64,000 nt of DNA, taken from positions 57,474,001 to 57,538,000 of the forward strand of contig OZ076415.1 in assembly GCA_964187785.1 (NCBI GenBank), read 5' to 3'. Both the position numbers and the translations under genes were made by a program. How positions within the stretch are numbered: the first letter of the stretch is position 1; every line of letters starts with the position of its first letter. Shown one piece after another: positions 1 to 64,000 of this stretch. The DNA is from Amphiscolops sp. MND2022 (taxonomy: Eukaryota). The notes beneath the pieces were generated by a model. The model saw only the letters and a program-made list of their open reading frames with translations. It did no database searches and was not told the origin of the DNA.

Positions 1-96
1 GAAAACCTACTGTACTTCATCAAAAACAATTTCAACGGAAAAAAATCAATTGAACGAAAACAAATTCAGACAAATAGACACAAAAAAAGAAATTCG

Positions 97-152
97 ACAA
101 GTTACAGAGTATAATGGGAATGGATTTAGTAGAGCGCCTGGGTGTAGCGAAG
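97..152 (+). pseudogene. Inverted fragment homologous to exon 1 of the BEN-domain gene
   Basis: ACAAGTTACAGAGTATAATGGGAATGGATTTAGTAGAGCGCCTGGGTGTAGCGAAG closely matches the reverse complement of 20293-20348. It translates KLQSIMGMDLVERLGVAK versus KSQSIVG*DLVERIGVAK. Confidence 0.75.
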
Positions 153-207
153 ACAATTTTTTGCCAACTCAGTCAAGGTTCTTAAGGCCAAACTAATTTT
201 CGGTCGT

Positions 208-1125
208 AGCTAGAACTGCGGTCATTTCTGAAGCACTCCAAATGCAACGATGACGAAAACCACCATGACTTGGAGATTCTGAAACAGAACAGTTCCTTGC
301 ACATTTGATCTATTTCTACGAAACAGGATAAAAGCAAAATTCTCATTTTCAAACATTTCGAAGGCATCGGGCCAGGATACGATGTGAAACCTAATCTCTG
401 CATTTTCAGATGAAAATTGCAATCAAAGCGAAAAACAGGTTTCAATAACCAAAGAAAAACATCTTCCAGTCTTCCAGGCAACGAAGTTTTTTGAGGAGTT
501 TTTGAAATGTGCTCAGAAACAGCTTCAAAGTCATGAAAAAGAAAAAACCTAAACAAAAGTTTACCCAAACAGTTCTCAGATTTCAAAGCCAGAGATCTGA
601 AAGACCAGTTTGCACCTCTCAGTCGTCTAAAACATCAGCTAGAACTGCAGACACTCCTGAAGCACTCCAAATGCAAGGATGACCAGGCCTGAAAACCACC
701 ATGACTGGAAATTCTGGAACAGAACACTTTCGTGAACATTTGATCTTTCTCTAAAAACAGGACAAAAGAAAAATTCTCAAACATCTCAAAGGCATCGGCT
801 CAGCGAGGGATTTGAAATTTAGCTCGGCATTTTGCTACTCAAAATTGCAATCAAAAAAGCGAAAAAAAGAGTAAAAACGATAAAAACATCTTCAAATCTT
901 CCAGAAAACGAACTTTTTAGAGTTTTGGAAATGCGCTATTGAAAATTCTCATTCTCAAACATTTCGAAGGCAGCGGTTCAGGAGACGATGTAAAACTCAA
1001 TCTCGACATTTTCCTGCTGAATTTCGCATTCACAAGAAAGCGAAAAAATGGTTCAAACAACAATAAAAAGTCTTCGAATCTTGCAGAAATCAAACTTTTT
1101 GAGGAAATTTTGAAGCGCGCCCTAA
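208..1125. repeat. Diverged tandem duplication (~430-bp unit x2 plus a partial third copy)
   Basis: AGCTAGAACTGC..CTGAAGCACTCCAAATGCAA recurs at ~208 and ~637. ATTCTC..AAACAT(T/C)TC(G/A)AAGGCA recurs at ~340, ~775 and ~950. Confidence 0.75.
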
Positions 1126-1329
1126 CATGAATCAATTCTTTAAACGAACGAAGAATCAGCAACACGAACCTAATAACTACTTACTCGAATCGCAGATAGT
1201 CACTAAGAAGACTATCGGCTGCGAAGTGAGGCAAGCACTTCTTAAGGTTAGAGTCACCCAAGACCAAAACACTTGAGCTAAAGAAATTAAACTAATGTAT
1301 ATTGATATCCCGGAAGAGACACAGACGGA

Positions 1330-1745
1330 GTTATAATGCGAAAAGTATAGTTCACTGAATGTAATGTTTCACCAGAAATTCCAAGAAAACATGCGATTGG
1401 AACCAGTCTAGTGGAGGCTCGTGGCTACTTGAACAGGAAACACAGCTGTTCACCAGGGCTTGAATTGGTTGGGACTCAGATCTTATTACCACAAAATACA
1501 ACTACAGTGTCGTATGTAGAGGTCAATTCAACATACACATTGAGGATTCGCGCTTTGAGGCACCCTTCAGGGTGCCAATAGATTTTGCTGCTGACAAAAT
1601 ATGAATCAATCATGTAAACAAACTAAGAACAAGCAACGTGAACCAACTGAAAACTTACTCGGAGCGCATGAAGTCACTAAGACGATTCATCGCTTACGAA
1701 GCGCGGCAAGAAACCTCTGTAGACTAGAGTCACCCAAGTTATCAG
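1330..1745 (-). pseudogene. SGNH/GDSL hydrolase pseudogene, subunit A (representative copy; no block V found)
   Basis: LGDSS (GDS at 1734-1726), a 68-nt GTAAGT..GTCAG intron (1658-1591) at the same position as in subunit B, then KIYWHPEGCLKARILNVYVELTSTYDTVVVFCGN followed by a frameshift. Confidence 0.75.
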
Positions 1746-1792
1746 GCTAAGGAACGAACAAAAACATTCAATTAACAGATTGAATTATTCTT

Positions 1793-2363
1793 TCAAACAT
1801 TCGACAGGAATGATATACCGAGTTCAACATTGAGGTGAACACCGTCAGCTTCAAAAGGATCATATGGTTCAATTTCCGGTGGAATAACATAAGAAAGTGA
1901 GAGATGTTCATATAGAAGTGTTTTAGTGCTTTGCATCACAACCCTTTCAACATCGGGTCTTTGAAGCAAGCCAATATTATTAACAGTTGTATAAAGAATG
2001 CGAAGTTCAAGCTCAAATTTGAAATTGCAGAGGCTCGTGGCTACTTCAACAGCAGACTCGGCAGTTAACCACGGTTTGAATGTGTGGAGATTCAGATCAT
2101 TATTGCCAGAAAACACAACTACAGTCGTATGAAGAGGCCCATTCAAGATCTTTAATGAAGAATCTCGCTCTGAGGCACTTTTCAGGGTACCAATGGATAT
2201 TGCTGCTGAAACAAAGATGAATCAATTATTTAAACGAACGAAGAACCAGCAACACGAACCCACTAACCACTTACTCGAATCGCAGATAGTCACTAAGAAG
2301 ACTATCGCTTGCGAAGTGAGGCAAGCACTTCTTCAGGTTAGAGTCACCCAAGACCAAAACTCT
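1793..2363 (-). pseudogene. SGNH/GDSL hydrolase pseudogene, subunit B (representative copy; repeated in every array unit)
   Basis: Block I VLVLGDSN (GDS at 2348-2340), a 69-nt GTAAGT..TTTCAG intron (2274-2206), then IHWYPEKCLRARFFIK.LE.ASSYD, a frameshift, block III TVVVF(C/S)GNNDL and block V ADGVHLN (~1849-1832). Confidence 0.85.
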
Positions 2364-5300
2364 TGAGCTAAAGAAAATAAACTAATGTATATTGATATCC
2401 CGGAAGAGACACAGACGGAGTTATAATGCGAAAATATTAGTTACTGAATGTAATGTTTCACCTGAAATTCCAAGAAAACATGAGATTGGAACCAGTCTAG
2501 TGGAGGCTCGTGGCTACTGGAACAGGAAACACAGCAGTTCACCAGGGCTTGAATTGGTTGGGCCTCAGATCTTATTACCACGAAATACAACAACAGTGTC
2601 GTATGTAGAGGTCAATCCAAAATACACATTGAGGATTCGCGCTTTGAGGTAGCCTTCAGGGTGCCAATAGATTTTGCTGCTGACAAAATATGAATCAATC
2701 ATGTAAACAAACTAAGAAAAAGCAACGTGATCCAACTGAGAACTCACTCGGAGCGCATGAAGTTACTAAGACGATTCATCGCTTACGAAGCGCGGCAAGG
2801 AACCTCTGTAGACTAGTGTCACCCAAGTTATCAAGCTAAGGAACGAACAAAAACATTCAATTAACAGATTGAATTATTCTTTCAAACATTCGACAGGAAT
2901 GATATATACCGAGTTCAACATTGAGGTGAACACCGTCAGCTTCAAAATGATCATATGGTTCAATTTCCTGGGGACTAACATAAGAAAGTGAGAGATGTTC
3001 ATATAGAAGTGTTTTAGTGCTTTGCATCACAACCCTTTCAACATCGGGTCTTGGAAGCAAGCCAATATTTTTAACAGTTGTATAAAGATTGCGAAGTTCA
3101 AGCTCAATTTTGAAATTGCAGAGGCTCGTAGCTACTTCAACAGCAGACTCGGCAATTAACCACGGTTTGAATGTGTGGAGATTCAGATCATTATTGCCAC
3201 AAAACACAACTACAGTCGTATGAAGAGGCCAATTCAAGATACTTAATGAAGAATCTCGCTCTGAGGCACTTTTCAAGGTACCAATGGATATTGCTGCTGA
3301 AAAAAAAATGAATCAATTATTTAAACGAACGAAGAATCAGCAACACGAACCTACTAACCACTTACTCGAATCGCAGATAGTCACTAAGAAGACTATCGCT
3401 TGCGAAGTGAGGCAAGCACTTCTTCAGGTTAGAGTCACCCAAGACCAAAACACTTGAGCTAAAGAAAATAAACTAATGTATATTGATATCCCGGAAGAGA
3501 CACAGACGGAGTTATAATGCGAAAAGTTTAGTTACTGAATGTAATGTTTCACCAGAAATTCCAAGAAAACATGAGATTGGAACCAGTCTAGTTGAGGCTC
3601 GTGGCTACTTGAACAGGAAACACAACAGTTCACCAGGGCTTGAATTGGTTGGTCCTCCGATCTTATTACCACAAAATACAACTAAGTGTCGTATGTAGAG
3701 GTCAATCCAACATACACATTGAGGATTCGCGCTTTGAGGCACCCTTCAGGGTGCCAATAGATTTTGCTGCTGACAAAATATGAATCAATCATGTAAACAA
3801 ACTAAGAACAAGCAACGTGAACCAACTGAAAACTTACTCGGAGCGCATGAAGTTACTACGACGATTCATCGCTTACGAAGCGCGGCAAGGAACCTCTGTA
3901 GACTAGAGTCACCCAACTTATCAGGCTAGGGAACGAACAAAAACTTTCAATTAACAGATTGGATTATTCTTTCAAACATTCGACAGGAATGATATATACC
4001 GAGTTCAACATTGAGGTGAACACCGTCAGCCTCAAAAGGATCATATGGATCAATATCCTGGGGACTAACATAAGAAAGTGAGAGATGTTCATATAGAAGT
4101 GTTTTAGTGCTTTGCATCACAACCCTTTCAACATCGGGTCTTGGAAGCAAGCCAATATTTTTAACAGTTGTATAAAGATTGCGAAGTTCAAGCTCAATTT
4201 TGAAGTTGCAGAGGCTCGTGGCTACTTCAACAGCAGACTCGGCAGTTAACCACGGTTCGAATGTGTGGAGATTCAGATCATTATTGCCACAAAACACAAC
4301 TACAGTTGTATGAAGAGGCCAAATCAAGATACTTAATGAAGAATCTCGCTCTGAGGCACTTTTCAGGGTACCAATGAATATTGCTGCTGAAAAAAGATGA
4401 ATCAATTATTTAAACGAACGAAGAACCAGCAACACGAACCTACTAACCACTTACTCGAATCGCAGATAGTCACTAAGAAGACTATCGCTTGCGAAGTGAG
4501 GCAAGCACTTCTTCAGGTTAGAGTCACCCAAGACCAAACACTTGAGCTAAAGAAAATAAACTAATGTATATTGATATCCCGGAATAGACACAGACGGAGT
4601 TATAATGCGAAAAGTTTAGTTACTGAATGTAATGTTTCACCAGAAATTCCAAGAAAACATGAGATTGGAACCAGTCTAGTTGAGGCTCGTGGCTACTTGA
4701 ACAGGAAACAGCAGTTCACCAGGGCTTGAATTGGTTGGTCCTCAGATCTTATTACCACAAAATACAACTAAGTGTCGTATGTAGAGGTCAATCCAACATA
4801 CACATTGAGGATTCGCGCTTTGAGGCACCCTTCAGGGTGCCAATAGATTTTGCTGCTGACAAAATATGAATCAATCATGTAAACAAACTAAGAACAAGCA
4901 ACGTGAACCAACTGAAAACTTACTCGGAGCGCATGAAGTTACTACGACGATTCATCGCTTACGAAGCGCGGCAAGGAACCTCTGTAGACTAGAGTCACCC
5001 AAGTTATCAGGCTAAGGAACGAACAAAAACTTTCAATTAACAGATTGGATTATTCTTTCAAACATTCGACAGGAATGATATATACCGAGTTCAACATTGA
5101 GGTGAACACCGTCAGCCTCAAAAGGATCATATGGATCAATATCCTGGGGACTAACATAAGAAAGTAAGAGATGTTCATATAGAGTGTTTTAGTGCTTTGC
5201 ATCACAACCCTTTCAACATCGGGTCTTGGAAGCAAGCCAATATTTTTAACAGTTGTATAAAGATTGCGAAGTTCAAGCTCAATTTTGAAGTTGCAGAGGC

Positions 5301-8300
5301 TCGTGGCTACTTCAACAGCAGACTCGGCAGTTAACCACGGTTCGAATGTGTGGAGATTCAGATCATTATTGCCACAAAACACAACTACAGTTGTATGAAG
5401 AGGCCAAATCAAGATACTTAATGAAGAATCTCGCTCTGAGGCACTTTTCAGGGTACCAATGAATCTTGCTGCTGAAAAAAGATGAATCAATTATTTAAAC
5501 GAACGAAGAACCAGCAACACGAACCTACTAACCACTTACTCGAATCGCAGATAGTCACTAAGAAGACTATCGCTTGCGAAGTGAGGCAAGCACTTCTTCA
5601 GGTTAGAGTCACCCAAGACCAAACACTTGAGCTAAAGAAAATAAACTAATGTATATTGACATCCCGGAATAGACACAGACGGAGTTATAATGCGAAAAGT
5701 TTAGTTACTGAATGTAATGTTTCACCAGAAATTCCAAGAAAACATGAGATTGGAACCAGTCTAGTTGAGGCTCGTGGCTACTTGAACAGGAAACAGCAAT
5801 ACACCAGGGCTTGAATTGGTTGGTCCTCAGATCTTATTTACCACAAAATACAACTAAGTGTCGTATGTAGAGGTCAATCCAACATACACATTGAGGATTC
5901 GCGCTTTGAGGCACCCTTCAGGGTGCCAATAGATTTTGCTGCTGACAAAATATGAATCAATCATGTAAACAAACTAAGAACAAGCAACGTGAACCAACTG
6001 AAAACTTACTCGGAGCGCATGAAGTTACTACGACGATTCATCGCTTACGAAGCGCGGCAAGGAACCTCTGTAGACTAGAGTCACCCAAGTTATCAGGCTA
6101 AGGAACGAACAAAAACTTTCAATTAACAGATTGGATTATTCTTTCAAACATTCGACAGGAATGATATATACCGAGTTCAACATTGAGGTGAACACCGTCA
6201 GCCTCAAAAGGATCATATGGATCAATATCCTGGGGACTAACATAAGAAAGTAAGAGATGTTCATATAGAGTGTTTTAGTGCTTTGCATCACAACCCTTTC
6301 AACATCGGGTCTTGGAAGCAAGCCAATATTTTTAACAGTTGTATAAAGATTGCGAAGTTCAAGCTCAATTTTGAAGTTGCAGAGGCTCGTGGCTACTTCA
6401 ACAGCAGACTCGGCAGTTAACCACGGTTCGAATGTGTGGAGATTCAGATCATTATTGCCACAAAACACAACTACAGTTGTATGAAGAGGCCAATTCAAGA
6501 TACTTAATGAAGAATCTCGCTCTGAGGCACTTTTCAGGGTACCAATGAATATTGCTGCTGAAAAAAAGATGAATCAATTATTTAAACGAACGAAGAACCA
6601 GCAACACGAACCTACTAACCACTTACTCGAATCGCAGATAGTCACTAAGAAGACTATCGCTTGCGAAGTGAGGCAAGCACTTCTTCAGGTTAGAGTCACC
6701 CAAGACCAAAACACTTGAGCTAAAGAAAATAAACTAATGTATATATCGATATCCCGGAAGAGACACAGACGGAGTTATAATGCGAAATGTTGAGTTACCG
6801 AATGTAATGTTTCACCAGAAATCCCAAGAAAACATGAGATTGGAACCAGTCTAGTGGAGGCTCGTGGCTACTTGAACAGGAAACACGGCAGTTCACCAGG
6901 GCTTGAATTGGTTGGGCCTCAGATCTTCTTACCACAAAATACAACTACAGTGTCGTATATAGACGTCAATCCAACATACACATTGAGGATTCGCGCTTTG
7001 AGGCACCCTTCAGGGTGCCAATAGATTTTGCTGCTGACAAAATATGAATCAATCATGTAAACAAACTAAGAACAAGCAACGTGAACCAACTGAAAACTTA
7101 CTCGGTTCGCATGAAGTTACTAAGACGATTCATCGCTTACGAAGCGCAGCAAGCAACCTCTGTAGACTAGAGTCACCCAAGTTATCATTCTAAGGAACGA
7201 AGAAAAACATTCAATTAACAGATTGAATTATTCTTTCAAACATTCGACAGGAATGATATATACCGAGTTCAACATTGAGGTGAACACCGTCAGCTTCAAA
7301 AGGATCATATGGTTCAATTTCCTGAAGACTAACATAAGAAAGTGAGAGATGTTCATATAGAAGTGTTTTAGTGCTTTGCATCACAACCGTATCAACATCG
7401 GGTCTTGGAAGGAAGCAAGCTAATATTTTTAGCAGTTGTATAAAGATTGCGAAGTTCAAGCTCAATTTTGAAATAGCAGAGGCTCGTGGCTACTTCAACA
7501 GCAGACTCGGCAGTTAACCACGGTTTGAATGTGTGGAGATTCAGATCATCATTGCCACAAAACACAACTACAGTCGTATGAAGAGGCCAATTCAAGATAC
7601 TTAATGAAGAATCTCGCTCTCAGGCGCTTTTCAGGGTACCAATGGATATGGCTGCTGAAAAAAAATATGAATCAATTATTTAAACGAACGAAGAACCAGC
7701 AACACGAACATACTAACCAATTACTCGAATCGCAGATGGTCACTAAGAAGACTATCGCTTGCGAAGTGAGGCAAGCACTTCTTCAGGTTAGCGTCACCCA
7801 AGACCAAAACACTTGAGCTAACGAAAATGAACTAATGTATATTGATATCCCGGAAGAGACACAGAGGGAGTTATAATGCGAAAAGTTTAGTTACTGAATG
7901 TAATGTTTCACCAGAAATTCCAAGAAAACATGAGATTGGAACCAGTCTAGTGGAGGCTCGTGGCTACTTGAACAGGAAACACAGCAATTCACCAGGGCTT
8001 GAATTGGTTGAGCCTCAGATCTTATTACCACAGAATACAACTACAGTGTCGTATGTAGAGGTCAATCCAACATACACATTGAGGATTCGCGCTTTGAGGC
8101 ACCCTTCAGGGTGCCAATAGATTTTGCCGCTGACAAATAATGAATCAATCATGTAAACAAACTAAGAACAAGCAACGTGAACCAACTGAAAACCTACTCG
8201 GAGTGCATGAAGTCACTAAGACGATTCATCGCTTACGAAGCGCAGCAAGCAACCTCTGTAGACTAGAGTCACCCAAGTTATCAGGCTAAGGAACGAAGAA

Positions 8301-11300
8301 AAACATTCAATTAACAGATTGAATTATTCTTTCAAACATTCGACAGGGATGATATATACCGAGTTCAACATTGAGGTGAACACCGTCAGCTTCAAAAGGA
8401 TCATATGGTTCAATTTCCTGAAGACTAACATAAGAAAGTGAGAGATGTTCATATAGAAGTGTTTTAGTGCTTTGCATCACAACCGTATCAACATCGGGTC
8501 TTGGAAGGAAGCAAGCTAATATTTTTAGCAGTTGTATAAAGATTGCGAAGTTCAAGCTCAATTTTGAAATTGCAGAGGCTCGTGGCTACTTCAACAGCAG
8601 ACTCGGCAGTTAACCACGGTTTGAATGTGTGGAGATTCAGATCATTATTGCCACAAAACACAACTACAGTCGTATGAAGAGGCCAATTCAAGATACTTAA
8701 TGAAGAATCTCGCTCTCAGGCGCTTTTCAGGGTACCAATGGATATGGCTGCTGAAAAAAAATATGAATCAATTATTTAAACGAACGAAGAACCAGCAACA
8801 CGAACATACTAACCAATTACTCGAATCGCAGATATTCACTAAGAAGACTATCGCTTGCGAAGTGAGGCAAGCACTTCTTCAGGTTAGAGTCACCCAAGAC
8901 CAAAACACTTGAGCTAAAGAAAATAAACTAATGTATATATCGATATCCCGGAAGAGACACAGACGGAGTTATAATGCGAAATGTTGAGTTACCGAATGTA
9001 ATGTTTCACCAGAAATCCCAAGAAAACATGAGATTGGAACCAGTCTAGTGGAGGCTCGTGGCTACTTGAACAGGAAACACGGCAGTTCACCAGGGCTTGA
9101 ATTGGTTGGGCCTCAGATCTTCTTACCACAAAATACAACTACAGTGTCGTATATAGACGTCAATCCAACATACACATTGAGGATTCGCGCTTTGAGGCAC
9201 CCTTCAGGGTGCCAATAGATTTTGCTGCTGACAAAATATGAATCAATCATGTAAACAAACTAAGAACAAGCAACGTGAACCAACTGAAAACTTACTCGGT
9301 TCGCATGAAGTTACTAAGACGATTCATCGCTTACGAAGCGCAGCAAGCAACCTCTGTAGACTAGAGTCACCCAAGTTATCATTCTAAGGAACGAAGAAAA
9401 ACATTCAATTAACAGATTGAATTATTCTTTCAAACATTCGACAGGAATGATATATACCGAGTTCAACATTGAGGTGAACACCGTCAGCTTCAAAAGGATC
9501 ATATGGTTCAATTTCCTGAAGACTAACATAAGAAAGTGAGAGATGTTCATATAGAAGTGTTTTAGTGCTTTGCATCACAACCGTATCAACATCGGGTCTT
9601 GGAAGGAAGCAAGCTAATATTTTTAGCAGTTGTATAAAGATTGCGAAGTTCAAGCTCAATTTTGAAATAGCAGAGGCTCGTGGCTACTTCAACAGCAGAC
9701 TCGGCAGTTAACCACGGTTTGAATGTGTGGAGATTCAGATCATTATTGCCACAAAACACAACTACAGTCGTATGAAGAGGCCAATTCAAGATACTTAATG
9801 AAGAATCTCGCTCTCAGGCGCTTTTCAGGGTACCAATGGATATGGCTGCTGAAAAAAAATATGAATCAATTATTTAAACGAACGAAGAACCAGCAACACG
9901 AACATACTAACCAATTACTCGAATCGCAGATGGTCACTAAGAAGACTATCGCTTGCGAAGTGAGGCAAGCACTTCTTCAGGTTAGCGTCACCCAAGACCA
10001 AAACACTTGAGCTAACGAAAATGAACTAATGTATATTGATATCCCGGAAGAGACACAGAGGGAGTTATAATGCGAAAAGTTTAGTTACTGAATGTAATGT
10101 TTCACCAGAAATTCCAAGAAAACATGAGATTGGAACCAGTCTAGTGGAGGCTCGTGGCTACTTGAACAGGAAACACAGCAATTCACCAGGGCTTGAATTG
10201 GTTGAGCCTCAGATCTTATTACCACAGAATACAACTACAGTGTCGTATGTAGAGGTCAATCCAACATACACATTGAGGATTCGCGCTTTGAGGCACCCTT
10301 CAGGGTGCCAATAGATTTTGCCGCTGACAAATAATGAATCAATCATGTAAACAAACTAAGAACAAGCAACGTGAACCAACTGAAAACCTACTCGGAGTGC
10401 ATGAAGTCACTAAGACGATTCATCGCTTACGAAGCGCAGCAAGCAACCTCTGTAGACTAGAGTCACCCAAGTTATCAGGCTAAGGAACGAAGAAAAACAT
10501 TCAATTAACAGATTGAATTATTCTTTCAAACATTCGACAGGGATGATATATACCGAGTTCAACATTGAGGTGAACACCGTCAGCTTCAAAAGGATCATAT
10601 GGTTCAATTTCCTGAAGACTAACATAAGAAAGTGAGAGATGTTCATATAGAAGTGTTTTAGTGCTTTGCATCACAACCGTATCAACATCGGGTCTTGGAA
10701 GGAAGCAAGCTAATATTTTTAGCAGTTGTATAAAGATTGCGAAGTTCAAGCTCAATTTTGAAATTGCAGAGGCTCGTGGCTACTTCAACAGCAGACTCGG
10801 CAGTTAACCACGGTTTGAATGTGTGGAGATTCAGATCATTATTGCCACAAAACACAACTACAGTCGTATGAAGAGGCCAATTCAAGATACTTAATGAAGA
10901 ATCTCGCTCTCAGGCGCTTTTCAGGGTACCAATGGATATGGCTGCTGAAAAAAATATGAATCAATTATTTAAACGAACGAAGAACCAGCAACACGAACAT
11001 ACTAACCAATTACTCGAATCGCAGATATTCACTAAGAAGACTATCGCTTGCGAAGTGAGGCAAGCACTTCTTCAGGTTAGAGTCACCCAAGACCAAAACA
11101 CTTGAGCTAACGAAAATAAACTAATGTATATTGATATCCCGGAAGAGACACAGAGGGAGTTATAATGCGAAAAGTTTAGTTACTGAATGTAATGTTTCAC
11201 CAGAAATTCCAAGAAAACATGAGATTGGAACCAGTCTAGTGGAGGCTCGTGGCTACTTGAACAGGAAACACAGCAATTCACCAGGGCTTGAATTGGTTGA

Positions 11301-14047
11301 GCCTCAGATCTTATTACCACAGAATACAACTACAGTGTCGTATGTAGAGGTCAATCCAACATACACATTGAGGATTCGCGCTTTGAGGCACCCTTCAGGG
11401 TGCCAATAGATTTTGCCGCTGACAAATAATGAATCAATCATGTAAACAAACTAAGAACAAGCAACGTGAACCAACTGAAAACCTACTCGGAGTGCATGAA
11501 GTCACTAAGACGATTCATCGCTTACGAAGCGCAGCAAGCAACCTCTGTAGACTAGAGTCACCCAAGTTATCAGGCTAAGGAACGAAGAAAAACATTCAAT
11601 TAACAGATTGAATTATTCTTTCAAACTTTCGACAGGGATGATATATACCGAGTTCAACATTGAGGTGAACACCGTCAGCTTCAAAAGGATCATATGGTTC
11701 AATTTCCTGGGGACTAACATATGAAAGTGAGAGATGTTCATATAGAAGTGTTTTAGTGCTTTGCATCACAACTGTATCAACATCGGGTCTTGGAAGGAAG
11801 CAAGCTAGTATTTTTAAGTTGTATAAAGATTGCGAAGTTCAAGCTCAATTTTGAAATTGCAGAGGCTCGTGGCTACTTCAACAGCAGACTCGGCAGTTAA
11901 CCACGGTTCGAATGTGTGGAGATTCAGATCATTATTGCCACAAAACACAACTACAGTTGTATGAAGAGGCCAAATCAAGATACTTAATGAAGAATCTCGC
12001 TCTGAGGCACTTTTCAGGGTACCAATGAATATTGCTGCTGAAAAAAGATGAATCAATTATTTAAACGAACGAAGAACCAGCAACACGAACCTACTAACCA
12101 CTTACTCGAATCGCAGATAGTCACTAAGAAGACTATCGCTTGCGAAGTGAGGCAAGCACTTCTTCAGGTTAGAGTCACCCAAGACCAAAACACTTGAGCT
12201 AAAGAAAATAAACTAATGTATATTGATATCCCGGAAGAGACACAGACGGAGTTATAATGCGAAAAGTTTAGTTACTGAATGTAATGTTTCACCAGAAATT
12301 CCAAGAAAACATGAGATTGGAACCAGTCTAGTTGAGGCTCGTGGCTACTTGAACAGGAAACAGCAGTTCACCAGGGCTTGAATTGGTTGGTCCTCAGATC
12401 TTATTACCACAAAATACAACTAAGTGTCGTATGTAGAGGTCAATCCAACATACACATTGAGGATTCGCGCTTTGAGGCACCCTTCAGGGTGCCAATAGAT
12501 TTTGCTGCTGACAAAATATGAATCAATCATGTAAACAAACTAAGAACAAGCAACGTGAACCAACTGAAAACTTACTCGGAGCGCATGAAGTTACTACGAC
12601 GATTCATCGCTTACGAAGCGCGGCAAGGAACCTCTGTAGACTAGAGTCACCCAAGTTATCAGGCTAAGGAACGAACAAAAACTTTCAATTAACAGATTGG
12701 ATTATTCTTTCAAACATTCGACAGGAATGATATATACCGAGTTCAACATTGAGGTGAACACCGTCAGCCTCAAAAGGATCATATGGATCAATATCCTGGG
12801 GACTAACATAAGAAAGTAAGAGATATTCATATAGAGTGTTTTAGTGCTTTGCATCACAACCCTTTCAACATCGGGTCTTGGAAGCAAGCCAATATTTTTA
12901 ACAGTTGTATAAAGATTGCGAAGTTCAAGCTCAATTTTGAAGTTGCAGAGGCTCGTGGCTACTTCAACAGCAGACTCGGCAGTTAACCACGGTTCGAATG
13001 TGTGGAGATTCAGATCATTATTGCCACAAAACACAACTACAGTTGTATGAAGAGGCCAATTCAAGATACTTAATGAAGAATCTCGCTCTGAGGCACTTTT
13101 CAGGGTACCAATGAATATTGCTGCTGAAAAAAAGATGAATCAATTATTTAAACGAACGAAGAACCAGCAACACGAACATAGTAACCACTTACTCGAATCG
13201 CTGATTGTCACTAAGAAGACTATCGCTTGCGAAGTGAGGCAAGCACTTCTTCAGGTTAGAGTCACCCAAGACCAAAACACTTGAGCTAACGAAAATAAAC
13301 TAATGTATATTGATATCCCGGAAGAGACACAGACGGAGTTATAATGCGAAAAGTTTAGTTACTGAATGTAATGTTTCACCAGAAATTCCAAGAAAACATG
13401 AGATTGGAACCAGTCTAGTGGAGGCTCGTGGCTACTTGAACAGGAAACACATCAGTTCACCAGGGCTTGAATTGGTTGAGCCTCAGATCTTATTACCACA
13501 AAATACAACTACAGTGTCGTATGTAGAGGTCAATCCAACATACACATTGAGGATTCGCGCTTTGAGGCACCCTTCAGGGTGCCAATAGATTTTGCCGCTG
13601 ACAAATAATGAATCAATCATGTAAACAAACTAAGAACAAGCAACGTGAACCAACTGAAAACCTACTCGGAGCGCATGAAGTCACTAAGACTATTCATCGC
13701 TTACGAAGCGCAGCAAGCAACCTCTGTAGACTAGAGTCACCCAAGTTATCAGGCTAAGGAACGAAGAAAAACATTCAATTAACAGATTGAATTATTCTTT
13801 CAAACATTCGACAGGGATGATATATACCGAGTTCAACATTGAGGTGAACACCGTCAGCTTCAAAAGGATCATATGGTTCAATTTCCGGGGGACTAACATA
13901 AGAAAGTGAGAGATGTTCATATAAAAGTGTTTCAGTGCTTTGCATCACAACCCTTTCAACATCGGGTCTTGGAAGCAAGCCAATATTTTCAACAGTTGTA
14001 TAAAGATTGCGAAGTTCAAGCTCACTTTTGAAACTGCAGAGGCTCGG

Positions 14048-14665
14048 TGAAATCAGCTTTTAGCAGTGGGTTGAAAGCGTTGTGACTCAAACATTTATTT
14101 CAGAACAATCCACTTGAGGTATCTAGAAAAAACGTTACGACATCCCATAAAGCTTTTTGGGTAAATCGCCCTCTGTGGCTACTTTCAGGGCACCAATGGA
14201 TAGTGCTGTTGAAAAATACAAGCTCGGTTTATCCACTAAACAAACGCTGAAGAAAAAACGAACCAAATACTTACTCAAGGAGCGAATTCAAGTAGAGTTT
14301 CTGTTCAGGTTACAGGTAGCGAAATCAAAACCAGTGCGAATTTTGATGACAAGAATTTTAGGAACAAGATGGGCAACAAAGGTAAGCAAGTCCGAATAGA
14401 ACCAAACATTAAATAAAAAAGTGCTAGGGCAAGTAATATTCTCGGCGAGGGGGCGACATAAATGGGAAAATATTGTGCATGCACAGCCAGTGCTGTGCTC
14501 CACGTGGTTCAATTGTTCGAAGCCTTCGTTCATTAGGCTCACCACTGCTTTCTCCAGAGTTCCTGACAAGAACATTAGTTGGGTAGCCATTAGGTCATCG
14601 ACAGTCAACAAAGAGTAAGTCATCAAGCTGTGAGATCTCATAATAAAATTCTTCGGAAGAAGCAA
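14048..14665 (-). pseudogene. Third, unamplified SGNH paralogue (N-terminal half) preceded by a Cys/His-containing reading frame
   Basis: FATCNLNR aligns with LGDSNLKK. It has the same 69-nt GTAAGT..CAACAG intron (14274-14206), then TIHWCPES...LWDVVTFF, and runs directly into the C-terminal SGNH half of the last array unit at ~14047. Confidence 0.6.
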
Positions 14666-14780
14666 CGTAGATCAATGGCTTCTTCGAGCGGTAATGCCTA
14701 ACTATAGCAGTAGTGGCATCGTTGACATCTTGGTGATAATCAACTAAAAGTAAAAAGTCGCCCGACATTGTTTGAGTAAT

Positions 14781-16952
14781 TCATTCGCTCCAATTCTGAA
14801 ATAACGGTGTGTAAGCCATAGACGCGAAAACCTTTGTACTAGGGATGAGATAATGCCGACTGCGAAGATGTCCCGTGCCGCATTCGATAAGAGAAAACCG
14901 ACAGTCCTCAGCTACAGAAGTGAAGCGGTCCTCGAAATTTTTCTCTTCTGAGAATGCAACAGCGTGTTTGTCGCAAAAGTAAATTATCCACAACATGACT
15001 CAAACTTTTAACCGTTCCTTGGACTGAATTCAGTAAAAAATGATTGGCGGACTCGAATCCAAAAGCCGAATTCCTCCAGATTGGCCCTTTACGTCTAACT
15101 TGATCGCAAAGATGTCTCAGAGAATGAAAATTAAAACTTTGTGAATCCTTGCCATAAAGATTCACGAAGTCTAGCTGGAACCTTTCGATCAGGTTTGGGG
15201 CTTCGTTTATATTTTCCGTTGAAACCTTTCAGAAATAACAGCCTTTTAGCGACAGACAATTGATTACACGATTGATGATACTTTTCTTGAACGAAATCTT
15301 TCAAGCAGTAACTGCCGAAGTAAAAAAGAAAAAGCTTGAAATCTCGAGCTTTCCAAAATAATATTTCTGACAGCAACTTGGGACGGCCCTGTGCACATCG
15401 AGGTGCTTTGACACCTTTCAACCGTTTCCCCATTGATGTAGTGTTCCGTTTTGCAGTCGAAGCTAATAGCGCTGTGATGATTGATTTGGCACAACCCAAA
15501 AACACCTGGTGCATAGCATCGATTGGAACATCGTCACGTATGCTGAACAGTTCGTCTATGAACCAGCGTCCTTTAATACCTCTGACTATTTCATTTTTGC
15601 CTTCAGCAACACTAGCATCTTTCAAAAGTTCATCTTTGTGGCGTTGAATGATTTCCTCATCACAAGGATATAAGTGACGATGATTCTCATGAAAACCACG
15701 AGTGTAGCAATAGATGCACCTATAAAGAAGTTTTCTAAACTCGTTGTGTTGGCGGTTTTTCTTTCACGCAAAACCAATTGACAAAAAAGGTGTCAGAGAA
15801 AAACGGGTCATATGTTTGAGAGAAAAAAAGGTCAGTTTAGGCACAGTGCCAAATGTTCAAGCAGAAATTTTGCTTTACAGTGGAGTTGTTTATATTTCGA
15901 TGTTTCCCAACGAATGTCGTGATCTGAGACACTACCCTTTCTGAGCTTGCAGATGACAGCCAACCCGAGCATTCCACATTATTTTTTAAGAGAAAGTCGG
16001 TCAGTTGAAAGTTAAATTTATATAGATAACTTACCCATAATATCCGTTGAACTGGACAACATTGAGTGAAGGTGCTTTCGCTATCATGTCCTATATGAAA
16101 TCTTTCACTTCAACGTTGAAATGTTTCGACAACAAACTGCTGTATACCCCGAGGGAAATGCCACTCAATTCTCGTCTTATTATTGGATCAACATTCGAAA
16201 AGTTGGGTTTTGTGCTGCCTTTCCACAATGCGACCTGCATCATAATGTGTGAAGCTGTTCTCCGGATACGTGGCATGTTATCAATAAGAACCCAGAAAGG
16301 CCAAAACACTTTTTTCGATGATCGAAACGGTGTCGCACCATCAGTGTTTAGGAAGATAAAGGTTTTGTCACCACACAAAACATCTTCATTTCGCTCAATA
16401 TTTATCATTTCCCCCCTTGGACTTTAGATCTCGAAACCATCTGCGACGTTCACAGACCTTCGATGACACATGTCTGACAGGTCATTATTAGGTTTTGGGA
16501 TAACTAACTTGAGTTCACAGAGCTCTCGAACAGCACTATCTGCGAGTCTATGACGTACCGCGAAGTCGCAAAGTTTTTTTCCGCAAATGTTCAACCGTAA
16601 TGTCTGACTTTTCAAACAGTACCAGCTCATCGGAAGAACTGTCGAAAATGTTCTGACGGTCCGTTTCCTGACAGTTCGTTTCCTGTGGTATAGTGAACTC
16701 CAAAAAACTGGAGAGGTGCAACGGTGTTGAACATCGAGCGTTTGGTATCGGGTTAAAGGCTGCACTGCTAGAAGATGTTGGTTCTTCACTTTCACAAAAT
16801 TCGTTATCGCTCAACTCACCAATGGGTATTTCAATCTCGTCGGAAGAAACCTGATCGGAGTCCGAACTGTTTTTACAAAATAATGTATTGCTCGAAGTCG
16901 ACTGTCTAAGTTTTTTACCACGACTAGTAGCATATCGTCCGGAAACACGCAT
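14781..16952 (-). pseudogene. CACTA/EnSpm-type (Tnp2/Transposase_21-like) DDE transposase, multiply frameshifted
   Basis: Motifs occur in canonical order: FAVRHRLADSAVREL; IFLNTDGATPFRSSKKVFWPFW..VALWKGSTKP; CIYCYTRG..YP; RGIKG..VPIDAMHQVFLGCAK; WKARDFKLFLFYFG; LYGKDSQSFNFHSLRHLCDQVRRKGPIW..SAFGFES. Confidence 0.88.
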
Positions 16953-17099
16953 TAAAGAATGATCTTGTTGTTGTTCTAGTGATGTGAAAGTATTCGAAAG
17001 TCGTTTTCTGAACGTCCTAGACTTCCGTTTTGCTGCCGCGGAACTTTCAATTCGGAAGGTCCCTTTCCAGCTAAATTTTTCGCTTCTGACCTTGTTCGA

Positions 17100-17675
17100 C
17101 TACAGAGGACTAACGTGCCCTGGCCATGAAATTGGACATTGGGACAGACAGTTGATATTGTATTCGCCGAAGGTACTTAAGACCGTACTTTACAGTAATT
17201 TCCTCACTTTTTGTGAAAGAACGCAGTGTTTTCGAAGTTATTATATTATTCTCGCTGCGTACATAGAGACAATTGGGGAAGCACGAGTGGTTAACGAAAG
17301 ACAACGGTCCTAGCATTAATTCTTCGCCTCTCCTCAGGAAAACTGACACATTAGCATCCTCTGGAAGATCTTCCTTCTCTTGAAATTCTGCCAAAATCCC
17401 TTTAACAGGAATTTCAGTTCTTGCATGAATGTCAGACAAAGCGAAAACCCCTAAATTAGTAAACTTTTGCGGTGGTAAGTAATCGACATGTAGAATTTCG
17501 AAACTTGGTAAGGTCTTTTGTATTCTTGCCTCAAATTGTTTATCAGAGTGGAATTTATATTCTGACACCTCCCAGGCTCCAGAACTTTGTTCGACTTGAC
17601 GACATCCGAATCAATTGCTTCTCTAGTCGCCACTGCATCTGCCAGTGCTCATTGCCTCCAAGTGAAGGTGCTCAT
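17100..17675 (-). pseudogene. Suv4-20/KMT5B-like SET-domain histone methyltransferase, intronless, frameshifted
   Basis: FEIL..GILAEF..LMLGPLSFVNHSCFPNC..TLRSFTKSEEITVKYG. After a 1-nt shift it reads FGEYNINCLSQC (post-SET), and upstream is DAVATREAID..SNKV. This parallels the SUV4-20 pattern LWLGPAAFINHDCRPNC..EEISCYYG..FFGENNEFCEC. Confidence 0.85.
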
Positions 17676-17827
17676 TGTGAACCAACAAACAAGAAACTGA
17701 AAACTCATTGTTCAAAATAATTTAGATGCCCTAAAATTCTTTAAAAGTTACCTACTTTCAAAGTACATGATGGACAGTAAATTAAGTTCGTAATCGCCAG
17801 TACAACGAATTAGGAAGATTTTTCCCG

Positions 17828-18450
17828 GTTAAAACTTAAACTGTTAAACTGCTGAATAGTGGAAACAGAAACACCAAGTTGCTGCCCGAAAATGGAACCT
17901 GTATATTCATGTGATTTTTCATATTCCCTGATACGATATAAAGAACATTCAATTGACAACCGGGTAATGATGTGACTTGAGTGTTGACCCGACTCAATGC
18001 ATATTAGCAAATTATGTAAATGATACGAAAAGCGTTTTTCAACCAATGCAGCCAGTGCTGCACTGATATCTCGATAAGTCCAACACTAACAATTGACGAT
18101 ATGTGTGACATTTTCATGCCAATGAGCACACCGACATTGCCCCATTTTACCCTCTATCCGTATCATTAAGGGAAACATTTGTTCCATTAGTTCAATCTGA
18201 ACAGAGAGGCACTTATGCTAGGAAATATCTCATTTAGCCGCAACTGTTGCGACATGAAGACGAAAACACTTGACATTATCACCAAAGTATCTAGAGCCGT
18301 GATTTACTGTTCTTCATGTTTTGAAAAAAAAACTGGGGAACGCCACCTGTCAATCAAGGAAAGTTTTGGAGGCAATTTCAAAATTTTTACTGGTATTCTG
18401 CTCTGAGGCAGCGCTGGTTCTCATCAATAGAAAGTGCTAGCGTTCGATGA
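17828..18450 (-). pseudogene. Partial degenerate duplicate of the BEN-domain gene (end of exon 1, coiled-coil exon, following intron)
   Basis: 17828-18210 aligns with 19511-19910. TTCAG|IELMEQMFPLMIRIEGK corresponds to TTCCAG|VELMEQMLRSMMRMENK. Confidence 0.7.
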
Positions 18451-18770
18451 AACTAACAAATGGTACAAGTAAGATGAAGTAGCACATTGAACTTTTATTC
18501 GCTATTTCAGCGAACGCATGAGAAGAAATCAATTATCAAGGTACATGTTAGACGTTCAGTTAGGTTGGTTTTGATCAGTAGGACGAGATAAGAACTAGTT
18601 TATAAACAACTAGGATCGAAAATTTAGTTTTCATTTCCCCGAAAAATCAAAAGAGCAATGTTAAGTTTTGAGGCTTGCAACCAAATTTGGAGTATTAAAA
18701 GTCTTTTGGATGTACGACTTCAGATGTTATTTTGGAAAAAAAGTTCTGCGGGTGGGGCGTCACCTTTTTT

Positions 18771-20488
18771 TTACATCGTTTCACTGTTGTTTGTTGGCGG
18801 AGTGGACAGGGTCGGTTTCTTCTTCGGTAATTTGGTCCTGTTCTTCATTTCCGTCCCAAGCCCGTTCACAATGTTGCGGGACTTCACATAGCACCCGGAA
18901 TAAAGGCAAACGCACTCTGAACAAAAAATGGAAATAGTTTTTCTGTCAAAGCAAAACGACTGTTAGGTATGAACAAAGCTCTCGATCGAGGAGGCTGGAA
19001 TCATCTAACCCCTGAATAACGCTTTTCGCGTTGGGGTCATTGGACTGCGAGGCACATCCATGAACTCTAAGTCCTTGCCGGGGGACATGATGTTAATAAT
19101 CAGTTCTTTCCTGGACCACAGCTTTCGAGCAATGTTTCTCCCGTACAAAGTGGGAACATCACCAGGACAATCCAGGAGATCGTCTCCGTTGAACATTTTG
19201 CGAACACGCTCCCCGATGGATGCAGGAGTATAATGGTGGTTTTTTTGCATCCACTCCATTATCAGAGCTTGAGTTTTCGCCTAACAAGAAACTTATACAT
19301 AACATTTATTCAACATAACACCTTGTTACAGCGATAGCGACAAGTTCTGCAATGAAGCACTTAAAGCTTATCTCAACTTTCACTCTCAGAAAGACCAGTC
19401 TTGCACTGAGAAAGGTACTTTTATCAACCTAACCAGGAACTCACAGATGAGGCAATAAGTCTGTTAATACTCAAGGGACAACCTTAAAAACCTTTACAAA
19501 AAATTGAAAGGTTAAAACTTAAAGTGTTAAACTGCTGAATGGTGGAAACCGAAACACCAAATTGAAGCCCGAACATGGAACCTGTATATTCATGTGATTT
19601 TTCAAATTCCCTGATACCTTACAAAGAACTTTTAACTGACAACCGGGTTATGATGTATGTCGTGAGTGTTGACTAGACGTAATGCATATTAACAAAATAG
19701 GTAAATGACATGTGAAACGTTTTTCAACCAATGCAGCCAGTGCTGCGTTGATATCTCGATAAGTCCTACACTAACAATTAACGATATGTCTTTGACATTC
19801 TTACGCCAACGAGTATCGCAGGCGTCATGAGCACATCGCCATTTTGTTCTCCATCCGCATCATAGAGCGAAGCATTTGTTCCATCAATTCAACCTGGAAA
19901 AGCAATTGTGCGAAGAAATACCCTAATTAGACTTCAGTTGAATTTCAATCGCATACCACTTTAGAATTGTCCACAGCAGTTGCTTGCGGAGTAGTCAAAG
20001 TCGTATCCAAACACTTCCGTTTGGGTTCGGGCTCCAAGATATCATCCAACTCATTATCTGAGAATGAGTGGTCTGCTTGATGCTGTGACAGGGGACTCTG
20101 GAATTTATCAGTCTCTACTTGGCGATCGGCCCCGAGTAAAATGTTGGAGAGGTTGATATCCTCACCCGATTCAAACCTCTCCATGAGTTCGGAGGCTTCT
20201 TTTTTCTTGCGTTTGACGTCGGCATTGGTTCCAACGAACCAAACTTTTCCCGCGAATATTCCTTTCTTACAACGAATGTTCAATTGATCCGACTTCGCTA
20301 CACCTATGCGCTCTACTAAATCCTATCCCACGATACTCTGTGACTTGTAGTCGAGCGTCACAAAGGTATCATCTTGCGGGAATCGAACGATGACGGCTCG
20401 GTCTTTATCACGGAACTCTTGGAAGCCGCGGTTCGGGCGAGTCAAGCCGAAATAAGGTTTCAGTGTTGTAATCGATAATGCTTTTCAT
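18771..20488 (-). pseudogene. Spliced BEN/DUF4806-like domain gene (transposon accessory protein)
   Basis: Exons ~20488-19957, ~19890-19805, 19280-19010 and 18916-18771 have GT-AG borders. The spliced C-terminus reads PTLYGRNIARKLWSRKELIINIMSPGK..PRSPMTPTRKALFR|ECVCLYSGCYVKSRNIVNGLGTEMKNR. Exon 1 has an in-frame TAG and a frameshift. Confidence 0.65.
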
Positions 20489-21790
20489 CTCAAGGAAAAC
20501 TTTTCAGGACTTTCAGTTGTTTCCAAAAGAAATTGCTTTGGTACCCACAACAAACTTGAAATCCAGATACTGGAAACATTTCTAGTATCAATAAAATATT
20601 CTCCTGAGCGGCACAAAGTTTCTGCTTTAGGGGAACAAAAACCATTACCTTCAATACAGTGATAATATCAGACAATGAATCAAATAACTGCAAATAAGGG
20701 TGCATTTCGTGCTCGGAAACAGCTTCAACAGTTCGGGTAGAGCGTTTTGGGCCACATGGGATTGCGTTTTTTGAACCTCAGCCCTCTTGAGAAAAGCGCA
20801 ATTTCGACTATAACGTCGAAATTCTGATATTGCGCACCAATTTCCATCCTCTGATTCATCCTTAGTAAAATTCAATATACTTCGGAAATACCGGCAAAAG
20901 TTCGGATATAGAGTGCTGGGACAAATGGGAGCACTTGTTTTCGAACCTCCGCCGTAGTGAAACGTATTTTACTTTGAATATAACGTCAACAATTTGCATA
21001 TAGCATTTCTAGTTTTTGAACATCCTTAGAATACCTAGGATACCTTTTTGGTGAAACGGGTCAAAAATTCGGATTCTATTGGATAATGTTATTGGAGGAT
21101 AAAACCTTTGATAAAACCTATAATTGAAGGATAAAATCTATAATAACGGAACTCTTGGAAGCCGCGGTTCGGACGAGTCAAGCTGAAATTAGGTTTCAGT
21201 GTTGTAATTGATAATGCTTTTCATCTCAAGGAAAACTTTTCAGGACTTTCAGTTGTTTACAAAAGAAATTGCTTTGGTACCCACAACAAACTTGAAATCC
21301 AGATACTTGAAACGTTTCTAGTATCAATAAAATATTCCCCTGAGCGGCACAAAGTTTCTGCTTTGGGGGAACAAAAACCATTACCTTCAATACAGTGATA
21401 ATATCAGACAATGAATCAAATAACTGCAAATAAGGGTGCATTTCGTGCTCGGAAACAGTTTCAACAGTTCGGGTAGTGCGTTTTGGGCCACATGGGATTG
21501 CGTTTTTTGAACCTCGGCCCTCCTGAGAAAAGCGCAATTTCGACTATAACGTCGAAATTTTGATATTGCGCACCAATTTCGATCCTCCGATTCATCCTTA
21601 GTAAAATTCAATATACTTCGGAAATACCTGTAAAAGTTCGTATATAGAGTGCTGGGACAAATGGGAACACTTGTTTTCGAGCGTCCGCCGTAGTGAAACG
21701 TTTTTTACTTTGAATATACGTCAACAATTTGGATATAGCATTTCTAGTTTTTTGAACATCCACCTTTTTAGTGAAACGTGTCAAAAATTC
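20413..21790. repeat. ~736-bp tandem duplication covering the 5' region of the BEN gene
   Basis: GGAACTCTTGGAAGCCGCGGTTCGG occurs at ~20413 and ~21149, followed by ~600 bp of high identity. Paired ORFs 20490/21226 and 20651/21387 are near-identical. Confidence 0.92.
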
Positions 21791-22319
21791 GGATTCTATT
21801 GGATAAAGTTATTGGAGGATAAAACCTATAATTAGATGAGAAATGAGAATTTTGTAGTCTCAGTGCCAAAAGAAATCGAATGAAATGACCTCTTAGTCTA
21901 GTCCGGTATTGTATGTTACGCTAAAAAAGGAACTACTCCTTTAGTTGAGTTCCCTGGGCCAAATGGTAATTTGACACTCTTAAATATTCGTAGAACTTTG
22001 TTAAACTAATTTGGTCAGTTCGTGTGGGTTGAAAAAAGGTCACTATTAGAGGTGCACCGGACAGGAAAATTTGTGTCCGGCTGGATAACCGGACAGGACT
22101 GATTGAAGCTGGATACCGGCCGGACCGGACATTTTCCTCAACTATAACCCATGACAGGCTGTTTTTAGATTTGGCAACGAGTATGACGAAACGCAAAGAA
22201 AACGTTTGCTCTATACTATTGAACATTTTTTCTTCAAAATCAATATGCCCAAAATATTTACCGTTGGTGAAATGGTCAAAAAAGGCAATAATCGGGACAA
22301 GCTAATGAGTATAGGAGAC

Positions 22320-22658
22320 AAACAAGACGGGAACGTCCAAAGTTGGCGCCATACCTAAGGCTCAAAAAGCGCAAAGTTTTTGAAAACGAGAAAATTTTTT
22401 AAATCTCACAATGCCGACAAAAGGAGGTGGGGAAAGCCTTGCAGTGCCAAAAAATTGGAAAGAAAGAGCCTTCTGCTTTGCAATGGTTTTGTTTTTTCTG
22501 TTACAGGGGTTTTATATGCGTTCAAGATCAAGTACTAAGTACGTTTGGTTAAAGTACACAGAGCACTAAAATTGGTAAATATGGGTGAGGTATTTGGTCT
22601 GACAAAAATAGCCACTGTAATAGTCGGGCACTTTTCTCAAGAAAAGCGCTGACTAAAA
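22320..22658 (+). mobile_element. Non-autonomous Helentron/DINE-1-like (HINE) element, copy 1
   Basis: Begins AACAAGACGGGAACGTCCAAAGTTGGCGCC and ends with the hairpin GTCGGGCACTTTTCTCAAGAAAAGCGCTGACTAAAA. Both termini are shared with many copies in the window. Confidence 0.7.
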
Positions 22659-23328
22659 GGAGCTCCATATAATATTGCTCAAAATAAAAGCTGTTGAAAT
22701 TCTGCAAAGGGAACCTCGAGAAAAGAAAATGTGCTGCTAAACGTCATCATGGAAAGAAATCATAGGAACAACACTCATTATTTCCATCGTTTCGTGTAAA
22801 CACAGTTACCGAAATGATTTAGTAACCGGAATTGAAACAATTCAAAGCACCAATACCATCAGTTGCTTATGAAAGAACCTTTTTCGAACATAACCTCAAC
22901 ATAAATTTGCCAAATAAATAATTACCAGTAACAATTATGCATCACTGATTGTTTTCCAACATAAGAGGTTCTTCTTTTCGTCCTTCATGTTGAATATATA
23001 CATTGGCTCCCTGAGAACTTTACATTACTTCTTGAAAATTTGAACTCCAAATTAAGTTCTAACTCTGAAAGCATAAGTTCAAAGTTGCACTATTCAAGAA
23101 ACTGATGACATCACCTCAGAACTCAAAAAAATATAATTGTTCTCAGCAAAACGCTGCTTAGTAATTAGAAAGGTCCGATCAGAAAGACATCAATTAAAAC
23201 ATGCATCAATTTTTTACCTAAAGTTTTTAATTTCGAACAGTTCTATCAGAATAGAAATAGTCTAACTATCACACTATCACAAACTAATTCAGTAGTGTCA
23301 GAAACCAAATGAACCTTTACTAGCAATT

Positions 23329-23400
23329 ACAAGCCGGGAACGGCCCAAGTTGGCGCCCTGCTCAAGACACTTGAGTTTAAAAAAGACCAAGAGAAAATTT
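23329..23400 (+). mobile_element. HINE-family terminal fragment
   Basis: ACAAGCCGGGAACGGCCCAAGTTGGCGCC terminus only. Confidence 0.55.
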
Positions 23401-23695
23401 AAAATGTCTTTAGGGTTTACCGACTTAAAATAGAAACTTGGAGAAATGAGAAAAATCAGCTATTCAATCAGGGAATATTCGGAAAGTCTCGCTTCCGTTC
23501 GGGTTGCGAAGACATTTTGGCAGAAATGTTGCAGTTTTGTGAGAAAAGTTTCCTTCGATCAAACACTTTCTGAAAAACGAAACATTGCTTGGATCAATAA
23601 TAATGATATATTTGTTGGCCCCCGTTTTTTGATTTCAGAGACATCAAGTCAATATTTTGTGAAAATGTGTCCAATGGTATTTAATATTGTCTTAT

Positions 23696-24338
23696 AATTC
23701 CACAAATAGTGATTTTAGACGTTATTCCACAAAATTAGTGATTTTAGACGTTATTTCAAAATATGGGTATTGTAGTCGTTATTCCAGTACAATGTACAAT
23801 ACAATCTTTTTAGATCTTATTCTACCCGAATAGATTTATTTTAGAAGTAATTCCACAAATATAGTGATTTTAGACGTTATTCCCCAAAAAAGCGATTTTA
23901 GACGTTATTCCGCAAAAACTGATTTTGGACGTTGTTCTACCAGACTATGGGTATTTTAGTCGTTATTCCAGAGAATTAGTGTTTTTAGATCTTTCTCGAC
24001 CCAAATATATTTATTTTAGACGTTATTCCACCAATATAGTGATTTTAGACGTTATTCCCCAAAAAAGCGATTTAGACGTTATTCCGTAAAAACAGTGGTT
24101 TTAGACGTTATTCTACCAGATTATGCGTATTTTAGTCGTTATTCCAGAAAAATACAGTGTTTTTAGATCTTATTCGACCTAAATACTGTTATTTTAGACG
24201 TTATTCCACAAACATAGTGATTTTAGACCTTATTCCTCAAATACAGTGATTTTAGACGTTAATCCACAAAATTAGTGTTTTAGAAGACGTTATTTCATCA
24301 AACTTTGGGTACTTTAGTCGTTAATCTAGTGAAATACA
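23696..24338. repeat. Minisatellite, ~30-bp unit (consensus ATAGTGATTTTAGACGTTATTCCACAAA), about 21 copies
   Basis: TTTTAG(A/T)CGTTATTCC is directly repeated throughout the interval. Confidence 0.93.
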
Positions 24339-25651
24339 GCATTTGGGCCATATTTTAACAAAATAACGTAATTTCGGTCCTTTTTTATCAGTAGTCAGAT
24401 CAGAAATGAAATACAGTATCTAAAAATTTTGACTCAAACTTTCGGATGAGAATTTTTCATTTTTAAAAATTTTGTTGGTTTTTTTCATTAAAAAACATCG
24501 AGTTTTTCAATTCATGCGACAAGCTCCAGCAAACATGATCGCAAAAACCTATAATAATCTTTTTTGTTAGTTTTCATGACTTTTTTATGGTTTTTGGCGC
24601 TGAAAAATAATTCGAAAAGTTTGAAATTCGAACCAATCAGAACAGTCGTATTTTGATATTCCATTCTAAAGTAGTCCCTAAAAAATCGTATAGAACTTCT
24701 ATATGAAAATGATTTTGTTTTTTCTAAACACGGAAAGGAAAGCACGAAACGCCTTTTCCAAAAGTGTGCATGAAAAAAAAATTTCCATCAAACAAAGTTC
24801 CAGTACTACGAATTTGTTTGCCACACTGGCAATTTGTTTTCGTTTCTTGTAGCGTCTGTGCTTACGAAATTAGACGCTTTGCCCACAAAAACCTACAAAA
24901 CTTCGCGGGTTATTCGGTTTTGATTTTCTTGATGCTGCTCTGAAAACCCGCTAAATTGTAGAGAAATCTTGATAAATACCTGAAAAATTAGTGACGCAGC
25001 ATGAAAATATTGAGCATGAAAAGTTCTCTGAGCAGCTCCATTACGATACACATCCCGGTAAAATGGATTTCAGTCACGCAGCGTAATCTGTGTAATCCGT
25101 AAAATGGTCATTCAGCGTAAGTTGTCAAGACGGTCTATGCCTGAACGGTGTAGCTGTGTCAACGCGCGTAAAGGAAAATAGTGTAAACTAGTCAAGGCAC
25201 GTAGTTTGTGAAAAGTGGAAGTTAGTCCAAAAATACACTTTTGGGTTTTGTAGGTTTTTGTGGAGTCCAAAAAACCTAATAAATTAGCCTTGCAACCTAT
25301 AAAAGCATGTAAAACTTTTGAGCACTTTCAACTAGGGCGACTGATCTGACTGCTATATGAGCACGAAGATAGTGTTTCGACAGTTTTTTGTGAGTTTTTC
25401 ATTTGAAAAAGTTCTGAGCATATTTTGAAAACTTTTCGCTTTTTGAGCATTAAGTGCGGCGCCGACTTGAGGCGTTTCTGATTGTTCTGATTGCTCTTTG
25501 TCATTCTTCGAGAACTTCAAGTTGATAAGTGGTAAATTGGTTATACATTACGGCATACAATTTGATGATTTTTCTACACTCAGAAGTTGAACGCTACTGC
25601 CTAGAATTATGCAGTTTTTGGGCATTGTGAAGTCCGTCTTTTGGTTTTTAG

Positions 25652-26381
25652 TTCTCGATCCATTTCAGCGAGATATTCCAATGCAAAGGCCGAAAGTCAA
25701 CAATCTCCACCCAAAGTTGATTCAGTTACTGCAACACCTCCCGCGCCTTTTTCTGGAATCGTCCGAATCCAGCTCCGATTCCCAGATGGAAGTCACCAAA
25801 ACATTGAATCTGCTCAAGAGTCGACGCTCGCCGATGTTAAAGCGATTGTTGATCTACAATACTCGCACTTGATCAACAGTTCTGACTTTACTCTTGCAGT
25901 TCCTTATCCCCGCAGAGTGTTCACGAATGCCGAACTGAGTCAGAGTCTAGAAGACTTACAGTTGGTTCCCTCTACCGTTTTGGTGGTTTTGCCGCAAAAG
26001 GGATCTGGGCGCAAAACATTTGGGTCTTCTTCACAAGCTGTGTCTCAAGAAAGCAATATTTTTGCCAGGTTTATAGCAATGTTTGTTTCATTCTTCGCTT
26101 TCATCATATCAATATTCACTGGAGGCAGGCGCCAACAAAGTATGGGGGAACCATCTTCATCTGACGCACATCAGGCTTCTAGCAGCCCAGGGGATTCTAA
26201 ATCGGAAGACACCAATGAGAAGCCTCAACAAGACTCGAACCAACCTCGACAGCGTTTGAATGCTGCTGACAGGCAGAAGCGGGTTTCGAAGTTGGAATCG
26301 GGAAACATCCATCGTTTGAACACAGACACTGATGATGGTGAGAACAATACTTGGAATGGAAATTCGACTCAGCAAATGTGA
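25652..26381 (+). CDS. UBXN4: UBX domain-containing protein 4 (erasin)-like, terminal coding exon
   Basis: UBX domain (RIQLRFPDG..LAVPYPRRVF..SLEDLQLVPSTVLVV), an intramembrane segment IFARFIAMFVSFFAFIISIF, and the characteristic C-terminus NIHRL..ENNTWNGNSTQQM. Splice acceptor TTTTTAG ends at 25651. Upstream exons not found. Confidence 0.88.
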
Positions 26382-26759
26382 TTTCTGGTTTTTGTTGTTG
26401 ATGTTATTGTTGTAATCAGTAGTAATCTTTGAACTGTTCGAATTTGAAAAAAAAAATGCATACAATCCATCACTATAAATAATTTAATGATCATAGAAAC
26501 TTTTCTGCTTGTAAATTGAAATTTTCCATCTCATTAGTTGGAGGCTTTAGTTTGATTGTTTTTCGATAAAAGTAGAGTATATACCGGATAAAGTGTCCAA
26601 TCATTGAGACTTCTGAGACTTGGCTGCCATATGTTTGGTTGTTTAGAGATATTCGGAGGTTTCGTTTATTAAGTCATTTCATTGTTTCGTTTATGTTTTG
26701 TCTTTTTGTCGGTACAGTATTCATTCTTCCAGTTTCACATTACCTCATTTGAGGTAATT

Positions 26760-27130
26760 AAGCCAAAATTAGTCCAAAAATGACAATTTTTGGAGTTTCG
26801 ATTTACTCAAAAACTGTCCATACGATTCGAACGAAGTTTTTTACTGTCATTCTACACCATATTAGGGTCCTATGTGTGTGATGACATCAAAGTCGTTTGA
26901 CTGGGATCTGAAAAACAGTTGAAATTAGTCCAAAAAGAGCAATTTTTGAACTTCTTTCGATTTTCTCAAAAAACTCTTTACGATTTGAAAGAATTTTTAT
27001 GGAGTCTTTCTACACCATATAAGAGCTTCATGTGTGCAATTTAATGAAAAACCTATGACTGGGATTCGAGCGAGTCAGAAGGAAAAAGTCCTAATCTGAC
27101 TCCTTTATTACCGCACATGCGGCTCTGGTT
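26760..27130 (+). repeat. Second dispersed repeat family (possible non-autonomous Helitron-like); a further partial copy at ~36330-36425
   Basis: AAATTAGTCCAAAA recurs at ~26767, ~26922 and ~36330. Both loci end ..CATGCGGCTCTGGTT, with a short hairpin CCGCA-CA-TGCGG at 27111-27122. Confidence 0.5.
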
Positions 27131-29257
27131 ATCAACCTGATTGATGCGGTGAAATGTTACACTTGGACGAAAAAAAGTATACGGAGTTGAAATATCCGAT
27201 ATAACAAAATACTGTGCTGTTATTTCCCGATTAGCATCATTTTCGTGCTAATTATTATTTGGTATTATTTCCACATTCAATGTGTTGTCGCAATTCCAAA
27301 ATTGGCTGTTTTGTCCCGCTCCCTGAAATGGCGTTGGTACTGAGTTGAACAAAATAAAAAAAGCGTTATAAGCGTCGTCAGCCGAGATGAACGTTTTTCA
27401 AGCATGCAAAAAAAACGTTTTTGTTTTTTGTCTGGTCGATTAGATTCTGGTACTGACCACGTAGATCGTAAATTTTTCGCTACTTTCGGGTTCGACTTCG
27501 TTTGATTTCTGCAGTTTTAATCAGTTTTTGAGCGCAAGTTTTCTACCATGAGGTATTGCACACTTCTGTTTTTTGAACATAGTCGACGGAGATTGGAAAC
27601 TGGCATTCATCATCAATCTATTACAAGTTATTTTGTGGCAAAAGTGAAAATACCAATTTCGTGGAAATAACGCTTTCTGGTCCGTCCCGGTTTAGCTGCA
27701 AAGCTGCTTTTCCATAGCTTTCCAGTGAAAGGCCATATTGTGAGAAAGATATCGATACTCCCATTCGATAGATGCATTGCATGGAGACCTATTGCTGAGA
27801 AGTCAAAGTCAATTAAAGGCCATTTTTGTTTTCGATTGTATGGTATTTAGTTCCTGGTTGCTTGCTTATTGCATTTCGTTTTCTGGTCTCATATTTGAAG
27901 CTGGCTCCTAAAAATTTATTTTCTTAAGCCACAAAATTTGATCCGCGAGACAATGTCATTTCAAAAGCATGTTCTTTTTTCAAATTTTATCAATTTAGAA
28001 ATGGGCCTTGTATATTTAAACGGTTTATTTTCATTGAATTCTAGCTTTTTAGCTATTGTTTTGTTTCCAAATGTAGGAATTTGTGGGTTCTATGGAGGTG
28101 AACATGTTGCAAAATATCTTTTTTTTTCCTTCATTTTTCTCGGCCATTTCAACTGAAGTGATTTTGCTTCAAATCTTTTTGAAGTTTTTTGGAGAAAACT
28201 GTTGTAGTTTTTTGTGGAATTTCACCAAGCATTGGTGGGATTGCATGTCAGTTTAAAGATGAAGAAAAAGAATTTTCAGGTTGTATGTGACGTTCAGTTC
28301 TGTAAAAATGGACAATTTTATGTGCTTGATGGGGTGATACTGAATTAGGTCATCGTGACTCATTCATAAAGGAAAAATAATCTTCATCGGCTATTCATGC
28401 TACTTTCCTTCATGTTTTTCTTTTTCCATGTGCTCGTTTATGCAACACTTCGGTTTTCCGTTTTTGTTGGTCCTTACTACTTCAATGAAGTTCGTGTGAT
28501 GACTAAGTTCATATCCGGTACCCCAAATTGTGTTGTTGGCTTCGCGTAAACGAAATTAAATTGTAAAAGTATTGTGGTTTATAAATCTAAAGGCAAGCAC
28601 TGTGTTGGAACACGTTATGACGGCAGTTCTTTATGAATGTACATGTATTATTAAGTAGGTGTATTTTGCAGCAGTCGTGTTTACATGTATTGCATGTAGT
28701 ACATGTACGCATTTGTGAGTAATTGTGTTCGATTTCTGTTTCGCGGACATTTATTCATTAAAACGCGTTAGTGTGAACGCTGTCGCCGCCTGGCGGTCAA
28801 GATGCGTTACTCTAATTGCATTCGTTGACACAGACTCGGCTGTGAATTAGCCAATAGCAGACAAGAGTTTTAGTCGTGTTCGCTTCGTGTCATTGACGAG
28901 ACTTGTTACTCATTCAGATTTACGCGATTTGTGAAAAGAGCCAGTGTGATATTTTGTCATTTTCTTCCAAGTTAGTCACCTTTCTTAAAGCAATTTTATC
29001 CTCTTTCCCACTTATACAGCATTACCAGCATTCTACTTTTTACAAATCCTCTACATATCTTACAATTCCAACCTGTATTTACCAATTTTTCTGCTATTTA
29101 TATCCTGCAATTTTCAATTTTTTTGTCAAATTCATTTCTAAAGCTCAACTAATTTGTGAATTTTATTCAATCTAATCACTTCAAACTTGTTTTCAGAACT
29201 TTTGTTCCGCGTTTCGCCTCGTCGCTTCGTTCGTTCCGCTAAAATATTTCGAAAAAA

Positions 29258-30346
29258 ATGGATCAGACGTTAGACCAAGTCATCAAAACAAGAAAGATCA
29301 AGTTCAATGGGCGAAACATGCAGCCAAAGCAAGGGGGTCTGCAAAAACAACAGTTCAAAAAGGGGGCATTCAATAATCAACCTCAACAGCGTCGTCAAAA
29401 CGTTGGCCAGTTCCGACCTCGTGGGCAATTTGTGAGAAATTTCAACCAGGGAAGACCCCAACAGCAGTTTCGCAAAATGAATTTCATGACCGGCGGTGGC
29501 ATGCAAAAGCGAAACCAGGGTCAATTCATGACGGGCAACCGGCAAAATTTCTTTAATCAAAGACGCCAACTCGCGCCATTTGCGATGCAACGAAACTTCA
29601 CTCGATTTCAGCAACAACAGCCAATGTTCAGACGCAATATGATGCAGCAAACTCAAATGTTCCAACCGCGCCGTTTCCAACAGAGAAACATGAATTTCGG
29701 ACAAATGAGATTCCAGCAGAACAGGCCCATGTTCGCCATGAGACAGCAAAACCAGGGCGTCGGCGGCATGAGACAGCAACAAAGCCAGGCCACGAAACTT
29801 TACATCTCAAACTTGGATTTCGGGGTCACAAATCAAGACGTGAAGGAACTCTTCAGCGAGTTTGGACCTATGGTCAGATACGGCGTGAATCACTCGGCAG
29901 CGGGACGCTCCGTCGGCTCGGCCGAAGTCTTCTTCAAGAACAAGATCAGTGCGATCAAGGCTATGCAAAAGTACAACGGTGTCACTTTAGACGGACGCCC
30001 CATGAAACTGGAAATTGCAGGAGGCGGCGGCGGCGGCGGCTCTCCCGCCATGCAAAGCCAGCAGAGAATGGCCATGATGCAGCCGAACAGGCCTATGATG
30101 CAAAGAAGACTACCTCAGCGACAGATGATGAACAAGATGAATATGAAATTTGTACCTCAGCGAAGGTTGAACATGAAAGCAGCTACCCACAAAATGGCAC
30201 AGAACTCAGCCGCCAAGAAGATTGTGGCTCAAGCCGCCATGCGACGTGCAATGAAGTCGAAAATGGTGATGGGTAAAAAGAAAGTAGCCCCGAACGTCGA
30301 GCAACTTGACGCTGATCTCGAGGCATATGCTGCATCCAAAGATTGA
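29258..30346 (+). CDS. ALYREF: Aly/REF export factor (THO complex subunit 4)-like, 362 aa, single coding exon
   Basis: N-terminal REF motif MDQTLDQVIK, RRM (TKLYISNLDFGVTNQDVKELFSEFG..GRSVGSAEVFF..AMQKYNGVTLDGRPMKLE) and C-terminal motif VEQLDADLEAY, in an uninterrupted ORF. Confidence 0.93.
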   Translation: MDQTLDQVIKTRKIKFNGRNMQPKQGGLQKQQFKKGAFNNQPQQRRQNVGQFRPRGQFVRNFNQGRPQQQFRKMNFMTGGGMQKRNQGQFMTGNRQNFFNQRRQLAPFAMQRNFTRFQQQQPMFRRNMMQQTQMFQPRRFQQRNMNFGQMRFQQNRPMFAMRQQNQGVGGMRQQQSQATKLYISNLDFGVTNQDVKELFSEFGPMVRYGVNHSAAGRSVGSAEVFFKNKISAIKAMQKYNGVTLDGRPMKLEIAGGGGGGGSPAMQSQQRMAMMQPNRPMMQRRLPQRQMMNKMNMKFVPQRRLNMKAATHKMAQNSAAKKIVAQAAMRRAMKSKMVMGKKKVAPNVEQLDADLEAYAASKD

Positions 30347-33300
30347 TGATAAATACTTGATGACAAACAAGCAAACAAACTGAAAATTCAAAAAGCGACG
30401 TTCTTTTACTGTACCTACCATTCAATGGCCCAAAGTGCAACACCTTGGCTGTTCACAAACTTTTCTCGCCTCTTTACTACACTCTGCGAGAGTGAAGCCT
30501 GTTTTGGGCACTATCTTTATAAAGTTTTTCTCTCGTTTTGTGTTGATCAATCAATCGTCCTTGATCCGGCTCGTCCGATGCAGGTTTTGAAATTCCAATG
30601 CTTTTAGAAATGACTATCTAATTTATCTGATCGTTTCTTCCTTCCGACTTTTTTTTCTGTAGACACGCGTTTCATCTCGAAGTTCTTCTTGATGTCTTAT
30701 GCGTTGTGAAGTTATATTTGAGTGTTGAGTTAGTTGCAGAATTTTGGAAGCAAAGGGTTTCTCTTAGTGACACAGGACATCAGCCAATATTAATTGATAG
30801 TCGATAAAAGCTAGCAATAAGTGCAAATAGTAACGTTGTGATTTGTTCAATTTATTTCGCTTATCCACTTAGCAGACAAAAATTTCACTAGCATCTGAAT
30901 CCTTCAAGGGTTTGAGTATCATCAGTTTTGTTTATAGATTCGGCTCTAGAAGCTTCCACAATTCGAAGATAGATAATTAAAATAAGAATAGCGTTCTTGT
31001 CACACTATCGCAGTGGTTTAGCCTTCCTGATAGCACCCCAGATTATAATACATTGTAAGATCATGGCAATGAGTCGCTAAGTTCATCTTGAGGAGTAATA
31101 ACCTTAATCGAGCAAATATTTCTGGATAACGAATATAGTGAATTTGCAGTTTTATTTTGAGGTAGGAATTATCCACAATCTACAAAATTTTGTTCAAAAA
31201 ATCTGTAAAAAGTTGAAAAAATCTCGATACACGGTACCTTAAGTAATCAATCTGAGCGATTACTCGTTCACGAATGACAAACTCGGGAATATAGCTAATG
31301 AATTTGTAATGCGCTTATTTCTAATTTCAATAGGAGACGTGTTGGTTTGGACATTATCCGCCAAAGTACGTTAAATGAAAAATACTACAAGGACAGACAT
31401 ACAGTAAATTACTCGAAGCTTGCCCACAATTGCATTTCTACTTCCAGAAGTTTTCAACAAATTTTGTTGAAATATTCGTCGTTAGGTTTTTTCTGAACCA
31501 CGCGCTGAAATGAGTCTCGCAAGTTGTGAAAAGGCTCCAAAGTTTTTAGGCATATTGGAAATATCCCGGACTCAGAAAGTGTAGTAACAAAGTCATTTTC
31601 AGTTCATTGCCAGAAGTGAGTTTCAGTCGTTAAGTGGCAATAATCAATCTTCTCAATTTGTCAAACCGTAGGTTTTATCGATGCTTGCAAGCATTTTAAT
31701 TCATAAGCGGTTCCGGATGAAACCAATGAAATCGAAACGCCTCGTTGCTACATGGTTTTTTTTCATGAGCCTTTCGCTATGAACAATCGAATTGTTCTTA
31801 GATTCCACAAATGAAAAAAGTGTCGAATATCGGGCGGCAAATATACTGTATTTTTGGGTGTTAAATTGATGACTCAAAGGATTCAAGTTTTTCTATTTCA
31901 GTACTTTTCTATTCTCAAAAAAATTCAATTCGTCATTAAATACGTCATTAAATAAGTTTCGGTTCGCTGGATTGAACTTGAAACGTGGTGTGCCATGTTT
32001 ACCGATCCGGCCCGGGAGCTTATCTGCATTGACTTTTGGTGGGTTCTTCTCTGGTATTTGAGAATCGAATGAAATATAGCTTGAAGCTTTGATTGGAAAA
32101 ATACAAGCCATTGAGAAGTGCTTAGTGCTTGCTAGAAGCTTACACGCTGTTTTTAAAAGAGTACTAGAAAATTCGAAATTCGGATGTTATCCTTATAGCA
32201 CACTGCAGTTCCAAATAATGATGTTGGGACATCCAAGATTTGGATGACAAACCTGCGCGCACCAATAACCTACCAAAGTTAGTACTACCACTATTTCCTA
32301 TTGAGACCCAAACGTATGTGTATTGCTGCTAAAAAAGCTCTCGTCTTTCAGGAAAGTTTGGCCCATAACTATAGTAGAAGAAATTGAGCTAAAAATCAGC
32401 TCACAGCAAAAAATAAACCCAGTGGATGTTAATGTGTAATGTGTAATTCAAACTCATTGTAACTGAAAATATGTGCGATATATCAATATCTTCAAAATAC
32501 AATTCAAGCAGGAAAAGAATGTTTTACCTGCTATCAAAGATGACACTTAAATTTTAAAATGCGGAAGTATCTTTGAAAAAATTCTTCGAGGAGAATTGAT
32601 GAAATAGAAATTGACCAATTTTATTTTCTAGAGTGGAATAGCTTCAATTTGTTTTTGATAGACTGAAAACTTTTTCATTTTTTTTCGGGGACTCTTGGTT
32701 CTAAAAGCAGGGACCCGAATTGCTGAAAAGCCCGTTCTTTTTCATTAAACGAAGATTATAAACAGTTTTTCTGTCAAATCATTCCGGAGTTGAACTTCGT
32801 AGATTGATTGTGACTATTTTCAATTTCAATACAAAATCTGTTTCAAACGTTTTGATGGTTCTTCGCTTGATGATGCATACCCGGGGTAATAGACGTGACG
32901 AGGAATATTGTGTCAAGCATTGTAATTGTGAGGATGGATATATTTTATCGTTCTCTGGCAGGCAAGTAAGTTCCAATTTTGAACTACGCGGTACGGGGCT
33001 CTTGGTATGAAATCTTTTTTTTTCAGGATTGTCCCATTACTCAGTCTGAAGCAAAAAAACGTTTCATCAATGAATCCCATTGTTTTGAACTTCTTTATTT
33101 GCTTTTGACGAGCATGATTTGAATTCAGGCTATTGTCCTTCGGCTACGTTAAGAGATGCGCCGCTCCGAAAAGTTTTCGCGTGGCCGGACAACGGGACAG
33201 GGCTAAATTAAGCTTCATATTTGACGGACATCTAGTGTTCGTCAACTATAAGTGATGAAACACTGTTCTCAGAAATGAGCAATTCATATGACGAAAAACG

Positions 33301-34149
33301 TAGCCAGGCTCTCGCTTGACAAGGCCAAAAACTATTTGTCGTTATTCGTGATTTGTTGAAATTTTGTTTTGCCAGTTATAAAAACATTTTTTTTCGCAGT
33401 CGGTATTTATCCGGCCGGATGCTGTCAATAGTCCTGTCGGATACGAAACGGACTTGATGTCCTATACACCCATTACTTCTTTAGTTTTCATTGCTTCAAT
33501 GAGTGACAAATGGATATTTATATCTATCGGCACTTCTTTTCATCTAATCCTAATGATCTAACCGACAGAAAACGATTAATTTCTTGAACTTGGCGATTAG
33601 CCCAAAATTGTTCGGGTATGAAATGATCTACAACCATTGAAGCTGGGACATTTTTGGAAGAGTGTGTTCCCAAAATTCCAAACGAATGTGTTGAGTGTGC
33701 CAAAGTGCTTTTGATTGCAGTTCTGGTTAGTTTTACCTAAATACTAATTGTTCAACTTGAATCAACGCCGTATGGCAGAATACAATTGTTGAATGAATCA
33801 GTAATCCAAAAGTCCGTCAATCCCCGAATTACTCCGACGTTGATTTTTTGTATTTCGAATACAGACCCTAAAACGGAGTAACTAGAACTGATTTTTCAAC
33901 TGGAAAGTCAAAAAATGAATTACATTGAACCCAGTTTTTGAAATTCGACGAAACAATTGTTTCAGAACTTTTTCGAATGAATGAGGAATGAGTTTTGTTC
34001 CAAATAAGAGGTTGTTTGATGACTCTCTAACCAAGATTTCTCAAAACAGCCAGCTGCATAACTGGGTGCCCTCTTAACGCCCAACATATAAGAATCCTAT
34101 TATATATCATTGTGTAGAGAAGCACAGTTCAATTTCAAAAAATAATTAG

Positions 34150-34220
34150 ACGTTGGTCAGGTTCGACCACTTGACTCTCTGCTCGGAAACCTTGCGCCCT
34201 AACCACTACCCTACCTCGCA
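34150..34220 (-). repeat. tRNA-derived (SINE-head-like) fragment
   Basis: The minus strand reads GGTAGTGGTTAGGGCG..GTGGTCGAACCTGACC, with degenerate A and B boxes and no clean cloverleaf. Confidence 0.4.
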
Positions 34221-34329
34221 AATTTTCCGACGTTGAGATATATCGAACTGGTATCAACTGGTTGCTATCAAATTTGGTTTGAAAAGTTATGGAGACTTCA
34301 AAATAGTAATTTTATTTAGATTTGTCAAG

Positions 34330-34720
34330 CCAAAAACATTTATGAAATTGAAGGGGTACACTTTGACCAAATAAAAATTCAATCAAAAAAAAAGTCGCAG
34401 TGCCGAAAAAAAACCAAAGATGTCACCCTCAAGACTGTAAACCTCAAAAAATCTTCAGATAATCTTGAGTCGCACAGTGCCGAAAAATTCTTAGGGACCC
34501 TCTCTGCTCGCTAAACTCTTTGTTTCTGTTGAAAATTGAAGGGGCACTTCAGTGGAACGCTTCAGAAAAAAGTTGCAAAGTGCCAAAAAACCCAAAGGGG
34601 GTCCTTCGTTCTCCCCTGTACTTTTGCAAGCTTCAAAAAGTTTTTTTTGCAGGCTTTGAGTGCGAGACAAGAACCCACATACTCCTGCTTCTCAGACCTA
34701 GGAATCCCAGTTAACTTCTA
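34330..34720 (+). mobile_element. Internal fragment of the HINE family
   Basis: GTCGCA(C)AGTGCCGAAAAA and AAGGGG motifs match the internal repeats of full copies; termini absent. Confidence 0.5.
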
Positions 34721-35236
34721 GGCCAAGTGGTAGTTAGAAGTTACTGCTAAAATATTCAACAGTTCGATACTAAATATTTTTCAGGCAACAGAGGTTTTTG
34801 GTGCTGATTTTGTAGTCAATTGGATTTTGTTGTAGCAACTGGGTGTTTTTCGCTTAGCCCAGCTCAGCATAGTTTTTTCTAAAGGAGTTGAAGCAATCTT
34901 CAGCGTTGTCAAGACAACCGACGAAACATTTTTTCCAAGAATTAATCTGGTTACGTGTAGGAGAACTCTTCCCTAAAACGCAGATTTTATCACGGGACAT
35001 TTTTCTTTTTTTATTAAAGTGCGGTACGCGTGAGTCTCAACACCTGCATAGCCTGGAATTTCTTGTTATTGAATTTTTCTTATGGTGTAATCAGCATAAA
35101 TTATTATCTTATTGGTTATATTTTCAGGCTTTTCCAAAGAAGGGTGGCAACGTGTCATGGTAGTTTAGTTGTCTCGCCAGGCCTAGCTCTCGGCTGTCGC
35201 TGCCCACTCCAAGTTCATGAAAGATGGTTTGGCGTA

Positions 35237-35904
35237 TTTTTAGTCGGCGCTTCATGAAGTGAAACGCGACTATTATAGTGACTTTTCTTTTTTTTTTTTT
35301 TTTTTTTCAATCCACACGAACTGACCAAAATAGTTCTTAAAAGTTCTACAAAATATTATGGTGTCAAATTGCACTATTTGGTCTAGCGAACTGAACCAAA
35401 AAGGTTTTACCTGTTTTTCCGCGTAACATACCATACCGGGAGAGACCAAAGAGTCCCCCCTTTCAATTTTTTTCGGCACTGGAGACATTTTTTTCGGAAT
35501 TTTTTTTTTCGAAATTTTTTTTCCTCAAAGGGTCCCCCCTGCATTTTTTTGATGTTTTGCGACAGAATGGATGTTGGAAAATCCCAAAGGGTTCCTCATT
35601 TCAGTTTTTTTCGGCATTGTAAAATTTTTTCCCGAAAACAAAAAAAAATTTCTTCAATTTTTTCATGCTTTGCGACAGAATGGATGTTGAAAAACCTCAA
35701 AGGGTCCCCCCTTTCAGTTTTTCGGCATTGTGAGACGTTAGCGCGCCACTCGGTCCAATTTTTTTAGTATGTAATTTTTTCAAAAAAAAATTTCGAAAAA
35801 TTTTCGATTTTCGACTTCTGTAAAAGAATACTTGACACTTGGAAGTCTTTTTGCTATTTTTGAGCCTTGGATATGGCGCCGACTTGGGCCGGTCCCGGCT
35901 TGTT
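35237..35904 (-). mobile_element. HINE-family element
   Basis: TTTTAGTCGGCGC terminus, internal AAAGGGTCCCCCCT/TTTTCGGCA repeats, and a GGCGCCGACTTGGGCCGGTCCCGGCTTGTT terminus. Confidence 0.75.
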
Positions 35905-36724
35905 AAATTTTAAGTTGCTTTGGTTGATATATGGAAGAGGCGTTGCTTTAGTTTTGCTTGGCTTTTCTTCTCTAGCTGTAAAATGGATTAATAGCAAATC
36001 GATGTCCTTTTGTTTCTGTTTGAGGTGTTTCAAATCTCATCTGAGTATTTTCCACCTCCAGTGCTTCTTTACTTTCTTTAATTTGTTTTTCCTGTTCCTG
36101 CTGACTACATACTGATTTATTTTTTGCTTCACAAATTTGTAATCTCGCTGTAATGTCTCATGGGTAATGATCAGTTCAGTGCTAGATTCGAATAAAATTG
36201 CAGTTTTTCTTTCGTTTGTTGCCTTGTTTTGCCGCTGAGTGATCTTTTTCTCAAATCACCAATAGCGTTCACCGCTCTTGTGTGCGCAATGACATCAAAA
36301 TCGGATGACTAGGATTTGAGATTGATAAAATTAGTCCAAAAAATGACTTGATGGCAATAAAGTACGTAATTTGTTTTTCAATGTTTTAATCTTTTCCGAC
36401 TCCTTTTCTCCATGCGGCTCTGGTTTACGTAATTTTTGGTATCATAAGCGATGGAAAAAGTTGCGATACACTCGAATTACAGTGAATAAAGGAATTTGAC
36501 AGGATCAGCGGTTGTCAAGTTCCCATTCGTTTTGATGAGGACTGTAAAACTTCAGCAATTTGGATTCCTCTTTCGTAGAGGTGAAACGGTAAAGACGAAA
36601 CCCCACCGAGACTTGTACGTTTTGAAAATCATCGACTGAAAATTGGTAGACGTTATGATTCAAATATGCGCTCCAATCAAACTGAGTTTTAAAGGGAATG
36701 GACAATCGATTCGAAATATTGCGT

Positions 36725-38374
36725 AATTATTATAATAATAATAATTGAATTTATCTGGTGATACATAATTGACATACAAATATCAAATCAAGTTACAATA
36801 AAAATACACCAAAAAAGACTCCCAAAGGGCTTACGCCCGCTGGAAGGGAGCCTTAGCGAATTAAAAACAACAGAGTGTATGATTAACATGATTAATCATA
36901 CTGACTAAACCTATAGTCAAATGAGAAAATTCTAAGACAACAATGAAAAAAAAAACGAGAGGGAAGAAAAGTATCGGAAAGAGAACAGAAAATTACCTTC
37001 AGTACTTGACATTTGCTTCATCGGCAGTGGACGAGCTAAGCCCTAGTATCTAAAGCGATTCAACTCCCAACCAACTAAAACGTACAGAGTTATTTCGGGG
37101 AAAACCGGCAAAAGGTGAAAAAATCCGAACTCAGAGCGACTAAATACATCATTTTGGTGAAATTTGCCGATGCAACCCCCCTCTACTTACAGCGGAATGT
37201 GCCATGTAAACCTCAGAGAGGCTTACATAGAGGACATGGACCGTCTAACTGAGACCATGCAGGGGGAAGCATCGGCATTTAGTGGGATACTCATGGGTTA
37301 ACCCATGAATATTCCACTAATGCATCTTTTCCAAAAATGAGAAAACTACAATAAATATAAGGTAGAGAATGATGATAGCACGGTCAATTAAAGCATTAAA
37401 AGAGGGTAGACAAGAAGTACACTGAATAAATGTGAAGGATATTAAAGAAAAATCCTTTAGCTTGTAGGTAGGCGATCATATGATCAAAAAGGTTCCAAGC
37501 TCCTGAGCACAGCAGAGAAGAGGCTTTGTTTGAGTCCACTTTGGGGACTTCATTGCTTGGCTTTCCAGCTTCACATTCACTGTTAGCAGGGGAAGCTTCA
37601 CTGAAGTTCATAAACAAACCTGACAAGCTCCCTATTCCCGATTAAATAGCTTCTGAGGAACCTATGACACAACACTTTGAGCGAGTCTTCAGACAAGTTT
37701 CCGAGTTCATCATTATCCGGTAAAACAGACCAATGCTTAAGTTTTTTATAAAGCCTAGGAACACGTATTGAGAGCGACTGTCGATACATTTTATTGTAGG
37801 AGACAGGTTCGATCGCGAGCTCGAGTTTCTTATTCCTCAAGTAGTAATCGCTTTGGGATACAGGTTTGAGGATGTCGTTGAGGACTTGGACAGGATGACC
37901 AGTTGATAGCGAGGCCACTATGAACTTGAACAGTTCATAGACATGGAATTCATGAACGGCAGGAAATTCATTTTTTATCATTAGAGAGTCAACGCTTGCA
38001 AATTTCTCAAGGAAGAACATAGTTCGCAAAATTTTCTTTTGTAATGTATATATAGGGCTGAGAATGGAAAAAGACGTACAGCCGTATATCAGAACATCAT
38101 ATTGGATGAGTGGATTCACTTGTAATTTATAGTAAACCAGTAACTGAGATTCGGTTAGAAAATCGCGAGAACGCCTAACAGTATGATGGCAAAAGTTCAA
38201 CTTCTGTTTGATTTTAGCTACATGATCTTTGAAGCAGAGAGAATCGTCAATAATAACACCCAAATACTTCAGATTGTGCTTCATTTCAATCACCAGTGAA
38301 ATTAAAATTATTGAATTATGGCTCATTAAAAATGATGCAAGTGGGATAATCATGGGGGTGATAATTACAAACAA
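36725..38374 (-). mobile_element. 5'-truncated LINE (L2/CR1 group): RT C-terminal region, long 3' UTR and (ATT)n tail
   Basis: ORF 37598-38374 contains KYLGVIIDDSLCFKDHV..LLVYYKLQVNPLIQYDVLIYG..LQKKILR. The tail repeat is at 36725-36746, with stem-loops in the UTR. Confidence 0.85.
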
Positions 38375-38683
38375 CTAACTTAAGTTGAAATTATGATTTA
38401 GCCTCGAATAGCTCAAGGTCTGTGGTAAGCATACTCACCCACCCCAACTCATAACTTGTCAATATCCCCTCCCCCAAAGGCCGTTGAGACAAATTCTCAC
38501 ATGACCCAAAAGTACAGGCATTCAATCTACAGTATTCACCCAATTGTCAAAATCATTTGTAAATGAGTTGTCTGTGTTCAGGAAACGCATGGGAAACAAA
38601 TATGTTGAATTATAAAAGGGAAGTAGATATTAGGACTTAGTAATAAATATTCTCTAGGCATAGCAGTATCTATTCCGAGTGAT

Positions 38684-40330
38684 TTACAAAGCAGTTACTT
38701 CAGTAAGTTTTTCAACTGACGAGGAGGCTGGGGTTCCTGGATTGTCTTCGGCTTCTGTCTCGTCTTCGTCGGCTGTTGCTGTTGGGTCCTCCTCCACATC
38801 CGCTGGTTCATCTTGTTCTTCCGCTTGTGGTCCCTTGTCATCTGTTGTGGGCGGCTCCCCTTCCTCTGTATTTTCCGTCAGCTTTTTCTGTGGTTGTTGC
38901 TCCGCGTGTTGAGCTGGTGGCCCGTCTTGTCGCCCGGACACCAGTGCCTGTTAGGGTGTCGGTGGCTGCTGCTGCACCTTTTGTTCGTCGTCCGCCCGGT
39001 TTAATAGTACCAGTCGAGCTTCGTGATGGAGATGAGGAGTTCTTTATGGACATATATAGTTGGGGAGCAGTTAGGCGGCTACAAAATTCGGTAGAGTTGA
39101 TGAGTGGTTCCAGGGGGTATCGTGATTTTTGGTTGTTCTTTCAACCTTCTAATTGTAAGTGTACGGGAGGCAATGGGTGTCCCGCCTCCTTGCGGAGCAG
39201 GGAGATATGCTACTTTTCCAGTTAAGGAGCTACATTTTGGGTTACGCTCTGGTCACTACTTTCCAGAGGGATCAGATCCGCCGTCTGTGGCCGGCTTGGA
39301 ACAACTTCAGTGCGACATCCCAGCCTTACGGGTTCTTTACAGCTTCTCTGCGAAACGAGAAAGGCCATTTAATCTTAATTTGGATTTTTGGCATTGAAAT
39401 TTTTAACGACTTTTTTATTCGAAGAGTTTCTTTACATTTAGGGTTTCTTCTGCGACTTCAACAGCGATTGTATGTTCAAGTCTATGTGTATGAAGGACAC
39501 TCCTTTTCCAGTAAGACTGTGAGTTCTTTTCCGTGTGCTGAAATAACTTGTAGTTGAGTGTAATGTTTAATCACTTGACGTTTGAAATTTAGAGGCTGTT
39601 TTTTTGTATGTATGTATGTTTTAAAATCATCTTCACTCCTATTATGTTCCATTTCAAATTTTTTGATCACCATGCTTCGGAAGTATTTCGAGAACTATCG
39701 ATGTTTCCATCAGGTTGATGCTATCATATGTGAAGAATTGTACTTTCTTAAGATTTTCGATCCGATTGAATGTTTCTGCTTTTGATCCTTTCGACAAATG
39801 TTTACTATATATTGTTTTCTACATGTGTGGCTTTTGAGTGTTTATGGAAGCTGTTTCATGTCGTTTTTATTGTGCTGTGTTAGAATTCCCTTTTCAAGTG
39901 CTTCGAGATATTTGCATGTTTTGTGATCGGTCTTATTTCAGTCTACTTTCTCCATTGAATTTTTCAGGTCTAGGTCTGTCTACAAATTTTGACAGAATTT
40001 TTTGCCATTGAAAGAAGTCCGTATTTTTGGATTGCATTGTTCAAGTTATAGAGTCGAATGTTCTGTAGAATGTTTCTCACCAAATGTCTTTTTTCTTTGT
40101 CAGCTAATTATATGCTTATCTGCGCTGTGTAAATTTTCTGAGTTGACCAAATCTGACTTTTGTCTTGCTACTTGTGTTTGATTAGTAAGTTTTTTGTGCA
40201 TTTTTGTTGCTCTTACTGGAAATGATAATCATCAGCTGTTCGCTTTCGACCATTTTAGAACTTCTTCCGTTTTCCACAGATGGATTTTGCGTCTACGCTG
40301 TGTCCATAGCTGCTTTCATATATACGGCTT
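38684..40330 (-). other. Degenerate coding-like region of unknown origin (acidic/Pro low-complexity tract plus decayed Lys-rich frames)
   Basis: Minus-strand frames such as EENTEEGEPPTTDDKGPQAEEQDEPADVEED and longer Lys/Asn-rich frames are broken by stops; no recognisable domain. Confidence 0.3.
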
Positions 40331-42418
40331 CTGTTCGCACATTTTGATCTTCATGTTCCTGAGTCATCAACATGACGGACGATCTATTAGATCTTCGGTC
40401 GTCGTACTTTCTGTCACTGTTCGTTTTGCAACAGTTACAGTCTCTAGAAGCTTTGAAAACGACCCTCAGCCCTCATTGACTAAATGGCGGGGCATCTAAT
40501 GCAATTTATTGGCAGTGATATTATTCATACCCCGACAAGAACCAGAGTAAGAATCCAAATTCGGCAACATTGCATTACAGGAATCCTGAAGCTATTTACA
40601 GCAACAGTCACACGGTGTTTCATACACTTCTTGACTGGAAAGAATCTCAGCTTATTGTGAAGGTTATTGTGAAGTATCCTGCATTGAATGCCCAACTCAT
40701 TGCGATATTAACAGTTGGAGGTTGTGACTTCTTCTATTGCTGACACTTACTTGAATTATTACTTGGATTTATCCGTAACTTGGAGTTTCGTGATCACAGA
40801 CTCGCCAATCATCGGGATGATGAAAATGACTACAAGAGACTACTGGCAACGACTGTCACAATATACTTGACTTCATGCGAAAGGAATCTCATTTCATGAT
40901 TCGGATCCAAGTTTGAAAGACGAAGAATTTATCATTGGAGTTGTTACAATGATATTGATGAATAAATTGTTTCTTCTTTAATGATCTGCTGTGAATGATC
41001 ATTTTCCTAAATAGAAATCTTCTATACCAATTGTATTTTTTACAGCGTCAGCCCGTTGATATAAAATGCAACTACTGAAGTTCTAAGACTTGAAATGATC
41101 TTTCGAAATTATATGATGTGGCAACAAAAAAAGTTGAATAAATTCCTGGAGTCTTAATGATGATACGAAGCGAAAACACTAATAATGTGCTTTAAAAGCA
41201 ATAAATCGATGCTTCCAACAAGATGTCAATTGGATGTGAAAAAGATTTTTTTGTGAAAAAGCAAAAAAATGAATGATCGATGGGAGCCCCTAACGCAAAA
41301 ACTCAAAAATCCCATGAATTTGAAGTTGAAGAGTGTTCTAATTGATTGGTTAATTTGAGTATCTGCATAGTACCAAAAATGGATGATTGTAATCTGCAAC
41401 ATGATTTACCATACCGGTCATATTTATATGATTTAATGACAGGACATCAAACTTCAGGACATCAAACTTTTCGTAGGAAACTCATGAAAAAAAATTACGA
41501 GACATTTTTTTCTAGAACATATTTGCTGGATATTTTTCCACCATCTGTTTCCAGTGTTATTTTGAAAGCTTCGGTCAAATCGGTTGAGGAATGAGGTCAA
41601 AATTTGAGCTGTTTTTCTGGAGTCAAAGTATTTAGGATCGAATTATCCAGATCAAAAACGTCAATATGACATTCTAAGTTTGGTTGCACGACTCGGCTTT
41701 CCTCTAAACCTGCCACTGGTCAAGTAGTGGCACGTTCCTCCACTTCGCTGCTGTATTTAGATACCATACCGTGTATTAATAAAATTTTCACCTCTTTCGT
41801 TCCTACTTGAAAATCAAGTTGCTATTCGATCCTAGTTAATTTTGCTAACTTTTCAATTCTAAATACTTCGACCCTCCGCAACTGTCTCAAAATTTTCTGG
41901 AACACAATCCGACAACCATTTTGAAAGACACCAAAGGATGTTATAAGAGTGTTCTAGACTTCCATTCATGCAATGAATCAGTCGGAGTTGATATATTTCA
42001 GAAGTAGAAAACGCTGAAAACAGAAAGCGCTAAGACTTTTGAATATGCCCAGTTGCAGCTTTGAGAAAATTCTGTCACTGTGCCAAAAACTAAAGACGAA
42101 CCATTTAGGCTCGAAAAATGTTTTTTTTTGTAACTGAAAACAAAGAACCCTAAGGATAGACCCTTTGGTGAAATTGAAAAAACAATTGAAAAGCAAGTGC
42201 GAACTGAAAAGGAAATAAGCAGGGTTCATATAAGCAAAGAAGTGGGTAAATTTTTTTGATTCAGAAACAAGACTTCAATGAGATTGAAATAGATTTACAC
42301 ACTTGTACCAAACGAGCTAATCTATTTGTTGAGTGGAATCACTAGATGCCAATGAGGGAAATCGAATTGTCAAACTTCTTGAATTACGGAAAAAAGATTG
42401 ATATCGAAAAGTTGGTGT

Positions 42419-42449
42419 AAACGTTTTCGGTCTTGTAGACCATCATCCG
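42419..42449 (-). ncRNA. Degenerate minimal hammerhead ribozyme-like motif (3' pseudo-LTR)
   Basis: The minus strand reads CGGATGA-T-GGTC-TACAA-GACC-GAA-AACGTT: near-consensus CUGAUGA core (one substitution), perfect stem II, GAAA and palindromic AACGTT. Confidence 0.55.
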
Positions 42450-44479
42450 AATCTAAAAATATACACAAATTGCAAAACTTGGAATTTTATATTTAAAAAG
42501 CACCATTAAGTGGAAAAAAAGTTGAAACAGAAAAGATAGATAGAAGAAAGATCAAGCCAAAGGATTTTTTGGAACAATGATGAATCACACTCTCAGTGAG
42601 CTCGCCTGTCCTGTACTCCTCCTTCAGGTTGATGGACGGCGCTCTCCTGGATATGTGAAGGGCTTCCAGAGTGAGTAGCTTGATGGTGCTATTGGTTCTG
42701 TCGATGACGTTAATTTCAGCATTTTGCATAGTTTGCGAGCAGTTCCTCAGGTGACTTCCCACCTGGCTGGCTGGTCTGGCGTGTTCCTGAATTCTCGTAG
42801 TCAAAAGGCGGGTTGTTTGCCCGACGTAGCTGGATTGGCACCCAGGAGAAGTACTTTGGTAGACGACGTTACTCAGGAACATCTTAGGGATAGGTGACTT
42901 CAGCGATGGAAGAGCGGTTTTGAGCTTTCGGGTTGTGAAAACTGTTGAGACTTCCACAGCTCTTCGTAACTTCTTCGAGAATTGATCGCTTTTATCACCG
43001 CCGTATTGAAGAATGAGGAGGTGGGTTTCTTCCACTTTCACATGTTGATCTTCCCGGATGGCAAGATGCTTTTCCGGTAAGAATTTTATCTAACGTTTGA
43101 CGAAGAATGGGCTGGTAGAATTGATGTGGATACTGATTCTTTTCCCAAGTTTCGGCCGCTCTTTTAATGCCTTCAGTGAAGTTTTCCCAGGTCGGGGTGG
43201 CATTGAAGATTCTATAGATTATGCTCTCAATGATATTTTTCTCGTACTTACCGGAGCTAGTGCCCTGAATTGGAGGATTAGACCAGTGTCAGTTGGTTTT
43301 TGGTACCATGAAGTGTCTATTTTTCCATTCAATAATCGCACTTCCATGTCCAGAAAAGTCATTGAGTTGTCTTTTAGGGTCTCAATGGTGAATTCTGAGT
43401 TTGGGTGCAGGTTGTTGCTGACCTCAAGAATGCAGTCAATGTTGGATACTTTGGCACTCCTCAGTGTCGTTCACGTACCGTCCAAAGACTTTCGCATTGG
43501 GGTCTTGATGGGGCCGGGTCTTTCGCCTGACACCCACATCGCCACTTCGTCTGCGATGGCAAGCTTTTTATCTGCTAATGTCAATCCTGTTCTCTTTCTG
43601 TGGAACCAAGATATGCAGGTTGAGCATTGTATCGCATAACTGTTCTTGGTCACAATCTCTTCGAACCCTCCACACCGATATCCCAAATTTTTCTGGCGTG
43701 GCAGGCTGGGTGGTTGAGGTGCAGGAGTTTCAACAGAAATTTGGGCTTCAAATTTTTTCAGCCAAATGTTTGCGAGTATGACAGCGAGGGAAGCACCCAT
43801 AGCGATATCGTCTCTCTGGATGTACCAGTCTGACCCACTCATGAACCACACATTGATCACCGCTAACTCCATGAGCTTCTTGAAGGTGGGCTGTTGCGTT
43901 TCAGGGGGATTACTCGATGCGTAGATTGCTTCGCATGCCAACTCGATAGCCTCGTGGACTGGCACATTCGTGTAGAGGCTTTTTACGTCCCTAGAGAAGT
44001 TTCGTCCGACTCTAGTGCTATTTGTTCAAGTCTTCGCCTCATACCTTCAGTCGATGTCTCAATATTGGCGCCCGGGACCTTATCGAAAACTTTGTGAGCC
44101 ATTCATTGAGCCTGTCATACGTGCTTCCGGCAACGACAGAACAGGTCTCAGTGGGGTATTCACTGTGTACTTTGGCTAATCCATATAATCGGGCAGGTTG
44201 CGAGCCAGTACATTTCAATTTTTTGAAGAGGTCGTCGTCTATTTTGCCATTTTGCAGCAGACATCTCAGACTTTTATTCATTTTATCCCCCTACGACAGT
44301 ATGTTGTTCTTCTTGCTGGTTTTCGTCACTTTCTCAAAAATTGGTCTCCGTTCAAAATGTCGATAAGTTTCCCTTCGTATGTGGTGTTTTTCATTACACA
44401 GAATCCAATCCTTTGTCCAGTGCGACAGCTTTAAGTTTCTCTTTTGTGAGGTACTTCTGACTTTGTTCAGCATTGGGTC

Positions 44480-44972
44480 TTTTTAGTCGGCGCGTTTTCC
44501 TTTTAAGGAAAAATGCCCGACTATAGCAGTGACCTTTTTTTTTTCTTCAGACTACAATCCTCACACTGATCGGTCCACTTTTTACAATTCTGCGCAGAGC
44601 ACCTAGCAAAGTCCGCCCAAGGCAAACTTTACTCCAAAGGGTCCCCCCTTTCATTTTTTACTTTTTCAAGGAAACATACAAAACCGGACGTGCCCAAAGG
44701 GTCCCCCCTTTGGATTTTTTTCGGAACTGTGCGACTTTTTTTCGAAAATTTTTTAATGTCCCCAAAGGGTCCCCCCTTTGAGTTTTTTGATATTTTGCAA
44801 CGGAATGTTTGTTATTAAATCCAGAAGGGTCCCCCTTTTACATTTTTCGGCACTATGCGATTTCTTTTGAAAGAAAAATTTTTTTCAAAAATTTCAATTT
44901 TTTTTCAAAAAAAGTGTTTTACGCTTTTTGAGCCTTAGATATGGCGCCGACTTTAGACGTTCTCGTCTTGTT
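44480..44972 (-). mobile_element. HINE-family element inserted into the Penelope ORF
   Basis: Both family termini are present. It splits the Penelope N-terminal region (45091-45632) from the RT (44473 and below). Confidence 0.8.
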
Positions 44973-45830
44973 CTTCATGGGCATGGACGCTGTTTCTTCA
45001 TTAATTTATTGTACCAAAGTGCCAGTGCATTCACTTCGTCCAACTTTTCCTTGGATGCGCCATCAATCTTGAGATTATGGAGCAAGCCATCTATGTCCGC
45101 AAGGAATTGGATCTCATTGAGTTTGTCAAGTATGTGATGCTTGGGTCCGAGCGAAAAGTACTCCAGGATTTTCGAGGGAGCTTCAAGTTATCCACAACTT
45201 TGACAGTGTCACCGACATTACAAAGGGTTTTGCTTTGCTTTTCAGCCAATATCTGCAGCTTTTTCTGGTGTCGCTTTTCGTTTTGCAGTCTCAGGTTGGC
45301 TATGTACAGTCTCAAATGTTTGATCAGCGAGAACTTTATACCCGGTGAAAGGCCTCTCAGTTTGGCGCGCGTCCCTCTAACGGTTCAGTTAGTTCTTTCT
45401 GATGCTCATTCGCCGAGGGTAGTTCTTTTCTCAAGAGGCGTGGCTGGAAATTATGAATCGTAGTGGGCTCAAAACAACCGTTGCTGGGCACGCGGAAGTT
45501 CAAAAACTCCGATATCAGGTCATTTTTCAAATACGATGTCAGGAATAAAATGTGATGCTGACAATTGGCCTGTTTTTCTAGCACCTTGAGGTACTTTCTG
45601 TAGTCTGAGACCGATTGCTCGCTCATTCGCACTTTCAGTAACCCGAACGGTACAAATTGGGATGTTTATTCCGTATACAAAGATTGGGCCTCCAAGGCAC
45701 CGTGCCCTCTGGAGTGCATAATAGGGGGTCTCGTGTGGCAACTTTTGCTGCGAGGTGGTTGACTCCCATTTTAAAGTGAAAAGACGTTCGAAAACACGTT
45801 TAAAACAGCCTGAAAACGAACAGACTAACC

Positions 45831-46423
45831 TTAGTTTGCCTCTTCCCTTCTTTCTGCTGTCTCTTTTGTGGTTTGAGAGCTTTTTTTCCTGGATCTGGAC
45901 TTCTTGATGAATGCCCAAAGGTCGTCAAGATTCTCTTTCACCTTTTCAATAATGTCCAGTGCTAGGATGCAGTCGGGGTGGAGTTTAGCCAACTCGCGGT
46001 TGTACTCAGGCTGCCTTCTGTTCCGATTGGAGGACAAGTGCCTCACTGCGTGAAGAACTAAGATACCCGTGTTCTCAATGAGGAAGTCAAAAATGTCCTC
46101 GGTGGCCTCTCGCTGAGAATTTACAATACATGCAATACGGTCTTGTATTTGAAGGTGACTCAAAGTTCGGTTGGTGTTATTTTTGCACCGTCTCTTGGGT
46201 TCATTGTCACGGAATTGTCGATGACGTCGTGCCAGATACTGAGGGAGTCTTCGTCCTTGAGCTCGTCTTCCAAGATACTCTGAGCTCTTTTCTCTGGGTC
46301 GTTTTTGGGGTTAAAACTGAGTCCAGATGCGCTGTAAGAGTGCTTCACCTGATGAGCTTTGTCGGATCCAGTCGCTACGTTGGTTCTCTCCAGGACACTG
46401 GCTCCAAAGAAGTGGTGCAGCAT
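45831..46423 (-). pseudogene. SGNH/GDSL-fold-like ORF upstream of the Penelope RT ORF (one frameshift at ~46160)
   Basis: The joined reading has FFGAS (block I), YSASG (II), SIWHDVIDNS (III), IACIV and ILVLH strands, and AKLHP (V-like). Confidence 0.5.
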
Positions 46424-46500
46424 CTACCTCTCCAAAAGGGTTGGTTGCGTAAATTTGCTAGGCAAATCAGGAAAAAAGATTGATATCGAAAAGTTGACTT

Positions 46501-46530
46501 GAACGTTTTCGGTCTTTAGACCATTCTTGA
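46501..46530 (-). ncRNA. Degenerate hammerhead-like motif (5' copy); a third remnant at 46732-46760
   Basis: The minus strand reads ..AAGAAT-GGTC-TAAA-GACC-GAA-AACGTT-C. Stem II and GAAA are intact; the CUGAUGA core is eroded. Confidence 0.4.
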
Positions 46531-46765
46531 ATTACGTTTGGATGTGTCCCTTGAAAATTAAGCTTTTTCTTCATCAGGTATGCGTCGATATTCGTACTGC
46601 AAATTTTACCTGGAAACAAGGAATTAAAATTACGACTGATTGCCTTCATTGCTGTTGCAAAACGTTTCGTTCACACTATACAGGCAGATACTTTGAATGA
46701 CTGTCGGAACGCTGAAATGAGTCCCGGTTCCAAACGTTTTCGGTCTTCTCAAGAATCATGCAATC

Positions 46766-47245
46766 TTTTTAGTCGGCGTTTTTCTAGTGAAAAGAGCCCA
46801 ACTATTACAGACTAGAATTTTTTCGCCAAACTAGAATCTCACTCTGATGGGTCCACTTTTCTTACAATGGGAACTACTAAAACTACTGAGGCAATAAGGC
46901 CAATTCCGGTCAGCGGAAATAAGTGCAAAAGGGTCCCCCTTTCAATTTTTACTTTTTTAACGTAACCTACAAAACCGGACGAGACTAAAGGGCCCTTTCG
47001 ATTTTTTTTGGCATTGTGCGACTTCTTTTCGAAAATTTTTTAATGTCTCAAAAGATTCCCCCTTTCAAGTTTTTTGATATTTTGCAACAGAATATATGTT
47101 AATAAAGCCCAAAGGGTCCCCCCTTTTACAATTTTCGGCACTATGCGACATTTTCCGAGAGAAAAAAATTTCAAGTTCTTTTCCAAAAAGAATTGCGCTT
47201 TTTGAGCCTTAGATATAGCGCGACTTTAGACGTTCCCGTCTTGTT
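46766..47245 (-). mobile_element. HINE-family element
   Basis: Both family termini and internal AAGGGTCCCCC repeats. Confidence 0.78.
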
Positions 47246-48706
47246 TTACTAGAACTTTGATCTGTTACCATGATGCGTTCGCAATACTGGAATTGAACTA
47301 ATCTACCATTGACGTGATGATGAAAACTCCCAAAACAAACCTAGGCTTAGAGAACGAATATAGCCTTGCTAACATTTCTGCCTTAGACCCCAGCCAGCTA
47401 GTTTTTTCCAGACTTCTATTGTCCCATTTTGTTGCCAATTCAGGTAGCAGCGAGGCATTGCTTTTTTGAGACAAAGCGAACGACGCTAGGTGTTAATTCG
47501 TACGCTGAGAGCCTCGTCTGCAATCAAAAACAAAAGCGAAACGCAATGTGCGCTTAATTGTACTTTTTTATCAAGTAAGAGTAAAAGATTCGTCCAACAT
47601 ATCTGTTCATAATTGTGGATTCAGAAGGAGAAAAACTTGAAGATTGATTGTTTTGATTTTAATGTTTATAATCAAAGGCGGTGTAAATCAGAATGGTAAT
47701 AATTATGAAAAATCAAAAGCGGTTTAAACGTGTCCAGTGGTGCAACTTCAATTCGTCGAACATTCAAATCGTCGAAAAATGAAAATCTATTCAATGCGTC
47801 GAAAGAATTCCATATCAGCGATTATTTTCCATTGGCTATATTTTGTGGCGATTAGCTTTGTTGTATGGCTCATTCGCTTCTCTCCCTTCGCCAAGTAGCA
47901 ATATTGAGGAATGACCATATGGCACGTCGCTCCGCTTCGCTTCGCTCCTGCATTTAGGGCACTAGGAGTATGTGAACATAGCTGACTACGTTATCGTAAT
48001 TCTAAATGCTCGAATTTGATTGGCCGAAATCAATTCATTCCATTACGTCATACCATGCTCGCTAAATTAATACACGTTCGACGAATTGAAGAGTCCCCCT
48101 GTCCAGTGATTAAATGTGCGCTATGTAATGAATTAAGAGGAGAGCATAGTTATTTTAGATACTATTTTTAAAATTTGAAGTTAATGGAGAATCCTAATTG
48201 AGAAATATGACTGAACCCCGCACAGGCGTTTTTTGTTAATTCTAGTTGCTTAAAATGTGACTATTCACTTTGGAAGCAATATCTGTTAAATTGTTCGGTT
48301 ACCGGAACGTTAAAGGGGATAACGTACACTAGTGGTGGTATCAGGCTTAAATGTCTTTCAACCTACATTAAAATCTCGTAAAAGTGGAAATCTACGTTAA
48401 AATCTAAGCGAAAATCTCATAGTTCACCCCAACACTAAACAGGAGAGGTACTTAAGGCCCCGCCAAGAGCCGCAAACTGGATGAGTAGGCACTCCAAAAC
48501 TCCCAAATTATAGAATCGCGATTAATTAAATTCGCATTCCTATATTGCCCTAAACGCTAGAGCGAAGAGGAGTGATGGGCTTGCTTCGATGAAGGCCAAC
48601 TTGGGATTGCGCGAAGCCTCTCGTAAAGAAGGCAGTCATACAACTAATGTTTTTATTTCATCAATTTCCCATCTTTCCTATCCACTGAAAGTATTTCGAT
48701 ATTAAG

Positions 48707-49592
48707 TTTTTAGTTGGCGCTTTCCGTAGAAAACAGACTATAGCACTGGCTTTTTTGAGACCAATGAAGTGACAGATTTTATAAGCTTTATAAGCTGTAA
48801 CGTATACCGGATGTAACGTTCCTTGGATAATTTTTCAAAGCTTTAAAAGGTGCTAATGAGTCCTCTTCGACAATAACACAACCTATACCGGATTTAGCGC
48901 AAACCGGATACAACGTATACCGAATATAACGTTTTTCGGATAATTTTTCAATGTTACAAAAGGGTCCCCCTTTGGATTTTTTTGGCGCAAACCGGATATA
49001 ACTAATTCCGGATATAACGTATACCGGGTATAACGACACAGCCCATACCGGATTTAACGCAAACCGGATATAACGAATTCTGGATATAACGTATACCGAA
49101 TATAACGTTTTTCGGAGAATTTTCAATGTTACAAAAGCGTCCATTTTTGGATTTTTTGGCGCAAACCGGATATAACGAATTCCGGATATTACGTATACCG
49201 GATATAGCGTTTCTTGTTTTTTAGACCGGCGATTTTTCGGAACTATGCGGAACTTTCTTTCTAATTTGTTTTTACTGAAGCCCCCTTTAAGTTTTCCGAG
49301 CATAGAGGACTCCTCAGGGTTTTTGGCACTATGCGACTTACCGGAGACATTTTTTGGAAAAATTTCGAAATTTGCCTCAATTTTTTGTTTGGTGTTTTCT
49401 GCTGCACAAGATGGTTTTTTGCTGTTTCCACTTGGGGAAAAATAGTTTTAGAGCCTTTTGCATATCCCTTCGGGTTTTTTTGGCACTGCAAAATTGATGA
49501 AATTCCAACATGGGTGTTCTTTTGCATATTGAAAAAACTTTTACTTTTTTGAACTTCCAGCGGGCGCCGACTTGGGCCGTTCCCGACTTGTT
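48707..49592 (-). mobile_element. HINE-family element with an internal CCGGATATAACG micro-repeat expansion (48790-49210)
   Basis: TTTTAGTTGGCGC and GGCGCCGACTTGGGCCGTTCCCGACTTGTT termini, with many tandem CCG(G/A)AT(A/T)TAACG motifs inside. Confidence 0.75.
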
Positions 49593-50129
49593 AGTAATTG
49601 CATGCTTAGTTTAAACTCTTAGTTTGCTTCAAGAAACAGATTAATCTTAGATTCAATACGAGTATGTTTTCTTTCAACAATTTCTGCAGCATTTCGAATC
49701 TCTGCAGCTAATGAGTCACCCTCCTATTGATCATAGTTTCTTGGGATGAACTCCTTCCCCAGTGAGCAAACATGAAATAATGTGTTCGAATGACTTTTTT
49801 CAAATTGAACCATATTAATAACTTTTCTGCTTTCCTGGTATAACCAATCTAACAGAAAAAAATCGCGGAGTATTAGATTTTTTGACGTTGTTTTCCAATT
49901 TTATCATGTTTATCATGAACAAGGTTGGTGTCGAATCTAACTATGACTAGTTTTGAAGTTTTGTATTTCTTCAAAATGATTAGATTAGCGCAGTTATCTG
50001 AAATTACAAAAATAATATTTTAATGCGCCATATCCGTAATATTGACGTCCTGTGAGAATTACTTTCGAAGAACAAGGCAGGGGTTCGATTCTAACCAGTT
50101 TAAAACTATTTTTAGTCGGCGCATTCCGT

Positions 50130-50672
50130 AAACAAGCCGGGACCGGCCCAAGTTGGCGCCATATCTAAGGCTCAAAAATAGCAAAAGGACTTCAAAGTGT
50201 CAATTATTCTCTTCTACAGTGCCCGCGTGAGGAAAAAATTCAATAAAAATCAGATTTTTTTGAATTTTTTCGATATTTTTTGGTCTCGGGTAAGTCGCAT
50301 AGTGCCGAAAATGTAAAAGGGGGCCTTTGGGAGTTTTTGAACATCCATTCTTTTGCAAAATAGGAAAAAAATGAAGGGGGACCCTTTGGAGACATTTAAA
50401 AAAATTGCGAAAAGTCTCCCCAAGACGAAAAAAACCTGCACAAAAAAAATTTTTGGTCATGGGCGGGACTCGAACCCACGTCCTTCAGCTTGGCAGAGAT
50501 CAAAAACTATCCTAATTAACCTCTATGCTAAGTGGCAGTAGAAGTTACAAGTGTGGCAGTTAGTGGACGCAGCTTATAAAGCTTATGAAATCTGTCACTT
50601 CGTTGGTCTTAAAAAAAAAAGAAAAGTCACTGCTATTGTCTGCGTTTTCTACGAAAAGCGCAGACTAAAAAA
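50130..50672 (+). mobile_element. HINE-family element containing a tRNA-derived head; preceded by an orphan terminus at 50109-50130
   Basis: AAACAAGCCGGGACCGGCCCAAGTTGGCGCC start and GCGCAGACTAAAAA end. Confidence 0.75.
50454..50530 (-). repeat. tRNA-derived (SINE-head-like) segment with Pol III A and B boxes
   Basis: The minus strand reads TAGCATAGAGGTTAA..GTGGGTTCGAGTCCCGCCCATGACCA. Confidence 0.55.
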
Positions 50673-50749
50673 CATGTCCAACTTTTTAGTGGCTAGTCAG
50701 ATGACACAATGTATCCACTTTTTGAACAGATTTTGTTCACGCCACTTAC

Positions 50750-50815
50750 TTGGGCAAGTGGTTAGCGTGAGTGGCAAGGAAGAAGTTCTTAGGCTCGAAT
50801 CCCGCGCCGATCTTG
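50750..50815 (+). repeat. tRNA-derived fragment
   Basis: GGGCAAGTGGTTAGCG..GGCTCGAATCCCGC resembles A and B boxes. Confidence 0.4.
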
Positions 50816-51059
50816 AAATTTTCATTTTTAGCAGGCCAAACATAATGGCTCCCTTTAGATAATTTCGCAAAGTGAGATTTACCAGAATTTTTAAATGCCA
50901 CCCCTGAGCATAATTGAAAGATTTAGAGCACTTTTAGACGTCCAATCGGTGGAGTTGTTCAAGTTGCCCATTAAAGTTTCTGAATGAACTTTTTGACAGT
51001 AATTGCTTGCAAAACGGTGACAATAAGCGACTCGGAATACCGCTATAATTTTCTACACT

Positions 51060-54000
51060 TTCTGACGTAGCTTTTCGTTCAACTGTTTAGTAGGTACAGT
51101 TGGTGTCTTTTATTGGTGTCAATCATTCTGGAAATATTACCTCACTTCGTCGTCTGGGTAAATCATTGCCTAAGGGCAGTAATGAGCGCCGAAAATGCCG
51201 CCCCATTATTGTCACTTCCTCCAACCCTCTGTTTATGGAAACGTGTTTTGCTCGAAGTCATAAACTTCAAAACTACGATGATCCCGTTTACATTAAAAAA
51301 CTGTTATCACCTGATGATCGGGCACTTGAAAAGAAAATTCTTGCAAAACGTTACGATATGATTGCTAACCAAGGCAAAGATAAATCTCAATTTAAAATCA
51401 AGAAACTGCAACTCTTCTACCAAGGTGAAAAGGTTGAAGTTGAAAGTGCATGACTGGATAAGGTAAATCGTCTTATACTGAACTGCCAATCGATTTGTTC
51501 TCTTGATAAACGACAAGCGTTACTTTCACTGGTGTTTACTGAAAATATTTCCCTAATGTTCCTTACTGAAACCTGGCTTACATCCGATATACCCGAAACA
51601 GAAATCTTCCTCGGTAATAACTTCAAAGTTGTCAACAGAAATGAAAGGGAATCAGGTGAACATGGTGGACTCTTAACTGCATCCTCTTTATCATTGTTTC
51701 ACAAAATTGTGAATTTATCTATTAAGCGATATTACTTTTCAGGCGGCTGCGTTATTATTGACGATCACTGTCTGAATTGTTTTATTGCTATTTACAATCC
51801 GCAAACGCCTAAATTTCAAGTTGCTTTGCCTACTCTGTCTAATTGCTTGCATGAATACTATAAATTTTTCACCTCCTTTCGAGAAAAACGTGGTACTAAT
51901 ATCCCATATGTAATTTACGTTGTTGGTGATTTTAACCTTCCTAAGATTAATTGGATTAACCTATCTTCTAGTCAGTCTACTGACATGGAATTTTTGGATC
52001 TGGTTGCCGATCTTGGACTGAATCAATTTATAACTGTACCTACTCATATTAAGGGAAACACTCTTGACCTCCTTTTTTCCACATGTGACGAACTCTGCTA
52101 TTCAGTTTACAATAATCGATTTTCTGATCATTACCCCGTTCTTTTTCAAGTTGAACAATCTAATATTTGGGAGCCCTCTACCTGTTCTATCTCTAAAAGC
52201 GCAATTATACCTGACATATTTTCGCAGCATCTCGACCCTCTGTACAATCTGTTCACCAGCTACTCTACTCAGAATCCTGATTTCATTTCTTCTTGGTATG
52301 GGCTTATTAAAAATGCGGTATCTCTATCAATTGCTACAAAACGATCACGTCGAATCAATGCTCCCTTCTATTTTTCATCTCATACAATGCATCTCATTAA
52401 TCAAAGCCGGACAAACAACAGAAAAATGTCACGTCATCCCTTCAACTCTGCCCTTGCAAACAAGCAAAAGTTTTTGTCCCAGGAGATAAATGATTCAATT
52501 GAACTTGATAAGCTTTGTTTTGCTGACAAACTAAATTTGGACTCGCCGAATAGTTGCTTTAAACTTATTCGTTCTCTTAAAAACGGTAGTCATATACCGT
52601 CGATTATGAAATTCAATGATGTTTCAGCCTCTACAGACTACGAAAAAGCCAACTTATTCAACAAATTTTTCGGGTCTACATTCAGCCCTAAATCACTTTA
52701 TGCTCAAAACCAATTAGGCACCCAATCACTTTGCCTTAATGATGTAAATTTTTCTATAGCTAATGTAGAAGCCCTGTTCGCAAATGTCCGGACAGTAGCT
52801 CAATAGGTTGCGACGAATTACCATCCTTTGTTCTAAACAATTGCTTCAATTTACTTGCACCAGCTGTTATAGAATTATTTCATTATATTTTTTCAACTAG
52901 AAAATGGCCTGACTGCTGGAAAATTGCTTTTGTTACCCCTCTCCACAAGAGTGGTTCCACAAATGATGTCATGAATTATCGTCCTATTAGCAATCTGCCA
53001 AAACTGTCTTTAGTTTGTGAAAGACTTCTATTTGATTTTATTTATCCTCGGGTGTGTCATTTCATCAAAGCTCGGCAATATGGCTTCATGAAGCATAGAA
53101 ATACTGTTAGCCAACTTGTTTCTTATTTAGACCATGTCTACAAATCAATTGATAACAATACCCCATCTGTTAGCGTCTATTTTGACGTTAAAAAGGCCTT
53201 TGATACTGTTCCTCACCATGTTCTTATTTATAAACTGCAATTATTTGGCTTTGATAACGCATTTATTGAGCTTATCACATCGTATCTCACAAATCGGAAG
53301 CAATATGTAAAGGTTAATGGTATGCTCTCTGATGTAATTGATGTGACTTCTGGGGTTCCTCAAGGTAGCGTACTGGGCCCTCTGTTTTTCGTTATTTTTA
53401 TTAATGACCTTCCCGATGAAGTGAAATATAGTCATTACTTTGTTTTGCGATGATTTCAAATTGCATTCATTATCCATCTCCGAATTCGTTCAATGCGATA
53501 TTAACAGCCTATCATCTTGGTCCGAAGTTAATGGTCAGCATTTCCATCCAACGAAATGTCTCTATTTACCATTTAACTCGGGAGAATACGATCTCGTATT
53601 ACAAGGAACTCCCCTTCAAGAAGCTCAAAATGTGGTCGATCTCGGCCTTACCATAGATAATAATTTAAACTGGGGTCTTCATATTGATCGCCAAATTGCA
53701 AAATGCACACGTGTTCTCAACTTTCTTAGACGAAACTTACCTTTTGGGATATCAATTCAACGCAAAAAGCAATTATATCAGTCCTGCATAATTTCTATTC
53801 TACTATATGCCTCACCATGTTGGTGTGCTTCTATTGAAGGCCTTAGGAAATTGGAAAAATTTAACAGTAGAGCTATGAAATGGGTGTTTCGTTCAAATGA
53901 TTATGTATCCTCTCTTGTATCACTAAAGCTGTTGCCAATTTGTTTCCAGGTTCAACGAATCGACATTTTACTACTATGGAAAATCATCAACATGAGAGTG

Positions 54001-54345
54001 ATTATTCCGCATGATTTCACCTACAAATCCAGCTGTACACGATCTGGCACTCTAAAACTTTTTGAACTCAAACATAACCATAAATTCAAAACGAATGATG
54101 GCTTCTTCCCCCGTTCAAAACGCGCTTCTAATGAACTTATTAGATTAGGTGTTATCAACTTTGAAATGCCTTATTGCCTTTTTGTTAAGCGTCTCGATGC
54201 CTACTTTGAAAATAAACTGCAGTCTTTTAACTTGAATAACTCTTGCTCCTTCTATATAAAATGTTTTTGTAAGACTTGCCGTTCATAACCATTACTATTG
54301 TAATTCCTTAATTGTGAATTGAGTCTTTTAATAATAATAATAATG

Positions 54346-54378
<33 letters not shown>
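51060..54378 (+). mobile_element. CR1/L2-group LINE: ORF1 3' part, ORF2 (APE endonuclease plus RT) with two frameshifts, (AAT)n tail
   Basis: ORF1 has RRLGK..RPIIVT. APE motifs are LNCQS, LTETWL, VGDFNLP, NTLDLLF and FSDHYPV. RT motifs are NYRPISNLP, YFDVKKAFDTVPH, SGVPQGSVLGPLFF and FCDD, and ORF2 ends CFCKTCR. Frameshifts at ~52785 and ~53440. Confidence 0.93.
54330..54378 (+). repeat. (AAT)n microsatellite forming the LINE 3' tail
   Basis: About 16 AAT units with one GAT interruption, ~40 nt after the ORF2 stop. Confidence 0.95.
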
Positions 54379-54379
<1 letters not shown>

Positions 54380-55239
54380 ATTCTCACATGCAATTCAAAA
54401 GGGTTTTCGAAGAGAGCCAAAATTTTTACTTCTGTCATCAAACATTTTCTGACCTCTGATTTTTAGAAACCTCATCTCAACCGTTAACTGAATGCGAAAA
54501 ATATGTAAGTGAACATCACTTAATAACTCACGATCGGCCACATCATGACAAAATTCTGGCAGCTACTGATCTCCGAAGAGACATCATGAAATCTTGAATG
54601 GTGAGAAGCTGCTCAATTATCAATGTTCTTGGACCATCGGAATTGTCTTTGATGGGGCTCTCAATGAAAACAAACACTCTGTGTTTTCTGAATCATTAAT
54701 TTATTAAATTTCTGAACTACTTAATTTTAAGTGTTGAGTTTGTCATATATGAAAATATTTATGAAGAGCAATGAATTGCATGAAAAGGCGAATTGTTTAG
54801 AAATCATCCTCAAACGTAGAAGTGCGACTGCTGAGTGTCTGCAAGTTATGATCTTCTACAATTTGGTCACAGGGGCTCAAACATCGTCGTGAGTGGGCAG
54901 CTGCGTCTTTGAAGAGTGAAGCGGTACCCCCTGAAAATAGAATCCAGCACAGCAATGAACTACGTGTTTCAAACAATCTCATGAAGTTTTTATCCAGTAG
55001 ATTCCGTAGGGTTTCTTGGTTTCCCAGTTTTGAAACAAACTCTAATTTGCTGGCATATCGCCATACTATCGTTCCTTAGCCAATCTAGAAAGTCAATCTA
55101 GGGTATATTTGAGGTTATTCGGGATTGGATTTTCTCCATAAGGTCTCGTGAAACAGTATTCGAATTTCCGAATCATTTTACGGCCGAAGCATGCTTACTT
55201 TTGGAATAAGTCTGTTTTTGGAAAAGCATATTTCCATAT

Positions 55240-55498
55240 TTAAGCAGATATTCTGTTTGAAGTATTTTTGAAGTGTAGTTTGACTTGAAGATGCAAGTGT
55301 TTGTGCTTGCCTGAAGAAGGTGGTTTGGGGGAAGAGGGGTCCAGACTGCTGCAGTCGATGCTCCCCCCAGCGGCGGCGGCGGCGGCGGCAGACTTGGCTA
55401 GACCAGATGACACTGCGGCTGCTGAGGTGGCTGCCATGCCTATCATCAACTGTGTCGCCACTTGTCTCTCCGCCTCTCGCTCCTCCGAGGTTTGCCTC
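55240..55498 (-). CDS. TLX: Tlx homeobox gene, coding exon 5 (last)
   Basis: Acceptor TTTTCAG| continues the homeodomain as RRQTSEEREAERQ (TLX family RRQTAEEREAERQ), followed by poly-Ala and a stop at 55240. Confidence 0.9.
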
Positions 55499-57782
55499 CT
55501 GAAAAGCCAAAAGTGTTGTTCATGAGAGCGCATTTTGTGCCCCAATTGATTATTTCATGATAGCCGCCGTAGTCTCTTTGAATTCCAATCAGGGGGGTGC
55601 TGGGGTGGCGGCTGCTTGCCCCTTTGGAGAGATGCATGGAATGAATTGATGTCACGGCCGATAAAATGAGCCGAGTTTTCCTACTTTCAAATATTCAACT
55701 GGTGCTCTTGTCCGGTGCGCCCCCGGTTTGAAAATCTGCCGACCCGTTGAGAAAATCCTAAAATCGCCCTGATTCGAATGGAATTAAATTCAAGAAGGGA
55801 CTATTAGACCCTGAGCGTAATCATATACGCTACTTTAATGGCTACTCTTAGCATTTGCAAATTTAATTTTGAATATACGTGAAGGAACGATGCCGGTTTG
55901 GCGACGTGAAAAAGGGAGCGGGACAAAACAGTCGATTTTAAAACAAGTTCCATGCATATTGGCTGTAACAGCACTCATTTTGTTCCGTTTTGAAAATCGA
56001 CTGTTTTGTCTCGTTTTGAAAATCGGCTGTTTTGTCTCGTTTTAAAATCAGTTGTTTTGTCCCGCATCCGATGAAAAATCTTCCTTTCATCTTTCCTTTT
56101 GGTAACCATCTTTCCTTTTTCCACCACAAGTTTTTGATTTTTACTTTCTCTGGAAGTTTTTTGTTGAAATCTTGTTTTTGGAGGCTGACTAATTTTGAAG
56201 AAATTAAGCTAAGCTATTAAAATAGAAAATGATTAGTATAATTTAGTTGTTGTTAAATGGTTCTTTGCTGATTTGTTAACAATTAAGTCTTTGTAATCCA
56301 CCAGATCTTGGAGTTTTGTGACTCGCAAGAATTACAAGTAGTTCGTTCAGGTCTTTATTACTTGGTCTTTTGATTGACTTATTTAATCAGTCCTACCGAG
56401 TAATACCAATTTTCACTCTCATTGATAATCGTTTTAATTACCTGCTTAATTAAGATACTTTAATCAGCTGGCTAGATAATACAGAACGAGCTCTTACTTG
56501 CGCGGGCTTTACTTTTAAGCTTCTTTGATTTCACAATGTATTAACATTGATGTTTGTTGTTGTTCTTTGTTCTCAGCCTGCACCATCTTTCATGTGCAGC
56601 AAGTGATGAACAGTTGAGGACATGAAAATTCATGCCATGACACATTTACGTACATGTACCGGTGCATGTTTCGTGAAATTGCATGTGTTGGATGAACTTG
56701 GATCTGAGTTTCACGGGCAACCCGAACAAGGCGGGTCTTAAATACTGCTTTCTGTTACGCAGGAGGGACTAAATCAAATGATCTGAGGACTAGAAAAGCC
56801 TGATTCGGAAAATTGTTATGCAGTGTTCTAATGGTCTTGACGCTTGTCTTCTGAAAGAAGGTCTTCTTGGAAGCCGTAAATCAACCTTTCATTTTCCTCT
56901 TTCTCGGTCTTTCACCTCTTGTTTCATTTTAAAAGACCATGCGTACTGAAACCTAGTTCATGTTGAAAAAACTTTTTATTGAATTGTTTGTGGTTTTTTT
57001 CACTTTTCACTGACCTCGCTTTGACATGTATGGGATGAAATATCTAATTGTTACTATCCTTTTTCCCTTTTTCCTTCATTGTTTTATTGTTGAGATATTC
57101 CAGATCTGATCTATTCAATACTTGAAATTGAAGACACATACGGCCAGGCCAGGCCACATAACGACGCAAATAATAGCTGACTGATCAAGTCTTGAAGTTA
57201 TTAGAAGTGAAGTCTTAAGCTACAAGATTTCGCTGCAGAATCAGGGACTCCGAAAAAATAATTTTTACGGAAATAATGGCCATAAATTATTTAATTTTCA
57301 TCACGAAAATAAAAATTATCTATTCTCAGTTCAGGGAATCGATTTATTTCACATACTTAAAATAAAGATTTTTTTGGCGCAGATAATTCTCATTTGTTGA
57401 GCAAATATCACACTCAAGACACACTATTGCACCTGGAAGCTGAACTGTTCTTATTAATCAATAAAAAATTCCTGGATGCCGAATTGATTTCATGCATAAT
57501 CTAATTTGAGTTTTGCTATTCGAATTGTTTTTGGGAATTTACCATTATTTCCATTATCTATTTTATTTAAAAGTTAGGGAAATAATTTATTTTTGCGAAG
57601 TATTAGGGAAATTATTGATGGCTTTACGTCCATAAAATTCCATTATTTTTACGGAATCCCTGTGCAGAATCCTGAGATAATGTTGTTTGTTTTGACAGTG
57701 GTAGTACTGGGGCATCACAATGAATTAAAGTTGAATGGATTCTAAGGTCTGTCACCCTTTTGAAGGATTCTGGGAATAAACA

Positions 57783-57920
57783 AGCAAGCTGAGAACGGCA
57801 TAAGTCGGCGCCCCGCTTAAAGCTCAAAAAGAGCGAAAGTACTTCAATGAATCTTTTTAAATAAATTCTCAAACTCGCAAGGCCGAAAAGTTTCAAAACC
57901 AAGGTTTTTTTTCCTATTAC
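57783..57920 (+). mobile_element. Old HINE-family fragment in Tlx intron 4
   Basis: CAAGCTGAGAACGGCATAAGTCGGCGCC..GCTCAAAAAGAGC resembles the family terminus. Confidence 0.5.
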
Positions 57921-58532
57921 CAGAAAGATCGAAGAACCAAAGCGAGAACAAAAATTCACTATAATATATTATAGTGAAGTTTCTACTGAATAACAGTGAA
58001 TATATTATAATGAAACTATCGTTTCGTTATATTTCATACAGCGCCGACGAAGAAGTCAACAAATTACTGACTGCAAAAGTTCACGATTGCTCATTAATGT
58101 GATCTGGCGAATGTTCATTCACCATGATTTTTATTGCAGTCTCTTCAATAGACTCTATTGACACTATTCGAGATCACATACTTGATGAGACTTGGAGTAG
58201 TTTTCAAAACCCCCGATCAACAAATGATGAAACTGTAACTTTTTAAGCATGCGTTATCCTGGTTAATTGGGTGCTTCGTTTTAATTCAAAGATTCTTCCG
58301 AAGAAGTTGTTACGTATTCAGGCCACTGGCCTAGTTTCAATAATTGGTGCGATTCCCAATCAAGTAAAGTTGATGAAAATAGAAAAATTACCTTGTTTTT
58401 TCCTAATAGGTATCAAATGATATCATTTCTGTTAATTCTGTTGGTGCCATAAATCTGGAATTTGTGCCAACCAGTTTTTGTAATTTACAATTTTATGACA
58501 ACTCAGTTTCATCTATCCATCTATCTTCAGCC

Positions 58533-59086
58533 TTTTTAGTCGGCGCTTTTGAAGAAAAGTGCCCGACTCTTACAGAGGGTAGTTTTTTTATACGCGTAAG
58601 GTCCACTTTTTTGTTCATTTGTTCAACAACTTGAACTAAGGAGGTTCAAAATACTCGAAACCTCAGAACCTCGTCCAAAACAAAAAAAACGGACGTCCAG
58701 AACCTCGAAAACAATAAGGATCCCCCTTTGGCTATTTTTATTTTGGTGTTTTTCACTTAGTTTTTTCGGCACTTGGGACTTTTTTCGAAAATTTTTGGAT
58801 TGCACCAAAGGGCCCACTTCATATTTAGATAATTTGCTATAGAATGTATGTTAAAAACCCCAAAGGGCCCCCTTTTACTTTTTTCGGCGCTGTGACACTG
58901 TTCAAAAATCTTAGATTATTTTCGAAAATTTTTTTACTGTCTCCAAAGGGTCCCCCTTCATTTTTTCTCATATTTTGCAACGAACTGGAGTTTCAAAAAG
59001 CCCAAAGGGTCCCCCTTTTACAATTTTAAAAACTGCGCTTTTTGAGCCTTAGATATAGTGCCGACTTTGGCTGTTCCCGGCTTGTT
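58533..59086 (-). mobile_element. HINE-family element in Tlx intron 4
   Basis: Both termini present. Confidence 0.75.
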
Positions 59087-59339
59087 ATTCAGCCATATTG
59101 TGCCGATTGCCAAAGAAAATGATACAACGAATATATACATGTGTATGTGCTATATATTCTGAAAAACGAAAGTGGCCGTTTTTCTGTTGATACTATCCGT
59201 TATACTTTTGTTTTTTTTTGCATATCATAGTTCAAGAATCGCTGTTAAATCTCATGTTTTTATTCAAAAAACCACGAATTCGACCGACAATAGGCGAGCA
59301 AAAATAGACAAAAAATTCATCGAATATGGTGAATTGGTT

Positions 59340-59925
59340 ATTAGTCGGCGCTTTTTCCTTTTAAGGAAAAATGCCCGACTCTTACAGTGACCTTTTTAGT
59401 CGGCGCTTTATCCTTCTAAGGAAAAATGCCCGACTATAGCAGTGACCTTTTTTTTCAGACTACAATCCTCACACTGATCGGTCCACTTTTTAGAAACAAT
59501 CCTGAAACCACCAAAGGCCAAGTCCCGCGAAGGCAAACTTAGTCAAAAGTGTCACCGCTTTAATTTTTTACTTTTTCAAGGAAACCTACAAAACGGGACG
59601 CGCCTAAAGGTCCCCTTTGGATTTTTTCGGCACTGTGCGACTTTTTTTCGAAAATTTCTTAATGTCTCAAAAGGGGCCCCTTCGAGTTTTTTGATATTTT
59701 GCAGCAGAATGTATGTTAATAAATCCCAAAGGGCCCCCCTTTTGCATTTTTTGGCACCATGCGACATTTTCCGAAAGAAAAAACCCGAAGTTTTTTTTCG
59801 CAAAAATATTTTTTTGTTCCCAGTTGGGGAGAAAGTGGTTTCCTAGTCTTATCGAGCATGAAATGCACCCTTTGGGTGTCTCGAAACTGTTTTTTGAGCT
59901 TTTCATAAATACGTCCTGGGCATGT
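59340..59925 (-). mobile_element. HINE-family element with a tandemly duplicated hairpin terminus, in Tlx intron 4
   Basis: TTAGTCGGCGC..AAGGAAAAATGCCCGACT..CAGTGACC occurs twice (59340-59393 and 59394-59448). The second copy and following ~100 bp closely match 44482-44600. Confidence 0.72.
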
Positions 59926-60049
59926 TTTTGAATGTTTCTGGAAGTTCTCGAAAACAAATTGAGGGTTATCGAAACTTCTATTGACGCGCACGTTTACAGC
60001 CCTGCTGACATGTTGTTATTGGAATGACAAAATGATTGAATGAATGTAC

Positions 60050-60183
60050 CTCCACTTGGTTCTTCTGTTCTGGAACCAAGTCTTCACCTGGGAGTCTGTC
60101 ATGTTGAGTTTGCTGGCCAGTCCCGCCCTCTCCCCGCTAGCCAGGTACTTCTGTTGGTGGAATCGCTTCTCCAATTCACAAAT
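60050..60183 (-). CDS. TLX: Tlx coding exon 4 (homeodomain residues 13-57)
   Basis: [45 protein letters not shown] with CCAG| and |GTAC borders. Confidence 0.95.
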
Positions 60184-60434
60184 CTGGCAACGCCCATTTA
60201 CAATGTCAAAACCATTACAAAAAGGGAAGTTAAGAATGACATGATGATCCAAACCACTGATCCTTAGGAAAGTGTTTTGTTTTTACAGCAATTTTTATGG
60301 CAGATTCTTTGTGTTCAAAAAAATTTCTCCTTTTACTCTGAAATTGACGTGCTGATTTTTTCATCTTTTTGTGAAAAAACAAAAGCTTAACTTTTGGTTT
60401 GGAGCTCAGTTACTTGATATGCTAAGAAATGAAC

Positions 60435-60601
60435 CTGTAGTCGTGTGAAAGAAGTTCTGGGCTTTTTCCTCTTCATGATGGGAGGTCCCACTCCAAAGTT
60501 CTGACTGCCCCCCATCAGGGGGTTAGCGGGGTGGTGGTCTCGCCAGTTGGGGGTAGCCGATCCACTGACGGGTGAGAACTCCGACAGAAAAGACGACGCG
60601 G
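60435..60601 (-). CDS. TLX: Tlx coding exon 3 (Trp motif and homeodomain N-terminal arm)
   Basis: AASSFLSE..TPNWRD..KRKKPRTSFTRLQ; [19 protein letters not shown] is the TLX signature. Confidence 0.92.
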
Positions 60602-61361
60602 CTGAAAGAACATTCATCCGAATTGTACGTCATTCGAAACATACGCTGTAAAACGGACCCGGAGTGGCAACAGGTCAACACGATAATGCTCTCAAATTAT
60701 TTTGATAGTCTGCTGGAAAGATTGTTCACCTCAATCCTTGTTATTTCAACAGTGGGAAACTTAACTCTTGATAAAATTCCTTTTTTGGAAATCGAAAAAT
60801 GTTTGGAAAGCTTCGAAAGGTGATACGATATATCGACTATAAATGAATACAAGTTTTGACATCGCTAAACGGCTATTTTCAAAATCGCTATTTCGCCGAA
60901 AAACTTTTTCTTCAATCTATTTAATGTTTGAATTCAAGAATGTTTTAAATTCAAACGATAACTATTCAATTTTTGCAAGAAAAAACACTAGAATTTTTAT
61001 ACTGTGTTGATTTTACACATAAAGAGTTTTTCGAAATTGATTGTGCAACTCTTTGTATTTTCCGAGGGAGTTTTGAATTTGGATGATCTATTAATTACCG
61101 CTAATTTGAATCGCTGATAGAATTGCTGAAAAATTCAGCTCGTCCGCTAATTCGCTACATCGCTGATTAGCGGTGTCAAAACACTGAAAATAACCCGTGT
61201 ATTCAAAAAGCCAAAGCTTACCCAGTCTTGGGAGTAACAGTGACAGGAAAGCCTCCTTTCAAATAGGAAGTTGACTATGAAAAACGCTCTAGAGAATGGT
61301 TTGAAAATATGACAGGGCCACTGCGCTTCTTAGTTTTACGTAATAGGAATCCGATGATTAC

Positions 61362-61556
61362 CCTGATGTGTGTGGCCTGTTGTGTGTTGTCTGAAGGAGC
61401 TGCCCCCCGTGGGACTCTTGAAGGACGAGCAGGAGGAGGGGGAGGCCCCGTTGGAAAGCAACGAGGGCATGTAGGAGTGGGGGGCCGAGTATGAGGGGTA
61501 GTTTGAAGAGGGGATCTTGCCACATGACCCACCCGAGTTTGAAGTTACGTTCACTA
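61362..61556 (-). CDS. TLX: Tlx coding exon 2 (Ser/Gly/Pro-rich)
   Basis: TTTTTAG| acceptor and |GTAATC donor give phase 1/1, compatible with exons 1 and 3. Confidence 0.7.
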
Positions 61557-62145
61557 CTAAAAACCAAACCAAATCTCAATCCTATCCAATATTGATCCGA
61601 TATTCGCGAGTAAGTTGTACAAAGCTTAATATTTTTCCAATTCTGATGCTCATTTAAGGGTATGCTTCCCAAGTTTTTCATGTCATTTTTGCTGAGTGAT
61701 CTGCGGTTAAACGTATAAAATTGCTTGTCCAAACGGCTCAGGGTAGAGCGATTATAATTGTTTCCATTTTTCATTTTGACAGCTATCGATGTCCGTTTAG
61801 TTCACATGTGATTTCTCAAACTAAACAAACTGGGAACGGCCCAAATAAGGTTCAAAAAGTTGCATAGAATCAATACTAGAGCAAATTTGGAAACTGGAGC
61901 CATGAGAAAAGAATCAAAAATAGATTTTAAACAATTAATTAGTTCAGAAATTTTTCTGCTCTACTAAAGAAAATTTTTCCGGAACGCTGAAGCCAGCAAT
62001 TCACACTTTCGAAGCTAGTTAATCCAGAATAGGTAAAAGAAATGAAATTTATGTGACCCACTTTCCGGTAAAAGTTTAACCAAATTAAGTTTAAGTGTAA
62101 AAAGGAGAAAATTGAATAAGTTTTATGTTGTTTTGTCTCACTTAC

Positions 62146-62641
62146 GTGAAAGAAGTTTGTCGCGTACTGTTTTTTGCTGGTTCAAAATGTTGGATGGTAC
62201 AAAAGAGTTGGCCCATTGGTTTGAAGAAGGGATGTGGCTGTTAAGTGGCGATGCTAAGTTGGCACTGGCTGCAACCAGAGCCGCTTCCAGCTGAAACTGT
62301 GCCAGATTAGCCAGAATCTGTTGGGTGGTGGTTGAACTTTTGTCCAGAAATTCGCTGCTTTGCTTATCGTGTTTAGGCGAAGGCGATGTTCTCAGTGAAC
62401 AATTTCTCAAATCCTTGCTTTCTGGATCAGATTTTTGGTCCTCTGGGTGAAGCTTGAAGGTCCTGTTTTGGTTTGGAGCGTTGGGTTCTTTCAGATCCGA
62501 GATATCCCTGGCTTCGGAATCCAGAGATTCTAGTTCAGAGGGTGTTTTGAGTTCGATTCCTGGTGGTAAAAAGGCGGCTTTCGATTCCTGGTGTTTTTTG
62601 GCACAGTTTAGTAAGTTAACAATTCCAAACTTGAGAGACAT
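62146..62641 (-). CDS. TLX: Tlx coding exon 1 with eh1/TN repressor motif
   Basis: The ATG at 62641 begins MSLKFGIVNLLN (eh1-like) and the exon ends at a |GTAAGT donor. The five exons sum to 1251 nt, a 416-aa open frame plus stop. Confidence 0.8.
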
Positions 62642-64000
62642 CTTTGTGGAAGCGAGGCGAGGCGAGGCGAGGAGTGAAAGAAGCAGACGGTTTATGGACT
62701 GGTGCGTGAACAGATTTGGACTTAGGGCGAACAAGAAGTGAGGATGAATAGTAGTTAATTGATTGGCTGTGTTTTGGTGAAATTGGATTGTTTTTAGTAG
62801 ACAGTTAATGGCCGAGATTTGGAAAAATCTCAATTTATTTCCAGTTGCTCTCAGGGATTGTGAGGAGAATTAGGTCGATGTAAATTGCTAGTCGCGAAGT
62901 GTTCAATCAACGTGTCTAAATAATTAGTAATAACAAGGTTTATAGTTTATAGTCCTTTTCTGGGATCGGAAACAGGTAGCAGCGATTCATCACTGGGCCC
63001 GCCGCCGCTAATCGTAATTTGCCACTAGTGCAAGCGGTCTCCGAGACACCTGTTTTATTTTAAGTTTACATGATTGATATTATTTAATTTGTGTGTTAAC
63101 AGCGCTTGTGCGGAAATTGCCCTCTTAGGAATTTGACAAAATTAACTCAGCTTCGGTGAAGATTGATGATTAAATCAACTGGGGGGCTCCATCCTAATAG
63201 CCATTCCTCCCCCGCAGGATATGCCACGCGGGTGATCCACTCATCATTCCTTTGTAACTTAACTTTCCTCATACTTCTACTCTCTACAATGTATCTATTG
63301 TGTGTAGTAGTACATTTATACATAGGTTGAGGGGGTCCTTGCTTGCAACAACAAAAACAACTTTAATCCCCTCCTCAATTTCACCCCTCCTCTGTTTTTT
63401 CCTGTTGCTTTTCCCTCGCCTAATTTCGTTCGTGTTCACGCCTCATTGAACTCTCCCGACGTCTATTACACACATACTTAACCTGCCAAACACTTAACAC
63501 ATTAATACATCAATTCATTTGCTTGCTTATTACGTAATCATTTTCCAGCATCATTTCCTAAACCGGTTTCCTCATTTTTGTCGTTATTGTTGTCTTAACG
63601 CTGCTTAATAACTGGAACTAAGTCCGCCTTGAGTTTTCCTCTGGAAAACAATTTCTCACTTGCTAAGGGACTAATCTTTTTTCGCAAATACCTCGAGAAA
63701 GATTTATGGTTTTCATTTTTTCTCTCAGAAAAGTTCAACATTTTTCAGGGTAGTATTTTTATCATAGCCCCTTCTTATCATAACATAAACTTTATTTCTA
63801 CCACCTCGTATATCTTTTTCTCAAGTCGTACAAACCAAACGGGGTTCTATATGTCGGAACAGGAAGCGAAATACCTTGTAAATCATTAGATGTAATAAAT
63901 TATAAATGATTACATTATCCCCCCTCGTCCTGTAAGTGGACTGTACGTTGTGTGATACGCTTCACCATACCTGGCTGATCCCAACTTTGGTGTTTAGACA

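What the first reader, a model, noticed from the sequence alone, without database searches (positions are those of the whole stretch)
1130..21865. Candidate giant CACTA/EnSpm transposon carrying a chromatin toolkit (Suv4-20-like SET, BEN) plus SGNH hydrolases
Seen: BEN gene, partial BEN duplicate, SET gene, CACTA-type transposase and SGNH genes lie head-to-tail on one strand with only short gaps, share similar decay, and have no host gene between them. Established: animal CACTA/EnSpm elements often carry a BEN/DUF4806-like accessory ORF. Inference: the SET and SGNH genes are cargo of the same element. I do not know of a described animal CACTA family with this gene set, so it may be an undescribed cargo-carrying element that modifies chromatin at its own loci.
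Basis: partly seen in the sequence, partly recalled or inferred. Interest (0 to 1): 0.88.

Follow-up and report, generated by a model that had tools for sequence, protein, structure and literature searches.

The report
Giant SET-transposase DNA transposon, dead copy
This stretch is one dead, 25.6-kb copy of a large cut-and-paste DNA transposon whose transposase is fused to a histone-methyltransferase-like (Suv4-20-type SET) domain and which also carries an esterase gene, here blown up into a 13-kb tandem array; the gene set appears undescribed for this transposon superfamily.

Summary
The finding lies inside one transposon copy running from 275 bp left of the window to window 25337 (25.6 kb). 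It has imperfect terminal inverted repeats (5'-CCCTAG...CTAGGG-3') and a 2-bp target duplication, and it sits antisense between two exons of a UBXN7-like host gene. Four other copies in the same assembly share the order: 175-bp subterminal repeats, two upstream ORFs, SET-transposase, SGNH gene(s), 3' repeats. Five ends have unrelated flanks.

- SET is not separate cargo. It is the N-terminal domain of a CMC/CACTA-like DDE transposase, and intact 980-1008-aa fusions exist elsewhere.
- The "SGNH genes" are a ~12-unit tandem array (1124-14046) of a spliced SGNH gene that is single-copy in another copy. A homologous gene also lies directly downstream of a distant intact relative.
- BEN is not confirmed by Pfam, PDB profile or modelling. 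Only language-model features of a distant homologue point to BEN/DUF4806.
- The window copy is dead (frameshifts, stops, secondary insertions).
- Family assignment: CMCT clade, not CACTA in the strict sense.

The scan had already noted SET-CACTA fusions on other DNA of this genome. I found no published description. Novelty: new variant of a known kind.

The parts
1..1123 (-). 3' terminal region of the element. The 3' terminus itself lies 275 bp left of the window (L005:7533) and reads inward CCCTAGTCGAGGTTGC.
   Evidence: The 3' terminal 109 nt of copy L010 match L005 7533-7641 at 79%, starting exactly at the terminus. TIR alignment with the 5' end.
1124..14046 (-). Tandem array of ~11.85 units of 1086-1098 bp. 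Each unit holds one spliced SGNH-hydrolase gene copy (block I exon LGDSNL, short intron with GTAAGT donor, second exon with CGNNDL and DGVHLN) plus one more decayed paralogue. Only the 3 leftmost units keep an uninterrupted second exon. A 2-unit higher-order repeat spans 6561-10948.
   Evidence: Depth 8-11x that of the single-copy neighbour. 54% aa identity to the single-copy gene of L004/L008.
14047..14506 (-). Spacer between the transposase C-terminus and the first SGNH unit.
   Evidence: The C-terminal motif MNEGFEQLN aligns with the ...EGFEHN stop-proximal end of P0017 and L008.
14507..17684 (-). Pseudogene of the SET-transposase fusion. SET at 17113-17610; Ser/acidic-rich linker at 16551-17099; DDE core with D (LNTDGATPF, 16094-16423), C(2)C (YRCIYCY, 15134-15763), and H(3)H plus E (FNFHSLRHL...FGFESAN, 14911-15228). 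At least 4 frame changes and several stops. The frame breaks right after the SET catalytic Tyr.
   Evidence: tblastn colinearity with P0002, P0013, P0017 and P0039. Pfam. PDB. Alignment A2.
17827..18227 (-). Partial internal duplicate of 19510-19920 (81% identity).
19008..19280 (-). Upstream ORF-B, conserved core (NG.NLL..PGDVPTLYGRNIAR.LWSKEELMN.IMSPGK...PMTPTRKALFRG). Possible BEN-like module, unproven.
   Evidence: Homologous to L004:8117-8722 and P0164-P0166. pN 0.25 against pS 0.82. Atlas BEN lead for the L002 homologue only.
19948..20322 (-). Upstream ORF-A, no recognisable domain.
   Evidence: Matches L001 7198-7487. pN 0.29 against pS 0.82 versus L004:7270-7701. No Pfam hit.
20434..23689 (.). 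Block specific to the window copy, probably secondary insertions. It holds a 736-bp tandem duplication (20407-21107 / 21143-21827) and short dispersed repeats, such as 22320-22400, that also occur at 6 other places in the window.
   Evidence: Absent from L001, L008, L010 and L011. Pieces match host flank of L012 and other window sites.
23697..24339 (.). 5' subterminal tandem repeats (periods 29, 60 and 175 bp; 19 copies of TTTTAGACGTTATT). Expanded to ~5 kb in L001.
24340..25337 (-). 5' terminal region ending in the TIR (+ strand ...CACTTTCAACTAGGG at 25337). Contains a 232-bp insertion (25038-25269) that L006 lacks.
   Evidence: Identical terminus with three unrelated flanks in the window, L006 and L009.
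25338..25339 (.). Right copy of the 2-bp target-site duplication (CG). The left copy is the last 2 nt before L005:7533.
   Evidence: The second complete copy has TA/TA.
25641..26378 (+). Host exon with a UBX domain. A UBX7_N exon lies 1.76-2.18 kb left of the window, so the element sits antisense between the two.
   Evidence: Pfam UBX E=1.3e-16 and UBX7_N E=1.8e-6. Gene calls.

Best explanation
The finding is the inner part of one decayed copy (window -275 to 25337, 25.6 kb, minus strand) of a large autonomous cut-and-paste DNA transposon of the CMC/CMCT (CACTA-Mirage-Chapaev-Transib) clade, inserted antisense between exons of a UBXN7-like host gene.

Shown:
- The family has imperfect ~33-60-nt TIRs beginning 5'-CCCTRG, makes 2-bp TSDs, and carries long subterminal tandem repeats.
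- Gene order: two conserved upstream ORFs; a DDE transposase whose N-terminus is a Suv4-20/KMT5-like SET domain; a downstream spliced SGNH hydrolase gene with all catalytic blocks.
- In this copy the SGNH gene pair was amplified after insertion into a ~12-unit array, the transposase is broken, and foreign repeats have inserted.

Inferred (not shown):
- The transposase excises and integrates the element at the CCCT...AGGG ends, probably after binding the subterminal repeats.
- The SET domain methylates a lysine, either H4K20-like on chromatin or a non-histone partner. That could recruit double-strand-break repair, or set chromatin state, at donor or target sites.
- The SGNH esterase and the upstream (possibly BEN-like DNA-binding) protein act as accessory factors. 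They may come from alternative splicing of one transcript, as in maize En/Spm.
- The array grew by unequal crossing-over and has no function.
For: - One element. The window, L001/L006, L004/L007, L008/L010/L012 and L009 are all contigs of assembly ERZ25074608 at ~100-111x (200x for L009). They share the same segment order at 65-99% identity.
- 5' end. The terminus CCCTAGTTGAAAGTGC is identical in three copies with unrelated flanks.
- 3' end. The terminus is shared by L010, L011 and the window copy, again with unrelated flanks, and is an inverted repeat of the 5' end at 25/33 nt plus GGCTAATTT.
- TSD. Both copies with two ends in hand have a 2-bp match, CG/CG and TA/TA; chance is about 0.4%.
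- SET-transposase fusion. Colinear tblastn. Intact 980-1008-aa SET+DUF1258/Tnp2 proteins exist. The SET core is invariant across the family and closest to SUV420H1/2.
- CMCT signature D..D..C(2)C..H(3)H..E read in P0017, P0013 and the window, against the definition in PMC12730594.
- SGNH. GDS/G/GNND/DxxH are conserved. AF2 model pLDDT 82; all top PDB matches are SGNH hydrolases at TM~0.69. A homologous gene lies directly downstream of the distant L002 transposase (E=8e-10). Three more SGNH homologues sit on contigs whose lengths equal those of transposase hits.
- Selection. dN/dS is about 0.11-0.15, or pN far below pS, for the five coding segments with 73 or more aligned codons; a sixth piece (14 codons) is too short to count.
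- Array..
Against: - Pfam transposase hits are all below the curated cut-offs (Transposase_21 12-24 bits against 28.6; DUF1258 30 against 33.1).
- The termini are not CACTA.
- Only two copies have both ends in hand, so the 2-bp TSD rests on n=2.
- The window copy also has a 21/25-nt flanking direct repeat that the TSD model does not explain.
- The window copy's 3' region (1-1123) does not resemble the 3' repeat arrays of the L001-type copies.
- No RNA data are available, so splicing and expression are untested.
- No enzymatic activity is tested. The H of the NHSC motif varies in 4 of 11 family members.
- L002's own termini could not be found.
Confidence: 0.85

Rival explanations
1. Not one element: a satellite of host SGNH genes happens to lie next to an unrelated SET-transposase pseudogene and other repeats.
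For: The scan's notes report a separate 52-kb SGNH satellite elsewhere in the genome (unchecked). Another SGNH-like ORF sits next to a Penelope element at ~45.8 kb in this window. SGNH unit number varies between copies: 1, ~4.5 and ~12.
Against: - The order transposase then SGNH holds in four other copies and in the distant L002 lineage.
- TIRs and the TSD enclose the array.
- The array ORF has no tblastn match to the 45.8-kb SGNH.
- The SGNH block I exon lacks its own ATG in all copies, so it depends on upstream exons.
Confidence: 0.05
2. A segmental duplication of a chromosomal region rather than transposition. The shared ends are duplication breakpoints.
For: L001 and L004 are 99.3% identical over 17.9 kb, yet each is truncated at a different end. 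L009 holds an internal 9.39-kb duplication at 99.9% identity. The window copy is flanked by a 21/25-nt direct repeat.
Against: - The same exact terminal nucleotide occurs at three 5' ends and three 3' ends, with six unrelated flanks.
- The two ends are inverted repeats of each other.
- 2-bp TSDs are present.
- The block encodes a DDE transposase.
- The insertion lies between exons of a host gene.
Confidence: 0.05
3. A domesticated host gene cluster: a SETMAR-like SET-transposase host gene with neighbouring SGNH genes, no longer mobile.
For: Purifying selection on all ORFs. SET-transposase fusions are known as host genes (SETMAR; PMC9062482, listed).
Against: - Multiple dispersed copies with TIRs and TSDs.
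- Near-identical young copies (98-99%).
- The window copy and most others are broken.
- Many paralogous clusters in several assemblies.
Confidence: 0.03

Closest known systems
EnSpm/CACTA and its relatives Mirage and Chapaev (CMC; the CMCT clade of Kojima 2025, PMC12730594)
   Same: [quoted passage not shown] Weak Pfam similarity to Tnp2 (PF02992) and DUF1258. TIRs with long subterminal repeat arrays. Short TSD within the clade's 2-5 bp range. A second gene downstream of the transposase, as in En/Spm. Enlarged 16-20-kb multi-ORF EnSpm families are known in a red alga (PMC6431247).
   Different: Termini are 5'-CCCTAG...CTAGGG-3', not CACTA...TAGTG. The TSD is 2 bp, not 3. The transposase has an N-terminal Suv4-20-like SET domain. 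The downstream gene is an SGNH hydrolase, not a TnpA-like protein. Size is 25-29 kb.
SET-encoding DNA transposons: HarbingerS and MuDR families of oomycetes (Kojima & Jurka 2014, cited in PMC12730594)
   Same: A DNA transposon that carries a SET histone-lysine-methyltransferase module, thought to act on the element's own chromatin.
   Different: Different superfamilies and hosts. I could not read those Repbase reports, so whether their SET is fused to the transposase is unchecked. Here the SET is Suv4-20/KMT5-like and is translationally fused to a CMC-type transposase in an animal genome.
SETMAR (Metnase), the primate SET + Hsmar1 mariner transposase fusion (PMC9062482, PMC4198141)
   Same: The architecture is SET domain N-terminal to a DDE transposase. 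A link between lysine methylation and DNA-break handling has been proposed for it.
   Different: SETMAR is a single-copy domesticated host gene made by exon capture, with a different SET type and a Tc1/mariner transposase. Here the fusion is the transposase of a multi-copy, TIR-bounded, recently active transposon family.
SGNH/GDSL esterases of retroelements: ORF1 of CR1/L2/RTEX LINEs, ORF3 of bdelloid Vesta LTR elements, Athena/Terminon PLEs (PMC3905857, PMC5408684). Also the SGNH gene captured by a Helitron in platyfish (PMC4021074).
   Same: A transposable element maintains an SGNH hydrolase with intact S-G-N-H catalytic residues as an accessory protein of unknown substrate.
   Different: Those are retroelements, or in the Helitron case a captured host gene. 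Here the esterase is a conserved gene of a DDE cut-and-paste transposon. Its nearest structural matches are bacterial acylhydrolases and PAF-acetylhydrolase Ib. No sequence similarity was found to the Penelope-linked SGNH in the same window.

Membership tests
CMC/CMCT clade of DDE transposons | [quoted passage not shown] | tested here: met
   P0017 has INLDGASVF, LVADMPA, SCCFCT, FNFHTMRHL and FAFESAH. P0013 is likewise. The window retains LNTDGATPF, YRCIYCY, FNFHSLRHL and FGFESAN. This rests on motif reading, not a phylogeny.
CMC/CMCT clade of DDE transposons | 2-5-bp TSD and TIRs | tested here: met
   2-bp TSD in both complete copies (CG/CG, TA/TA). Imperfect TIR, 25/33 nt plus a further conserved block.
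EnSpm/CACTA in the strict sense | Termini 5'-CACTA...TAGTG-3' (5'-CA..TG-3' in most CMCT lineages) | tested here: not met
   Termini are CCCTAG/CCCTGG...CTAGGG in six ends of five copies.
EnSpm/CACTA in the strict sense | 3-bp TSD | tested here: not met
   A 3-bp match fails in both complete copies (CCG against CGA; CTA against TAG). A 2-bp match fits.
EnSpm/CACTA in the strict sense | Pfam Transposase_21 (Tnp2) above the gathering score | tested here: not met
   12.5-24.1 bits against a cut-off of 28.6. DUF1258 scores 30.0 against 33.1.
Mirage/Chapaev or another named CMC lineage | Placement in a DDE-core phylogeny with Repbase references | not testable with these tools
   No Repbase or Dfam sequences are available. 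The DUF1258 similarity and the 2-bp TSD are only hints.
Suv4-20 / KMT5 SET methyltransferases | SET domain most similar to KMT5B/C, with the SAM-binding NHxCxPN motif, the catalytic Tyr and a post-SET Cys cluster | tested here: met
   Pfam SET E=2e-10. The best PDB hits are only SUV420H2/H1, E 8e-18 to 3e-14. N144, S146, C147, N150 and Y178 are invariant and C190/C192/H198 nearly so across 11 members. In the window copy the post-SET part is lost to a frameshift.
Suv4-20 / KMT5 SET methyltransferases | H4K20 methyltransferase activity | not testable with these tools
   Needs biochemistry.
SGNH/GDSL hydrolases | Four conserved blocks with catalytic Ser (GDS), Gly, Asn (GxND) and Asp-x-x-His, on the SGNH fold | tested here: met
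   Blocks are conserved in alignment A3 and in all window units. AF2 pLDDT 82, pTM 0.83. 134 PDB matches at E<=0.001, and the top 50 shown are SGNH-fold proteins or designed scaffolds built on that fold. The Pfam GDSL_2 hit is only sub-threshold (17.6 against 32.9 bits).
BEN / DUF4806 domain proteins | Significant match to the BEN (PF10523) or DUF4806 profile, or a BEN fold | tested here: inconclusive
   No Pfam hit at E<=10 for any upstream ORF of the window, L004, L008 or L002. No BEN chain in a PDB profile search. The AF2 model is unusable, pLDDT 45. The Atlas gives nothing for L004 ORF-B, best score 0.56. For the L002 upstream ORF it gives BEN clusters at 0.89 with 183-184 shared features and DUF4806 at 0.83. 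L002 ORF against L004 ORF-B is only E=0.002.

The most novel reading that the evidence does not exclude
This is an undescribed clade of CMC-type DNA transposons, recently active in this invertebrate genome and present in others. In it the transposase needs its own catalytically active Suv4-20-like SET domain, which would write a lysine-methyl mark (for example H4K20me) at excision or integration sites to steer break repair or chromatin state. It would work together with a dedicated SGNH esterase and a BEN-like DNA-binding partner made from the same transcription unit.
Probability: 0.25. Interest if true: 0.8.

Novelty: new variant of a known kind. Interest (0 to 1): 0.6.

Why it matters
Transposons that carry their own chromatin-modifying enzyme are rare. 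They bear directly on how mobile DNA negotiates host silencing and DNA repair.

Here a histone-methyltransferase-type domain is part of the transposase itself, in a young multi-copy family. It is a natural, still-mobile counterpart of the domesticated primate gene SETMAR, so it could show what such a fusion does for transposition before domestication.

A conserved SGNH esterase in a DDE transposon extends an accessory enzyme so far documented mainly in retroelements, plus one Helitron capture of a host gene. That suggests its role is not tied to RNA intermediates.

The copy in this window also shows how a transposon gene can seed a 13-kb satellite inside a host intron.

For annotation: the SET, SGNH and UBX-flanking ORFs here should not be called as host chromatin or lipase genes.

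Tried and rejected
- Inverted repeats within the window and CACTA-type ends: none. The true 3' end lies outside the window.
- L001:19961 as the 3' terminus: rejected, because L004 and L008 continue together beyond it.
- The L006 17623-17761 inverted terminal copy as the 3' TIR: rejected, because the sequence behind it is unlike the element.
- A long (21-28-nt) TSD: not reproduced in the second complete copy.
- Two look-ups of ORFs at the window's left edge failed. A 57-aa ORF worked.
- TIR search in L002: nothing convincing.
- BEN tests by Pfam, PDB profile and AF2: negative or unusable.
- Similarity between the array SGNH and the Penelope-linked SGNH at 45.8 kb: none.
- RNA evidence: no RNA run is available, only four runs of one sample.
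- The 5' subterminal 14-mer in the 3' region of the window copy: absent.
- The search of earlier findings by sequence: blank, which carries no information.
- The 158-bp repeat at 26.8-27.1 kb looked like an extension of the element via L004. It lies beyond the host UBX exon and the terminus, so I treat it as an unrelated satellite.

Full report
**1. What is in the window**

ORF positions showed a ~1.09-kb periodicity. Repeat analysis and self-BLAST show that 1124-14046 is a tandem array of ~11.85 units of 1086-1098 bp at 94-100% identity. TRF missed it because its period limit is 500 bp. There are no N runs in the window.

On the minus strand each unit encodes a ~150-aa frame with the motifs CGNNDL and DGVHLN.

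On the minus strand of 14.5-20.4 kb lie several stop-free pieces:
- a SET domain at 17113-17610 (Pfam E=2e-10);
- pieces with weak Tnp2 similarity;
- pieces that hit nothing.

**2. SET and transposase are one gene**

An exhaustive phmmer search with the SET piece found 201 relatives. Some are long proteins with an N-terminal SET domain followed by Transposase_21/DUF1258: P0013 (1038 aa), P0017 (1006 aa) and P0039.

These map colinearly onto window 17487-14968. The closer relative P0002 maps from 17684. The C-terminal motif places the end of the gene near 14507.

A further search found several intact 980-1008-aa fusions, 37-57% identical to P0017. All come from unannotated ENA assemblies and none carries a name.

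Properties of the SET domain:
- The SET core (LGxF, LMLGPxSFxNxSCxPN, the Tyr of ITVxY, and a post-SET CxCxxxxxH cluster) is invariant or nearly so across 11 members.
- The only significant solved relatives are SUV420H2/H1, that is KMT5C/B.

Properties of the transposase:
- It shows the D..D..C(2)C..H(3)H..E pattern that PMC12730594 gives as the signature of the CACTA-Mirage-Chapaev-Transib clade.
- Its Pfam scores stay below the curated cut-offs.

In the window copy the frame changes at least four times. The SET frame breaks right after the catalytic Tyr.

**3. It is one transposon with defined ends**

The window's own contig and four paralogous loci all come from one assembly, ERZ25074608, at ~100-111x depth.

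L001 is colinear with the window from the 175-bp repeats, through two upstream ORF segments and the SET-transposase, to an SGNH unit, at 65-80% identity. L004 is 99.3% identical to L001, and L008 is 95-97% identical.

The 5' end:
- Extending L001 shows that similarity with the window stops at window 25337.
- The same terminal nucleotides, CCCTAGTTGAAAGTGC on the element strand, abut three unrelated flanks in the window, L006 and L009. They recur in L012.

The 3' end:
- L010 and L011 are 98.4% identical up to a common point with unrelated flanks.
- Read inward, that end (CCCTGGTCGAAGTTGCCGCGAAGTTTTACATGC) is an imperfect inverted repeat of the 5' end.
- The same 3' terminus occurs 275 bp left of the window, at L005:7533.

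The window copy therefore spans -275 to 25337, or 25.6 kb. The copy on ctg180727 spans 29.1 kb. Both have a 2-bp flanking match, CG/CG and TA/TA, and a 3-bp match fails in both.

A UBX7_N ORF lies left of the element and a UBX ORF lies right of it, both on the plus strand. The element therefore lies antisense, most likely within an intron of a UBXN7-like gene.

**4. The SGNH gene**

In the distant element L002 (a different assembly, with an intact transposase), the frame directly downstream of the transposase reads GDSNL ... PGF ... CGNND ... DPAHLN. It is homologous to the window's array ORF (E=8e-10).

In the window units and in L008, block I sits in an upstream exon that ends at a GTAAGT-type donor. 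No copy has an ATG before it.

Eleven homologues were found. Three of them lie on contigs whose lengths equal those of contigs carrying transposase homologues.

Evidence for the fold and the catalytic residues:
- All four catalytic blocks are conserved.
- The AlphaFold model is confident (pLDDT 82, pTM 0.83).
- Its PDB matches are SGNH hydrolases, including PAF-acetylhydrolase Ib at TM ~0.69.

Unit number differs between copies: one in L008, about 4.5 in L001/L004, and about 12 in the window. So the window's array is a post-insertion amplification.
- It contains a 2-unit higher-order repeat with 100%-identical units.
- Only 3 of 12 units keep blocks III and V in one frame.
- Contig word depth over the array is 8-11 times that of the adjacent single-copy segment in all four runs. 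The tool warns that this is not a strict copy number.

**5. The upstream ORFs and the BEN claim**

Two segments are conserved between subfamilies: ORF-A at 19948-20322 and ORF-B at 19008-19280.

ORF-B has only three other homologues, all from this genome. Its core is conserved.

Tests for BEN:
- Pfam: no BEN or DUF4806 hit at E<=10.
- PDB profile search: none.
- AlphaFold model: too poor to use, pLDDT 45.
- Atlas features for L004 ORF-B: nothing, best score 0.56.
- Atlas features for the L002 upstream ORF: BEN clusters at 0.89 with 183-184 shared features, and DUF4806 at 0.83. By the tool's own calibration this is a lead only.
- L002's ORF aligns with ORF-B only weakly (E=0.002).

BEN-like is therefore possible but unproven. 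No paper in the library links BEN to EnSpm/CACTA.

**6. Selection**

I compared the window subfamily with the L001-type subfamily by Nei-Gojobori counts on locally aligned codons.

| Segment | Codons | pN | pS | dN/dS |
|---|---|---|---|---|
| SET | 114 | 0.176 | 0.872 | synonymous sites saturated |
| Transposase, piece 1 | 155 | 0.177 | 0.685 | 0.11 |
| Transposase, piece 2 | 14 | 0.122 | 0.655 | 0.09 (too few codons to count) |
| SGNH, exon 2 | 119 | 0.278 | 0.716 | 0.15 |
| ORF-B | 73 | 0.246 | 0.817 | saturated |
| ORF-A | 100 | 0.292 | 0.822 | saturated |

Local alignment favours conserved stretches, but the contrast is large. All of these behaved as functional genes while the subfamilies diverged.

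**7. Decay of this copy**

- Frameshifts and stops in the transposase.
- A 232-bp insertion near the 5' end.
- A 3.2-kb block (20434-23689) that is absent from other copies and contains dispersed repeats.
- A 3' region unlike that of the L001-type copies.

Reads also show an allele in which 87 bp at 15519-15607 are replaced by 14 nt.

**8. Comparison with what is known**

- SET genes in DNA transposons are reported for HarbingerS and MuDR of oomycetes (PMC12730594).
- Enlarged multi-ORF EnSpm families are reported in a red alga (PMC6431247).
- SGNH esterases are reported in LINE, LTR and Penelope-like retroelements, and there is one Helitron capture (PMC3905857, PMC5408684, PMC4021074).
- SETMAR is a domesticated SET-mariner fusion.

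I found no description of a CMC-type transposase fused to a Suv4-20-like SET domain, nor of a DDE transposon with a conserved SGNH gene. Repbase and Dfam could not be searched.

Earlier notes of this scan had already flagged SET-CACTA fusions at three other places in this genome, and a 52-kb SGNH satellite.

**9. Verdict**

The central inference of a single element is correct and now rests on termini, TSDs, repeated colinearity and selection. The element belongs to the CMCT clade but fails the CACTA-specific features (CACTA ends, 3-bp TSD).

Mechanistic roles for SET, SGNH and the upstream protein are inference only.

Novelty: new variant of a known kind. Interest is moderate to high for the family and low for this particular dead copy.

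Noticed in passing
L005 7505-7532 (window -303 to -276) and window 25338-25358: The window copy is flanked by a 21/25-nt direct repeat (CGACTGAT[ATAT]CTGACTGCTATAT). None of 2000 shuffles reach its score. It is absent from the second complete copy. It is either a pre-existing host tandem duplication at the target or an aberrant long duplication.
   Followed up: partly
L006 17623-17761: An inverted, 74-82% similar copy of the terminal ~147 nt (CCCTAATCAAAAGCGC...) lies 1.9 kb outside the L001/L006 copy. The sequence behind it is unlike the element. It may be a related non-autonomous element.
   Followed up: partly
window 25641-26378 (+) and L005 5632-6048 (+): UBX and UBX7_N ORFs of a UBXN7-like host gene flank the 25.6-kb insertion. 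Whether the gene is still spliced across it is unknown.
   Followed up: partly
L005 1118-4015 (window about -6690 to -3793), minus strand: A LINE with RVT_1 and Exo_endo_phos_2 ORFs lies left of the host UBX7_N exon.
   Followed up: no
window 22320-22400: A short dispersed repeat (~55-85 nt, 82-88% identity) is also found near 25428, 35850, 44902, 47162, 50130 and 59024, and in the host flank of L012. It looks like a SINE or MITE-like family.
   Followed up: no
window 26766-27065: A 158-bp tandem repeat (1.9 copies) is expanded to ~1.5 kb next to the 5'-truncated copy L004/L007. It appears to be an independent satellite family.
   Followed up: partly
L009 7079-11421 and 16470-20810: A SET-containing 4.3-kb segment is duplicated 9.39 kb apart at 99.86% identity, on a contig with twice the usual depth (200x). 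This may be a tandem or collapsed arrangement of a shorter element variant.
   Followed up: no
window 15519-15607: Contigs of all four runs support an alternative form in which 87 bp are replaced by 14 nt (TTCATTTTTGCCTT), at about single-copy depth. It is probably the other haplotype.
   Followed up: no
window -712 and -671 (L005 7096-7150): Two inverted copies of the 5' subterminal 14-mer TTTTAGACGTTATT lie ~400 nt outside the 3' terminus.
   Followed up: no
window 6561-10948: The SGNH array has a higher-order structure. Units 7659-8754 and 9853-10948 are 100% identical, and 6561-7658 and 8755-9852 are ~99% alike, which indicates a recent 2.19-kb duplication.
   Followed up: yes
window 45831-46423: The SGNH/GDSL-like ORF reported beside a Penelope element has no detectable protein similarity to the array SGNH ORF (tblastn E<=1).
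   Followed up: partly

Follow-up and report, generated by a model that had tools for sequence, protein, structure and literature searches.

Probable tandem amplification of a decayed SGNH esterase gene region within a dead Mirage/CACTA-like DNA transposon

Results

Organization of the tandem array

The window (the whole stretch of 64,000 nucleotides that was analysed) carries a tandem array on its minus strand, at positions 1126–14053, in which 12 units of about 1090 bp follow one another head to tail. Each unit consists of a subunit A of about 470 nt (n = 12, 468–473 nt) and a subunit B of about 620 nt (11 full copies, 617–625 nt), and the period is 1085–1098 bp over the 12 copies, as counted in a single assembly. 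An earlier note, made from the sequence alone, had described a 13-kb satellite with a motif occurring twice per unit, and our counts agree: the motif GAGTCACCCAAG has 20 exact occurrences against 0 expected, and once one-base variants are included the block-I sites total 24, 12 in A and 12 in B. TRF missed the array solely because its longest period was 500.

Read along the minus strand, the array opens with B0 (13760–14053), a 5′-truncated esterase module spanning residues ~55–145, whose counterpart is the first partial module (8405–8753) of L002, another copy of the same element. The array then runs from unit 1 (12670–13759; A1 13759–13289, B1 13288–12670) through units 2 (11581–12669), 3 (10486–11580), 4 (9390–10485), 5 (8292–9389), 6 (7196–8291), 7 (6104–7195), 8 (5018–6103), 9 (3931–5017), 10 (2842–3930) and 11 (1753–2841), each made up of the A and B subunits of the same number, to unit 12 (1126–1752), where A12 is joined by a B12 that breaks off inside its intron, at ~1126–1130, and so retains no more than exon 1 plus the greater part of that intron. 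Identity between units is 94–100%, with differences of up to 6% and structured, unit-specific indels. The pairs A4 and A6, A5 and A7, and B3 and B5 are 100% identical, and units 4 and 5 together form a 2.19-kb higher-order repeat. ORFs of the array were found on one contig only, and an exact search of JGI metagenome contigs with an A-specific 25-mer gave no match.

Intron, reading frame and shared lesions

Both subunits contain GDS, an intron of 68–70 nt (GTAAGT..CAG) and GNND; blocks II and III can be read in each on the minus strand, as can DGVH in B, just as the earlier note had stated. The intron occupies the same position in A and B and measures 68 nt in all A and 68–70 nt in B, close to the 68–69 nt first reported. 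Its splice signals are canonical, with mutated donors in some units (GTAGGT in A1, A3, A4 and A6, GTGAGT in A11, GTAATT in B3–B6). Intron removal is needed for a continuous frame, and the spliced product is colinear with intronless relatives. In intact copies elsewhere, one of them at L002 10721–11317, intron length varies from 64 to 67 nt, exon 1 is constant at 93 nt and exon 2 is open, and on these grounds we regard the intron as real. The ancestral frame, IHWYPEK..YDTVVVFCGNNDL, is the open frame of those intact copies, and the frame given by the ORF track is a shadow, as had been proposed; the longest shadow ORF (3947–4405) falls in unit 9. Several of the intact copies in L001 and L004 have no ATG just before GDS.

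A 1-nt deletion in GNNDL (GGTAATAA-GATCTG) is present in 12/12 A, and a 2-nt deletion in YDTV (TACGACTGTAG) in 11/11 full B. Because these losses are common to all A and all full B, both subunits were dead before the unit was amplified, and on this point the aligned subunits bear out the original reading. Further damage is unevenly spread. Exon 1 of A is 2 nt longer than that of B and contains an in-frame TGA, A2, A8, A9 and A10 have lost one more base (GACACT-TAG), and A8 has gained an A at another site. Additional frame-breaking indels (+4, −1, −2) occur in B1–B8 and B11, among them an extra −2 and +4 in B2; B9 has lost 1 nt in exon 1, upstream of GDS, and in B10 the shared 2-nt deletion is the only lesion. 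GNNDL remains readable in the B units of the window and DGVHLN in all of them. No intact unit, of the kind that the earlier note had allowed for, and no open spliced frame were found among the units of the array.

The proposal that two genes make up the repeat did not hold. A and B are 78.6% identical, and both the 1-nt deletion of A and its breakpoint after ..ATSL recur in the element copies L002 and L003. Subunit A is thus best read as an older, 3′-truncated pseudo-copy of a single gene, B, that is present in other copies of the element too.

Identity of the modules as SGNH hydrolases

Profile searches retrieved intronless relatives of 177–183 aa, with matches down to E 1e-13, that carry GDSN, G, GNND and D..H. 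The L-G-D-S of block I is encoded 24 times in the array, and GDSN is kept in those intact relatives that include the N-terminus. In a 30-sequence alignment, blocks II and III appear as G(L/F)RA and nearly invariant GNND columns, and in block V the His is invariant and the Asp present in most sequences.

Structural models were made from intact relatives (pLDDT 93–94). The AF2 model of P0022, an intact relative rather than a broken window copy, has a pLDDT of 93.7 and gave 157 PDB matches at E≤1e-3 in Foldseek (TM up to 0.80, probability 1.00), of which 50 were listed, each an SGNH/GDSL hydrolase or a designed scaffold that aligns likewise. For the family to which the window itself belongs, an intact stretch of exon 2 was modelled with a pLDDT of 92.8 and had the same structural matches, and the named proteins among the listed matches of both models are SGNH/GDSL enzymes only. 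Both models thus show the flavodoxin-like three-layer architecture that characterizes SGNH hydrolases. The best Swiss-Prot matches of the P0022 model are PAF-AH Ib alpha subunits (TM 0.77).

A Pfam search of the window ORFs gave no match, and no module or relative reaches the gathering score of any SGNH family; Lipase_GDSL_2 matched 6/10 relatives at 14–21 bits, below its cut-off of 32.9. A language-model search returned GDSL clusters. When the family profile was run against the PDB, PAF-AH was the best match (E 0.007), and the ZfL2-1 esterase (4c1b) was not matched even at E≤10. These sequence comparisons, together with a fold modelled on intact relatives, indicate that the array modules are SGNH/GDSL hydrolase sequences, as the earlier note had recognized, and that they form a very divergent branch of that group. 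Esterase activity is predicted for the intact copies.

The element that contains the array

The window from 20694 to 2 (minus strand) is colinear with L002 212–17203 at 72–87% identity. Upstream of the array on the same strand lie the 5′ part of the element (17821–20694, colinear with L002 212–3786) and a degenerate SET-domain/transposase gene (14516–17675). In L002 the corresponding gene is open, as ORFs of 551 aa and 390 aa, relative to which the gene in the window has changed frame five times and acquired at least 13 stops; a remnant of its SET-domain ORF (17110–17568, minus strand) matches Pfam SET at E 1.8e-10. On the other side lie the 3′ tandem repeat of the element, with a 435-bp period and about two copies (208–937, minus strand; ~13 copies in L002 11419–17000), and the 3′ terminal region (1–292, minus strand). 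The terminus itself, ..CTCGACTAGGG, is at L008:14681, outside the window and 276 bp from its start. Because its transposase has at least 13 stops, this copy of the element is dead.

Together with L001–L004, the window provides element copies on five contigs. Their 3′ end is sharp (..CGACTAGGG) and their flanks differ. The terminus ..GCAGATTCGACTAGGG is sharply common to L001–L004 and is followed by at least three different flanks (those of L002, of L003, and one shared by L001 and L004); the window's contig has a diverged form of this terminus with another flank again, which brings the 3′ flanks to at least four. There are three esterase modules in L002 and L003 and 3–5 in L001 and L004, and in all of the copies examined the region downstream of the transposase is prone to duplication. 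The array is 77–87% identical to the gene of the element elsewhere. In L001, an LTR-type insertion with an RT interrupts the transposase. Non-LTR elements are present in the window.

The order of SET/transposase followed by esterase is found in L002 and L003, and in L005, L006 and L007 SET and Transposase_21/DUF1258 ORFs lie directly upstream of an esterase ORF of 177–183 aa, so that the arrangement is kept in at least four diverged element lineages. Between lineages, the transposases are 30–47% identical and the esterases 22–35%. The L005 transposase matches PF06869 and PF02992, and that of L002 is homologous to it (30–47% identity, E 2e-27 and 3e-38); the direct Pfam match to Transposase_21 is weak in L002 and the window (E 0.04–0.08), and only the related L005 lineage gives a firm one. 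DUF1258 corresponds to the Mirage group (PMC3985635). The element may accordingly be placed among large (>17 kb) Mirage/CACTA-like (CMC) DNA transposons, the superfamily being assigned from the transposase domain alone because a search for the 5′ terminus, TIRs and target-site duplication recovered none of them, nor an inverted copy of the 3′ end at the 5′ side. CMC transposons usually have TIRs of the form 5′-CA..TG-3′ and target-site duplications of 2–5 bp.

Between intact esterase subfamilies, dN/dS = 0.27. The intact copies are thus under purifying selection, and their esterase has the appearance of a transposon gene that is conserved and still working. Since it adjoins the transposase in at least four diverged lineages and is under such selection, we take it to be a core accessory gene of the transposon rather than a recently captured host gene, and the earlier description of the modules as cargo was given up.

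Discussion

It is likely, in our judgement, that the array arose by tandem amplification of the 3′-proximal accessory-gene region in one dead copy of a >17 kb Mirage/CACTA-like (CMC) transposon. The intact element would encode a SET-domain/transposase protein and, directly downstream on the same strand, a PAF-AH-like SGNH esterase of ~180 aa, which in the window's family would be split by a single intron of 64–70 nt. Within the duplication-prone region, the live gene B is preceded by the truncated pseudo-copy A. In the copy found in the window, a loss of 2 nt from B would have come first; the A+B dimer would then have been amplified to 12 units, most likely by unequal crossing-over or replication slippage, and a 2-unit block would later have been re-duplicated, leaving a non-coding product. 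This order of events (old truncated duplicate, 2-nt knockout, 12-fold amplification, 2-unit re-duplication) can, we suggest, be read from the shared lesions. The word satellite goes too far for one locus seen inside one degenerate element, when other copies of the element have 3–5 modules; we regard the array as a single-locus copy-number expansion and at most a proto-satellite. What stands of the earlier interpretation is thus the SGNH identity, the intron and death before amplification, and what falls is the two genes, the cargo and the satellite wording.

Other explanations were weighed against this one. An inert array could have been co-opted as a source of piRNA or siRNA that silences live copies of the family. 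In animals, small RNAs often arise from dead multi-copy transposon loci, and the array is a dead multi-copy image (77–87% identical) of a gene in potentially active elements; however, no Rfam match was found and the sequence has no feature that would call for such a role, which we consider unlikely. Over-expansion or mis-joining of near-identical modules during assembly, with an artefactual array or a wrong copy number as the result, might be suspected from the three pairs of subunits at 100% identity and from the origin of the contig in a metagenome-type long-read assembly (ctg183565_111x). Against this, divergence between units reaches 6% and includes structured indels peculiar to single units, the repeats keep a regular period and register, and independent element copies also carry 3–5 modules, so an artefact is very unlikely.

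Still less probable is a functional tandem gene family in which some units yield an active SGNH esterase, for instance by alternative splicing or frameshifting. In its favour, the GDS, GNND and DGVH of B can still be made out, many units have kept their splice signals and B10 has one lesion only, but every A and every full B has a frame-breaking deletion, most B have more, no unit has an open spliced frame and the adjacent transposase is dead. It is scarcely credible that the modules come not from a cut-and-paste transposon but from an SGNH gene captured by a Helitron, or from the esterase in ORF1 of a CR1/L2/RTEX-type non-LTR retrotransposon. The Helitron-mobilised SGNH gene reported in platyfish and the non-LTR elements in the window would favour such an origin, as would the SGNH esterases that CR1, RTEX and Penelope elements are known to encode in ORF1 (PMC3905857). 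In every locus, however, the upstream neighbour is SET/Transposase_21-DUF1258 and not an endonuclease/RT ORF, no RT ORF follows the esterase at the loci examined, and the only RT near a module belongs to the LTR-type insertion in L001. The failure to match 4c1b even at E≤10, as against E 0.007 for PAF-AH, and the presence of an intron, uncommon in ORFs of retroelements, point the same way.

Tandem amplification within the transposon copy makes the array a clean example of a known process by which transposon sequence becomes tandem DNA. The more useful result is the family of large DNA transposons that keeps a SET domain and an SGNH esterase beside its transposase across deep divergence. A DNA transposon keeping an SGNH esterase appears to be new, and a role for the esterase in transposition may be supposed. 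More tentatively, and with somewhat less than even confidence, we propose that the array exposes an undescribed Mirage/CACTA-like lineage, probably of acoel hosts, whose conserved genes are a SET/transposase fusion and a PAF-AH-like SGNH esterase that stands alone and is under purifying selection. Such a lineage would be the first esterase-keeping cut-and-paste transposon, comparable in this respect to the CR1/L2/RTEX/Penelope retroelements, and would suggest that mobile elements have convergently recruited ester hydrolysis to aid their propagation. One sub-lineage would also have gained a spliceosomal intron in the gene. To our knowledge, no function has yet been assigned to the ORF1 esterase of non-LTR retrotransposons. 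Should the association have arisen independently in a mechanistically unrelated class of transposon, it would argue that the activity meets a general need of mobile elements, and the stand-alone 180-aa esterase would offer a second, simpler system for testing that idea.

Tandem arrays inside transposons are a known route to satellites. The closest parallel to the array is the CficCl-61-40 satellite of Chenopodium, from the tnp2 region of the CACTA-like Jozin element (PMC7320549), in which a CACTA-like (tnp2-type) coding piece likewise became a head-to-tail monomer, starting within the element. That monomer is ~40 bp and comes from the transposase, whereas ours is 1.09 kb, comes from an intron-bearing accessory esterase gene and is present in 12 copies at one locus in an animal host. 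A SET-domain gene, presumably acting on chromatin, is also carried by the HarbingerS and MuDR DNA transposons of oomycetes (PMC12730594); the present element differs in having its SET domain fused N-terminally to the ORF of a Mirage/CACTA-type transposase, with an esterase alongside.

With the PAF acetylhydrolase Ib catalytic subunits PAFAH1B2/B3 the esterase shares its fold (TM 0.77, ~20% identity) and the order of catalytic blocks, although PAF-AH Ib is a host gene product of ~230 aa, in contrast to the shorter, multicopy and highly diverged protein of the transposon. On the platyfish Y chromosome, a multicopy SGNH hydrolase gene has reportedly been captured by a Helitron. There too a mobile element that acts at the DNA level carries an SGNH hydrolase gene and has raised its copy number, but that gene was captured from the host, whereas the esterase here is a conserved component beside a DDE-type transposase and its multiplication was tandem and in situ. 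An SGNH esterase domain is also found in ORF1p of non-LTR retrotransposons, namely ZfL2-1 (PDB 4c1b), CR1, RTEX and Penelope (PMC3905857). That domain and the present esterase are both transposon-encoded SGNH hydrolases of PAF-AH/TAP structural type, long kept and with conserved Ser/Gly/Asn/Asp..His blocks. The ORF1p esterase, however, is a domain of a coiled-coil protein in a retroelement, whose representative 4c1b has no sequence match to the window family, whereas the carrier here would be a cut-and-paste DNA transposon and the esterase a stand-alone protein of ~180 aa downstream of the transposase.

Organization of the array

The array is more aptly described as a tandem expansion, inside one decayed element, of the transposon's own accessory gene in broken form (subunit B) together with an older pseudo-duplicate of it (subunit A). 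The esterase coding sense of the array is the minus strand. The 12-mer GAGTCACCCAAG occurs exactly 20 times in the window, against 0 expected, and at 24 sites when single-base variants are included, while direct-repeat analysis gave 12 copies spaced 1085-1098 bp apart. TRF run on window positions 1-20000 returned nothing relevant, because the array period is longer than its maximum period of 500. Cutting the array at two acceptor-like anchors delimited 12 A subunits (468-473 nt) and 11 full B subunits (617-625 nt). A further B at 14053-13760 (minus strand), B0, is truncated at its 5' end, and the last B, B12, ends within its intron at about 1126-1130 (minus strand); the limits of 1130-14047 given in the earlier note are within a few bases of these ends.

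Identity between units is 94-100% (mean about 96.5%), and A and B share 78.6%. The pattern of identity among units (B3=B5, A4=A6, B4 close to B6, A5=A7) shows recent duplication of a two-unit, 2.19-kb block. B1/A2 are similar to B7-B9/A8-A9, a likeness that fits unequal exchange inside the array. An exact search of JGI metagenome contigs with an A-specific 25-mer gave 0 matches, as did Rfam at the gathering threshold over the whole window.

Several other features lie nearby. Two host ORFs, both apparently intron-free, are found on the plus strand: a UBX-domain ORF at 25641-26381 (Pfam UBX, E 1e-16) and an ALYREF/THO4-like RRM ORF at 29258-30346, whose best named full-length relatives are from the acoels Convolutriloba macropyga (47%) and Symsagittifera roscoffensis (34%). 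On this single gene, the host is probably an acoel or closely related to one. A degenerate short-period tandem repeat occupies 23690-24340 (self-matches of 70-82% identity at distances of about 60-360 bp). At 51532-54288 (+) there is a non-LTR retrotransposon remnant, broken up by frameshifts, in which RVT_1 ORFs come after an Exo_endo_phos_2 endonuclease ORF; immediately to the left of the window there is another copy (18199-20459 of L008, the window's own contig in reverse orientation).

The repeated gene is predicted to encode an SGNH esterase

Pfam gave no SGNH match on the longest shadow ORFs of the window, and Lipase_GDSL_2 was below threshold in 6 of 10 relatives; by themselves, sequence models support an SGNH identity weakly. 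Intact exon-2 translations were built into a profile, and searching 1.84 billion representatives with it brought up 37 proteins, including intronless forms of 177-183 aa with GDSN, G(L/F)RA, GNND and D..H blocks in order. The remote analyses took unchanged translations as input, either intact pieces of exon 2 or relatives that naturally have no intron. The AlphaFold model of one such relative, P0022 (pLDDT 93.7, pTM 0.90), gave 157 PDB matches in Foldseek at E<=1e-3, with TM up to 0.80 among the 50 listed. The best 50 of the 157 were GDSL/SGNH acylhydrolases, PAF-AH, TesA, acetyl/sialate esterases, or designed scaffolds aligning alike, and in Swiss-Prot PAF-AH Ib alpha subunits came out on top (TM 0.77, about 20% identity). 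A 146-aa exon-2 piece from L002, another copy of the window's own element family, produced a model with pLDDT 92.8 and an identical match list. Against PDB sequences, an exon-2 profile of six sequences gave no meaningful match; a 30-sequence profile matched PAF-AH Ib at E 0.007 and did not reach the ZfL2-1 ORF1 esterase. GDSL clusters were also returned by a language-model search. The SGNH assignment proposed earlier stands, with the esterase in a very divergent branch.

In intact copies the gene carries an intron of the form GTAAGT..(T)nCAG, with an in-frame TAA at the donor; the frame is continuous only with the intron removed. Eight copies agree in having an exon 1 of 93 nt and an open exon 2 (143-146 codons), with an intron of 64-67 nt; introns in the window are 68-70 nt. 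The spliced product is colinear with the natural intronless relatives across the junction, and this colinearity, the splice signals and the continuity of the spliced frame together bear out the intron that had been proposed. Two more distant relatives, P0007 and P0008, appear to have the same intron, since they start with ..WFFSS, which is a translated acceptor tract. Exon 1 begins at an acceptor-like ..YYYAG, and an ATG three codons before GDS is present in L002 and L003 and absent from L001, L004 (all four being other copies of the element) and the window, which makes the 5' end of the transcript provisional.

The array lies within a decayed DNA transposon

Proteins resembling the B-unit ORF were found on four further contigs of the same ENA assembly. 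The window from 20694 to 2 (minus strand) is colinear with 17 kb of L002 (212-17203) at 72-87% identity, in the order 5' ORFs, SET-domain ORF running on into the transposase, second transposase ORF, esterase modules, 435-bp tandem repeat and terminal region. In L002 a single continuous 551-aa ORF (4716-6371) holds the SET domain together with the N-terminal portion of the transposase, so the SET domain, a remnant of which lies at window 17110-17568 (minus strand), is fused to the transposase rather than being a separate gene.

The 3' terminus ..GCAGATTCGACTAGGG is exactly common to L001-L004, and the flanks beyond it differ between L002, L003 and L001/L004. In the window's own contig the terminus, which reads ..GCAACCTCGACTAGGG, is found 276 bp past the start of the window, with yet another flank after it. 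A common terminus with differing flanks marks these copies as separate mobile-element insertions. The 5' terminus, TIRs and a target-site duplication were looked for and not found: there was no inverted copy of the 3' terminus at the 5' side in the window (up to 3 mismatches) or in any of the loci, and CCCTAG/CACTAG did not occur near where the 5' edge was expected. The 5' end is left undefined because similarity stops at different points depending on the partner (L002:212 vs L004:964), and a 93% identical, 700-bp direct duplication at the presumed 5' edge (20407-21107 and 21143-21827) obscures the terminus.

The window's copy of the element is dead, since its transposase region (17675-14516) shows five frame changes and at least 13 stops relative to the open 551-aa and 390-aa ORFs of L002. 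Each of L002 and L003 has three esterase modules, with only the last of them intact; in L001 and L004 there are three to five, with 435-bp repeats between them. Beyond the esterase modules on their downstream side, the 435-bp tandem repeat spans L002:11419-17000, L003:10418-15578 and window 208-937, with about 13 copies in L002 vs about 2 in the window; the two adjacent tandem regions of the element expand independently. An 842-aa ORF of LTR-retrotransposon type (aspartyl protease-like region and RVT_1) interrupts the transposase of one copy at L001:3422-5950. The record look-up for an ORF at window 182-586 was empty.

The esterase as a conserved transposon gene

In three diverged lineages of such elements, found in a second ENA sample (ERZ25071359), SET, a Transposase_21/DUF1258 transposase and a 177-183 aa intronless SGNH esterase follow one another (L005:4877-8534, L006:4766-8537, L007:3595-7196). 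SET is present in the transposase of all three, and both Transposase_21 and DUF1258 in that of L005; DUF1258 marks the Mirage group, near the CACTA transposases (PMC3985635). The esterase ORF follows the transposase on the same strand, at a distance of 72-292 nt downstream. It is a separate ORF, as the transposase C-terminus ..EGFEHN and its TAA stop are kept in L002, L005, L006 and L007. Splicing of the esterase onto the transposase was ruled out by this conserved terminus and by the esterase's own ATG before GDS in L006 and L007.

Transposase identity between lineages is 30-47% and esterase identity 22-35%, and exon 2 of two intact subfamilies from the window's lineage gives dS of about 0.49, dN of about 0.13 and dN/dS of 0.27. 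The esterase adjoins the transposase in three more lineages and has a low dN/dS in the window's own lineage, and it is a core gene of the element rather than recent cargo. Of the earlier account of a satellite formed from dead cargo genes, the observation itself, the SGNH identity, the intron and death before amplification hold; the cargo origin does not, the source being the element's own accessory gene.

Lesions and order of events

All 12 A subunits share the 1-nt loss in GGTAATAA-GATCTG (GNNDL) and all 11 full B subunits the 2-nt loss TACGACTGTAG (YDTV), confirming the shared indels described before. Lesions common to every A and every full B show that inactivation preceded amplification, as had been suggested. 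Damage to A exceeds that reported in the earlier note: it has an exon 1 with 2 nt more than B exon 1, which reaches an in-frame TGA, and A ends after ..ATSL, where it is joined to sequence preceding B exon 1. Further private or subfamily indels (+4, -1, -2) occur in B1-B8 and B11, B9 has an additional 1-nt loss in exon 1 upstream of GDS, and B10 has the shared 2-nt deletion only. No unit of the array has an open spliced frame.

The modules of L002 are also headed by an A-like fragment that lacks the identical single nucleotide in GNNDL and has an identical tail after GAGCCTCCACTAG, so A must have existed as a dead partial duplicate before these copies diverged from their common ancestor. GACACTG is retained in the L002 modules, so the 2-nt deletion of B is private to the window's copy. 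An ancestral A+B arrangement was then followed by the knock-out of B in the window's element copy, by amplification up to 12 units, and by later small lesions and the block duplication.

Comparison with known systems

The full-text literature searched describes no DNA transposon of the DDE type in which an SGNH esterase is conserved. Mobilization of an SGNH gene by a Helitron is reported from platyfish (PMC4021074), and some Harbinger and MuDR elements carry SET genes (PMC12730594). SGNH esterases are retained in the ORF1p of CR1, RTEX and Penelope retroelements, where their role is unknown, and the ORF1p esterase structure resembles TAP and PAF-AH (PMC3905857). The array itself is an ordinary kind of event, and CACTA-like elements are documented as starting points of tandem arrays and satellites (PMC7320549); the interest sits in the element family that it reveals.

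Follow-up and report, generated by a model that had tools for sequence, protein, structure and literature searches.

The minus strand of the window, by which we mean the whole 64,000-nucleotide stretch of DNA analysed here, encodes a SET domain at 17675-17100, with transposase coding sequence directly downstream. The question raised by this locus is what a domain of histone methyltransferase type is doing in front of a transposase. An earlier note, made from the DNA letters alone, had described an independent, intronless Suv4-20-type H4K20 methyltransferase gene that lies beside a transposase start. We consider it very probable that the feature is instead what remains of the N-terminal module of a transposase gene, now decayed, in a large Mirage-like element (17-25 kb) from the CMC (CACTA-Mirage-Chapaev) group of DNA transposons. 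The interest lies in the SET-transposase family to which this copy belongs and not in the window locus. The parts of the element that were recognized in the window are listed below in the 5' to 3' direction of the element.

25322..25337, minus strand: 5' terminal inverted repeat (TIR), CCCTAGTTGAAAGTGC, with one mismatch to the TIR consensus from four copies that are 98-99% identical
23697..25020, minus strand: 5' subterminal tandem repeats, in units of ~175-180 bp composed of 29-30 nt sub-repeats
19005..21540, minus strand: remnants of an upstream accessory gene, partly duplicated, collinear with the upstream ORFs of two intact elements
17100..17675, minus strand: decayed Suv4-20-like SET module, with a short N-terminal helical region, SET core and post-SET motif
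16034..17099, minus strand: rest of exon 1, with a variable Ser-rich linker and the N-terminal transposase core (NTDG...FNGYYG)
15725..16033 (approximate), minus strand: remnant of the single intron, where the window is collinear with the intron of the closest intact relative (locus L036) at 85% DNA identity
14516..15724, minus strand: exon 2, encoding the C-terminal transposase region, now split among at least four frame segments
1130..14047, minus strand: SGNH-like tandem array of 13 kb, directly after the transposase

Conservation with the termini of the intact 17-21 kb relatives extends ~40 bp beyond the 5' TIR of the window. For the 3' terminus of the element, no matching TIR was found within the window. 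The subterminal repeats are 72-82% identical to those of an intact relative, with TRF periods of 29, 60 and 175, and can be likened to the subterminal repeats of CACTA elements, which makes them candidate transposase-binding sites. The 29-30 nt sub-repeats (ATTCCACAAAA..TAGTGATTTTAGACGTT) tile the 5' subterminal region at window positions 23697-24284. The upstream accessory gene has at least two exons (window 19005-20445, minus strand; L038 2201-3473, minus strand) and is kept in two sublineages that are only 48% identical in their transposase. A BEN-like identity, raised by a weak match in L043, was not borne out: the gene had no Pfam match even at an E-value of 10. The upstream part of the element also contains an internal duplication of ~740 bp (20651-20875 and 21387-21611, minus strand, together with neighbouring ORFs), seen as paired, near-identical ORFs and as duplicate BLAST matches to an intact relative.

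On the other side of the transposase, the SGNH-like array is collinear with two to three units of the 3' internal repeats of L036 (8248-8706 and beyond), and is therefore probably part of the same element. By this collinearity it looks like an amplified internal 3' region of the transposon rather than an independent host satellite; its units had no Pfam match. Elsewhere in the genome, at least 15 SET copies riddled with stops follow one another in tandem up to a transposase fragment (G000:C1:26441729-26490373), and a separate tandem array consists of transposase fragments (G000:C1:95876685-95891399). Internal pieces of SET-transposase elements thus seem prone to amplify into satellites.

Within the SET module of the window, a minus-strand ORF at 17110-17568 (152 aa) matches the Pfam SET family (E 1.8e-10; 41.6 bits against a cut-off of 22.4). 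Three-frame translation recovered all of the core, N-terminal and post-SET motifs that the earlier note had quoted: the SET core motifs (the NHSC..PN block and EEITVKYG) share one frame, the post-SET FGEYNINCLSQC follows just downstream in a neighbouring frame, and the D..AT....D...K-type motif ADAVATREAIDSDVVKSNK is found upstream of the core in the same second frame as FGEYNINCLSQC. In an alignment to an intact relative, the ATG of the module is at 17675, codon 9 is a stop, and frameshifts occur near 17520, 17172 and 16579. The first two of these are the reason why the post-SET motif had rightly been called frameshift-recovered, and the absence of introns from the SET part was likewise borne out. 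The post-SET tail is scrambled and contains a stop, and two more in-frame stops occur in the N-terminal part of the transposase. In exon 2, tblastn returned pieces in frames -1, -2, -3 and -1, each 74-85% identical to ORF2 of L036; over the transposase part, the amino-acid identity with L036 is 82%. With stops and frameshifts throughout, the window copy is a pseudogene, an inert relic, and therefore cannot do anything itself.

The relationship between the two coding regions becomes clear in intact relatives, where the SET module is either exon 1 of a spliced gene or lies inside single ORFs of 1001-1064 aa. L036 is 85% identical to the window in DNA over 3.8 kb. Its ORF1 (551 aa) opens with the SET module and continues stop-free into the N-terminal core of the transposase, and a canonical GTAAGT...TAG intron, predicted from sequence, joins ORF1 to exon 2; this predicted splicing restores a conserved GCIYC (CxxC) motif, followed by a His-rich HENHRH. 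A search for sequencing runs returned DNA runs only, all from one study, and in their contigs the intron is uninterrupted and shows no splice joint. The same layout is seen in a second sublineage, 48% identical in protein, with the exact intron of its locus L042 not placeable by eye. Single ORFs that combine the SET module with DUF1258/Transposase_21 include P0036 (1006 aa), P0038 (1038 aa) and P0039 (1064 aa). P0039 matches DUF1258 with 40.3 bits against a cut-off of 33.1, and P0036, P0050, P0018 and others have sub-threshold matches to both families. For the window copy and its closest relatives, the Transposase_21 matches are weak, and in these relatives the transposase matches fall short of the curated Pfam cut-offs. 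Mirage transposases make up the Pfam family DUF1258, a close relative of the Transposase_21 family from CACTA/EnSpm elements (PMC3985635). The 3.3-kb Logan contig that carries P0038 has no poly(A) tail and therefore cannot be called a transcript.

When the 1.07-Gb genome was searched with the SET ORF, 150 of 438 candidates were scored as matches, many of them in long open frames. At 21 of the 24 best SET matches, a transposase match was found 2-3.5 kb downstream on the same strand, and genomic open frames of 934 and 1001 aa match a full-length SET-transposase protein almost end to end. The copy count and the search for intact copies that had been proposed for this locus thus yielded many copies, with long intact SET-transposase ORFs among them. 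In intact relatives, then, the transposase polypeptide has the SET module as its N-terminal domain, and there is no separate methyltransferase gene beside a transposase start. The transposase ORF start that had been placed ~150 bp downstream of the SET part does have its methionine (16952), but this residue is internal to the frame of the intact copies. The predicted product would be one polypeptide of ~950-1060 aa, in which a Suv4-20-type SET module at the N-terminus is followed by a Ser-rich, fast-evolving linker and then by a predicted DDE-type transposase. The SET module of such a fusion would be compact, with two N-flank helices, the SET core and a post-SET CxCPH..H.

Assignment of the SET module to the Suv4-20 type was approached by sequence, by fold and by signature residues. 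Among solved structures, phmmer returned SUV420H2/SUV420H1 as best matches at an E-value of 1e-15, with KMT2C as the next family at 1.7e-5. When eleven copies were combined into a profile and compared with 1.84 billion representatives, transposable element (TE)-type proteins came first; among the named matches that rank just below these and were looked up are KMT5B, KMT5C and fungal Set9. An NCBIfam search gave no match. A structure model built from a 62-sequence alignment (pLDDT 90.2) replaced one built from 11 sequences (pLDDT 54.7). The 16 best Foldseek matches of this model are all SUV420H1/H2 chains, the best with a TMq of 0.75-0.77 over the full length, and other SET domains reach a TM of ~0.43 and at most 0.45, in a comparison where the folding alignment included canonical KMT5 sequences that may pull the model towards the KMT5 fold. 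Measured on the SUV420H side, TMt is 0.62-0.68, with a shorter N-flank in the model.

Suv4-20 enzymes have an unusual active site, described for mouse Suv4-20h2, in which Ser161 hydrogen-bonds the lysine, Phe191 lines the methyl pocket and Tyr217 forms the channel (PMC3874154). Equivalents of these residues are present in 62/62, 58/62 and 62/62 of the aligned sequences, respectively, and all three are still legible in the broken copy of the window. In the Suv4-20 subfamily, a post-SET cluster, CxCxxC, completes a zinc site together with the NHxC cysteine. In the 62-sequence alignment, this NHxC cysteine and the first two post-SET cysteines never vary, and where the third would stand the transposase-linked clade has a conserved PH..(F/Y)H pattern. 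All three approaches assign the SET module to the Suv4-20 (KMT5B/C, Set9) type, as originally proposed, and none of the comparisons assigned it to another SET subfamily. Of the 62 Suv4-20-like sequences, 24 have Ser or Ala at the histidine of NHxC (alignment A2, column of L002 residue 127); NHSC is intact in the sublineages of the window. The lineages that have replaced this histidine may have altered or lost cofactor chemistry and may be non-catalytic.

Selection on the fusion was assessed between sublineages, and pN/pS is reported rather than corrected dS because synonymous sites are saturated (pS 0.72-0.94). The SET module gave a pN of 0.19-0.30 and a pN/pS of 0.23-0.35, the N-terminal core of the transposase 0.26-0.31 and 0.33-0.37, and the linker 0.40-0.53 and 0.56-0.74. 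With pN/pS values like those of the transposase, the SET module has therefore been held as tightly as the transposase through diversification of the family. The dN/dS comparison suggested for this locus, run here as pN/pS, indicates that the SET module is under purifying selection.

What the module might do can be proposed from its relatives. Canonical Suv4-20 enzymes convert H4K20me1 to H4K20me2/3. The SET module of intact copies would be a working lysine methyltransferase, most likely one that converts H4K20me1 to H4K20me2, and the transposase would deliver this methylation in cis to nucleosomes at transposon ends or target sites. The role that we prefer, tentatively, is that the SET module supports the transposition reaction through chromatin. 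One option is tethering or target choice on H4K20-marked chromatin. Another is that local H4K20me2 would draw repair of the 53BP1 type, by end joining, to the excision break; the analogy here is with SETMAR, whose SET domain reportedly assists in end-joining repair. That the element silences itself is less likely than such support of transposition. The earlier note had put forward self-silencing, competition with the host enzyme and remodelling of insertion sites as effects that a transposon-borne copy could have. In its fullest form, the proposal is of a diversified, recently mobile clade of animal transposons in which the transposase is itself an active H4K20 methyltransferase, writing H4K20me2/3 at its own ends or at integration/excision sites for repair, targeting or its own chromatin state. 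We regard this as possible, though somewhat doubtful as a whole. If true, it would describe a mobile element with a histone writer inside its recombinase.

The residues of the SET module bear directly on a second reading, in which the module has been kept as a non-catalytic chromatin reader or tether that binds the H4 tail or the nucleosome and steers the transposase, much as chromodomains steer some integrases to particular chromatin. The replaced NHxC histidine in 24/62 sequences and the lost third post-SET cysteine of the Mirage-linked clade are in its favour, and constraint across lineages fits binding as well as it fits catalysis. The window's sublineages, however, retain NHSC together with the counterparts of Ser161, of Tyr217 and of Phe191 in the pocket, all of them residues of catalysis and product specificity rather than of tail binding. 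We judge a purely reading or tethering module, the main rival to our preferred role, to be rather unlikely.

In the second sublineage, four copies that are spread over three chromosome-scale contigs share 98-99% identity across 12-16 kb. The four near-identical copies are 17-21 kb long and differ mainly in the number of internal tandem repeats. All four end in an imperfect 16-bp TIR (14/16 matching positions), CCCTAGTCAAAACTGC and CCCTAGTTGAAACTGC, so that the element termini read CCCTAG...CTAGGG. Target site duplications (TSDs) of 2 bp flank 4/4 copies (AA, TA, TA and AT). TSDs of 2-5 bp are found in the CMC-related group (PMC12730594). An inverted-repeat scan of the foreign locus L053 revealed no termini. 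At least one sublineage has been recently mobile, and the idea that the SET sequence is transposon-borne, which the earlier note had put forward, is upheld by its collinearity with the transposase at 21/24 best loci and by elements with TIRs and TSDs.

The same data weigh on the possibility that the SET-transposase genes are domesticated host fusions of the SETMAR kind that have grown in number by duplication. SETMAR does illustrate that a SET-transposase fusion can be a host gene, according to the account in PMC8704517, and many long intact ORFs persist in the genome. Against this, the copies lie at unlinked sites in units that are bounded by TIRs and 2-bp TSDs and are 98-99% identical; diverged sublineages number in the dozens, and many copies, that of the window included, have decayed; and internal pieces have been amplified into arrays. 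Where a SETMAR-type gene would be single-copy, immobile and syntenic, we found many TIR/TSD-bounded, near-identical copies. Domestication as a general explanation is very unlikely, although single lineages could have been domesticated.

The origin of the SET module was examined in a maximum-likelihood tree, in which 48 TE-type SETs split from vertebrate KMT5B/C and fungal Set9 (SH-aLRT 94; the tree is unrooted, has no outgroup and does not include this animal's own KMT5B). A single canonical host KMT5B-like exon is present on another contig (G000:C12:41458710-41459054, minus strand). This exon is 57% identical to residues 134-246 of shark KMT5B, and the TE-type copies reach at most 47%. On this evidence, the TE-type SETs appear to be a sister-like subfamily of KMT5B/C and Set9 rather than orthologues. 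The remaining explanation, a processed pseudogene or recently captured fragment of host KMT5B that lies beside a transposase by chance, would account for the intronless and broken SET part of the window, but it is hardly credible given that 21 of the 24 best loci show this arrangement, that the two parts share a reading frame in intact copies, that the host has a distinct exon with the identities just given, and that the 48 TE-type SETs separate in the tree. The single pseudogene nested in the host Suv4-20 lineage, which the earlier note had named as the case that would undo its reading, was not what the tree, the host exon and the many transposase-linked copies revealed.

SET-Mirage proteins were also found in at least five public data sets (ERZ25074608, ERZ25071359, ERZ27289571, ERR13770114 and ERR12075130). 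No sequence in this genome is more than 35-36% identical to P0036 or P0038, and the architecture therefore probably extends beyond a single organism. In the Atlas, only weak (0.76) transposase clusters were retrieved, and in the nearest Atlas Transposase_21/DUF1258 clusters, which come from rotifers, arthropods, nematodes and fungi, no SET domain was found among the common Pfam families. Other Suv4-20-like SETs occur in long, multi-copy ORFs that have no Mirage transposase match. Examples are L054 8001-10421 (P0080, 806 aa, in a cluster of 14) and ORFs of 783, 831, 655 and 418 aa in G000. These families keep CxCxxC and form a separate clade. At L054, genes for an integrase (rve) and for a double-jelly-roll capsid-like protein are found at a distance of 6-8 kb, which may point to a Polinton/Maverick-like setting.

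To our knowledge, transposons that carry chromatin enzymes are rare, and a SET-transposase fusion is an uncommon architecture for a mobile element. The family offers a natural system for the role of a histone methyltransferase in cut-and-paste transposition, be it in choosing targets, in mending the break left by excision or in controlling the chromatin of the element itself. There is also a practical consequence for annotation, as the more than 140 scored Suv4-20-like SET matches in this genome, out of over 400 candidates at first look, would otherwise be mistaken for expansion of a host gene family.

Among known systems, SUV420H1/H2 (KMT5B/KMT5C) and Set9 are the best matches in sequence and fold, ten orders of magnitude ahead of other SET domains. 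The TE SET shares with them an N-flank motif ending in (S/T)HK, a SET core with NHxC, the Ser161/Phe191/Tyr217 equivalents and a post-SET region that begins YFGxxNxxCxC. It differs in an N-flank of two helices, where the corresponding region of KMT5B/C is ~100 residues longer, and in the PH..H pattern that replaces the third post-SET cysteine of the KMT5B/C CxCxxC. The C-terminal heterochromatin-targeting region of KMT5B/C is absent from the TE SET, and the transposase stands in its place.

Among CMC elements, the family resembles Mirage (DUF1258) and CACTA/EnSpm (Transposase_21) transposons in its transposase, which exceeds the DUF1258 cut-off in P0039, and in having short TIRs, subterminal repeats and TSDs of 2 bp; its CxxC and His-rich motifs may correspond to those that follow the second acidic residue in such transposases. 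The termini are CC...GG here, in contrast to the usual CA...TG, and the elements are very large, with internal tandem arrays. Our literature search, which left Repbase Reports outside its scope, returned no report of a Suv4-20-type SET fused in frame to a Mirage/CACTA-type transposase. SET genes have been described in HarbingerS, in MuDR elements of Phytophthora, in some Helitrons and in the red-algal Plavaka PAG2 (PMC12730594; bioRxiv 10.1101/2025.02.11.637652). These carriers are mobile elements too, and their SET is likewise taken to act on host chromatin. They have accessory or incorporated SET genes and belong to oomycetes and algae, whereas the SET described here is an in-frame, Suv4-20-type domain of the transposase in an animal-like genome.

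The closest parallel in architecture is SETMAR (Metnase), which also unites a SET lysine methyltransferase and a DDE-type transposase in one polypeptide, and whose biology is still debated. SETMAR is a single domesticated primate host gene that arose when a transposon landed beside a host SET gene, whereas the fusions described here reside in multi-copy, apparently mobile elements. SETMAR pairs an H3K36-directed SET domain with a transposase of the Tc1/mariner type; here the SET is of the Suv4-20 type and the transposase is Mirage-like. Should the proposed activity hold, the family would be a natural counterpart of SETMAR with an independent origin, drawn from another SET subfamily and another transposase superfamily.
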